Shown one piece after another: positions 1 through 32,000 of a stretch of 32,000 nucleotides of DNA (its first letter is position 1; each line of letters begins with the position of its first letter). The notes beneath the pieces were generated by a model that ran no database searches, was not told where the DNA came from, and was given only the letters and a program-made list of their open reading frames with translations. The DNA lies in the NCBI GenBank assembly GCA_031288595.1, contig JAITRB010000013.1, positions 26,425-58,424 on the forward strand, in the 5' to 3' direction. A program made the translations under genes and the position numbers. Source of the stretch: Puniceicoccales bacterium (GTDB taxonomy: Bacteria > Verrucomicrobiota > Verrucomicrobiia > Opitutales > JAIRLG01).

Positions 1-1
1 C

Positions 2-775
2 TATCTCTGGTCGGCCTGTTTCTTCTCCCGGAAGGCCTCGATGCTCTCCGCCATCAGCTTCGCCGGCATCCTCTCGCTGCTTGCCTATCCTCAGCAACTC
101 TGGGATTGGGGGATGCAATTCTCCTACAGCGCCGTGCTCTGCATCACCCTTTTGGGAGGCCCTCTGGTGAATCACCTCTCGCGTCGGCTACGATCCAAGG
201 CTCCCAAGTCCACCTCCTGGAGCCATTGCCTGCGCTCTTTTTTCTCCTACGGCCTGAACTCCTTCTGCATCTCGGTACCGATCGCCCTGTTGACCCTACC
301 GCTCAGCATCGAGTATTTCGGCTCCTTCAGCCTCGGCGGTATCCTCATCAATCTCATCGCCATTCCGCTCGCCCTGGGCCTCATCGTCAGTGGATTCTGT
401 ACCCTGGTCATCGGGTACTTTTTCGGCAATTTCGGTCACTGGATCCTGACACAGCTCCTGCTCCCCTACATCCGGGTTTTCGAAGGGATTCTCCGATTTT
501 GCGATGAGCATCTGGCCTGTTTCTGGACCTGTTCGCATGTCATCCCGGGCATCGGCCCAACGACCCTTCTGGGCGTCATGGCCCTGAGTCTGATCGGCCA
601 TCACCACTACCGAAAACATTTCTGCCGGACACGGGCTTATCAGATTGCCATGGAACAGAAAGCTCTAGCGTCTTGCCCCCATGGAGGAAAGGGAGGTATC
701 CAGCACCCACATAGCCGACCAGCTCGTCCTCCACGCCCAAAAGACACCTCAGCGCCCGGCACTGCTCCTTCCTAA
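2..775 (+). CDS. ComEC/Rec2-like competence membrane protein, C-terminal part (5' end upstream of window)
   Basis: The frame of listed ORF 41..775 stays open back to base 2. The product is a run of hydrophobic helices (LSAISFAGILSLLAYP, FSYSAVLCITLLGGPL, IAIPLALGLIVSGF) resembling the ComEC competence domain. The last ~95 nt overlap the next CDS. Confidence 0.5.
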   Translation, partial: YLWSACFFSRKASMLSAISFAGILSLLAYPQQLWDWGMQFSYSAVLCITLLGGPLVNHLSRRLRSKAPKSTSWSHCLRSFFSYGLNSFCISVPIALLTLPLSIEYFGSFSLGGILINLIAIPLALGLIVSGFCTLVIGYFFGNFGHWILTQLLLPYIRVFEGILRFCDEHLACFWTCSHVIPGIGPTTLLGVMALSLIGHHHYRKHFCRTRAYQIAMEQKALASCPHGGKGGIQHPHSRPARPPRPKDTSAPGTAPS

Positions 776-2339
776 GCGTCGCTGGCTAGGCCTTAGGCGA
801 GCGCACTGGGATTCCAAAACATTTCGCGATCTGCACGAGGAGATCGAGGGCCTGATGCGCCTGTTGCGGGAAAACTTCCACCTCTCGAAGCGGCATCGTG
901 TCCTGCTGGCTGTACGGCCTGGGCATGAACTCATCACCTGCACCTTCGCTCTCCTGCGCCTGGGAGCAATTCCCATCATCATCGATGCCGGCATGGGCCT
1001 GCGGTGCTTTTTGTCCTGCGCGCGGAAGGCCCATCCTGACTTCATCCTGGGAGCGAGAAGGCTGCGCTGGACCTCCATCTTCCTCTACTCCTTCGAACCC
1101 AGGCCGCGTGCGATCTGGCTCACCCGGGCTTTCTACCGCTCCTGGAGACGCTGCACCGCCTCCGCCGAATCACCCTTCCGCCGATCTCCCAGTGTTTCCG
1201 TACATCCCGATGACTTGGCGGCTATCCTCTTCACCTCCGGATCGACGGGGACAGCCAAGGGCGTCCACTACAGCCATCGGCATTTCTCCGCCCAATTGGC
1301 GGCTTTACTGGGCAACTATCCCCTGGCCGAACATGACGTCGATCTTCCTCTCCTGCCCCTCTTCTCGCTCTTCAATCCCATCATCGGGCGCACGAGCGTT
1401 CTTCCCGAGATGGATGCGACGAAGCCCTCGCGGCTGCGGGCCCAAAAGATCATCGAGGCCATTCGGCAACATCGCGTCACGAGCAGTTTCGGCGCACCGG
1501 TGCTGTGGAGAAAAATCGCCCTCCACGGCTACCGCCACGGCATTCAGCTTCCGGAGATTCGCTTCCTCTTCCTGGCCGGTGTTTCCTGTGATGTCCCGAC
1601 GCTGGAGCTGCTGCGGCGCATCGTTCCCCATGCCGAGATCCACACCCCCTACGGTGCGACGGAAGCTCTGCCCATCACCGATATCCGCGGGGACGAGATC
1701 CTCTCCCGCTGGAAGGTCTTTCAGGAAAATGGCGCCGGTACCTGCGTCGGGCAGCCCATCACCGGTGCTCAGGTTCGGATCATTCGGGTTACGGAGGAAG
1801 CAATTTCCCAATGGGAGCCTGCCCTGGAGCTCGCGACGGGCCATGTGGGGGAGATCATCGTCGATGGGCCCATGGTGACGGAGAGCTATGACGGCGAGCC
1901 CCTAAAGACCCAACTGGCCAAGATTCATGACGGCGACAGCGTCTGGCACCGCATGGGTGACTTGGGCTTTCTGGATCAGCAAGGCCGGCTCTGGTTCTGC
2001 GGGCGCCTGGCGGAGCGCGTCCTCGTCGGCGACGAGATCTTCTATCCCGACTGCACGGAGCCCCTTTTCCTCAAGCACCCACTTGTCGCCCGTTGTGCCC
2101 TCATCGGCCTTAGGAGAAAGGGCCTCACGTTCCCCGCCATCGTCGTCCAGCCGAAATTCGGGCATTATCCGCTCTGGACGTATCAGAAGAAGCGTTTCAT
2201 CGGGGAGCTTTGGGAAATCGCGCAGCGCTACGAGAAAACCCGCTGTATCCGGCACTTCTTCTTCCGAAAAAAACTGCCGGTGGATGTGCGGCACAATGCC
2301 AAAATCCATCGCCTGGCCCTGGCCAAACAGTTCTCCTAA
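681..2339 (+). CDS. AMP-dependent synthetase/ligase (adenylate-forming acyl ligase family)
   Basis: 552-aa ORF with ATG start. Carries the AMP-binding signature ILFTSGSTGTAKGV, a later YGATE motif and a C-terminal lysine region (VRHNAKIHR). Substrate cannot be inferred. Confidence 0.85.
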   Translation: MEEREVSSTHIADQLVLHAQKTPQRPALLLPKRRWLGLRRAHWDSKTFRDLHEEIEGLMRLLRENFHLSKRHRVLLAVRPGHELITCTFALLRLGAIPIIIDAGMGLRCFLSCARKAHPDFILGARRLRWTSIFLYSFEPRPRAIWLTRAFYRSWRRCTASAESPFRRSPSVSVHPDDLAAILFTSGSTGTAKGVHYSHRHFSAQLAALLGNYPLAEHDVDLPLLPLFSLFNPIIGRTSVLPEMDATKPSRLRAQKIIEAIRQHRVTSSFGAPVLWRKIALHGYRHGIQLPEIRFLFLAGVSCDVPTLELLRRIVPHAEIHTPYGATEALPITDIRGDEILSRWKVFQENGAGTCVGQPITGAQVRIIRVTEEAISQWEPALELATGHVGEIIVDGPMVTESYDGEPLKTQLAKIHDGDSVWHRMGDLGFLDQQGRLWFCGRLAERVLVGDEIFYPDCTEPLFLKHPLVARCALIGLRRKGLTFPAIVVQPKFGHYPLWTYQKKRFIGELWEIAQRYEKTRCIRHFFFRKKLPVDVRHNAKIHRLALAKQFS

Positions 2340-2348
2340 ACCGAGCGC

Positions 2349-3524
2349 TCACTGGATTCTCAATATCTCGGATACTGTTGTTTCCCCGTTCTGGACGTGG
2401 TGGATGCCTTCTCGCTGCAGGGGCACATAGCCCTCCTGTATGGCCCAATGCTGGATCTGCGTTCGGGAGGAATGGGTGCGGATCGCCTCACGGATCGCGA
2501 GCGACACCGGCATCCATTCGTAGAGCGCGAAGCGGCCGGCGTAACCCGTATGAGAACAGGCCTCGCAGCCGCTGCCCCGATAAAGTGCCTGGCCCTTGAG
2601 CTCGGGAAAAAAACGCAGCTCTTCCGCCGTCGCTTCGCAGGTCTCTTTGCACTGCTCGCAGATGCGCCGCACCAGGCGCTGGGCCAGAATGCCCCTGATC
2701 GTATCAGCGATCAGATAGGGCTCGATCCCCATGTCCACCAGGCGCATCACCGTACTCGGCGCATCGTTGGTGTGCAGGGTACCCAGCACCAGATGGCCGG
2801 TCAGGGCCGCCTGAATCGCCACCCTTGCCGTTTCCGTATCGCGCAGCTCTCCGACGAGAATCTTGTCCGGATCGTGGCGCAGAAAGGCCCGCAGCGCACG
2901 GTCGAAGGTCAGACCCACCTCGTCGCGGACATTGACCTGGATCATCCCTTCCATCTCGTACTCGACGGGATCCTCGACGGTCAGGATTTTGATCCCCTCC
3001 TGACTGATATACCGGAGAGCGCTGTACAGCGTCGTCGTCTTACCACTGCCGGTAGGCCCCGTGGTCAGTAAAATGCCGGAACCTCCGTTCAGCGATTCCT
3101 TGACCGCGGCCAAAATGGGAACCGGCATGCCGACCTTGTCGATGTCGAAGTGCCAGGCACCCTGGTCCAGCACGCGCAGGACGACGCTCTCCCCGTACTG
3201 GGTCGGCAATGTCGATATGCGGAAATCCACCGGGCGCCTGGCGTATTCGCGCTCGATGTGCCCATCCTGCGGCAGGCGCTTTTCCGCCGAATCCAAATTG
3301 GCCAGGGTCTTCACCCTCGAGATAATCGCATCGCCCAATCCCCGTTCCGGTGATGGATATTCCCGCAACACACCGTCGACGCGCAGCCGCACCAGCATGT
3401 TCCGCTCAAAAGTCTCGAAATGCACGTCCGAGGCGTGGATTTCCACCGCGCGCTTCAGGATATTGTCGACAAAACGCACGATGGGAGATACTTCCTCCTC
3501 CCCATCCAGCAGGCGTAAATCCAC
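2349..3524 (-). CDS. Type II secretion / type IV pilus assembly ATPase (GspE/PilB family), short form
   Basis: 391-aa ORF with GTG start. Has Walker A GPTGSGKTTTLYS, ILVGELRD, His box GHLVLGTLHTND and a C-terminal tetracysteine (CEQC...CEAC) typical of GspE/PilB rather than PilT. It lacks the long N-terminal domains and has no partner secretion genes nearby. Confidence 0.85.
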   Translation of the reverse strand: MDLRLLDGEEEVSPIVRFVDNILKRAVEIHASDVHFETFERNMLVRLRVDGVLREYPSPERGLGDAIISRVKTLANLDSAEKRLPQDGHIEREYARRPVDFRISTLPTQYGESVVLRVLDQGAWHFDIDKVGMPVPILAAVKESLNGGSGILLTTGPTGSGKTTTLYSALRYISQEGIKILTVEDPVEYEMEGMIQVNVRDEVGLTFDRALRAFLRHDPDKILVGELRDTETARVAIQAALTGHLVLGTLHTNDAPSTVMRLVDMGIEPYLIADTIRGILAQRLVRRICEQCKETCEATAEELRFFPELKGQALYRGSGCEACSHTGYAGRFALYEWMPVSLAIREAIRTHSSRTQIQHWAIQEGYVPLQREGIHHVQNGETTVSEILRIQ

Positions 3525-4127
3525 GTACCTATTATGGATGACCTGCGCCCAGAGGCAATTTTTTAATCACTGTCCTGTCGAATCGATGTAAAATCCTGTA
3601 CACACTCGGCGTTTCTTTTCATCAGCTCCAGGTCTGGACGTAAGAAAGCAAGCGGAGCCCCAGCGAGTTCGAAGGATCTTGAAAGCCCGCAATAACAGCG
3701 GGGAAGATGCATTCACTTTGATTGTCCCCACTGATTCGTGCGTGGAATCGTTCCTCCTGACGGACAAGAATTAGCTTCCGAGGTAACGGAGGCCGCCTCT
3801 CAAAGTTCTGAAGGAAAGACACCGCTGGACATTACCGGACATTCCGTCAGAAAAAATAGTTGGCATTCGACTCAAGCTGGCATAAGTCGGAGGGATTAGC
3901 CCCTAAATGTAGGGCATCAAAAAGGGTGAGGGATAAGGGATGCAGGCACCAGAATGGGACTACGGAAGCAGACGAGGAATCGGACTAGAGCCAGGGCTAA
4001 AGCTAGAATTAGAGGGGATTTTGCTCAGGTATTCGATCCATGGCCACCTATAACGCTAGGGCAGCGGTCCCTGAGGCTAAATTCCTTCCAGTCATTCATT
4101 CTTTCCTCTCATTTCCAATTCGTTTTC

Positions 4128-4223
4128 GGGGCTGGCTTTGTCCGAAGGGCAAGGACAGCTGTCCTTGCCCTTCGGACGGCCCGCATCGCGGGCCCGATTT
4201 CTTTGAAATCGAAAGCCAGCCCC
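4128..4223. repeat. Structured intergenic element copy A (closing stem + 3 hairpins; order long-GC-short)
   Basis: Parse: ggggctggcttt | tccgaagggcaaggacag/ctgtccttgcccttcgga (perfect 18-nt arms) | ggcccgc-atc-gcgggcc | cgatttc-ttt-gaaatcg | aaagccagcccc. Read directly from the sequence. Confidence 0.9.
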
Positions 4224-4319
4224 AAATAACCCTTTCCCCCTCTCACGAAGATCGCCATTTACAAGAACACACTGGACAGACGCTGGGCATCCCTATACTC
4301 CACGAGAGCCGCGCAGCCT

Positions 4320-6035
4320 ATGGTTTCCGTCCTGCTCAGCATCCTCCTCTTCGAGGCATCTATTTTCATCCACGAACTGGGCCATTACCTAGCGGCCAGG
4401 CGGCAGGGGCTATTCATCCCGAGATTCTCCATCGGCTTCGGGCCCAAGCTCTTCTCTTGGAAATTTCGGGGAACGGAATTCTGCCTTTCGCTCCTGCCGC
4501 TGGGAGGCTATGTCGCCCTGCCCCAACTCGCTGAACTCGAGGCCCTTGAAGGCAGCTATGGCATCCCCGATACCTGCAAACAGCAGCTGAGTGCCTGGGA
4601 TAGGTGTTTTGTGGCACTGATGGGGCCGCTGTTCAACCTCCTTTTGGCGTTATTCGTGGCTTCGGTGTTATGGATCCACGGCACACCAGGCCTCCCCGAA
4701 GATTCTTCACGGGCTATTGGCTACATTCTCCCCCATCTTCCGACTCCTCTCGGCGACATCCCCAACCCCAATCTAGGGACAGGACTGCAATTGGGCGATG
4801 TCATTCTGTCCGTCGATGGGCAAGCGGTCTCCTGCTTCGAAGCCATCCAACAGGCCATCGGGATTGGTTCCGGGCACGATGATCAGGGACAGGCGACGGT
4901 GGACTTGGAAGTGCGACGTGGCGACGCGATTCTCCCGCTCACGCTCCATCCCGTCAAAATCTGCCCATTCGCTAGCCGCTCGGACAGTCTCCGCAGTCTC
5001 GGAATCGCCCCGACCTCTTCCCTGAAGATCACGGCCATCGTGCCGGACTCCCCTGCTGCCAAGGCCGGATTACAGAGAGGAGATCAGCTTCTGGCCGTCG
5101 ATGGGCAGACGCTCTACTCACTCCAACACCTGCAGGACTACATTCAGGGAGTGCCTTCGGACATTCAGCTCTCCGTGAGGCGACGAGGGGAAGAGATTTC
5201 CCTCCCCGCCGCGCTGACCGATGTTCCCATCAGCAAGGCCTACTGGAAGCTCGAAGATTCCCGGGGCGAAGAAATCTTCTGCCTCATCCCGCGTGACTCA
5301 TTTTCCTCGCTGAATTCAAAGGGAATCGAGGGCCGTTTCGAAATCGGGTTTTCGGCGGAGCAGCATTCTCCCTCTCCCCTGGCCGCCGGTGATGGACTCA
5401 TCCTACCGGCGAATTTGGCCGTTTTTTCCGACTTGGGCGAATGGCTATCCCGCGACAGGCCCTCTTCGCTCCGCTTTCAGAAATCCGATGGCAGTGTTTA
5501 TGAATACCCGCTGGGGAATTATAGATTCCAGAGTATAGCGGCGACGACGATTCGCCGGCTGGGCATCGAATGCGCGCCGGAAATGGTCTGGATCCACCTC
5601 TCGCCCTGGCAGCAGATCAGGAATTACGCGCTTCAGAGCGTCCAAACCCTGTGCAGCCTGCTCTCGCCGCACTCGGATGTGGCCCTGCGGCACTTGATGG
5701 GCCCCCCAGGCATTTTCAGGACGATGAAGACCCTCGCTGCCCACAGTCTCTGGACTCTGCTGGCCTTTTTCGTCATGCTCAACGTCAATCTCGCCATCAT
5801 CAATCTCCTGCCGCTGCCGGTGCTCGACGGTGGCCACCTCATCATGGCTGGACTGCAGAAGCTCTTGGGCAATGGCTTTCCCCTGCGGTGGTGGCAGCAC
5901 AGCCAGATCCTCTTCATCCTCTTTTTCCTGAGCCTCATGATCTATGCCAGTTTCCACGATCTCCGGCGCTGGAGGGATGACCGACGCGAGCCCTCGACCC
6001 TGAAATTTCAGGAGCAGATCAGGCTTCATTCTTAA
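4320..6035 (+). CDS. rseP: RIP site-2 zinc metalloprotease RseP (M50 family) with PDZ region
   Basis: 571-aa ORF with ATG start. N-terminal HELGHY zinc motif lies in a TM helix, PDZ-like segments follow (LQLGDVILSVDG, LQRGDQLLAVDG), and the C-terminal NLLPLPVLDGGH motif is present. Confidence 0.9.
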   Translation: MVSVLLSILLFEASIFIHELGHYLAARRQGLFIPRFSIGFGPKLFSWKFRGTEFCLSLLPLGGYVALPQLAELEALEGSYGIPDTCKQQLSAWDRCFVALMGPLFNLLLALFVASVLWIHGTPGLPEDSSRAIGYILPHLPTPLGDIPNPNLGTGLQLGDVILSVDGQAVSCFEAIQQAIGIGSGHDDQGQATVDLEVRRGDAILPLTLHPVKICPFASRSDSLRSLGIAPTSSLKITAIVPDSPAAKAGLQRGDQLLAVDGQTLYSLQHLQDYIQGVPSDIQLSVRRRGEEISLPAALTDVPISKAYWKLEDSRGEEIFCLIPRDSFSSLNSKGIEGRFEIGFSAEQHSPSPLAAGDGLILPANLAVFSDLGEWLSRDRPSSLRFQKSDGSVYEYPLGNYRFQSIAATTIRRLGIECAPEMVWIHLSPWQQIRNYALQSVQTLCSLLSPHSDVALRHLMGPPGIFRTMKTLAAHSLWTLLAFFVMLNVNLAIINLLPLPVLDGGHLIMAGLQKLLGNGFPLRWWQHSQILFILFFLSLMIYASFHDLRRWRDDRREPSTLKFQEQIRLHS

Positions 6036-6127
6036 GATAGCGATTAGCAAAGCAGGATTTTCGCCGATTTTGGCGAGGATCCCCTCACAACTTTGCTATT
6101 GACGGAAAGTGCAGGAATTATCTCTCC

Positions 6128-6156
6128 TTGACAATTTATAAAATTTATGCTAACTC
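6128..6156 (+). promoter_or_regulatory. Putative sigma70-like promoter upstream of deoA
   Basis: TTGACA (6128-6133), a 17-nt spacer, then TAACTC (6151-6156), about 45 nt upstream of the ATG at 6202. Pattern match only. Confidence 0.25.
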
Positions 6157-6201
6157 CTCGTCGGAGGGAATTCATGAGGTCGCTAGGAAAACTCAGTTTT
6201 C

Positions 6202-7539
6202 ATGGAATCGGAGAGCACTAAGGATCAGGCAGAAAACCTCGAGCACTCTTTTCATCTTCTCATAGAAAAGAAGCGGGACAACGAGGAGCTCAGTGAAGGA
6301 GAGATCCGCTATCTGGCCGAGTCCATCCTCAAGCAGCGCATTTCGGATACGCAGTTGGCTGCCCTCGTCATGGCCATTTACTTCCGCGGACTTTCTCTGC
6401 AGGAAACCTCCCTTTTCACGGAGGAGATGATGCTATCCGGAGAGATTTTCGCCCTGCCGAAAATCGCCCGTCCCAAGATCGATCGCTACGCGACCGGTGG
6501 AGTCGGGGACAAGACGGGACTGGTCCTCATCGTCCTAGCAGCTGCCTGTGGGATCGCCGTTCCCGCCATGCTGGGAGAAGAGGAGGGATTTATCATCAGC
6601 GATCTGGACAAGCTCAGCGCGATTCCAGGCATTTCGGTCGACCTCAAACCCGAGCGTTTCGCCAAGCAGGTACATGATATCGGCTGCGCGATCACGCGGC
6701 AGTTCCAGCAGATCACGCCGATTCATCACCTGCTCTTCCGCATCCGGCAGCAGACAGGCACCATCCCGAGCCTGTCCCTGACGACCTGCAGCCTGCTGAG
6801 CAAGAAATTTTCCGAAGGGGCTGAAGGCGTCGTCGTCGATGTCAAATGGGGCAATGGTTCCTATATTCGCGGCTTCGAAGAGGCGAAGCAGCTCGCCCGC
6901 TTGATCACCCGCGTTGCCAAGGGCATGAACCGGCGCTGCGTGGCGCTGGTCACGGACATGAATCAGCCGCTGGGTAATACCGTCGGTACCGGCCTGGAAA
7001 TCCAGGAAATTATCCGCATCCTGCACGGTGAAGTGGACTCCGAGAGCGACGAGCTGATACTGCGCCTCGGGATGGAAATGGTTCGGCTCGCCGGTGTTGC
7101 GGGCTCGACGCTTTCCGCCAAACAGATGATCAAACGCCACCTCTCCGACGGCACTGCCCTAGCCAAGTTCCGCGAAATGGTCGTGGCCCAGGGAGGGGAT
7201 GGAAGCTACATCGATAATCCGGACAAATTTCCCAAGGCTTCCCAGGTGCGTAGGTTATCGGCCATGAAGCGCGGCTATGTCCACACCATCGATGCGGGCC
7301 TGATCGCCCGTGGGGTTGATCTGCTCTCACGACGACCGGACAACAGTATCGACCACTCCGTCGGCATCTCCGAGATCAAGAAGGTCGGTGCTCAGATTAA
7401 GCAGGGCGAATCGCTTATGACGGTTCACTACAATGACGAGACCCATCTCGAAGCGGCATTGGAATACCTGCGCTCCGCCCATCGCCTAGCCCCCAAACGC
7501 CCTGCCGAAAATGACCTCATCGCCGAACGAGTGGCGTAG
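6202..7539 (+). CDS. deoA: Thymidine / pyrimidine-nucleoside phosphorylase
   Basis: 445-aa ORF with ATG start. N-terminal helical domain (ISDTQLAALVMAIYFRGLSLQE), phosphate-binding TGGVGDKT, and typical length and C-terminal domain. Confidence 0.9.
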   Translation: MESESTKDQAENLEHSFHLLIEKKRDNEELSEGEIRYLAESILKQRISDTQLAALVMAIYFRGLSLQETSLFTEEMMLSGEIFALPKIARPKIDRYATGGVGDKTGLVLIVLAAACGIAVPAMLGEEEGFIISDLDKLSAIPGISVDLKPERFAKQVHDIGCAITRQFQQITPIHHLLFRIRQQTGTIPSLSLTTCSLLSKKFSEGAEGVVVDVKWGNGSYIRGFEEAKQLARLITRVAKGMNRRCVALVTDMNQPLGNTVGTGLEIQEIIRILHGEVDSESDELILRLGMEMVRLAGVAGSTLSAKQMIKRHLSDGTALAKFREMVVAQGGDGSYIDNPDKFPKASQVRRLSAMKRGYVHTIDAGLIARGVDLLSRRPDNSIDHSVGISEIKKVGAQIKQGESLMTVHYNDETHLEAALEYLRSAHRLAPKRPAENDLIAERVA

Positions 7540-7790
7540 CGAAAACGCATATCTTTCCTCTCTTTGATTTTCTTAAAGAGCATCGATGATGCCGGGCTAT
7601 TCCAAAAATGCCAGCGCAAGTAAGTCTATGCGGAGGTATATCTGCGCGCTTCTCGTAATGGGATGCCCAGTGTGCGTTTTTTTTGAAGCCTCCTTTTCTT
7701 TCTCCGTTTAAATCCTTTTTGCTTTCCTCAGAGCAAGTTCCACCAGAGCGTGGGTCAGCCGCAGGTTGGAGCCGAGGCTTGGTTTCGGTC

Positions 7791-7877
7791 TCCGCCGTCT
7801 TTGCAAGCCACAAACCGCAGGTTTGTGGCTTGATGCCCGCAGAGCGGGCGATTCCTTCGGAATCCAAAGACGGCGAA
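7791..7877. repeat. Structured intergenic element copy D (order long-GC-short)
   Basis: Parse: cgccgtcttt | caagccacaaac-cgcag-gtttgtggcttg | gcccgc-aga-gcgggc | gattcc-ttc-ggaatc | aaagacggcg. Confidence 0.9.
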
Positions 7878-7982
7878 CAGAACAGAGCCAGCAGAGCTAA
7901 AATACCTTGCAGATAGGCCTATACCTCATTCCGCGGACAGTTGATCAAAAATTCATCCCTCAATCTGGAAGCATGCACCACG

Positions 7983-9290
7983 TTAAAGAAGTTTTTGCCC
8001 CATCGTTTCCCAAATCGCGACAGCCGCATTTTTTGCTCCATCCGAAGATTTCATGCACTCCCTCAGTGCCATCGCCGATTCCTTGCACCGCGTGTCGGAC
8101 AGAATCCTGAGAACCGACCTCTGGATATTCTTCGCCCTCCATTGGCCGAGTGGGATGCGTATGCCGGCGCCGCGCGATTCCATATTCGACAGGTTGATGA
8201 ATTGCTCCTGCTGGGCAGCAACACCGACAATCGGGCAGCCGGAATAAAGGGCCGTTTGCAAAGTGCCCTGTCCCCCGTGACTTATCGTGACATCGGCCAT
8301 CGCGTTTATTTTCAACGCAGGAACGAACTTGGCGGTGATATGGATGCCCTGGCGCCTCCCTAACAGCTCTTTTGCTCTTTCAACTGGAAAGTGAGGAGAA
8401 AGTATCACAGCATTCCAATCTAGCCCAGGGCCGTATGTAAAAACACCGATGACCTCCTTAAGCATCTCTTCAGAACCGGAGCTGCTCAATGTACAGAAAA
8501 TCCTGGGCCTGCCGGATTTGGGATCAAAAACTTCCATGATCTCTAGATCTATCGGCACCTCGTCATCGGGAACGGAAAACAATGGCCCGGTAAATTGCAC
8601 GCTCGGAGGAAACTTATCCGCGTCGTAATAGCACGCCAGGTCATTCACGACCATCAGGTCGGACTTCAGCAAGTCGAATACATTGATCAATTTTTCTCCC
8701 TGCCATCCCAGATCATAGGCGGCTCGTCTGATGTTGTTCTGCCTCAGTATCGGCACTCTATTCCTGATGAAATCCGGAATGTGGTGGAACAGCCACAGGC
8801 GCAGAGGCTTTGGAAATATCGAGAATAGCTTCAACTGTTCCGGCACATCCGGAAGGACTTTGCAAAAATCGGGAACCAAGGGCAGCGGAACGAAACAAAC
8901 CCCCGGGATTTCTTTTTTCATCATTCTCCTGACCAGGCCCGCTATCGGCCAGAAACCGTGCATGACGATGTCCGGCTTTATTTCGCCATAGGCCGCGATT
9001 TCGCCCTGAATCATTTCCCTGGCCAATTCTTCGGAGGCGATAAGATCGGTCGTCGTCATGCCCAAATCCTGGTAAAGGCCAATACCCGACAATTTCGGTT
9101 CGGCGTGATATATCTCGAATCCAAGATCCAGAACCATCCGTTCGAATCTGCTCCCGTGGGATAGGAATATTATCCTGGGCACCCTATCGTCCGGTCGGTA
9201 GTTTTTCAACGCCTTGGCTATTTCGATGGCTCTAGCCGCATCGCCCGCATCTTGAAAGGCCGTGCTGATCACTATGGTTATCCCTTTCAT
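7983..9290 (-). CDS. GT1-family UDP-glycosyltransferase (MGT/OleD/CrtX-like)
   Basis: The ORF track starts at a TTG (9299); the first ATG is at 9290 (MKGITIV...). C-terminal nucleotide-sugar motif HGGQGTLQTALYSGCPIVGVAAQQEQ. Spot counts of three 60-nt lines give ~47-53% G+C versus ~57% in a deoA line. Confidence 0.8.
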   Translation of the reverse strand: MKGITIVISTAFQDAGDAARAIEIAKALKNYRPDDRVPRIIFLSHGSRFERMVLDLGFEIYHAEPKLSGIGLYQDLGMTTTDLIASEELAREMIQGEIAAYGEIKPDIVMHGFWPIAGLVRRMMKKEIPGVCFVPLPLVPDFCKVLPDVPEQLKLFSIFPKPLRLWLFHHIPDFIRNRVPILRQNNIRRAAYDLGWQGEKLINVFDLLKSDLMVVNDLACYYDADKFPPSVQFTGPLFSVPDDEVPIDLEIMEVFDPKSGRPRIFCTLSSSGSEEMLKEVIGVFTYGPGLDWNAVILSPHFPVERAKELLGRRQGIHITAKFVPALKINAMADVTISHGGQGTLQTALYSGCPIVGVAAQQEQFINLSNMESRGAGIRIPLGQWRAKNIQRSVLRILSDTRCKESAMALRECMKSSDGAKNAAVAIWETMGQKLL

Positions 9291-9460
9291 ATAAAACAAT
9301 CCTTATTCCTACCTTACCCTATGCCTTAGAAGAGGATATTTTATAATTTCCCTTTTGAAATCTTTTTTGGGGGAAGATTTCCCTCAAAAAGCCACGAAAA
9401 AGGCTGCCAGCTCTCTCTTCTTCCTTTTCCAGGACGCAGCAGATCTGCATCATCGTCCCG

Positions 9461-9507
9461 CCCCCAAATGTCCAGCCGAAAATGACCTCATCGTCGAGCG
9501 AGTGGCC
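9461..9507 (+). pseudogene. Displaced remnant copy of the deoA 3' end
   Basis: 41/47 nt are identical to 7490-7536. It translates to PKCPAENDLIVERVA versus deoA PKRPAENDLIAERVA, with no stop at the homologous position. Weaker similarity extends ~12 nt further upstream. Confidence 0.65.
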
Positions 9508-9538
9508 GTTTACCGTCTCCGTTCGTCCGGCGGGCTTC

Positions 9539-9632
9539 CGCCTTTGAGCCCTTCGGGCTCCCGCCCGCTATGCGGGCTGCGATGAGGAAAAATGAAAGCT
9601 TCCGCTTTGCATTTTTCCTCATCGCAAAGGCG
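9539..9632. repeat. Structured intergenic element copy H (order short-GC-long)
   Basis: Parse: cgccttt | gagccc-ttc-gggctc | gcccgc-tat-gcgggc | gcgatgaggaaaaatg-(aaagc-ttcc-gcttt-g)-catttttcctcatcgc | aaaggcg. Confidence 0.85.
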
Positions 9633-9728
9633 TCAAACCCCAATTCCGAGATCACGCCAAATCAGGGACACAGTCACAACACCAGACTGAAAATTTATTC
9701 GTAAATATCGAACAGCATCTCCCCTCCT

Positions 9729-9802
9729 TGGCTGCCCGACCAGGATTCGAACCTAGACAAACTGAACCAAAATCAGTTGTGCTACCATTACACCATCGGG
9801 CA
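9729..9802 (-). tRNA. tRNA-Gln (anticodon TTG)
   Basis: Reverse complement: TGCCCGA TG GTGT AATGGTA GCAC A ACTGA TTTTGGT TCAGT TTGT CTAGG TTCGAAT CCTGG TCGGGCA G CCA. It shows a 7-bp acceptor stem with U1:A72, T-loop TTCGAAT, an anticodon loop with TTG at positions 34-36, and an encoded CCA. Length 74 nt. Confidence 0.9.
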
Positions 9803-9907
9803 AGCGAAAGCGCACCTTCCGAGAGCTAAGCCACAAGATGGAATTTCACCGGAGATTAGGGAGCAGCACCGAAGGAAGTCTTAGCCACATGGCAAGCTGA
9901 AAGCGAC

Positions 9908-10465
9908 TCAAATGCTCAGCAATTCCTTTTCCTTTTTGGCCAGTAAGTCATCGATCGCCGCGATGGCCTGATCGGTCTGCTTCTGAATCTCCTTTTCTAT
10001 CCGGCTGAGTTCATCCTCGGACATAGGCCCCACTTTCTTCGCCTGCTTTACGGAACTCATGAACTCCTGTCGTACCGCGCGCACGCCCACACGTCCCTCT
10101 TCGGCCATTCCGTGGGCCACCTTGATCAGCTCCTTGCGCCGGTCGCCGCTCATCTCGGGCACGAGGCAGCGGATCAGCAGTCCCGTCGTCACAGGCGACA
10201 GGCCGATATTCGCCAGAAGAATCGCCTTTTCGATCGGTGGAACCATGCCGCGATCCCAGGGCTGGATCTGAATCGTACGGGCATCCGGAACCGTGATTGT
10301 GGCGATTTCCTTGAGTTTCAAGCGATTTCCATAGCCCTCAACCGCGAGATTTTCGACCATGGCCGACGTTGCCTTGCCGGTGTGCAGCGAACGGAACTCG
10401 CTGGCCGTATGCTCCACCGCCTGCTGCATCTTCTTCTGGGAAGATTCTAAAAGATCACTGCCCAC
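9908..10465 (-). CDS. frr: Ribosome recycling factor
   Basis: 185 aa with GTG start. Collinear with E. coli RRF (185 aa), including ...MQQAVEHTASEFRSLHTGKATSAMVENL... and ...EMSGDRRKELIKVA.... Confidence 0.95.
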   Translation of the reverse strand: MGSDLLESSQKKMQQAVEHTASEFRSLHTGKATSAMVENLAVEGYGNRLKLKEIATITVPDARTIQIQPWDRGMVPPIEKAILLANIGLSPVTTGLLIRCLVPEMSGDRRKELIKVAHGMAEEGRVGVRAVRQEFMSSVKQAKKVGPMSEDELSRIEKEIQKQTDQAIAAIDDLLAKKEKELLSI

Positions 10466-10483
10466 AGTCAGTTGTACCGAAAG

Positions 10484-11200
10484 CTACTGAATGAGTGTTC
10501 CGAGGGGCTCGCCCCTGGCCGCCCGCAGGATCTGACGCTTTCCCCACTGCATGTCGAAGACTCGCACAGGCATTTTGTTCTCCATGCAGAGCGCAAAGGC
10601 CGCCGCATCCATGATCTGCAATCCCTTCTGCATCACTTCCGGAAAGAAAATCGTCTCGTACTTCACGGCATCGGGATACTGGAGCGGATCCTTGTCGTAG
10701 ACCCCGTCCACCTTGGTCGCCTTGAAGATGACCTCGGCCTCGATCTCCACTGCACGCAGCGCGGCCGCGGTATCCGTCGAGAATAGCGGACTGCCCGTGC
10801 CTCCGGCGAAGAGCAGGATGCGCCCCTCCTGCAGAGCCCGTATGGCTTTGTCCTTGCGGAAGAGCTCGGCGATCTGGGGCATCTCGACAGCGAGCTGGAT
10901 TTGGGCCGCCAAACCATTTTGGCGCAGGGCCCCCTCGATGGCCAACGCATTGATGACCGTCGAGAGCATGCCCATGTGATCCCCGCGAATGCGCTCGATG
11001 CCCTGATGCTGTCCCGCCAGGCCTCGAAAAATATTCCCTCCGCCGATCACCAGAGCCACTTCGATCTTTTCCTGATGGAGCTCCTTGAGCTCATCGCTCA
11101 GCAAGGTCAGCATTTTGGGATTGAGAATGCCCCCCCGCGTCACATCGCGCAGAATCTCACCACTGATCTTGATCAGAATTCGATGATAAGGATTAGCCAT
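10484..11200 (-). CDS. pyrH: UMP kinase
   Basis: 238 aa with ATG start. Motifs ILIKISGE and VIGGGNIFRG are present, and the pyrH-frr order is canonical. Confidence 0.95.
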   Translation of the reverse strand: MANPYHRILIKISGEILRDVTRGGILNPKMLTLLSDELKELHQEKIEVALVIGGGNIFRGLAGQHQGIERIRGDHMGMLSTVINALAIEGALRQNGLAAQIQLAVEMPQIAELFRKDKAIRALQEGRILLFAGGTGSPLFSTDTAAALRAVEIEAEVIFKATKVDGVYDKDPLQYPDAVKYETIFFPEVMQKGLQIMDAAAFALCMENKMPVRVFDMQWGKRQILRAARGEPLGTLIQ

Positions 11201-11490
11201 ATGCCTGAGCTAAGTATTGTAGGTGGCCGGAATCCAGCGTCAACTCCGAGTTTTCTTAGCTGGCAGATTTGTAAAAAAACGATCCCAAGCTCCTAGGGAC
11301 AGGCAAGGCACTGGAGGATATTTCCACTGCGGATTTTGAGGAAGATCCGTATTGGCCAGAAGTTGCCTGACACCAGCCCTATGTCCCGCTGGAGGCGGAG
11401 GCTCTGGAGCAGCGCCGCCAGCAGCTATCGGCTCTCTGAGGCCTGGAGAATTGGGAAAATCCGCCCAGGCCTGGAGTGTGAGGAGCCCGT

Positions 11491-11587
11491 CTTCGCTGGC
11501 TTTCCAGGGCCCAAATGATAGAAAATCATTTGGGCCCTGGGGCCCGCTGCGCGGGCCCGATTTCTCCGAAATCGAAAGCCGGCGAAG
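11491..11587. repeat. Structured intergenic element copy C (order long-GC-short)
   Basis: Parse: cttcgctggcttt | ccagggcccaaatgat-agaaa-atcatttgggccctgg | ggcccgc-tgc-gcgggcc | cgatttc-tcc-gaaatcg | aaagccggcgaag. The closing stem is 13 bp with one G.T pair. Confidence 0.9.
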
Positions 11588-11866
11588 AAAAACACTTTTC
11601 GCCGCAGAAAGGTTCCATCGGGCTATGCACGATCACAATGGGCTCTTTGCCTCCCCAGCGTTCCCTTTCCCCATACTTCCTCCCACATAACAGGGGCATC
11701 GCCCTCCGGCCCCGTCGAGCCGAACAGGGGAGTTTTCACATACGGTTGCGCATGTGCAGGAGAAGCTCATCCTATTCCCCATCATAAATCTGAAAACCCA
11801 CCTGGCGATGCGGAGAAGAGATTTAGGCAAAAGACCTGGCACTGAGGAATTCCCTCCAGAAGACTC

Positions 11867-12478
11867 ATGGCCGAACTGACCCTCATCCTCCTCTCACAGG
11901 AAGTCTACCGCGAGCGCATGTTCCGATGGGAGGTCCTGAGCCAATCTCATGGCTACACGGTGGCTTTTGCCAGGAGGCATCGGCGCCACGACATTCCGGA
12001 TGTTTTCGACCATATCCATGCCCAGAGCCGTGAAGCCGGCTCGTCGAACATCCTCTTCATCGATCACTACGACATCGAGCGGCGTTTCCCATCCCTCAAG
12101 CAGCATTACCCACTCTTCCTCCACAGCTCCCAATGGTTTCAATTCCTGAAGCACTACCTTCCACCCGCCTGCGCCATCGATGCCGACGTCTTCGCCTTCA
12201 TCCAGGTGAGCAGTGCCCGCTTTCAAGACGAGGCCCGTTCCGCTGCCGTGCTCCTCAAACTGCTCTACCGCTTTGCCCAGCTGGAAGGGCTGCCCGTCCG
12301 CCAGAATTGGCTGCTCCCCCATCGAGAAGCCGAAGAGCTCCGCCAGATCCTGCACCAGCCGCTCGCAGCCATCAGCGCTGATCAGGCCTCTCGGCTCGGC
12401 CCCATCACAACTCACCTACGCCAGTGGATTCTCCAGCACTCCGATCACGCTGCCATTCCCTTTTCTTCAGGCCCATGA
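11867..12478 (+). CDS. Hypothetical protein (weak RecO-like features)
   Basis: 203-aa ORF with ATG start and codon usage like its neighbours. The segment LLKLLYRFAQLEGLPV resembles the RecO helical region, but this is not confirmed. The 3' end overlaps convergent tlyA by 74 nt. Confidence 0.5.
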   Translation: MAELTLILLSQEVYRERMFRWEVLSQSHGYTVAFARRHRRHDIPDVFDHIHAQSREAGSSNILFIDHYDIERRFPSLKQHYPLFLHSSQWFQFLKHYLPPACAIDADVFAFIQVSSARFQDEARSAAVLLKLLYRFAQLEGLPVRQNWLLPHREAEELRQILHQPLAAISADQASRLGPITTHLRQWILQHSDHAAIPFSSGP

Positions 12479-13202
12479 GAAACTCCCGATTGCCACGAGT
12501 GCCCCTTAGAGGAGAATCCATCAGGCCGAGCAAGCAGCTGCCATCGAGATGCTGCAGGGCAAAGGAGACGAGCGAGTCCCTCAGATTTTCCTGAAGAATG
12601 GCATCCCGCAGAACACCGCGGCAGCGGGCCATGATTGATCTGCCCGCTTCGAACTGGGGTTTGATAAGAGCGATCAGGATTCCACCTTCGGCCAAGAAGC
12701 GCCAAAGCACAGGCAAGACTTTCCGGAGTGAGATGAAGGACAGGTCGACGCAGATGAGCTCGAAGGGACGCGCTCCGACCAGGTCGGTGGAAATATCCCC
12801 GGCGTGCAGGCCCTCGAGGTTCCGGATACGCACGTCACGGCGCAATCGGGGATGCAGCTGACCATGTCCCACGTCGACGCAGGTGACAGAAGCCACCCCG
12901 TGCCGGAGCAGACAATCCGCGAATCCGCCCGTCGAAGCGCCCACATCCAGGGCATAGCGGCCGGACACATCGACGGAAAATGTTTCCAGAAACGCTTCCA
13001 GTTTTTCCCCGCCGCGGCTCACGAACTTCGCTGCCGAATCCAGTGACAGGAATATTTCCGATGCCAGGACTTGGGCGGGACGCGAGAGGAGGACTCCGTT
13101 TTCCAAACGCACCTTGCCCGTCAGAATCAGCATTCGGGCCTGGGAGCGGCTCGCCACCAGTCCGCGCTCCAACAAGAGCCGGTCCGCCCGTACTTTTCCC
13201 AT
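12405..13202 (-). CDS. tlyA: TlyA-family rRNA 2'-O-methyltransferase (S4 + FtsJ domains)
   Basis: The track ORF starts at TTG 13217; the ATG at 13202 gives MGKVRADRLLLERGLVASRSQA (S4-like). Also has FVSRGGEKL, SAM motif LDVGASTGGFADCL and a GNREFL tail. Confidence 0.9.
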   Translation of the reverse strand: MGKVRADRLLLERGLVASRSQARMLILTGKVRLENGVLLSRPAQVLASEIFLSLDSAAKFVSRGGEKLEAFLETFSVDVSGRYALDVGASTGGFADCLLRHGVASVTCVDVGHGQLHPRLRRDVRIRNLEGLHAGDISTDLVGARPFELICVDLSFISLRKVLPVLWRFLAEGGILIALIKPQFEAGRSIMARCRGVLRDAILQENLRDSLVSFALQHLDGSCLLGLMDSPLRGTRGNREFLMGLKKREWQRDRSAGESTGVGEL

Positions 13203-13257
13203 AAGATAAAAGACCAAGATAGTTTAAAATGGGCAGCAACCAGCACCCGATTCGGCG

Positions 13258-14415
13258 TTGACAGAAAACGAACCCTCTTCAGACTTCCAGTATATTTTAG
13301 TGGCTTTTTTTCAAAAAGCAGCTCTGGGATTTGGGAGTCTTGCGGTCTTGCTCTACGCCGCTCAGGCCGAAGAGATCCACGTCGCGTTTTGTCTCGACAA
13401 CAACTACGCCGAGGCAAGCGGAGTCGCAGCCTATAGTCTCTGTAAACACCTCGCACCGGAAGATTTTGCATTCATACACGTTGTCATGACGGAAGTTTTA
13501 AAACCGGAGCATAGGGAGAAATTTCAGCAATTGGATGGCTTATTCCCTCGGGCCTGCATCCAAATCCACGACGACGCACGTACTTTACAGCAGATCGAGC
13601 ACTGCCTGAGTCTGCCCCATGCTTGGCAAAGGATAGGTATAGATGCTTGGCCTATTAAAGGGATGGCAACTAGACTCGTCTTAGATAGAATACTCTCCCC
13701 CGCGCTTCACAAAGTTCTCTATCTAGATGGAGATATTTTGATCTTTTCTTCCCTAAGAGACTTGTGGGACAAGCTGCCTAACGAGCATTATCCCCTAGCG
13801 GGCATAGGCGATGGATGCATAAAGGATCCTGCGATCTTCCCATCGGGTATTCAGAAAAAACGCATGAGGCATTTACAGGTATACTGCCCCAATGAGTCTT
13901 TTTTTCTATACATCAACAGCGGGGTGTTGCTTCTCGAGCTCGATGCCATACGGCGAGAAAATCTGTTCACCAAAACCATCGATTGGTTGATCCGCCATCG
14001 ATCCATTTACCCCGACCAAGATGCCATCAATGTGGTGTTCAACAGGCGTACTCTAGAATGCGAAGGCAAGTGGAACACCTTTGCTCCCTTCCCAACGATC
14101 TCCAAGCCCATACCTGGAGTTGCAGTTCTTCACTACGCGGGGCCCATCAAGCCGTGGAAGAATCCTCACAAACTGCTCCCGCGCTGGTGGCAGCCGAGAA
14201 ATTGGTCGGTGATTGGGAAATACCTCACCCTGCAAGCGCCGACGCTGTGGCATCAATATCGCCAGGAATCTCCCTGGAGACACACAAAAAAGGAGCTAAT
14301 TTCGGAACTCTTCAGCACCTGGCAGGATTGCAGAATATTCCTAGCAGCCATCACAGTTATAATAGGATCGTCCCTACTGACTATTTTCGGCTTACGGAGG
14401 CTACGCTCACCTTGA
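13258..14415 (+). CDS. GT8-family glycosyltransferase with N-terminal signal/anchor and C-terminal TM helix
   Basis: Motifs IHVAFCLDNNY, DXD motif YLDGDILIF, INSGVLLLEL, DQDAINVVF and HYAGPIKPW. The start is uncertain (TTG 13258 or GTG 13300). The central part is AT-rich (two 60-nt lines counted at ~40-42% G+C). Confidence 0.8.
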   Translation: MTENEPSSDFQYILVAFFQKAALGFGSLAVLLYAAQAEEIHVAFCLDNNYAEASGVAAYSLCKHLAPEDFAFIHVVMTEVLKPEHREKFQQLDGLFPRACIQIHDDARTLQQIEHCLSLPHAWQRIGIDAWPIKGMATRLVLDRILSPALHKVLYLDGDILIFSSLRDLWDKLPNEHYPLAGIGDGCIKDPAIFPSGIQKKRMRHLQVYCPNESFFLYINSGVLLLELDAIRRENLFTKTIDWLIRHRSIYPDQDAINVVFNRRTLECEGKWNTFAPFPTISKPIPGVAVLHYAGPIKPWKNPHKLLPRWWQPRNWSVIGKYLTLQAPTLWHQYRQESPWRHTKKELISELFSTWQDCRIFLAAITVIIGSSLLTIFGLRRLRSP

Positions 14416-14816
14416 CGGCAGCGCTTGCCCTCTATTGCCCGGGATGACTTTTCTTCTCCTAATTTCCCATCCCCAGTCCCTATTTACTCACTTAATAGGA
14501 GGAGTTGGGATTTCAGTTCTATATTTTAGGTTTTCTGATGCGTGGCTGCGGTAGCATGAAGGACATGACGGGCTTATACCTCTTTAAAAATATTCTAGAT
14601 ACACCGTCTCTCTCTCGAGTAATCCCAAGAAGGACCTTCCCATGACTTACTTTGGGGAGATAGGATTACAGCCCATCTTCCCCTGTGAGAGAGCTGCCAT
14701 CCTCTCGATGAGGGTTCCCAAAACCAACGATGAGGATTCAAAAGACAATCGAGCCCCATGGCCTCAATAACGCAAGCACCATAAGCTAACGTGCCTCATC
14801 CTTGTCTTTGGCGATC

Positions 14817-16958
14817 TCATCGATTAACGCTCAATAGAAATTCCACATTGCTGCGGGTCTTTTTTAGGCGGGAGAGGAGCATCTCCATCGCTTCCATCGA
14901 GGGCACGCCCTTGAGCGCACGGCGCAGGGTGTAAATTTTTTCCATCTCGTCCGGATGGTAGAGCAGCTCCTCGCGGCGAGTGCCGCTCTTTTCCAGATTG
15001 ATGGCGGGGAAAATACGTTTTTCCACCAGCATACGGTCGAGGTGTAACTCCATATTGCCCGTTCCTTTGAACTCCTCGAAGATCACATCGTCCATTCGGC
15101 TGCCGGTTTCGACTAGCGCCGTCGCCAAGATGGTCAGACTACCTCCGCCCTCGATGTTGCGCGCGGCGCCGAAGAAGGACTTCGGTTCCTGCAGCGCGTT
15201 TGCCTCCATTCCCCCCGAGAGGATCTTGCCGCTGCTGGGCTGGCGGGTATTGTGGGCTCGAGCCAAGCGGGTAAGGGAATCCAGGAGGATCACCACATGC
15301 TGCCCCGCTTCGACACGACGGCGGGCATTTTCGATGGCCATGTCCGCGACGGCGACGTGGTTCTCGGCGGATTCGTCAAAGGTGGAACTGATAACTTCCG
15401 CTGGTACGTGGCGCGCGAAATCCGTCACCTCCTCCGGCCGCTCGTCGATCAGGAGGATCAGTACATGGGCATCCGGTCGGGCCTTAACTATGGCATTGGC
15501 GATGTGCTGCAGCAGCATCGTCTTGCCCGTGCGCGGAGCGGCCACGATTAAACCCCGCTGGCCGAGACCGATGGGGGTCAGTAGATCCACCACCCGCATC
15601 GAGAGATTGTCCCAAGGCACCGTTTCCGGAGATTCCAAGAGCAGGCGCTCGGTGGGATAGCAGGGGGTAAGCTCCTTAAACTTCGGCAGTAGCGGCAGTG
15701 ACTGCGCCGTAGACAGGCCCATTACCTCGATGATGCGCAGCGCAAAGGGACAGGAGGACTGTTCCTTCGGCGGATGGATGTAGGCGCTGATATTCTGGCC
15801 GCGCCGAAGACCGTAGCTCTGGAGGAGGCAGTGCGGCACGAAGGTGCTCTTGGCCTGGAGGCGAAAGGAGTCCTTTGCGTAGACAATCGCCCCATCGCCA
15901 TTGTCCAGTTGTTCCAGCACCCCTTCCACGCGAATCGGAGTACCTTCCTCCAGCGCGTGCAGCATGCAGACATCCAGGATCTTGCTGCGCGACGGCATGT
16001 GCTCCTCCGGCATCAGTGCCGATTCACCGACGAACTTCAGGAGCTCCACCTGGGTCTGGGCATAGGCCTGCATGAGATCAAAGACCTCATCCGTCTCCCG
16101 AAAGGTATTGGCAAACAAATGATCCAAAAAATCCTTTCGGCGAAAAATCTCCAGATTGCGCAGGCCGCCCAGGGAAAAGCCGCCGATGCGCAGGTTGCGG
16201 TTCCCATTGCCATTGTTCGGCCGCTGGGAATTTTGGTGATGGCCGACTTGGGCATTGGGGCGATAGGGGCTGGGAAGCCGATTGCCCGGGTTCGGCCGGT
16301 GGGGCATTGCGGTCGTGCTGAAGCGCCGTCCATTTCCCATCGAACGGGATAGGGGTCCATTCTCTCCCGACGCGGTGCCTCGGGAGAAGCGCATCGAGGC
16401 CACGGGAGAAGGTTCCTGGTTTTTCGGCCGCCAAGACATAGGCCTTGCTTCACCTTCCCAATCCTCCGAATTCACCCCGTGAAACGGGCGCGTTGCCTCC
16501 GAATCCGGAAGCCTCTCCGAAATCCTGCGGGGCCGAGGGCCCCATTCCTCCCGGACTTCCTCCTTCGCCTGATCCTTGTAGGCGAACATCGTCCTCTGGG
16601 CCAAATGTGGCCTTTCCACCGGCATCGGGGCATTCGCCTCCTCCTGCAGCCGTGTGGCCGGAGCCGCGGCCTTGCGGCCGACCCGACCGCCTGCCAAAGA
16701 GGGTTTCTTCTCCATCTCAGGAATCTCCGAAAGCGACTCGGACGAAGACTTGCTCCTAGTCCTCCTTACCTTCGAGGGCAAAGCGCTCTCCCCTTCGATC
16801 TGCTTTTTGGGCGGGCGGCCTCGACGGGCACGGGGCTTCTCCACGATCTCCAGGCCCTCTAAGGGCAAGCTCTCTTCCTTTTCCATAAACCAAGTGACAG
16901 GCTCTGATAAAAAAAATGATCGGAGAGTGTTTTGAAAATTTCTTCTCCTCAAAGACAC
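14817..16958 (-). CDS. rho: Transcription termination factor Rho with long low-complexity N-terminal region
   Basis: The C-terminal ~380 aa are collinear with E. coli Rho ([50 protein letters not shown]). The start is GTG 16958 or ATG 16886. Residues ~30-270 are an R/P/S/N/G-rich tract. Confidence 0.95.
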
Positions 16959-17141
16959 TCAGGTTCTCCTTAGGTCCCAGGACTTACGGAGAACCACATT
17001 CAATGAATTTTGAGGAAAGTAGATAGAGACACTTAGCAAGCCTTTGCTCAAAAAAATTTTACCCGGAAGCGCCGGTGTAGGCAAAAATCCCCAAGAACCG
17101 GCGGCCCTAGGGCACCTCAGATGCCACCGCTGTGCCCCAGA

Positions 17142-17234
17142 CGACTGTCTTTGGCTCCCTTCGGGAGCGCCCGCACAGCGGGCCCCAATGGAGGGAATAA
17201 AAGAATTTTATTCCCTCCATTGCAAAGACAGTCG
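17142..17234. repeat. Structured intergenic element copy E (order short-GC-long)
   Basis: Parse: cgactgtcttt | gctccc-ttc-gggagc | gcccgc-aca-gcgggc | caatggagggaataaaa-gaa-ttttattccctccattg | aaagacagtcg. Confidence 0.9.
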
Positions 17235-17307
17235 CCCCCACCTCAGTGAACCGAGGAATTAACGATTGAATTCCCCTAAGAAGCACCTAGAGTGCCGCTC
17301 CACACAC

Positions 17308-18927
17308 ATGATTTCCTTTCTTCAGGGCTTTTTACAAAAGCACCATAAGTGGATTTTCTCCCTCCTCCTCCTCGTGATCATCGTCTCGTTCGTCTTCACC
17401 ATCGGGAACTCGCCCGGCATTGGGACTGGCCGTCGGGCGAAGCGTGAGAAATTTTTCGGCTATGACCTCCATTCCGAGCGCGAGCGGAATGCGCTGTTTC
17501 GGGAAACCCAGGTGAGTACGGTTCTCAACGGCACTTTTATCTTTTTCGAAGCGCAACTGGTCCAGCTCGCCCTCCAGCGCGCCATCGAGCTCCAGCAGAC
17601 ACAGAAACTCCATATTCCCGAGCCCACTGAGGAACAGCTCCGGGAAAAAATGCGACAGATGCCGAAATTCTTTGCCAAGGAGAGCCAGGATTTCGATGCC
17701 GCGAGCTACGAAAAGACGATCCAAGAACTGCTCCAGAATCCCCAGATAACCCCAGCGACCATCCAGAAGGTGCTCAGCGATGACTGGAGAATCGAATTCG
17801 TGCGGGGGGCCATGAGCCGACAGGGCTACGCTTTCCCGTTCCAAGCAAGAGATACTCTGAATCGAGCCGAGACCCAGTACAGCTTCGACGTCCTCTCGCT
17901 TGCGGATGAGGGCAAGGACGAGGACAGGGTCATCTCAGAGGAAGAACTTCGGGCCTATGTTCAACGGCACAGCGAGCGCTATTCGGACCCCGAATCCTAC
18001 CACCTGGCCTGCCTCGAATTCGACCCAGAGCGCTATCGGGCCCAAATTCCGGCGGCGACTAAGGAATCGCTCAAGAAATTCTACTCGGAACACAAGGAGG
18101 AGTTCCAATCTATGCAGGAAGGATCCGATGAGATGAAACAGGCCATCGGTGAGGCCTATGAGAAAACCCAGGCCAGGTCAATGGCTAGCCAAAAGGCCAG
18201 TGACTTTGCCTACCAGCTTTACGAAAAAGAGCTCCGCCCCGATAGTGAGGTCTTCGACGCCCTGATCACGGCCTTCGAGCTGCGTAGGGAAGATCTCCCC
18301 CTTTTCATACCGGGGCGGCCGAGGGAGGATGAGCGCTTTTCTTCGGATGAGCTATCGGCACTCGTGGCCACTCTCGACGAAGAACGGCCCTTTTCCGACC
18401 CCATCGAGACAAGGGATGGGTCTATCGCCATCCTCGTGCTGAAGGAAAGCCTTCCGCCGCGACCGTCGGAATTCGGCAGCATCCGAGAAAGGGCATTGGA
18501 GGAACTTTTACAGGAATATCATCGCGGGGAATTCCAAGCCCACTGCAGGGAAATCTCCACCGCACTGTACCGAATGCACGGGGAAGAAGTAGGCAAGAGT
18601 TTTGAAGCCCAAGTCCGGGAGCTCGGGCTGGAACAGAAAAGCTATTCCCAGCTCAAGTCTCCGGAATTACAGGCCCAAGTCTCATCGTCCGTGCGTCAGG
18701 CTCTAGAGACCTTGACGGAAGGCAAAGTTTCGGCAGAACTCTTACAGGACAAGCGCTGTGAATGGGTCTGGCTGCGCAGCAAAAGGATCGATGCGGCCGC
18801 CATCGGCGAAGAGCAGGTGCAGAAGGCTCTGGAATTTTTGGAGCAGAAAATGGCACAGTGTCTGGAGAGCGCGGATTTCATGGATGCCCTCGACCACTTT
18901 GCGAAACAGCCGTCACAGAAAAAATAG
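17308..18927 (+). CDS. PpiD/SurA-N-like periplasmic chaperone (membrane-anchored, parvulin-like region)
   Basis: The ATG at 17308 gives MISFLQGFLQKHHKWIFSLLLLVIIVSFVF, the N-terminal anchor typical of PpiD. It is followed by a long helical chaperone region and a parvulin-like end (FSDPIETRDGSIAILVLKE). The track ORF begins 42 nt upstream at a non-ATG codon. Confidence 0.7.
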   Translation: MISFLQGFLQKHHKWIFSLLLLVIIVSFVFTIGNSPGIGTGRRAKREKFFGYDLHSERERNALFRETQVSTVLNGTFIFFEAQLVQLALQRAIELQQTQKLHIPEPTEEQLREKMRQMPKFFAKESQDFDAASYEKTIQELLQNPQITPATIQKVLSDDWRIEFVRGAMSRQGYAFPFQARDTLNRAETQYSFDVLSLADEGKDEDRVISEEELRAYVQRHSERYSDPESYHLACLEFDPERYRAQIPAATKESLKKFYSEHKEEFQSMQEGSDEMKQAIGEAYEKTQARSMASQKASDFAYQLYEKELRPDSEVFDALITAFELRREDLPLFIPGRPREDERFSSDELSALVATLDEERPFSDPIETRDGSIAILVLKESLPPRPSEFGSIRERALEELLQEYHRGEFQAHCREISTALYRMHGEEVGKSFEAQVRELGLEQKSYSQLKSPELQAQVSSSVRQALETLTEGKVSAELLQDKRCEWVWLRSKRIDAAAIGEEQVQKALEFLEQKMAQCLESADFMDALDHFAKQPSQKK

Positions 18928-18960
18928 ACGCAAACGAAACGCTTAGGGAGGGAGATTATT

Positions 18961-19056
18961 GGGGGCTGGCTTTCGATTTCGAAGAAATCGGGCCCGCGAC
19001 GCGGGCTTTCCGAAGGGAAAGGATATTGTCCTTTCCCTTCGGACAAAGCCAGCCCC
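18961..19056. repeat. Structured intergenic element copy B (order short-GC-long; near-identical inverted copy of A)
   Basis: Parse: ggggctggcttt | cgatttc-gaa-gaaatcg | ggcccgc-gac-gcgggc | tccgaagggaaagga-tattg-tcctttcccttcgga | c aaagccagcccc. Confidence 0.9.
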
Positions 19057-19099
19057 AAAGACAAAGCCCCCAAACAACTTCATCTCCCCACTGTACCCA

Positions 19100-19156
19100 T
19101 CCTCCCACACGACCCAGCTGACAGAGGAGCCGGGGACGGCGCTCGGAATTCTCCAC
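19100..19156 (+). pseudogene. Diverged fragment duplicating codons 17-35 of rnhC
   Basis: SSHTTQLTEEPGTALGILH versus rnhC SSYTAQLTEEQAGALEILC (12/19 aa). By hand alignment 40/57 nt match 19256-19312, and 25/30 match in the first 30 nt. It lies 44 nt after element B. Confidence 0.5.
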
Positions 19157-19207
19157 CGAACCCTCCGCATTCAGCCCCAGAAGGTCAGGCCTTAAATTTT
19201 CATTTCC

Positions 19208-20215
19208 ATGCGCACCCGAAAATTCCCGGTAAAAAACGATGACGCACCAGCTCTGTCCTCCTATACGGCCCAGCTGACGGAAGAGCAGGCAGGAGCACTG
19301 GAAATCCTCTGCCAGGAGAAGCATTGGGAGAGGCGAGAGATCGCCTATGCCCGTGCGGCTTTTCGGAGCGATGGGCTCAACATCGTCCTCTACGAAAGCG
19401 GGAAGCTTCTCGTGCAGGGAAAAAAAACGGCCGAGTTCGTGGACTTCACACTCGAACCCTTCATTCTCGGTGCGGCCCGAATGGGTTATGAGGAGTTCGA
19501 GCATCCGGAATGGTTCGAGTCACACGCCGGTCTCGACGAGAGCGGCAAGGGCGACCTCTTCGGCCCACTGGTCTCGGCCTGCGTGATCGCCGATGGCGAG
19601 GCTGTGCGTTCCTGGATTACAGCTGGTGTCCGCGATAGCAAGCAGATCACCAGCGACCGACTCCTCTTCGGACTTGAGGAGAAAATCCGCCGAGATCCCC
19701 ACGTTTCCTGTGAGGTCTCCCGGCTCATCCCGGCGACTTATAACCGGCTCTATCCGCAATTCCAATCCAATCTCAATCAACTTCTAGCCTGGATGCATGC
19801 CCAGTGCCTGCGGAAGGCCCTAGCTCGGCGACCGGAGATCCGCTGGGGACTGCTCGACCAGTTCTCCCGGCAGCCGCTCGTCCAGCGCCAGCTCAGTCTT
19901 CCGAATTTTAGGCTGAAGATGCAGCCCCGGGCCGAGGAAGATCCCGTCGTCGCCGCCGCTTCCATCCTAGCCCGGGCAGAATTCATCCGTTCCATGAAAA
20001 ATCTATCCCAACAGGCAGGAACGCTACTGAAGCGCGGGGCCGGTTCCGCTGTCAAGGCCCAGGCCCAGGAACTACTCCTCCGCCACGGCCCTGAAAAATT
20101 TTCCTCCCTCGCGAAGATGCATTTCAAAACCGCCCAGGAGGCCCTCATGGCTGTGGCCGAAATGGATCCTTATCCGGAACCCAAGCCGGCGGAAGGGATA
20201 GAGGCAGCCATTTAG
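19208..20215 (+). CDS. rnhC: Ribonuclease HIII
   Basis: 335 aa with ATG start. An N-terminal ~90-aa substrate-binding domain is followed by the catalytic GLDESGKGDLFGPLV and RDSKQ motifs typical of RNase HIII. Confidence 0.85.
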   Translation: MRTRKFPVKNDDAPALSSYTAQLTEEQAGALEILCQEKHWERREIAYARAAFRSDGLNIVLYESGKLLVQGKKTAEFVDFTLEPFILGAARMGYEEFEHPEWFESHAGLDESGKGDLFGPLVSACVIADGEAVRSWITAGVRDSKQITSDRLLFGLEEKIRRDPHVSCEVSRLIPATYNRLYPQFQSNLNQLLAWMHAQCLRKALARRPEIRWGLLDQFSRQPLVQRQLSLPNFRLKMQPRAEEDPVVAAASILARAEFIRSMKNLSQQAGTLLKRGAGSAVKAQAQELLLRHGPEKFSSLAKMHFKTAQEALMAVAEMDPYPEPKPAEGIEAAI

Positions 20216-20261
20216 AGCGGAAGTGAAGTGTGGCTGAGCGGAGGAGCCTCGGGAGATCCAT

Positions 20262-20346
20262 CCCGCTGTCCTGGATTCCGAAGGAATCGCCCACTCCGTG
20301 GGCAGCGGCCTAAAAATGAGAATTTTTAGGCCACCAGGACAGCGGG
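20262..20346. repeat. Structured intergenic element copy F (order short-GC-long)
   Basis: Parse: cccgctgtcctgg | attcc-gaa-ggaat | gcccac-tcc-gtgggc | ggcctaaaaat-gaga-atttttaggcc | ccaggacagcggg. The clamp carries a paired change relative to GCCCGC/GCGGGC. The short hairpin is the exact reverse complement of that in copy D. Confidence 0.9.
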
Positions 20347-20370
20347 CGCCGAAGGGGGCATATTTGCCTA

Positions 20371-20399
20371 TTGTCAAAACCAGGAAAATTTCATTTAAT
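20371..20399 (+). promoter_or_regulatory. Putative sigma70-like promoter of fbaB
   Basis: TTGTCA (20371-20376), a 17-nt spacer, then TTTAAT (20394-20399), 21 nt before the ATG at 20420. Pattern match only. Confidence 0.3.
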
Positions 20400-20419
20400 A
20401 GTTAAAACTCATCGCTCTT

Positions 20420-21469
20420 ATGAATTCTCATATCCAGCATTTCATCCAGCGAGACTCCCACAAGCTCGTCGAACACCGCTGCAAAACGATTCCTTCGGAA
20501 GCCCTGACGCTTCCGGGGGAGGATTTCATCGACCGTGTCTGGGTACATTCCGACCGCTCCTGCAACGTCCTGAACAACCTGGCCCGCCTTTACGGCAGTG
20601 GACGTCTGGCTCATACGGGCTATGTTTCCATCCTGCCGGTAGATCAGGGGACCGAGCATTCCGCTGGAGCGAGCTTTGCGCCTAATCCAGACTACTTCGA
20701 TCCGGAGAACATCGTGCGCCTCGCTCTGGAGGGTGGGTGCAATGCGGTCGCCTCTACCCTGGGTGTCCTGGGCATCGTGAGCCGGAAATACGCCCATAAA
20801 ATTCCCTTCATCGTGAAGCTGAATCACAACGAGCTATTGAGCTATCCCAATAAGTTCGACCAGGTTTATTTCGCTCAGGTGGAACAGGCCAAGGACATGG
20901 GGGCGCTCGGCATCGGGGCCACCATTTATTTCGGCTCGGGAGAGTCTACGCGCCAAATTCAGGAAACCAGCGAGGCCTTTCAGCTCGCCCATGAGCTTGG
21001 CCTCGTCACGATCCTCTGGTGTTACCTCCGCAATCCAGCCTTCAAGGCGGACAAGGACTATCACATGGCGGCGGATCTGACCGGTCAGGCGAATCATCTC
21101 GGAGCGACGATTCAAGCGGACATTTTGAAGCAGAAGCTGCCGATCAACAACGGAGGATTCAAAGCGCTCAAGTTTGGGAAGACGCACGAAAAGGTCTACA
21201 GCCAGCTCTCCTCGGAGCATCCCATCGACCTGACCCGCTACCAGGTGGCCAACGGCTACATGGGGCGCACGGGATTGATCAGTTCCGGCGGAGCAGCGGG
21301 AGAAAATGATTTTCACGAGGCCATCGAAACGGCCATTATCAACAAGCGGGCAGGAGGTATGGGCCTCATCTGCGGCCGCAAGGCCTTTCAGCGACCCATG
21401 AAAGAGGGCATCGAGCTCCTCCACACCATCCAGGACGTCTATCTGGAGAAGACCATCACCCTGGCCTGA
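20420..21469 (+). CDS. fbaB: Class I fructose-bisphosphate aldolase (DhnA/FbaB type)
   Basis: 349 aa, collinear with E. coli FbaB as I recall it: [72 protein letters not shown]. Confidence 0.93.
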
Positions 21470-21502
21470 GCCTTTCATAGGGAAAGGCCCTTTGAGAGAA
21501 CG

Positions 21503-21531
21503 CCCTGGAGTCCTTCCAGGGTTTTGTTTTT
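21503..21531 (+). terminator. Rho-independent terminator downstream of fbaB
   Basis: ccctgga-gtcct-tccaggg followed by ttttgttttt. It is preceded by a second hairpin gcctttc-atagg-gaaaggc at 21470-21488. Confidence 0.7.
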
Positions 21532-21613
21532 CCTCAAAGCGCATCGCAGAGGATAAATGGCTGAGGCCGGGGCCTCTTGCAGAGGATCCTGAGGAGGACC
21601 GTTGTGGGGCTTG

Positions 21614-21715
21614 GGGCCACCTTTAACGGTGCGGAAAATAAAAAGGTTTTTTTATTTTCCTGCGCCGCAGGCCCGCGCAGCGGGCCGGGAACCCGAAGGG
21701 CTCCAAAGGTGGCCC
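21614..21715. repeat. Structured intergenic element copy G (order long-GC-short)
   Basis: Parse: gggccaccttt | (cggtgc)ggaaaataaaaa-ggtt-tttttattttcc(tgcgccg) | ggcccgc-gca-gcgggcc | ggaaccc-gaa-gggctcc (one mismatch) | aaaggtggccc. Confidence 0.85.
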
Positions 21716-21882
21716 TGCCGCGACCCCAGCCCCTCTCTTTAGCGCTGAGAACCCAAGTCTCCTGGGCCCATCCCCGTTCCGGGAGCTTCTTTCCCTCCTC
21801 AAACTTTCCAGCCAAAGCCAACGAAGCTCGGCAGCCAATCCAGAACTCACGTTCCTCTAAAACCGGATTATAATTCTCCGCC

Positions 21883-22257
21883 ATGTGCAATTGTGACAGC
21901 TGGACGAGCCGGAGCATTTTCATCCTGGAGCTCAGCATCGCCCTGATTTCCACCGTCACCAGCCTAATGCTCTTGGCGCAAAGCCGACGTCGCGCACGGC
22001 AGAGGGCGGCGTCAAGCGCAGGGAGCCCGAAAGCTCCCTCCTGCTTCGAAAAACTTCTAACCCTCTTGCCGGAAAAGGTTCTGGGCTATGGGAAGCAAGT
22101 TTTTCAAAAACTCGTGGAATTTCTTCGCCCCATGCTCTCCCGGGTCACTTCGTCGCTGCTGGGCTCCATCCGCAAGATCGCCAATTCCCTCCTCCAAGCA
22201 ACAGAAAGATCCGGAAGGTCCTCCCCAAAACAGGTGTCCCCAGAAAAGGGCAAATAG
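21883..22257 (+). CDS. Hypothetical small protein (possible first gene of phage block)
   Basis: 124-aa ORF with ATG start, a hydrophobic N-terminal segment (IFILELSIALISTVTSLMLL) and a basic tail. It ends 14 nt before the next ORF. No recognisable family. Confidence 0.4.
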   Translation: MCNCDSWTSRSIFILELSIALISTVTSLMLLAQSRRRARQRAASSAGSPKAPSCFEKLLTLLPEKVLGYGKQVFQKLVEFLRPMLSRVTSSLLGSIRKIANSLLQATERSGRSSPKQVSPEKGK

Positions 22258-22270
22258 GATTTTCTTCGCC

Positions 22271-22624
22271 ATGAAAGAGCCGAAAAATTTTCAGAACACC
22301 TCGGAGCACCTGCGGAGGGCTCAGCTGCCTATCCGGGAGATACTGCAGCGCTGGGCCTCCTCTCACGAGACCGTGCAGGCCTCCCTCGCCTGCGTCTGGG
22401 AGCTCTTCTTCGATATCCTGCAGCAACAGGAGGAGATCTCGCTCGCCGACCTGAACACCGCCTCGGGCATCATCCAAAAGCTCTCGGCCTGCCACAGCCA
22501 GCTCGCAGCCCTGGAGGCGAAGAAGCATGAGGACTCCGTGGGCGATGAGGCCTCGGAACATCTGAGTCCGCAGCTCTCACCGGAAATCCTCGAGGCCATT
22601 GAACGGCAGCTGCAGCTGCTCTGA
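22271..22624 (+). CDS. Hypothetical phage protein upstream of terminase (possible small terminase subunit)
   Basis: The in-frame ATG at 22271 inside track ORF 22088..22624 gives 117 aa. Its stop lies 5 nt before the terminase start. The role is suggested by position only. Confidence 0.5.
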   Translation: MKEPKNFQNTSEHLRRAQLPIREILQRWASSHETVQASLACVWELFFDILQQQEEISLADLNTASGIIQKLSACHSQLAALEAKKHEDSVGDEASEHLSPQLSPEILEAIERQLQLL

Positions 22625-22629
22625 AGCCT

Positions 22630-24018
22630 ATGCTCACCCGACGACATCCATTCTTTCTCCCCTATCAAGAACGCTGGATCCGCGACGAATCCCAACTGAA
22701 AATCCTGGAGAAATCCCGGCAAATCGGGATGACCTGGGCCACGGCCTACCGGCTCGTCCGTCGGCACGCCGACCGCCGGCAGCGGCTCGATTCCTGGGTC
22801 AGCTCCCGGGACGAGATTTCGGCCAAGCTCTTTCTCGAGGACTGCAAATCCTTTCGGGATATCCTGCACGCGGCGGCACAGGAGTTCGGCCGTACTCTCT
22901 GCACCGATGAGGGACGAGACAGCAGCTATTCTCTCCGCTTCCGCAACCGCACGCAGATTCACTCGCTCTCCTCGAATCCCGACACCCAAGCTGGCAAGCG
23001 CGGCACGCGCGTTCTCGACGAGTTCGCCCTGCATCCGCAGGCGGAGCAACTCTACAGCACCGCCATCCCGGGTATCACCTGGGGAGGGCAGCTCGAAATT
23101 CTCTCGACCCATCGGGATGCCGAGCATCTCTTCAACCGCCTGATCCAGGAGGTCCTCCACAACGGCAATCCCAAGCAATTTTCCCACCACCGGGTCACGC
23201 TCGAAGATGCCCTGGAACAGGGGCTTCTGCCGCGCATTCAGGAAAAGCTTCCCGCCGAAGATCCGCGGCGGGCGATGACGGAGGCGGATTACTACGAGCA
23301 CATCCGGCAGAGCTGTATCGACGAGGATTCCTTTCGGCAGGAGTACCTCTGCTGTCCCTTCCAGGAGGGCAATTCCTTTCTCCCGCTCCCGCTGATTCAG
23401 GACTGCGAGTACGCCGATGGCGAAACCTGGGAGTGCGGTCCGTCGGCCATCACGCAGGACTGCTACCTCGGCATCGACATCGGTCGGGAACACGACCTCA
23501 GCGTCTTCTGGCTCCTGGAGAAGGAAAAGGACATCGCCTATACGCGCCAAATCATCTGTGCGCAGCGGATGCGCTTTTCGGAGCAGGAAGTGCTCCTGAA
23601 ATCCTTCTTCGCCCTACCCTCGCTGCGCCGCGTCTGCATCGATCAGAGCGGCATCGGGCGCCAGTTTACCGAACGCGCCATCGAACATTTCGGCTCCTAC
23701 CGCGTCGAAGGCATCACCTTCAGCTCCGCCATCAAGGAACGGCTCGCCTACGAACTGCGCCGGGCATTCGAGCAGCGGCAGTTGAGAATTCCGGCCGAGC
23801 GCAGCATTCGGGCAGACCTGCGCTCCATCAAACGGGAAAATACCTTCGCCGGCAATGCTCGCTTCTCAGCCGAACGGAATAAAAACGGTCATGCCGACCG
23901 CTTCTGGGCGCTGGCCCTGGCCTGGCACGCCGGACAGAGTCCCAGGACCGCCTCATTTTCCCACTTCACCTCCATTCCCTGGCACCAGTCCCACCATTCC
24001 TGGAGGGGAAGCCTTTAA
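22630..24018 (+). CDS. Phage terminase large subunit (Mu gp28-like)
   Basis: 462 aa. The N-terminus FLPYQERWIRDESQLKILEKSRQIGMTWA carries the Walker-A-like KSRQIG.T of this terminase family. An acidic nuclease-type C-terminal half follows, and the portal gene lies immediately downstream. Confidence 0.8.
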   Translation: MLTRRHPFFLPYQERWIRDESQLKILEKSRQIGMTWATAYRLVRRHADRRQRLDSWVSSRDEISAKLFLEDCKSFRDILHAAAQEFGRTLCTDEGRDSSYSLRFRNRTQIHSLSSNPDTQAGKRGTRVLDEFALHPQAEQLYSTAIPGITWGGQLEILSTHRDAEHLFNRLIQEVLHNGNPKQFSHHRVTLEDALEQGLLPRIQEKLPAEDPRRAMTEADYYEHIRQSCIDEDSFRQEYLCCPFQEGNSFLPLPLIQDCEYADGETWECGPSAITQDCYLGIDIGREHDLSVFWLLEKEKDIAYTRQIICAQRMRFSEQEVLLKSFFALPSLRRVCIDQSGIGRQFTERAIEHFGSYRVEGITFSSAIKERLAYELRRAFEQRQLRIPAERSIRADLRSIKRENTFAGNARFSAERNKNGHADRFWALALAWHAGQSPRTASFSHFTSIPWHQSHHSWRGSL

Positions 24019-24022
24019 GCCT

Positions 24023-25228
24023 ATGAAATATTCCTCGCAAATTTCCGACGGCCGCATCGCGCATTCCCTGCGCCTGCAGTTCAATCCCATTCGGCAGCTG
24101 AATCCCGAGACCCTGTCGCACATCCTCGACAGTTTTTCCTCGGGATACTTGAAACCGGCAGCCCTCGCCTGGGAAGCCATCGAGCGGCGAGACGACATCC
24201 TCCAGGGCGTCGCCGCCAAGCGCAAGAAATCCGTCGCGCGCCTCCCCTGGGAAATCCTGAGCATCGACCGTTCGCCCGAGGCGATGAAGCAGAAGGAGGC
24301 CCTGGAATATTTTTACAACAACCTTCGGGCGACCCATGCCTGTGACCGCAACATCTGCGGCGGCTTCGCCCTGCTGGTCAAGCAGATGATGGACGCTGTC
24401 GGGAAGAAATACGCCGTCCACGAGATCGTCTACCAGGAACCGATGAAAAATGCCTCCGGAGACTTTCTCCTCTCCGCCGAATTCCGCTTCGTCCCGCTGT
24501 GGTTTTTCGAAAACCGCCACGGGCACCTGCAGTTTTTGGAACAGGAAGGCTCCCTGGAAGGTATCGCGCTGGATCCCGGCTCCTGGATGGTGACGCACGG
24601 GGATGGATTGATGGAGGCCTGTTCCATCGCCTACCTCTTCAAACATCTCCCTCTGCGCGATTGGCTCGTCTACTGCGAGCGCAATGGCATGCCGGGGGTC
24701 AAAGGAGTCACCAGTGCCCAACCCGGAAGCGAGGAGTGGGAGAGCGCCAAGTCCGCCGTCGAGTCCTTCGGTGCCGAATTCAATGCCCTGATGACGGTGG
24801 GGACACAGATCGAGGCCATCGACTTAAGCAGCCGCGGAGAACTGCCCTATCCTCCTCTGGTCGACCGCATGGATCGGGCGATGGCAGCTCTGTGGCGTGG
24901 CTCCGACCTCACAACCCTGTCCCGCAATGCCGGGACCGGCGCTTCCCTCCAGGGCGATGAATGTATCCTGCTGGAGGAGGACGACGCCTGTACGATTTCC
25001 GAGACGCTCAACCAACAGGTCGATGTCCCTGTGCTGCGCTACCTCTTCGGCGAAGGGCCGGTCAAGGCCTATGTCCGGCTCATGCCCAAGACCCGTCGGG
25101 ATCTACAAGCGGAAATCCGCCTCTACCGCGAGCTCTACGAGATGGGGATCTCCTTTTCCGCGGAAAAAATGCGTGAACACTTCGGTATCCCCATTCCCGG
25201 CGAAGACGAAATCACCCTGAAAAAATAG
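24023..25228 (+). CDS. Phage portal protein (DUF935 / Mu gp29-like)
   Basis: The ATG at 24023 is in frame with track ORF 23855..25228 and 5 nt after the terminase stop. The region LDSFSSGYLKPAALAWEAIERRDDILQGVAAKRKKSVARLPWEI matches the conserved N-terminal pattern of DUF935 portals as I recall it. Confidence 0.75.
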   Translation: MKYSSQISDGRIAHSLRLQFNPIRQLNPETLSHILDSFSSGYLKPAALAWEAIERRDDILQGVAAKRKKSVARLPWEILSIDRSPEAMKQKEALEYFYNNLRATHACDRNICGGFALLVKQMMDAVGKKYAVHEIVYQEPMKNASGDFLLSAEFRFVPLWFFENRHGHLQFLEQEGSLEGIALDPGSWMVTHGDGLMEACSIAYLFKHLPLRDWLVYCERNGMPGVKGVTSAQPGSEEWESAKSAVESFGAEFNALMTVGTQIEAIDLSSRGELPYPPLVDRMDRAMAALWRGSDLTTLSRNAGTGASLQGDECILLEEDDACTISETLNQQVDVPVLRYLFGEGPVKAYVRLMPKTRRDLQAEIRLYRELYEMGISFSAEKMREHFGIPIPGEDEITLKK

Positions 25229-25253
25229 GAGGCGAACACCCGATAAATTCCTC

Positions 25254-26156
25254 ATGGATAAGGTTTTACAGGAAATCCCGTGGCCCGAGGAGACTCCGAC
25301 CGGTTCGGCAATCAGGCGCTGGCTCCGAATCAGTGCCTATGGTCATTACCCCCATCCGCAGGGCTTACAGTGCATCGACCGTGTCGCAGTCCAGGCGATG
25401 GTGGAGCACTTCAAATCTTTTCGCGGACGTCTGCGGCGCCGCTTCGGCGGCCTTCCGGTCTACATCGGCCATCCGGATGACCCGCAGCTCCGCCAACAGC
25501 CCGGGCATCAGGATACCCGCGCCTACGCATGGATTCAGGATCTGGAGGCTCGGGAGGACGGACTGCACGGGCTCATCAAATGGTCGGACGCCGGCCTGGA
25601 GCTCCTCCGCAATGCCTTTTTCAAGTTTTTCTCCCCGCGTTGGGAGATGCAGGTCATCGGGCCAGGGCAGTTTCGACCCATTCGCCTCCTGTCCATCGGC
25701 CTCACCAATTACCCCAACATCCCGGGCGATGCGATCGCCAACCAGGAAGTGAGCGAGGGAAAAGCACCGGCGGCCGTCACCCGAGAAGAGGCTTATGGAA
25801 CATCCCCCGGCCATCCGGTTCCCGCCGATGACACGCTTAGGAAAGAGACAGGGATTTCCGCAGAACTCGAACATTTTCTGGCTCAGGGCCTGAACGGAGG
25901 ACATATCCTCCCCAACGAATGCGCCGCATGGGCCCGCCGCTACGGCGAGGATCCGGAAAGGGCCAGCGAGGAGATGCAGGCCCAGAAGCACGGACTCCAT
26001 CTTCAGGCTCACAGCGCTTCGCTCCAGGAGGCCAATCCATCGGCCGCCTCCCGGGAACAAATCCTCTCCCACGTTCATCGGCGCATCCGGGACTTCGGCG
26101 AGAGCTACACCGATGCCTGGGCCGCCGTGCGCCAGTCCTATCCCCAGCTCTTTTGA
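25254..26156 (+). CDS. Phage head protease/scaffold (Mu gpI-like)
   Basis: 300 aa, positioned between portal and capsid. The N-terminal region (ISAYGHYPHPQG...PVYIGHPD) and the C-terminal tail (SYTDAWAAVRQSYPQLF) resemble Mu-like prophage protein I. Confidence 0.6.
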   Translation: MDKVLQEIPWPEETPTGSAIRRWLRISAYGHYPHPQGLQCIDRVAVQAMVEHFKSFRGRLRRRFGGLPVYIGHPDDPQLRQQPGHQDTRAYAWIQDLEAREDGLHGLIKWSDAGLELLRNAFFKFFSPRWEMQVIGPGQFRPIRLLSIGLTNYPNIPGDAIANQEVSEGKAPAAVTREEAYGTSPGHPVPADDTLRKETGISAELEHFLAQGLNGGHILPNECAAWARRYGEDPERASEEMQAQKHGLHLQAHSASLQEANPSAASREQILSHVHRRIRDFGESYTDAWAAVRQSYPQLF

Positions 26157-26185
26157 AAAAGGCTTTTTATCCCATCATCACGACA

Positions 26186-26608
26186 ATGAAATCCATACCT
26201 ATCCTCTTCTCCAACATCGCCGGCGAGACCCATCGCTCGCACATCACCTACCGGGCCGGCGAGGCCATCACACGCCATCGCCTCGTCAAGCTCTCCCCGG
26301 ACGGAACGGCGGTCAGCGTCGCCGGAATCGGTGATCGGCCCATCGGCCTATCCACCGACGAAGCCGCTCCGGGCGAGATGCTCGACATCGCATTGCTCGG
26401 TTCCTCCGACACCCTCACGGCCCAGGCCAGCGGCAGCATCCAAGCCGGAGACATCCTGGTGCCAGCCACCGAGGGCCATGTCCAAGCCCTGCCTGCCACC
26501 ACTGGCAGCTACAGGCAAATCGGCATCGCGCTGCGACCGGCCGTCGCTGATGCCCTGGTCGAGATCATGCCCTGCGTTCCTTGTCCGTACACGGTCGATG
26601 GCAACTAA
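26186..26608 (+). CDS. Head decoration-type protein (DUF2190-like)
   Basis: The ATG at 26186 in track ORF 25919..26608 gives 140 aa. The Gly/Ala-rich beta pattern (VAGIGDRPIGLSTDEAAPGEMLDIALLG...IQAGDILV) and the position just before the capsid gene fit this family. Confidence 0.55.
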   Translation: MKSIPILFSNIAGETHRSHITYRAGEAITRHRLVKLSPDGTAVSVAGIGDRPIGLSTDEAAPGEMLDIALLGSSDTLTAQASGSIQAGDILVPATEGHVQALPATTGSYRQIGIALRPAVADALVEIMPCVPCPYTVDGN

Positions 26609-26628
26609 CCCTTTTAACATCCTATCCC

Positions 26629-27600
26629 ATGATGAATCTCTACGAAAGACTTCCCCGGGACGACGGGCTTCAGGACTACGGCACCATCTGCGCGGCCAAT
26701 GAATCGCGCTTCAACGCGAGTCACTACTCGGAACTCCTCAGCACCTTCACCGCAGGCTGGAGAGATCCCGAGCACCTGGCCGAGCTGCTGGACTTCATCG
26801 CGCCTCCGATTCCCGTCGCCCGACGATTCGAGTTCAAGGTCGCCGACAATGGAGAGGCCTTTCTCTCCGAATCCGACGACATTCGGGCCATCGGTTCTGC
26901 CTTCAAGCGCATCGAATTCAGCGGCAGTTCCGTCACAGCCAAGACCTTCAACAAGGGCCTGACGATCCGGGTCGACCACGACGATGTCGCCGGTGACAAC
27001 TGGCGGGAGCGCTATGTCCAACTCCTATTACAGCGGCTCTACCGGAATGAATTGCGTCGGGCTATCGCGGCCCTGGAAGGCAGTGCCTCTTTCCTCAGCG
27101 CGAGCTACGTCTGGAGCCCCACGACAGGAACACCGAATCCCGACGCCGACATCCGGGCCGAACTGGCTGCGGCCGCCGAGCTTACAGGCATTCGGCCGAA
27201 TCGGCTCATCATCGGCGAAGGGGCCTGGGACCTGCGCTCGGATGCCTACGACCACCAGGACAACGCCGGCTCGCAGCGCTCGGCCGGACTCAGCCCCACC
27301 GAACTCGCCCAGAAGCTCTTCGTCGACGAGGTGAGGCTTATCCGGGCGCGCTACCAAGGCAGTGCGAGCAAAGATGCCATGCTCGGCAATACGATCTATG
27401 CCTTCCAGTCCCAGAACGGAATTCTCAAGGACGAGTCCTCCAATATAAAGCGCTTCGTCACACCGGTGGACGGCCACAGTTCCTTCCGGGTCTATCTGGA
27501 GGAGCACAGCAAGTTCAGCGACATCAGCGTCGAGCACTACAGCCATATCCTGATCACCTTCAACCAGGGCATCCGCAAGCTCAGCGTCATCGCCGCCTAG
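26629..27600 (+). CDS. Phage major capsid protein
   Basis: The ATGATG at 26629 in track ORF 26581..27600 gives 323 aa. Size and position (after protease and decoration genes) fit a capsid protein, and a large structured non-coding gap follows. The family is not resolved. Confidence 0.65.
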   Translation: MMNLYERLPRDDGLQDYGTICAANESRFNASHYSELLSTFTAGWRDPEHLAELLDFIAPPIPVARRFEFKVADNGEAFLSESDDIRAIGSAFKRIEFSGSSVTAKTFNKGLTIRVDHDDVAGDNWRERYVQLLLQRLYRNELRRAIAALEGSASFLSASYVWSPTTGTPNPDADIRAELAAAAELTGIRPNRLIIGEGAWDLRSDAYDHQDNAGSQRSAGLSPTELAQKLFVDEVRLIRARYQGSASKDAMLGNTIYAFQSQNGILKDESSNIKRFVTPVDGHSSFRVYLEEHSKFSDISVEHYSHILITFNQGIRKLSVIAA

Positions 27601-27621
27601 GGCTCGCTTGGCCTCCGGTCA

Positions 27622-27718
27622 CTGCCATGGCCCCCTTTGCTCCGCAAAGGGCGGCGTTCCTCCGGAACGCCGCGGTCGGCCCCCTCGGTTCCACCGAGGG
27701 GCCGACGGGCCATGGCAG
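27622..27718. repeat. Structured element copy I (divergent; inside prophage, after capsid gene)
   Basis: Parse: ctgccatggcc(c) | cctttgc-tcc-gcaaagg | ggcgttcc-tcc-ggaacgcc | gtcggcccctcgg-ttccac-ccgaggggccgac | gggccatggcag. The topology matches copies A-H but it has no GCCCGC clamp. Confidence 0.75.
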
Positions 27719-27836
27719 CCCCAGCAGCCGACTTCTCGCCCTTCCTTTTCCCACAACAAGCCCGGCCTTTCCGTCCCAATATCCGTCCTCTAATCCTCAT
27801 CCGCCTCTTCTCCCAAAAGTATATTTTCAAAAAAAT

Positions 27837-28301
27837 ATGATACCCTGGATCACGATTTCACCGGAAATGGTCTACGACTATCTGGCAGCACCTCAGGTCG
27901 AGGGCCTCCGGCATTCCGCCCTTGCCCAGCAGCAGGAAGATCCCCTTCCGGAGATCATCCGTGACATCTGCGAGCAGATGCGCGCGGAGATCAGCGCCCA
28001 GCCGCAGAACCGGCTCGACCGCAGGGCCCATACCATTCCGCCCCATCTGAAGGCAACAGCCTGCTGGCTCATCATCGAGGCAGCCCAGACCCGCATTCCC
28101 GGCCTGAAGGCAAGCGAGGACCAGATTCGTCTGGCGGAACAGGCCCACCAGCGACTCCAGCGCATCGCCCAGGGAGAACTGCCCCTCGGGCAGCCGGACA
28201 GCAGCGACACCAGCGTTACCTACCGGCGCCCAGGGGCCCGCATCGACATCCTTCACCGGCGGCAGGGCCAGGCCACCGGCCATACACTCAGCGGATTTTG
28301 A
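27837..28301 (+). CDS. Head-tail connector-type protein (DUF1320 / Mu gp36-like)
   Basis: The ATG at 27837 in track ORF 27627..28301 gives 154 aa. The upstream part of the track ORF runs through the structured element. The pattern IIRDICEQMRAEI...ATACWLIIEAAQ...RLQRIAQGELPL resembles DUF1320. Confidence 0.5.
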   Translation: MIPWITISPEMVYDYLAAPQVEGLRHSALAQQQEDPLPEIIRDICEQMRAEISAQPQNRLDRRAHTIPPHLKATACWLIIEAAQTRIPGLKASEDQIRLAEQAHQRLQRIAQGELPLGQPDSSDTSVTYRRPGARIDILHRRQGQATGHTLSGF

Positions 28302-28302
28302 A

Positions 28303-28773
28303 ATGCAGAACCGAGCACCCAGCGTGCTGGAGGCCCTTCAGCGGGAGGTTTACGAGACCCTGTGCCAAATCGGCGGCTTCCGCGAGCTGCCGCTTCACTT
28401 CGGCTCACCCAGCAACTTCGAGGCCCAGCTCCGCCATCGGACCGAGATGAGCAGCGGCCTTCACCTCTACGTCCATCCGCCCATTCCACTGCGCATTGAG
28501 GAGGGCCTAGAGGGCCCGCTCTTCGATGAACTCGACCTCTGTATCGAGGTATTGGAACATTCTCTCAGCAACAACAGCCACTGGAGCGCCATCGCCGTCG
28601 CTGAGGAAGTCTGCCGGCAGCTCCACGGATTCGCCCTCTCTCCACCGGCCCTGCAGGGGCAGCTGGTCTGCCGATCGGACAGGCCCTGGGATTACGCCTT
28701 CGAAAACAGTCTTAGTCGTCTCCGGCTCCACTTCACGGCCACCGGCAGTCTCTCAATGCCCTCTTCATCATGA
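28303..28773 (+). CDS. Hypothetical phage head-completion/adaptor protein
   Basis: 156-aa ORF. Its ATG lies 1 nt after the previous stop, and its stop overlaps the next ATG (ATGA). Confidence 0.6.
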   Translation: MQNRAPSVLEALQREVYETLCQIGGFRELPLHFGSPSNFEAQLRHRTEMSSGLHLYVHPPIPLRIEEGLEGPLFDELDLCIEVLEHSLSNNSHWSAIAVAEEVCRQLHGFALSPPALQGQLVCRSDRPWDYAFENSLSRLRLHFTATGSLSMPSSS

Positions 28774-29174
28774 AAATCACCTTCGGCTCCCTCTCCCTCG
28801 CCGCCGGATTGGAATTCGGCGAATCTCCCTATGAGCTCAGGATTCAGGGGCATCGCCAGGTACAGATTGCGGAGCGCATCCGCGGTGACGAGATCAGGGC
28901 CTTCGATCGCGGGAATCTGCAGACCCAGTTCAGCTTCCGGGTCAAACGGAAGCACGATTCCGCCGAGGCTGCCCAGGCCTATGCCCTGTCTCACGCTGCC
29001 ACCCTTGCCCAGCAGAACGGCCCCCTGCGTCTCATCAACGAGCCCGGCGAGACGAGCTACACGCTCTCCGATGCTTCGGTCACACGGGTGGAATCCTCCA
29101 GTTCCCACAACATCTCCTTCCACAGCTACCAGATGGTCGGAGGTAAATTCACCGCTTCCACACAACTTTTCTGA
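28770..29174 (+). CDS. Hypothetical phage structural protein
   Basis: 134-aa ORF, translationally coupled by an ATGA overlap with the preceding ORF. Confidence 0.6.
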   Translation: MKITFGSLSLAAGLEFGESPYELRIQGHRQVQIAERIRGDEIRAFDRGNLQTQFSFRVKRKHDSAEAAQAYALSHAATLAQQNGPLRLINEPGETSYTLSDASVTRVESSSSHNISFHSYQMVGGKFTASTQLF

Positions 29175-29191
29175 AAAAAAACGATTCCACC

Positions 29192-30613
29192 ATGCCTATA
29201 CTTCAACGCTTTCCTATCCGCATCGCCGCGCTGATCGATTCCTTCGACCAGCCGCAGGACGTCTACCGGCACATGGCACCCCAGTTCTGGCGCGGCAATG
29301 ACCTGGAATTCCAAATCGGAATCCTCCGGGACAATCAGCCCATCGATATCTCCAACCTGAGCGCCATCCATCTGGCCATCAAGGTCCTCAACGCCGATGG
29401 AACTGCCCCCTCTGGTCAGCAGCCGAATCTCATGATCGGCCACGATAGAGTCCCGCAGAACATCGGCCTCAGCGATTGGAAAAATGGCAGTCAGCAACAC
29501 GCAACGGTTCATTTTTCCGCCGAGGAGAGCGCCATTCCAGCCGGCCACTACTGGCTGAGCATCTGGGCGACGACTCAGGACACGCCGGAGAAGGTGCTGA
29601 CCCTGAGCGCCGGCCACATTCGGGTGCTGGAAAATGGCGGTCTCTCGCTGGCCGCACCGGAACCGCAGAAGCTCTACTACGACGCCGAGACCTGCGACGC
29701 GCGCTATCTCCTCAAAGAGGACGACGTCACCTCTCTGATCGACGCGGCAGCCCTGCGCAGCTCCCTCGAACTCGGCACGCTGGCGGAACAGGATGCCGAT
29801 GCGGTCAGCATTTCTGGCCATGTGGACATCACCAGTGGCTCCATTGCCCAGATCAGCGACCTGTCTATCGCAGACGGCGGGACGGGCGCCTCGACAGCCA
29901 CCGATGCCTTTCAAAATCTCTCGCCGCTGACGACCAAGGGGGATCTCCTCAGCTCCGACGGGAGCTCCCATGGCCAACGCCTGGCTGTGGGAACGGAAGG
30001 ACAGGTTCTATGCGCCCATCCGGCCGCCAGTCAGGGCCTTGCCTGGGTCACCCGTCCCGGCCAGCTCCTGGCCCGGCAGAACGTCAGCACGAGCACGGCC
30101 GGCGTCGATTTCCTTCAAATCTTCGATGCCGCGAAGTTCCACCACTATAAACTGCACGTGCGGCACAACACCCGTTCCCCTGTCGACAGCCGGATGCAGC
30201 TGTTGCTGGGCGCCTCATCTCCGGGCGCAATTCCGTGGCTAGAAAACGCGGCGGACTACCGTTGGCAGACCTATGACATCCGCGGCAAGACGATTCGCGC
30301 GGAATCCACGGCGGACATAGGCGAACTGCCCTATTTCCCTCTGGGCAACAGCAGCGAGAGCTACCGTGCCGGCGATGGTTTTCTGCACCTGAATATCGAC
30401 ATCTGGAACGACGGCATCGCCGGCCATGCGGTGGCGGTAGCGGCCGTCGCCCATTACCTCTGGGTCAGCAAGGCGAACCACGACAGCGGCATGGGCCACT
30501 ACTGGGGCACTTATCTCAACTCCGGCGGCGATGTCGTCGATTCCCTGCGCTTCCAGAGCGCCGACGGCGGCAGCATCAGCGGGGGTTCCTACAGCATTTA
30601 CGGCATCGAATGA
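29192..30613 (+). CDS. Phage tail fibre / receptor-binding-like protein
   Basis: 473 aa. The central motif IADGGTGASTATDAFQNLSPLTTKGDLL...GTEGQVL...GLAWV is of the kind seen in many phage fibre proteins. A C-terminal beta-rich globular region follows. Confidence 0.55.
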   Translation: MPILQRFPIRIAALIDSFDQPQDVYRHMAPQFWRGNDLEFQIGILRDNQPIDISNLSAIHLAIKVLNADGTAPSGQQPNLMIGHDRVPQNIGLSDWKNGSQQHATVHFSAEESAIPAGHYWLSIWATTQDTPEKVLTLSAGHIRVLENGGLSLAAPEPQKLYYDAETCDARYLLKEDDVTSLIDAAALRSSLELGTLAEQDADAVSISGHVDITSGSIAQISDLSIADGGTGASTATDAFQNLSPLTTKGDLLSSDGSSHGQRLAVGTEGQVLCAHPAASQGLAWVTRPGQLLARQNVSTSTAGVDFLQIFDAAKFHHYKLHVRHNTRSPVDSRMQLLLGASSPGAIPWLENAADYRWQTYDIRGKTIRAESTADIGELPYFPLGNSSESYRAGDGFLHLNIDIWNDGIAGHAVAVAAVAHYLWVSKANHDSGMGHYWGTYLNSGGDVVDSLRFQSADGGSISGGSYSIYGIE

Positions 30614-30735
30614 TGGACGAGAGCATTCAGGCGGAACTGCAGGCCCTCTACCAGCAACTGCGGGAGCAGGAAGCCGCGACGCAGGCGGCGCTCCAACAGC
30701 TCAGCTCGCGCCTCGACAACCTGAGAAATTTTTAG
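30610..30735 (+). CDS. Small coiled-coil ORF (41 aa), not in the ORF track
   Basis: The ATG overlaps the fibre gene stop (ATGA at 30610-30613). Hand translation gives MMDESIQAELQALYQQLREQEAATQAALQQLSSRLDNLRNF, with TAG at 30733-30735. Confidence 0.45.
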   Translation: MMDESIQAELQALYQQLREQEAATQAALQQLSSRLDNLRNF

Positions 30736-30739
30736 GAAA

Positions 30740-32000
30740 ATGTGGTCACTGACTTACCAGAAGCAGCGGCGTTCCTTCGCCAGCTGGGGGATTTCCCGCG
30801 CTACGCGGGTGCTGAAGAATCAGGCCACCGACACCCTCACGCTGGAAAGGGACGGAGAGCATCCAAGTGCCTTCGCCTTCGGAGAGATGATTCAGGTCCA
30901 TCGCGGCGAGGAGATCTGGTTCCAGGGTACCGTGACAGAAACTCCCTCCTTCGACCGCGCGCGCAAGGCCTACCAGCGCCACGTCATCTCCGGTCCCTGG
31001 TGGTTTCTGGAGCAGACTATTTACCAGCAGAAGTGGAAGGAGAGCAGCGACAGTTCATCCGAGTACAGCCAGCTGCGCGATGTCTACAAGAGCCACCTGA
31101 TCCTCGGCCAGGATGAGAACGGTCAAGCCCTGACACTGGGGCAGCAGATCGGCGATATCATTGCTTACCTCTCGCGGGAAGCAGGCCTGCCCATCGCGCT
31201 CGACCCGCAGCTGGACCTGCCGATCTTCATTCCCTACGACGAGTGCAAAGATCTATCCTGCGCCGAGGTCATCCGACGGCTCCTGCGCTGGGCGCCGGAT
31301 ACGATCAGCTTCTTCGACTACACGGGCGAAATTCCCCGCCTTCACCTGAAACGCCAGGCCCAGCTGGAACTGCTGAACCTCGACAAAAAGGATCCCCAGC
31401 TCGGCCTCAATGAGCTTCAGGTGCGCCCGCGCCATGACCTGCAGATTCCAGCCGTCGTGCTGAAATTCGAAAAGACGCACACGGTCAACGGTCGTGTCTG
31501 GTCGACTCTGGAGACCCAGGCCTGGCCGGCCGGTGCCGATGGTACGGCTCCCCGCTCCCTCGTCATGACCATCGAACTGGAGGGCTCCCGTGCCACCTAT
31601 GTCCGGCAGAAAATCAGTTCGGAGCCCATCGACATGAACAGCATCAGCTGGTGGAAGTCACACCTGCCCGGCCTCGAAAACATTTCGGCCGAAGCCATCA
31701 CGGTGGAGGACGTCGAGCGCACGGGCGAGCTGCCCCGGGAGTTGACGGAGGGCTCCGTCGCCAGCTGGATGAACGCCTCCGCCGAGACCGACCTGATCCA
31801 GGCCCGCATTTCCTACACCAGCGACGAGGAATCGGTCTACCGCAAGCGCGTCGCGGTCAAGCTGCGCACGACGAATGCACTCTCCAAGACCTACCAATTC
31901 CTATCCTCCTACACTTCGGAGGAAAGCGTGCCAAGCGGCCTTGCGGAACAGCTCTACGCCGGTATCAGCCACCTGCCCTTCGAGGGTCAGCTCCACCTGG
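30740..32000 (+). CDS. Large phage structural ORF, 3' end beyond window (not in the ORF track)
   Basis: I translated frame 2 codon by codon from the ATG at 30740 to base 31999 and found no stop (420 codons: MWSLTYQKQRRSFASWGISRATRVLKNQ...). It starts 5 nt after the previous stop. Function is unknown (tail or baseplate by position). Confidence 0.7.
   Translation, partial: MWSLTYQKQRRSFASWGISRATRVLKNQATDTLTLERDGEHPSAFAFGEMIQVHRGEEIWFQGTVTETPSFDRARKAYQRHVISGPWWFLEQTIYQQKWKESSDSSSEYSQLRDVYKSHLILGQDENGQALTLGQQIGDIIAYLSREAGLPIALDPQLDLPIFIPYDECKDLSCAEVIRRLLRWAPDTISFFDYTGEIPRLHLKRQAQLELLNLDKKDPQLGLNELQVRPRHDLQIPAVVLKFEKTHTVNGRVWSTLETQAWPAGADGTAPRSLVMTIELEGSRATYVRQKISSEPIDMNSISWWKSHLPGLENISAEAITVEDVERTGELPRELTEGSVASWMNASAETDLIQARISYTSDEESVYRKRVAVKLRTTNALSKTYQFLSSYTSEESVPSGLAEQLYAGISHLPFEGQLHL

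Follow-up and report, generated by a model that had tools for sequence, protein, structure and literature searches.

An uncatalogued REP/MITE-type repeat with predicted four-way-junction folds in uncultured Puniceicoccales

Several described systems resemble the elements analysed here. The RIME and Sm-repeats of rhizobia are clade-specific intergenic mosaics of ~100 nt with several palindromes. In MITEs, the terminal inverted repeats are fixed and the target is directly duplicated (TA in Correia). Integron attC sites, 60-140 nt long, are defined by structure while their sequence varies, and they function as folded single-stranded DNA; their inner stem ends are conserved, and their central part is variable and can be branched. 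They lie in one orientation in cassette arrays beside intI and carry extrahelical bases. A REP is a single imperfect hairpin of 20-40 nt with GTAG or CGTC as its unpaired tag; two inverted REPs joined in one long hairpin make a REPIN. Action at the RNA level is known for enterobacterial REPs and for Correia elements. PMC3733652 and PMC4550694 describe proposals of cruciform formation and HU-linked roles for REPs, and the former places REPs predominantly between convergent and unidirectional genes.

We analysed a window of 32,000 nt from a Puniceicoccales MAG (GCA_031288595.1, JAITRB010000013.1, positions 26,425-58,424, forward strand). A first-pass annotation of its sequence had marked nine loci, here c1-c9, between positions 4128 and 27718 of the window as copies of one architecture, a closing stem around three hairpins. 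All nine do fold in this way. With RNA parameters, their MFEs range from -57 to -82 kcal/mol and all nine MFE structures have this form, and with DNA parameters the same folds are both MFE and centroid (z-scores of -7.2 to -12.8), with 0/200 dinucleotide shuffles folding as well. The unit comprises four helices in 80-110 nt with 0-3 unpaired bases where the helices meet, and a single strand of it is predicted to form a near-perfect four-way junction. Its closing stem (7-18 bp) has a common inner core, ...CTTT(G)/(C)AAAG..., and an outer part that is copy-specific yet complementary. Hairpin 1 has 6-7 bp and a 3-nt loop, hairpin 2 is the clamp GCCCGC-N3-GCGGGC, and hairpin 3 is a long arm of 11-22 bp, free in sequence and often AT-rich at its tip. 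Clean closed multiloops held three hairpins in 80 cases, two in three and four in none. Loops of 3 nt predominate (205/273), and the pairs comprise 3835 Watson-Crick against 65 G:T (1.7%), although most copies behind these statistics were ascertained via folding or a sequence pattern, which inflates pairing percentages.

The sequence core CTTT / short triloop hairpin / GCCCGC-N3-GCGGGC is common to eight of the nine loci. The clamp motif occurs seven times in the window against 0.36 expected (0/100 shuffles), and c7 carries a compensated variant, GCCCAC/GTGGGC. The description of nine copies of one architecture stands for topology, but c9 belongs to another sequence subfamily, without the core. 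Finer details of that description also proved accurate: the CTTT/AAAG junction is present in seven of nine, the short hairpin has a TTC or GAA loop in six of the eight core copies, orientations are split four against four, and all copies are intergenic. The given arm length of 11-18 bp is exceeded in c3, which reaches 22 bp. We built a covariance model on the core, which in the window matched exactly c1-c8 at 39-54 bits; seven of these eight were in its training set and match by construction, and c7 was represented there only by its orthologue in locus L001. Apart from reverse-strand echoes of c1-c8, no other match in the window exceeded 25 bits.

Subfamily C includes c1 (4128-4223; z -12.6; 49.9 bits), which lies between divergent GspE and RseP genes and reads short-GC-long on the minus strand. 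It has the closing stem GGGGCTGGCTTT/AAAGCCAGCCCC, the hairpin CGATTTC-AAA-GAAATCG, the clamp GGCCCGC-GAT-GCGGGCC and a purine-rich 17-bp arm. Its paralogue c6 (18961-19056, plus strand; z -10.7; 51.8 bits) is 90% identical to it. At 88% identity, the c6 orthologue in L120 carries a compensated pair in its long arm; L002 and L003 have no counterpart in their orthologous spacers, which are short. The C-like c4 (11490-11588, minus strand; z -11.2; 49.4 bits) occupies a 666-nt spacer upstream of pyrH, with the closing stem TCTTCGCCGGCTTTC/GAAAGCCAGCGAAGA, hairpin GATTTC-GGA-GAAATC, clamp GGGCCCGC-GCA-GCGGGCCC and a 15-bp arm (CAGGGCCCAAATGAT...). Subfamily B is represented by c2 (7791-7877, minus strand; z -10.8; 54.5 bits), with the closing stem GCCGTCTTTG/CAAAGACGGC, hairpin GATTCC-GAA-GGAATC, clamp GCCCGC-TCT-GCGGGC and an arm of 13 bp. 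The orthologue of c2 in MAG Pcl387_bin136 (L107:2077) keeps its orientation and differs at ~5 bases, mostly in loops, beside a gene that is 79% identical. Also of subfamily B, c5 (17142-17234, plus strand; z -12.8; 51.6 bits) lies between divergent rho and ppiD-like genes and has the closing stem GACTGTCTTTG/CAAAGACAGTC, hairpin GCTCCC-TTC-GGGAGC, and clamp GCCCGC-ACA-GCGGGC; its arm has 17 bp and is AT-rich at the tip. Its orthologue in L121 is 90% identical, with loop changes and a compensated closing-stem pair (A-T to G-C); the element is missing in L003, where there is an IS200-type tnpA pseudogene. The B variant c7 (20262-20346, plus strand; z -10.5; 39.3 bits) has the closing stem CCCGCTGTCCTG/CAGGACAGCGGG, hairpin GATTCC-GAA-GGAATC, and clamp GCCCAC-TCC-GTGGGC; its arm (GGCCTAAAAAT...) has 11 bp. 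It is 98% identical to its orthologues in L001 and L120, whereas the adjoining FBA gene is 87-88% identical.

Subfamily A includes c3 (9512-9638, plus strand; z -9.7; 51.1 bits), downstream of tRNA-Gln. Its core had been placed correctly at 9539-9632, but those bounds left out a conserved 5' extension of the family at ~9512-9538, ACCGTCTCC-N-CCGGCGGG, for which the closing stem's 5' strand is a possible pairing partner. The core contains CGCCTTT, GAGCCC-TTC-GGGCTC and GCCCGC-TAT-GCGGGC, and the arm is in the 'flip' form, ..GGAAAAATGAAAGC-TTCC-GCTTTGCATTTTTCC... Across 125 nt, c3 is 88-89% identical to the A-type copies L075:4004-4129 and L060:5478-5603, and the orthologous spacer of L107 lacks a counterpart. 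The A-like c8 (21612-21717, minus strand; z -7.2; 48.4 bits) pairs GGGCCACCTTT with AAAGGTGGCCC in its closing stem. Its hairpin 1 is slightly degenerate, its clamp is GGCCCGC-TGC-GCGGGCC, and its 18-bp arm is A/T-rich at the tip. A separate canonical terminator at 21502-21530, conserved in L002 and L003, lies ~90 nt upstream. Orthologues of c8 in L001, L120, L002 and L003 all have the same orientation; among them the closing stem is compensated, the clamp has become GCCGGC/GCCGGC and the long arm is replaced. Subfamily E contains c9 (27622-27718, plus strand; z -11.3; no model match), directly 3' of the major head gene in a phage-like cluster. It shares its topology with c1-c8, but its sequence is unrelated (44-54% identity to the other eight, which is background): the closing stem is CTGCCATGGCCC/GGGCCATGGCAG, the hairpins are CCTTTGC-TCC-GCAAAGG and GCGGCGTTCC-TCC-GGAACGCCGC, and the arm is GC-rich with 14 bp. 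In its orthologue L001:7821-7920, a pair of the closing stem is compensated and the third arm has been remodelled, and related copies in L099 and L108 lie among housekeeping genes.

Outside the window, the sample consisted of MAG fragments, with three other Puniceicoccales MAGs and metagenome relatives as comparison genomes. The family suspected from the window alone extends well beyond it, as the core model gave 86 matches of at least 39 bits in 303 kb of Puniceicoccales loci. No match of at least 30 bits was found in 552 kb from other taxa carrying the raw pattern, and none in 416 kb of IMG/VR contigs; there was no plasmid or viral match. Among the genome-scan matches listed (L005-L084), the multi-hit loci all came from three Puniceicoccales MAGs. 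In the three comparison MAGs and the metagenome relatives, the elements occur about once per 3-6 kb, and they were seen in no other taxon sampled. Within this sample, they are restricted to a small clade of uncultured Puniceicoccales (Verrucomicrobiota). They fall into at least five sequence subfamilies (A to E), which have the topology but not the sequence in common, and in Ct408_bin121 ~20 A-type copies are nearly identical over ~105-125 nt. As the first-pass annotation had supposed, the elements correspond to no Rfam motif (no match at the gathering threshold nor at E<=1) and are not tRNAs, since ARAGORN reported only tRNA-Gln. The repeat is a real, uncatalogued relative of REP/MITE-type bacterial repeats.

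The fold is under constraint. In the core alignment, 98.3% of cells are paired, a value inflated by ascertainment through fold or pattern, and 13/14 core pairs change on both sides (0/500 shuffles). The closing stem of a copy spans 11.6-13.3 bp with its own 3' strand, against 2.6-7.1 bp with that of another copy. Orthologues of c5, c6, c8 and c9 have compensated pairs, and the remaining changes are mostly in loops. Covariation thus backs the proposed shared fold and is seen in all helices. The asymmetric tip of the A-type arm is inverted in some copies (flip n = 23, flop n = 6, symmetric n = 1), one flop tip being the exact reverse complement of flip. Between MAGs with 68-79% gene identity, 7/11 orthologous spacers are occupied in both, and orientation is the same in 9/9 deep comparisons, including those of c7 and c8 with L002/L003. 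Some copies are more conserved than their flanking genes. One and the same orthologous spacer can hold different subfamilies, and L120 has one extra D-type copy. The place, direction and fold of the repeat have been kept across long evolutionary time.

Between 3.5 and 22 kb of the window, elements occupy 8/9 spacers longer than 200 nt, 14416-14816 being the empty one, which agrees with the earlier remark that nearly every such spacer is filled. Dense clusters have housekeeping genes as their neighbours. An ankyrin-repeat protein gives the genomes a host-associated look. With respect to transcription, the elements are oriented at random: of 49 classified copies, 10 lie in divergent, 10 in convergent, 14 in tandem sense and 15 in tandem antisense contexts. 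G:T pairs do not follow the mRNA strand either (16 against 24), but 65 occur on the 'short-GC-long' strand against 31 on its complement. This excess hints at one preferred strand and is not predicted by pure cruciform extrusion. A mobilising enzyme, suggested for searching at the outset, was not found: there was no RayT-like match in the window or the loci searched (~335 kb of them Puniceicoccales DNA), and no transposase or parent IS was found for the elements. Comparison of orthologous spacers revealed presence/absence differences at c3, c5 and c6 but no clean filled/empty pair, and no target-site duplications were found at the elements. Long retention and conservation above that of coding DNA are unusual for selfish repeats and fit a host function.

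We tentatively favour, at somewhat less than even confidence, the explanation that the nine loci are copies of a lineage-specific, non-coding interspersed palindromic repeat superfamily of the REP/BIME/RIME/MITE kind that works as folded DNA. Foldability is maintained on both strands, and neither the position nor the orientation of the elements depends on transcription, from which we take folded DNA, and not an mRNA segment, to be the probable working form. The fold may arise by extrusion out of supercoiled duplex or while the DNA is transiently single-stranded, and would be the ligand of a structure-specific protein. Candidates are a hairpin- or junction-recognising transposase or recombinase and, among nucleoid proteins, a junction binder such as HU. 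Copies may have been spread or homogenised by copy-and-paste or gene conversion, which would account for the near-identical A-type copies, and would then have been held in place by purifying selection on pairing, with hairpin-templated correction as an aid. It is doubtful that the elements instead act in cis in their neighbours' transcript, where co-transcribed stem-loop clusters of great stability could shield 3' ends from exonucleases, be processed by RNase III, terminate or attenuate transcription independently of a U-tract, or insulate transcription units from one another. Many copies in tandem contexts do follow a stop codon at a distance of 10-150 nt, c9 is at a place typical of hairpins that stabilise or attenuate, PMC4550694 gives ~80% of E. 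coli REPs as transcribed, and a fold that forms in either orientation could work in either transcript, making an orientation-independent role possible. However, ~20% of classified copies lie between divergent genes, orientation bias is absent, c8 already stands behind an intrinsic terminator, and G:U-type pairs are rare, with no preference for the mRNA strand. In RNA hairpins under selection, tetraloops are usual, whereas 3-nt loops predominate here. Moreover, the flip/flop inversion is a DNA event, and no T-tract follows any element, as expected from the initial judgement that these are not canonical terminators.

Host domestication overlaps with our preferred explanation, from which it differs mainly in whether copies still spread. 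The elements would be structural DNA sites that have lost mobility, their four-way junctions serving the chromosome under host-level selection alone, for example by absorbing supercoils as cruciforms, by blocking their passage from one transcription unit to the next, or as nucleoid anchoring points of the HU type. The foldability of both strands, the kept position and orientation, the conservation above adjoining genes and the placement between transcription units, e.g., between the FBA terminator and the next cluster, all suit such sites, and E. coli offers a precedent in REP325, HU and cruciform bridging (PMC4550694). We nevertheless rate this as rather unlikely, as near-identical dispersed A-type copies and the presence/absence differences (c3, c5, c6 and the extra copy in L120) indicate recent gain or turnover, orthologous spacers can hold different subfamilies, and the strand bias of G:T pairs is left unaccounted for. 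That bias follows the element rather than the neighbouring gene, which, with the cloverleaf topology, strong covariation and conserved orientation, could point to independent genes for cloverleaf-like sRNAs with their own promoter and intrinsic polarity. Such genes are very improbable: alignments of 32 A-type copies have no conserved promoter- or terminator-like flank, Rfam and tRNA similarity is absent, pairing is almost purely Watson-Crick, and one copy per 3-6 kb would imply hundreds of them. The loops of the elements also vary freely between orthologues, leaving no conserved single-stranded recognition bases. We give least credence to neutral, decaying MITEs whose stems are a by-product of template-switch 'quasipalindrome correction', without selection or function. 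Hairpin-templated correction is an established mutational process that would yield compensated pairs and flip/flop tips, and selfish repeats often accumulate in host-associated genomes, as these appear to be. Yet correction at most slows divergence; it cannot give 98% identity beside 87-88% in coding DNA, hold constant from MAG to MAG the conserved core in hairpins 1 and 2, or keep elements at 7/11 orthologous spacers in such diverged genomes.

Among known systems, parvovirus/AAV ITRs, as generally described, share a closing stem around small palindromes with 3-nt tips and flip/flop forms of an asymmetric palindrome. ITRs are three-way (T-shaped) junctions at the termini of linear replicons, whereas the elements are predicted four-way junctions inside a chromosome, and the likeness is one of mechanism (hairpin-templated inversion) by analogy, not homology. 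Like attC sites in their general description, the elements appear to be structure-defined DNA sites with variable sequence, but they occur in both orientations between housekeeping genes (frr, pyrH, rho, fba) and pair near-perfectly. By general description alone, they resemble RIMEs as clade-specific, intergenic ~100-nt palindrome mosaics in another phylum; to our knowledge, RIMEs have not been described as closed four-way junctions, and we know of no sequence relation. With MITEs (Correia/NEMIS of Neisseria, ERIC/IRU, Rickettsia RPE and pneumococcal BOX; reviewed in part in PMC3184786), they share a length of ~100 nt, pairing inverted termini, strong predicted folds and a scatter through intergenic DNA in both orientations, and with BOX also a modular build. 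Unlike MITEs, their outer closing stem varies by copy yet stays complementary, and flanking direct repeats, Rfam sequence similarity and a parent IS are absent. Like the REPs, BIMEs and REPINs of the proteobacterial REP-RAYT system, as described in PMC3733652 and PMC4550694, they are high-copy, extragenic, G+C-rich palindromic units in both orientations, clade-specific with several subfamilies per genome, clustered in mosaics, vertically inherited and long persistent. They differ in lacking the tetranucleotide tag and a RAYT among the loci searched, in lying between divergent genes in 10/49 classified copies, and in forming a closed four-helix junction of 80-110 nt by prediction, in place of one hairpin. 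The elements are a new variant within REP/BIME/RIME/MITE-type repeats rather than a new category.

Folding bore out the architecture that the first-pass annotation had proposed for nine loci in the window (c1 to c9, starting at 4128, 7791, 9539, 11491, 17142, 18961, 20262, 21614 and 27622). In all nine, the MFE structure was a closing stem around three adjacent hairpins with almost no junction bases: a short hairpin 1, a clamp formed by hairpin 2 (GCCCGC-N3-GCGGGC) and a long arm, hairpin 3. MFE values ranged from -57 to -82 kcal/mol, and with DNA parameters the same structures were both MFE and centroid. Compared with dinucleotide shuffles, z ranged from -7.2 to -12.8, and none of the 200 shuffles per locus folded equally well. 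The clamp occurs seven times in the window versus 0.36 times expected by chance, while the eighth core copy, c7, carries the compensated variant GCCCAC/GTGGGC. The finer details that had been claimed were recovered as well, with a CTTT/AAAG junction in seven of nine copies, a TTC or GAA loop in the short hairpin of six of the eight core copies, and orientations split four to four. Membership of the family needed one correction. When all are read from short hairpin through clamp to long arm, eight copies share a core sequence, consisting of the closing-stem end, hairpin 1 and hairpin 2, whereas the ninth (27622-27718) has only the topology in common, its identity of 44-54% to the other window elements being background. 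With this change, the earlier observation is confirmed and its interpretation supported.

Every window copy is intergenic, as had been stated, and the long spacers are indeed nearly all filled: among the nine exceeding 200 nt between 3.5 and 22 kb, the sole empty one is 14416-14816. The elements are found between gspE and rseP (c1), thymidine phosphorylase and a glycosyltransferase (c2), a glycosyltransferase and tRNA-Gln (c3), upstream of pyrH (c4), and between rho and a ppiD-like gene (c5), a ppiD-like gene and rnhC (c6), rnhC and fba (c7), and fba and the next cluster (c8). The rho gene (14817-16958, minus strand) encodes 713 aa, with the conserved Rho core beginning near residue 305 and preceded by an N-terminal extension of about 300 aa. 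The cluster that follows fba is phage-like (22630-31200) and contains genes for a large terminase, a Mu-type portal, a protease, a scaffold, a major head protein and further structural proteins. As the same gene order follows fba in at least five relatives (loci L001, L002, L003, L004 and L120), where FBA identity is 87-93%, this head and packaging cluster suggests a conserved, possibly domesticated (GTA-like) element and not a recent prophage. Mechanical ORFs of 110-220 aa run across c2 (7517-7867), c4 (11352-11690), c8 (21534-21959) and c9 (27627-28301), which gene callers could list as hypothetical proteins or use to mis-set start codons. For the gene that follows the major head gene, the true start is probably downstream of c9, as in L001.

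We built a covariance model from 49 distinct cores from the window and related DNA; seven of the eight window core copies were in this training set, and c7 was represented only via its L001 orthologue. On the window, the model returned exactly eight copies (39-54 bits) and nothing further above 25 bits except reverse-strand echoes of those eight. Protein searches assign the window to an uncultured Puniceicoccales MAG (Verrucomicrobiota): its FBA is 93% identical to the best match, and the ppiD-like protein is 100% identical to one encoded on a 58.4-kb MAG contig (locus tag LBT57_02750). The first-pass annotation had advised running a covariance model on the whole genome and on relatives. Loci of Puniceicoccales and of relatives, 303 kb in total, gave 86 matches of at least 39 bits, versus none of at least 30 bits in 552 kb from other taxa, including other Verrucomicrobiota, Lentisphaerae and Kiritimatiellae. 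A scan of 185,579 species genomes for the degenerate pattern CTTT-N16-19-GCCCGCNNNGCGGGC-N24-54-AAAG gave a similar picture: among the loci listed (L005-L084), all multi-match loci belonged to the Puniceicoccales MAGs Pcl387_bin136, Pcl387_bin38 and Ct408_bin121, and other taxa mostly had single matches. IMG/VR yielded 44 raw pattern matches, none of which the covariance model confirmed in 416 kb of pattern-carrying contigs, and the consensus of subfamily A, described below, had no blastn match among 72,556 plasmids (PLSDB). The window's eight core copies in 32 kb correspond to one element per 4 kb. Element density is 10 copies per 56 kb in five loci reached through proteins, a sample unbiased for the element, and about one extra copy per 6 kb in pattern-selected loci when the seeding copy is excluded. 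Overall, this amounts to roughly one element per 3-6 kb.

A seeded folding scan recovered 93 clean units, and all but two of the covariance-model matches that it missed were complete units with few mismatches. Counting only closed multiloops whose hairpins are clean, about 335 kb of clade DNA held 80 that enclose three hairpins, three that enclose two and none that encloses four, so three hairpins are a defining feature. The units are 80-110 nt long and form a four-helix junction. Most loops (205 of 273) have 3 nt, the commonest of these being TTC, TGC, TAC, TCC and GAA. The element termini are inverted repeats of which the copies share only the inner 5-9 bp; the outer 4-8 bp vary from copy to copy but remain complementary.

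At least five sequence subfamilies can be told apart. Subfamily A (..GCCGCCTTT / GAGCCC-TTC-GGGCTC / clamp / conserved arm GCGGTAAGGAAAAATGAAAGC-TCCC-GCTTTGCATTTTTCCTTACCGC) includes c3, and c8 is A-like. Its members have a conserved 5' extension, CACCGTCTCC-N9-CCGGCGG, able to pair with the 5' strand of the closing stem; the CCGGCGG and that strand (GGCGG/CCGCC; window 9512-9545) allow two mutually exclusive folds. Subfamily B (..GCTGTCTTTG / variable hairpin 1 / clamp / variable arm) includes c2, c5 and c7, and subfamily C (GGGGCTGGCTTT / CGATT(T/C)C.. / clamp / purine-rich arm) includes c1 and c6, with c4 being C-like. Subfamily D, with three short hairpins, has no window member, and subfamily E (..GGCC(C) / CTTTGC-N3-GCAAAG / hairpin / G+C-rich arm) is represented by c9. 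Subfamilies D and E have the architecture in common with the others but not the sequence.

In many copies, purines dominate the 5' half of the long arm, which often contains (G)GAAA(A)ATG(A/G), complementary to CATTTTCC in the 3' half. This motif (for example at window 9586-9596 and 20312-20320, and in relatives at L043:3929, L070:425 and L078:942) recurs in arms of otherwise different sequence, and could have been left over from a common ancestor or be held by a constraint, for instance the need for an AT-rich tip or for contact with a protein. Elements also occur as pairs of different subfamilies (B+D, A+A, B+A) spaced 15-120 nt apart, at L067 919-1218 and 3404-3662, L099 3067-3267, L078 807-1039 and L052 3663-3896. 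At L067, a 746-aa ORF without any Pfam match is flanked on each side by the same B+D pair. The pairs represent either BIME-like clustering or segmental duplication.

Covariation backed the common fold that had been proposed, both in the core and in orthologues. In the core alignment, in which most copies were ascertained by folding, 98.3% of cells were paired and 13 of 14 pairs had changed on both sides. None of 500 shuffles reached the observed covariation, and shifting the partner by one column reduced pairing to 48-49%. Closing stems were ascertained at 5 bp or more, which leaves their outer part outside the ascertainment. Each copy's own strands formed a mean perfect stem of 11.6-13.3 bp, compared with 2.6-7.1 bp when its 5' strand was matched to another copy's 3' strand; the outer closing stem therefore covaries too.

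Orthologous copies provide the cleanest evidence for constraint on the fold. Compensated A-T to G-C changes distinguish c5 from L121 (closing stem), c6 from L120 (long arm) and c8 from both L001 and L120 (closing stem), and a T-A to C-G change distinguishes c9 from L001 (closing stem). Other differences between orthologues are mostly within the 3-nt loops. The c8 orthologue of L002 and L003 combines a GCCGGC/GCCGGC clamp with a wholly different long arm that is still perfectly paired. Elements can be better conserved than coding DNA: c7 matches its orthologues at 98% identity, versus 87-88% for fba, and c2 differs from its Pcl387_bin136 orthologue by about five bases while the adjacent gene is 79% identical.

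Orthologous spacers of MAGs with 68-79% gene identity held an element in both genomes in 7 of 11 cases. Orientation was the same in all nine deep comparisons (these seven spacers, plus c7 and c8 versus L002/L003), for which the chance would be about 0.002 if orientations were random and comparisons independent. Turnover was observed as well. One spacer holds subfamily B in Pcl387_bin136 and Pcl387_bin38 versus subfamily A in Ct408_bin121, c3 is absent from L107, c6 from L002 and L003, and c5 from L003, where an IS200-type tnpA pseudogene is found; L120 has an extra D-type copy. About 20 A-type copies in Ct408_bin121 hardly differ from one another, and in the window c1 matches c6 at 90% identity. 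The simplest reading is long retention in place under selection, together with sporadic spreading or replacement of copies through copy-and-paste or gene conversion.

Pairing, gene context, the strand distribution of G:T pairs, a neighbouring terminator and the arm tips all point to elements that work at the DNA level. With 3835 Watson-Crick versus 65 G:T pairs (1.7%), pairing is almost purely Watson-Crick, so each strand stays able to fold; RNA helices under selection usually admit far more G:U pairs. The G:T pairs do not favour the mRNA strand (16 versus 24 in 37 tandem contexts), a negative outcome for wobble pairs tied to that strand. By crude ORF calls, the 49 classified copies are in 10 divergent, 10 convergent and 29 tandem contexts, the last being 14 sense and 15 antisense, and gene context is thus indifferent to transcription. 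The clade uses ordinary terminators, as shown by a canonical one 33 nt after the fba stop (21502-21530, plus strand; hairpin 21502-21522, GCCCTGGAG-TCC-TTCCAGGGT, then TTTGTTTTT) and by hairpin-plus-T-tract equivalents after fba in L002 and L003. The units themselves had been judged not to be canonical intrinsic terminators, as no T-tract follows them. This holds, and together with the divergent contexts, the two orientations and the position of c8 about 90 nt behind the fba terminator, it rules out that function.

Relative to the rest of the unit, the asymmetric tip of the A-type long arm can be either of two mirror images. The flip form, ATGAAAGC-TCCC-GCTTTGCAT, is found in 23 copies, and the flop form, ATGCAAAGC-loop-GCTTTCAT with loops GGGA, GTGA, AGAA or AAAA, in six; one copy has a symmetric tip. 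The tip at L105:2662 is, base for base, the reverse complement of the flip form. The two forms are a signature of inversion or hairpin-templated copying in a DNA palindrome. G:T pairs on the short-clamp-long strand outnumber those on the complement 65 to 31, which suggests that one of the strands is the more important, as it is for transposases acting on single-stranded DNA, and counts against a purely symmetric (cruciform) model.

The gene for RAYT, a Y1 HUH transposase, is typically flanked by REP repeats, and a RAYT or IS200/IS605-type Y1 enzyme had been raised as a possible mobiliser. No RAYT match was obtained in the window and the loci searched (about 335 kb of them Puniceicoccales DNA): E. 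coli RayT gave nothing credible by tblastn, the best hit (E-value of 0.028) being in an unrelated taxon, and the only Y1 trace was a degraded IS200-type (Y1/HUH) tnpA pseudogene in the rho/ppiD spacer of L003 (3840-4290; MRHEIQAGSTYDMKYHIICCTKYRYKV..., with stops). The pseudogene is exactly at the spacer that holds c5 in closer relatives, and shows that Y1 transposases were once present in the clade. A Pfam scan of 20 ORFs beside dense element clusters (L052, L099, L067 and L108) detected no transposases. Only housekeeping genes were identified beside the densest clusters, where ORFs encode a XerC/D-like recombinase, ArgRS, ComM, a T2SS ATPase, FabH, PheS, glycogen phosphorylase, NusB, a UvrD-like helicase, and ankyrin and RRM proteins. 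In L108, from Pcl387_bin38, a multi-ankyrin-repeat protein and an RRM-domain protein are encoded at 122-1036 and 1497-2231; eukaryote-like domains of this sort hint that the bacterium lives with a host or inside its cells. Direct target duplications were absent from the 25-nt flanks of 93 copies, and the sole filled/empty candidate, the extra D-type copy of L120, has flanks too diverged to read. We infer both the mobility and the working form of the elements.

We tentatively favour, with slightly less than even confidence, a clade-specific superfamily of four-way-junction interspersed DNA repeats. Its members would be recognised as folded DNA, would have spread or been homogenised in the past, and would be retained under selection for pairing. 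A cis role at the RNA level is unlikely, and sRNA genes are highly improbable. If the elements were purely host-domesticated structural sites, their fixed places and orientations would be accounted for; with the near-identical A-type copies of Ct408_bin121 set beside these, we find this quite unlikely. Neutral, decaying MITEs are the least probable explanation.

A doubtful, though not implausible, further reading is that the elements are not selfish. They would instead be a host-maintained, fold-defined chromosome 'punctuation mark' of four-way-junction DNA (or bidirectionally readable RNA) between most transcription units, acting as a cruciform topological barrier or nucleoid anchor. Under this reading, their place and orientation would stay fixed across genera, with compensatory changes upholding them as the sequence turns over. 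If the punctuation-mark reading is true, the elements would represent a new functional class of non-coding element, defined by fold and not by sequence. With orthologous copies of the kind described here, the long-standing question of selfish DNA or host function, at the DNA or RNA level, becomes directly testable in a new system. Since several mechanical window ORFs run over elements, the covariance model also lets annotators remove spurious ORFs from these MAGs.

Most knowledge of REP, BIME, REPIN and MITE repeats comes from Proteobacteria, and there is still debate over what they do and how they spread. The present family comes from a barely studied verrucomicrobial lineage and has an unusual, very regular closed four-way junction common to sequence-unrelated subfamilies. 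Its orthologues, from genomes with only about 70-80% gene identity, change in sequence yet retain their place, direction and perfect pairing, a kind of data rarely available for such repeats. In the literature, we found no verrucomicrobial or cloverleaf-type repeat of this kind described. The first-pass annotation had recognised no known Rfam motif, and Rfam 15 at the gathering threshold gave no element match in the whole window; at E-values up to 1 over 4000-22000, nothing matched except the tRNA and, below threshold, sX5 within rho. That the elements are not tRNAs also stands, as ARAGORN and the Rfam tRNA model report only tRNA-Gln (9729-9802), with no tmRNA, and the element loops have 3 nt. 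Integron attC sites share one orientation, bound promoterless cassettes near intI and have extrahelical bases in the stem; the two orientations, core housekeeping neighbours and 98% pairing rule them out here. MITEs are non-autonomous derivatives of DDE transposons with fixed TIRs, a target-site duplication and a parent IS with the same termini. Our elements lack target duplications, and of their inverted-repeat termini only the inner 5-9 bp are common to the copies.

A REP unit is a single imperfect palindrome of 20-40 nt with an unpaired GTAG or CGTC tag at one end (PMC3733652). This anatomy is absent from our 80-110-nt four-helix junctions, which have no GTAG and have CGTC only inside the paired closing stem of c2-type copies, ruling out membership of the GTAG/CGTC REPs. 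The same source places REPs predominantly between convergent and unidirectional genes (PMC3733652), unlike the 10 divergent, 10 convergent and 29 tandem locations here. Like REP/BIME, however, the elements are extragenic, clade-specific and high in copy number (8 in 32 kb, 86 in 303 kb, none in the other taxa sampled). The flip/flop tips recall hairpinned terminal repeats, though by analogy only. The nearest functional precedent for a DNA-level role is REP325/HU/cruciform bridging in E. coli (PMC4550694). In kind, the elements are interspersed palindromic repeats like REP/BIME/REPIN, RIME and structured MITEs.

What the first reader, a model, noticed from the sequence alone, without database searches (positions are those of the whole stretch)
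11491..11587. Constant scaffold but swapped, perfectly self-complementary long arm; paired substitutions preserve stems
Copies at 4128, 11491 and 18961 share three parts: the closing stem (GCTGGCTTT / AAAGCC[A/G]GC), the clamp (GGCCCGC-N3-GCGGGCC) and the short hairpin (CGATTTC-N3-GAAATCG). Their long arms are unrelated in sequence. The 4128 arm is TCCGAAGGGCAAGGACAG/CTGTCCTTGCCCTTCGGA, and the 11491 arm is CCAGGGCCCAAATGAT-agaaa-ATCATTTGGGCCCTGG. Both pair perfectly (18 and 16 nt arms). Copies 4128 and 18961 are inverted near-identical copies and differ in the arm by a double change that keeps pairing (GGGCAAGG/CCTTGCCC versus GGGAAAGG/CCTTTCCC). Copy 20262 changes the clamp on both sides (GCCCAC/GTGGGC). 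All nine long arms differ in sequence yet have perfectly paired cores. This implies either strong selection on structure, or a mechanism that writes both halves of an arm from one template (fold-back synthesis or intra-palindrome conversion). The pattern resembles a variable cassette on a fixed scaffold.
Basis: seen in the sequence. Interest (0 to 1): 0.75.

Follow-up and report, generated by a model that had tools for sequence, protein, structure and literature searches.

The report
Cloverleaf-folding intergenic repeat family, Puniceicoccales
The window carries eight (plus one atypical) copies of an undescribed 85-110 nt intergenic repeat from a Puniceicoccales bacterium. Each copy folds into a four-way junction, and its stems stay paired through evolution while its longest arm changes sequence fastest, so this is an unusually shaped relative of REP/MITE-type repeats and not a programmable cassette.

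Summary
The element at 11491-11587 is one of eight copies of a repeat in the 22 kb of host DNA in the window, and a ninth, atypical copy lies inside a phage-derived gene cluster. Every copy folds as a closing stem plus three hairpins: a long arm, a GCCCGC-N3-GCGGGC clamp and a short 6-7 bp hairpin. The fold z-score is about -10 to -11. No Rfam family matches.

The source is a Puniceicoccales MAG. Relatives with at least 87% DeoC identity carry copies at the same intergenic positions. Two relatives at 78-80% identity, 1.16 Mb of unrelated genomes and 0.73 Mb of viral contigs carry none.

Across 18 copies, 97% of pair cells are paired and 29 of 37 pairs show changes on both sides. In close orthologous pairs the loops diverge at the neutral rate (29%) and stem nucleotides at about 6%. 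Ten pairs changed on both sides and stayed paired. None changed on both sides and broke.

"Selection on structure" is therefore supported. "Fixed scaffold with a swapped cassette" is only partly supported:
- all four helices covary;
- arm similarity tracks scaffold similarity;
- most orthologous arms are conserved;
- the arm searched (11491) matches no phage or plasmid.

G-U pairs are nearly absent and orientation relative to genes is mixed. Both point to a strand-symmetric, REP/MITE-like palindromic element. Replication template switching probably contributes to arm turnover. I class it as a new variant of a known kind.

The parts
11492..11586 (+). Cloverleaf repeat copy (the finding). Closing stem of 15 bp, arm of 15-16 bp, clamp GGCCCGC-N3-GCGGGCC, short hairpin CGATTTC-N3-GAAATCG. 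It lies between the start of pyrH (- strand) and the next + strand gene.
   Evidence: (94 bits)
4128..4223 (+). Cloverleaf copy with the same scaffold subfamily as 11492. The 17-18 bp arm is palindromic through its centre, with no spacer. It lies between pilT (-) and rseP (+).
   Evidence: (87 bits)
7791..7877 (+). Cloverleaf copy between the convergent thymidine phosphorylase and glycosyltransferase genes. Its ortholog in L197 differs only at the arm apex (loop plus one adjoining pair, now G-T), in the clamp loop and in the flank.
   Evidence: (80 bits)
9532..9640 (-). Cloverleaf copy downstream of tRNA-Gln. Its 22-bp arm has a nested AAAGC-N4-GCTTT tip. This arm type recurs in L192 (two loci), L194 and L200.
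   Evidence: (64 bits)
17141..17235 (-). Cloverleaf copy between the rho (-) and PPIase (+) starts. At this site L192 has a copy in the opposite orientation and L194 has none.
   Evidence: (90 bits)
18962..19056 (-). Cloverleaf copy, a near-identical inverted copy of 4128. It starts 35 nt after the PPIase stop codon. It is absent from the same intergenic region in L192 and L194.
   Evidence: I1, I3; 92 bits
20262..20346 (-). Cloverleaf copy between the RNase HII-family gene and deoC, with clamp GCCCAC/GTGGGC. Copies sit at the same position and in the same orientation in L191-L194 and L200, about 75-110 nt before the deoC start and just upstream of a conserved promoter-like motif.
   Evidence: (68 bits)
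21613..21716 (+). Cloverleaf copy downstream of deoC, lying after a canonical hairpin-plus-T-run terminator at 21502-21531. This is a slightly degraded copy: a bulge and a G-T in the arm and an A-C mismatch in the short hairpin. Orthologs occur in L191, L193 and L194; the L200 copy is truncated.
   Evidence: (70 bits)
27622..27718 (-). Atypical cloverleaf with a different consensus (closing stem GCCATGGCCC, three hairpins whose loops are all GGA on this strand). It starts directly after the capsid gene of the phage-derived cluster. It is conserved as a fold, with compensatory changes, in L191, L192, L193 and L194.
   Evidence: (20.8 bits)

Best explanation
This is a lineage-specific family of composite palindromic intergenic repeats in a Puniceicoccales bacterium. 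Each unit is 85-110 nt. It folds, on either strand, into a four-way junction with almost no unpaired linker:
- a 9-15 bp closing stem with inner consensus ..GCCGYCTTTG / CAAAGRCGGC..;
- a long arm of 12-22 bp;
- a GC clamp, GCCCGC-N3-GCGGGC;
- a short 6-7 bp hairpin with a triloop.

Shown:
- The units occupy most of the longer intergenic regions.
- They are present or absent, or differently oriented, at some loci in related genomes.
- At other loci they have been kept at the same position since before synonymous sites saturated.
- Pairing in all four helices is under purifying selection. The clamp and short hairpin are also conserved in sequence. The closing stem is intermediate. The long arm is constrained mainly to pair, so it diverges fastest.

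Inferred:
- The family spread as a non-autonomous mobile element of the REP/REPIN/MITE type.
- It persists because the fold is needed either for its own propagation as single-stranded DNA or for a host role at transcription-unit boundaries, such as 3'-end protection, read-through blocking or a supercoiling or protein-binding site, as proposed for REPs.
- Because the stems are almost purely Watson-Crick and orientation is mixed, the relevant fold is strand-symmetric. I take it to act at the DNA level, or as RNA in either orientation.
- Multi-base, mirror-symmetric changes at arm tips are most simply produced by replication template switching within the palindrome, followed by selection. This would explain 'swapped yet perfect' arms without any cassette mechanism.
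For: Family and fold:
- Eight copies at 64-94 bits in 22 kb of host DNA, and none of this type in the phage-derived part of the window.
- All 22 examined elements give a closing stem plus three hairpins. Fold z-scores are -10 to -11.
- No Rfam match at the gathering threshold or at E <= 0.1.

Distribution:
- The source is a Puniceicoccales MAG.
- Copies occur in relatives L191-L194, L197 and L200.
- There are none in L198 and L201 (78-80% DeoC identity), none in 1.16 Mb of other phyla and none in 0.73 Mb of viral contigs.

Covariation: 97.1% of cells are paired, 29 of 37 pairs change on both sides, and slid-partner controls give 35-56% paired.

Selection, measured in close orthologous pairs:
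- Third-position identity of the neighbouring deoC gene is 0.71-0.76 for the window-L191 and L193/L194/L200 comparisons. It was not measured for the window-L197 pair.
- Unpaired positions changed in 29 of 99 cases.
- Of 291 pairs, 261 were unchanged, 14 changed on one side, 10 changed on both sides and kept pairing, and 0 changed on both sides and broke.
- By module, 19% of arm pairs changed, 10% of closing-stem pairs and 3.6% of clamp plus short-hairpin pairs.

Strand symmetry:
- 896 Watson-Crick pairs, 12 G-T, 4 A-C and no other mismatches. Fold energies are nearly equal on the two strands.
- Orientation relative to the upstream gene is three the same and three opposite.
- One copy lies after a canonical terminator and three lie between divergent gene starts.

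Mobility-like behaviour:
- c18962 is absent from L192 and L194. The rho-upstream site holds an oppositely oriented copy in L192 and none in L194.
- Near-identical arms (0.87-0.91) occur at non-orthologous loci in genomes whose synonymous sites are saturated.

Long-term retention: the element upstream of deoC has the same orientation and spacing in six genomes, and the capsid-downstream fold is present in five.

Precedents:
- REPIN spacers keep hairpin pairing through compensatory changes (PMC3116915).
- REPs are linked to supercoiling, termination and mRNA stability (PMC3733652).
- Template switching creates and repairs hairpin stems (PMC8794818).
Against: - No transposase or RAYT gene could be tied to the family. 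The only Y1 transposase seen, in L194, is an AT-rich pseudogene with no cloverleaf beside it.
- No target-site duplication was found.
- No empty and filled sites close enough in sequence to define element ends were available.
- Retention at the same site across saturated divergence is unusual for a purely selfish repeat and suggests a host function that I cannot name.
- Only 18 core copies, from about 100 kb of five lineages, were available. The genome-wide copy number and the fraction of degenerate copies are unknown.
- The alignment used for covariation was fitted to the model, so it leans towards the structure.
- The G-T versus A-C count (12 versus 4) leans slightly towards one strand and is not significant.
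Confidence: 0.6

Rival explanations
1. Templated palindrome conversion is the main cause of the perfect arms. Replication template switching or fold-back synthesis copies one half of an arm onto the other. A mutation or indel in one half is then either reverted or mirrored in a single event, and selection plays only a minor part.
For: - L193 and L194 downstream of deoC share an identical scaffold and the proximal 8 bp of the arm. In the distal 11 bp, four pairs changed on both sides, all transversion-type, and this happened at only 12% coding divergence.
- The L193 arm upstream of deoC differs from L194 and L200 by what look like mirror-symmetric deletions and a new palindromic tip, on an almost unchanged scaffold.
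- About half of the ten both-side changes are transversion-type, with no G-U intermediate available (my reading of the alignments).
- The apex of c7791 versus L197 is explained better by a loop inversion plus 2 transitions than by 4 substitutions (my reading).
- The c4128 arm is a palindrome with no spacer.
- G-T pairs make up only 1.3% of pairs.
- The mechanism is established (PMC8794818, PMC5941160).
Against: - Conversion alone would let stems drift at about the neutral rate. Stem nucleotides actually change about five times more slowly than loops. The clamp and short hairpins hardly change at all (3.6% of pairs), and three of the orthologous arms are essentially unchanged. Selection is therefore needed in any case.
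- Single-sided mismatches do persist (14 pairs; 16 G-T or A-C mismatches).
- The sample is small and no ancestral-state reconstruction was possible.
Confidence: 0.2
2. It is a structured RNA element with a specific job, for example a non-canonical terminator, a processing site or a 3'-end stabiliser at operon boundaries. On this view it is maintained at the RNA level and has multiplied by duplication.
For: - Very strong covariation.
- Orthologous retention beyond synonymous saturation directly between a stop codon and the next promoter-like motif.
- A cloverleaf is conserved immediately after the capsid gene of the phage-derived cluster in five genomes.
- c18962 and c20262 start 35-47 nt after stop codons with no canonical terminator in between.
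Against: - Orientation relative to the transcribed strand is mixed (3 the same, 3 opposite).
- G-U pairs, which functional RNAs use freely, are almost absent, and both strands fold equally well.
- In the capsid-downstream copies of L192 and L193, the G-T pairs lie on the antisense strand, so the mRNA would carry A-C mismatches there.
- c21613 and its orthologs lie after a conserved canonical terminator.
- Three copies lie between divergent gene starts.
- No T-run follows the fold.
- No Rfam family matches.
Confidence: 0.15
3. It is a programmable or 'cassette' element. The long arm would be an acquired, information-bearing insert, spacer-like or guide-like, installed on a constant scaffold by a dedicated mechanism.
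For: - Three window copies share a 46-nt scaffold with unrelated arms.
- One orthologous site shows arm restructuring on a constant scaffold.
Against: - Both halves of each arm are self-complementary, so no single-stranded guide is exposed.
- Arms are conserved at most orthologous sites.
- Arm similarity tracks scaffold similarity, and no arm is shared between dissimilar scaffolds.
- The 11491 element has no match in 2.3 Gb of phage or 7.3 Gb of plasmid sequence.
- Scaffold and arm patterns are absent from viral contigs.
- No associated enzyme gene is seen near any copy.
Confidence: 0.03

Closest known systems
REP / BIME elements and REPINs (repetitive extragenic palindromes; RAYT-associated)
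   Same: - High-density, extragenic, GC-rich palindromic repeats specific to a lineage.
- They fold on either strand.
- A conserved core sits next to a variable but pairing-preserving segment. REPIN spacers show frequent compensatory changes (PMC3116915).
- Proposed roles at gene 3' ends, namely supercoiling, termination and mRNA stability (PMC3733652).
- Another member of the same phylum (Verrucomicrobia), Opitutus terrae, is rich in REPs (PMC3733652).
   Different: - The unit is 85-110 nt with four helices forming a junction. A REP is a single 20-40 nt hairpin and a REPIN is one long hairpin.
- The three hairpins are different palindromes, not alternating copies of one unit as in BIMEs.
- There is no GTAG or CGTC tag at a stem foot.
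- No RAYT gene could be linked to the family.
Bacterial MITEs (for example Correia/NEMIS, ERIC, RUP, Nezha)
   Same: - Similar size.
- The ends are inverted repeats (the closing stem, with a partly conserved inner consensus).
- Intergenic location and presence/absence differences between relatives.
- Very stable predicted RNA or ssDNA folds.
   Different: - No target-site duplication was found.
- The outer part of the closing stem is not conserved in sequence and covaries instead.
- The interior is three perfect palindromes rather than a remnant of an insertion sequence.
- Several copies have been retained at the same site across saturated divergence.
Template-switch (quasipalindrome) mutagenesis as a creator and maintainer of hairpins (PMC8794818, PMC5941160)
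   Same: It explains one-step multi-base compensatory changes, homogenised inverted-repeat arms and loop inversions. These are the patterns seen at the arm tips of the L193/L194/L200 and c7791/L197 comparisons.
   Different: It is a mutational process, not an element family. Here it can only be a contributor, because the stems evolve far more slowly than the loops.
Multi-hairpin mobile GC-rich palindromic elements of organelle genomes (yeast mitochondrial GC clusters, PMC4478555; fungal double-hairpin elements, from my own knowledge)
   Same: Short, GC-rich, multi-hairpin palindromic units that multiply in intergenic DNA without coding capacity.
   Different: A different host domain, unrelated sequences, usually one or two hairpins, and no four-way junction with a closing stem.

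Membership tests
REP (classical repetitive extragenic palindrome) | A single imperfect palindrome of about 20-40 nt | tested here: not met
   Units are 85-110 nt with a closing stem and three hairpins.
REP (classical repetitive extragenic palindrome) | A GTAG (or CGTC) tetranucleotide tag at one foot of the stem (PMC3733652) | tested here: not met
   Reading the 18 copies, there is no GTAG or CGTC at the stem feet. GTAG and CGTC occur only by chance across some clamp loops, for example GCGTAGC in L193, L194 and L200 and GCGTCGC in c18962.
REP (classical repetitive extragenic palindrome) | High copy number and extragenic location | tested here: met
   Eight copies in 22 kb of host DNA, all between the larger ORFs, most of which have Pfam matches. 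The genome-wide count is not available.
REP (classical repetitive extragenic palindrome) | An associated RAYT (Y1/HUH transposase) gene flanked by the repeats | not testable with these tools
   Only about 100 kb of the clade could be fetched. The single Y1_Tnp hit (L194 4124-4294, weak) is an AT-rich pseudogene with no cloverleaf beside it.
BIME / REPIN | Two or more copies of the same REP in alternating orientation (in a REPIN, two inverted REPs forming one long hairpin) | tested here: not met
   The three hairpins are distinct palindromes, and the fold is a junction, not one hairpin.
MITE | Terminal inverted repeats conserved in sequence among copies | tested here: inconclusive
   The closing stem is an inverted repeat of 9-15 bp. 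Only its inner approximately GCCGYCTTTG part is semi-conserved, and 10 of its 13 pairs covary.
MITE | Target-site duplication flanking the element | tested here: not met
   No consistent direct repeat flanks the 18 copies.
MITE | Insertion polymorphism between related genomes | tested here: met
   c18962 is absent from L192 and L194. The rho-upstream site holds an inverted copy in L192 and is empty in L194. The L200 copy downstream of deoC is truncated. Exact empty sites could not be aligned because the genomes are too diverged.
MITE | A parent autonomous insertion sequence with the same ends | not testable with these tools
   No whole genome of the clade was accessible.
Any Rfam RNA family (including tRNA and tRNA-like) | A match to a curated covariance model | tested here: not met
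   Only the real tRNA-Gln at 9729-9802 is found. Around 11491 there are only sub-threshold microRNA-type chance hits.
Intrinsic (Rho-independent) terminator | A GC-rich hairpin directly followed by a T-run on the transcribed strand | tested here: not met
   No T-run follows the closing stem on either strand. The scan flags only the internal clamp of two copies, because of the adjacent CGATTTCTT. A genuine terminator lies upstream of c21613.
Integron attC site | R/L core sites (GTTRRRY), extrahelical bases, and a flanking promoterless cassette next to an integrase | tested here: not met
   Reading the sequences, there are no R-box motifs and the stems are perfect. The neighbours are housekeeping genes and no integrase is present.

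The most novel reading that the evidence does not exclude
These cloverleafs may not be selfish repeats at all. They may be a previously unrecognised class of host-maintained boundary elements in Puniceicoccales. On this reading they are strand-symmetric four-way-junction DNA (or RNA) structures, kept for very long periods between a stop codon and the next promoter, and after the capsid gene of a domesticated phage cluster. A dedicated junction- or hairpin-binding protein would recognise the constant clamp and junction. The arm would be a length and stability module continually rewritten by intrapalindrome template switching. A second cloverleaf family with a different consensus in a more distant relative (L199) would then mark a clade-wide system.
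Probability: 0.15. Interest if true: 0.75.

Novelty: new variant of a known kind. Interest (0 to 1): 0.5.

Why it matters
Abundant structured repeats have been studied mainly in Proteobacteria, Firmicutes and cyanobacteria. I found no description of one in Puniceicoccales, and none with a four-way-junction unit, either in Rfam 15 or in the text-searchable literature.

The family gives an unusually clean natural experiment. Within one 100-nt unit there are helices under sequence-plus-structure constraint, a helix under structure-only constraint, and loops that appear to evolve neutrally. The same sites can be followed across species. That makes the old question of how compensatory evolution keeps long stems perfect (selection versus one-step template switching) directly testable, once complete genomes of the clade are compared.

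Practically, these elements will seed spurious ORF calls. Several were seen in the public gene calls over the elements, for example L192 3557-3877 and 6956-7120. They may also break MAG assemblies. They could serve as strain-typing markers.

Tried and rejected
1. Rfam at the gathering threshold and at permissive E-values found nothing.
2. A loose scaffold pattern in viral contigs gave 109 stretches; the 80 returned as loci (0.73 Mb) all failed the covariance model, so they are chance matches.
3. Three specific scaffold and arm patterns in viral contigs gave no hits.
4. The one metagenome scan, with a scaffold pattern, gave a single chance hit inside GC-rich sequence that does not fit the model. 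The JGI samples that hold the relatives are evidently not in that collection.
It returned only relatives of 53% identity or less, from other phyla. These were useful only as a 1.16 Mb negative control.
6. A search for the terminase in viral contigs found nothing.
7. Exact look-ups of two window proteins failed.
8. blastn of the element against phages and plasmids found no match.
9. No target-site duplication was found.
10. No convincing small ORF explains the divergent intergenic regions that hold c4128 and c11492.
11. tRNA-like identity is rejected: ARAGORN and the Rfam tRNA model find only tRNA-Gln.
12. Canonical terminator identity is rejected.
13. A strand preference from G-T versus A-C mismatches (12 versus 4) is not significant and includes terminal pairs.
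14. The IS200-like pseudogene in L194 as a possible mobilising RAYT is not supported: it is AT-rich, degraded and not flanked by the repeat.
Full report
**What is there**

The named copies at 4128, 18961 and 20262 also contain the stated motifs and the stated paired substitutions.

Folding shows that each of these is more than a 'scaffold plus arm'. Each is a four-way junction made of:
- a closing stem;
- a long perfect hairpin (the arm);
- a GCCCGC-N3-GCGGGC hairpin (the clamp);
- a short 6-7 bp hairpin with a triloop.

There are 0-2 unpaired nucleotides at the junction. For the finding itself, the DNA fold is -45.9 kcal/mol (z = -11.2). The opposite strand folded as RNA gives -69.6 kcal/mol (z = -10.2). 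No shuffle folds as well.

A covariance model built from the window copies (A1, R1) finds eight matches at 64-94 bits. On each element the opposite strand scores only 20-39 bits, so the order of the hairpins gives the element a direction. A ninth, weak match at 27622-27718 is also a closing stem plus three hairpins, but with a different consensus.

A simple pattern, CTTT..GCCCGCNNNGCGGGC..AAAG, matches 7 times against 0.00 expected. No Rfam family matches, either at the gathering threshold or at E <= 0.1.

**Genomic setting**

The first 22 kb of the window is ordinary chromosome. It carries pilT, rseP, thymidine phosphorylase, tRNA-Gln, frr, pyrH, tlyA, rho, a PPIase, an RNase HII-family gene and a class I aldolase of the DeoC/LacD family, which I call 'deoC'. 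The remainder is a Mu-like head and tail gene cluster.

The eight typical copies are all intergenic:
- Three lie between co-directional genes.
- One lies between convergent genes.
- One lies downstream of a tRNA.
- Three lie between divergent gene starts.

Orientation relative to the upstream gene is mixed: 7791, 21613 and 9532 are the same, and 18962, 20262 and 27622 are opposite. deoC has its own canonical hairpin-plus-T-run terminator at 21502-21531. The cloverleaf at 21613 lies beyond it, and the same arrangement is seen in L193, L194 and L200.

**Source and distribution**

The closest proteins in the public collection are annotated as coming from Puniceicoccales MAGs. A thymidine phosphorylase 100% identical to the window's lies on a 58.4 kb contig.

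I fetched contigs of relatives through exact-protein look-ups:
- L191: deoC 88.7% nucleotide identity to the window, third positions 75.7%.
- L192, L193, L194 (identical to L195) and L200: about 77% to the window with third positions saturated at about 48%. L193, L194 and L200 are 88-89% identical to each other.
- L197: thymidine phosphorylase 88% amino-acid identity.

All of these carry cloverleafs. Two relatives at 78-80% DeoC identity (L198, L201; 35 kb in total) carry none, even with filters off and with a second model built from 18 copies. The model also finds nothing in 1.16 Mb of genomes from other phyla or in 0.73 Mb of viral contigs.

A more distant relative (L199, 68% thymidine phosphorylase identity) has two cloverleafs of a different consensus: closing stem GCAAAAGC/GCTTTTGC and a different hairpin order. 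One of them starts 16 nt after the thymidine phosphorylase stop codon. The typical family is therefore confined to a narrow clade, but the architecture may be more widespread in the order.

**Is pairing preserved beyond chance?**

Yes. On the 18-copy alignment A3:
- 97.1% of cells form standard pairs, against 72% in column shuffles and 35-56% with slid partners.
- 29 of 37 pairs show changes on both sides.
- 169 cells changed on both sides, against 49 +/- 6 in shuffles. The alignment was fitted to the model, but the margin is very large.

Counted on the individual folds of 22 elements, there are 896 Watson-Crick pairs, 12 G-T pairs, 4 A-C single mismatches, no other mismatches and 8 bulges.

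The strongest evidence comes from orthologous elements in genome pairs whose neighbouring deoC gene differs at 24-30% of third positions. For the window-L197 pair only 88% thymidine phosphorylase amino-acid identity is available.
- Unpaired positions changed at 29 of 99 sites, about the neutral rate.
- Of 291 base pairs, 261 were unchanged, 14 changed on one side, 10 changed on both sides and stayed paired, and 0 changed on both sides and broke.
- My own back-of-envelope estimate, not a computed control, is that neutral evolution would give roughly 115 one-sided changes and about 13 broken double changes.

By module, 19% of arm pairs changed, 10% of closing-stem pairs and 3.6% of clamp plus short-hairpin pairs (this tally adds the L193-L194 pair upstream of deoC, which the 291-pair tally omits). 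So the whole fold is under purifying selection for pairing, the two short hairpins are also conserved in sequence, and the long arm is the least constrained helix.

**Is it a swapped cassette on a fixed scaffold?**

Only in a limited sense.

In favour:
- c4128 and c18962 share a roughly 46-nt scaffold with c11492, while their arms are unrelated.
- Upstream of deoC, L193 has almost the same closing stem, clamp (including its GTA loop) and short hairpin as L194 and L200. Its arm, however, is restructured, apparently by mirror-symmetric deletions and a new palindromic tip.
- Downstream of deoC, L193 and L194 share the scaffold and the proximal 8 bp of the arm. They differ in the distal 11 bp by four both-side, transversion-type changes.

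Against:
- Across the family every helix covaries.
- Arm identity correlates with scaffold identity (r = 0.38, Mantel p about 0.0005). Every pair with similar arms has a similar scaffold, and no arm is found on a dissimilar scaffold.
- Three orthologous arms are essentially unchanged at the same divergence: c20262/L191, c7791/L197 and the capsid-downstream element in window/L191.
- One arm type..AAAATG-YAAAGC-N4-GCTTTR-CATTTT.., recurs in c9532, at two loci in L192, and in L194 and L200. Identity is 0.87-0.91 between non-orthologous loci of genomes whose synonymous sites are saturated. Arms therefore belong to subfamilies that spread. They are not unique inserts.
- The element has no similarity to 2.3 Gb of phage or 7.3 Gb of plasmid sequence.

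The simplest reading is a repeat family in which the scaffold helices are held by sequence-level constraint and the arm only by pairing. Old copies then look like 'same scaffold, unrelated arm'.

**At what level does it act?**

Several observations argue against a conventional, one-strand RNA element:
- G-U pairs are nearly absent (1.3% of pairs) and both strands fold equally well.
- Orientation relative to transcription is mixed.
- One copy and its orthologs lie behind a canonical terminator.
- Three copies lie between divergent starts.
- In the capsid-downstream element of L192 and L193, the G-T pairs fall on the antisense strand.

These features fit palindromic DNA elements of the REP/REPIN/MITE kind, which fold as single-stranded DNA or in transcripts of either orientation.

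Mobility-like behaviour is seen. c18962 is missing from the same intergenic region in L192 and L194. The rho-upstream region has an oppositely oriented, different copy in L192 and none in L194. The L200 copy downstream of deoC is truncated.

Other observations complicate a purely selfish picture. I found no target-site duplication and no linked transposase. The Y1_Tnp fragment in L194 is an unrelated AT-rich pseudogene. Some sites are very old. The copy upstream of deoC has the same orientation and sits 74-111 nt before the start codon, just upstream of a conserved TTGCCA-type promoter-like motif, in six genomes that include saturated comparisons. The capsid-downstream fold is kept in five genomes, with compensatory changes. 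Such retention suggests either a host-level role at transcription-unit boundaries or a self-maintaining palindrome.

**Mechanism for perfect but changing arms**

Selection for pairing is demonstrated. In addition, four patterns are the footprints described for replication template switching, which can create or repair a stem in one event (PMC8794818; see also PMC5941160):
- mirrored multi-base changes at arm tips;
- the high share of transversion-type double changes;
- the palindrome with no spacer in c4128;
- one probable loop inversion. The c7791 apex reads CCGCAGG and the L197 apex TCTGTGG. The reverse complement of the window apex, CCTGCGG, differs from L197 by two transitions, whereas the direct comparison needs four changes.

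I regard template switching as a likely contributor to arm turnover. With this sample I cannot separate it from selection on independent mutations.

**Comparison with known systems**

The element works most like REP/REPIN elements. REPINs also show a conserved core with a spacer that keeps pairing through compensatory changes (PMC3116915). REPs are linked to supercoiling, termination and mRNA stability (PMC3733652).

It does not meet the defining REP features: a single 20-40 nt palindrome, a GTAG or CGTC tag, and RAYT linkage (the last could not be tested). It is not a BIME or REPIN arrangement. As a MITE, it has inverted-repeat ends and insertion polymorphism but no target-site duplication, and the outer parts of its ends are not conserved. 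It is not in Rfam, not tRNA-like, not a canonical terminator and not an attC site.

Text searches of PMC and bioRxiv for cloverleaf or four-way-junction bacterial repeats, and for repeats in Puniceicoccales or Verrucomicrobia, found no description of it.

**Verdict**

- It is a real, undescribed, clade-specific repeat family with an unusual four-way-junction unit. I class it as a new variant of a known kind.
- Confidence in the best explanation is 0.6. The main limit is that only about 100 kb of the clade could be examined, so genome-wide copy number, the mobilising enzyme and any host function remain unknown.

Noticed in passing
window 22088-32000; L191 1769-11413; L192 9536-15395; L193 3402-12645; L194 9641-18896; L200 2142-5376: The Mu-like gene cluster (large terminase, Mu portal, Mu-like protease, capsid and others) lies directly after deoC, in the same gene order, in six related genomes. 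In some of these comparisons the synonymous sites are saturated. This looks like a vertically inherited, possibly domesticated (GTA-like) phage-derived cluster and not a recent prophage.
   Followed up: partly
window 7480-7535 and 9451-9506: A 56-nt direct repeat (86% identical). The first copy is the 3' end of the thymidine phosphorylase gene and ends just before its stop codon. The second is intergenic, 26 nt from cloverleaf c9532. This suggests that about 1.97 kb carrying c7791 and the glycosyltransferase gene was inserted or duplicated between the gene and an older cloverleaf. In L199 a cloverleaf starts 16 nt after the thymidine phosphorylase stop codon.
   Followed up: no
L194 3850-4294: An AT-rich, frame-broken IS200/IS605-type Y1 transposase remnant lies between rho and the PPIase gene, exactly where the window has cloverleaf c17141. 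No cloverleaf flanks it.
   Followed up: partly
L199 973-1047 and 11351-11436; L199 14304-19647: A relative with 68% thymidine phosphorylase identity has a second type of cloverleaf repeat: closing stem GCAAAAGC/GCTTTTGC, three triloop hairpins, and the GC-rich hairpin in a different position. It also has a tandem array of six genes encoding multi-Myb-domain proteins.
   Followed up: partly
window 20347-20419 and the aligned regions of L191-L194 and L200 (alignment A4): A conserved promoter-like motif (TTGCCA/TTGTCA, then about 17 nt, then TAGACT/TTTAAT) begins about 20 nt after the cloverleaf upstream of deoC in all six genomes. In L191 the motif region is duplicated.
   Followed up: no
window 3525-4127 and 14450-14800: Two long stretches have no convincing ORF and no Rfam match: 600 nt between pilT and cloverleaf c4128, and an AT-rich roughly 350 nt between the convergent GT8 and rho genes. 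The second is the one long intergenic region with no cloverleaf.
   Followed up: no
L192 3557-3877, 5607-5807 and 6956-7120; L200 40-369: Public gene calls place short hypothetical ORFs across the cloverleaf elements or in the intergenic regions that hold them. These are probably annotation artefacts caused by the repeats.
   Followed up: no
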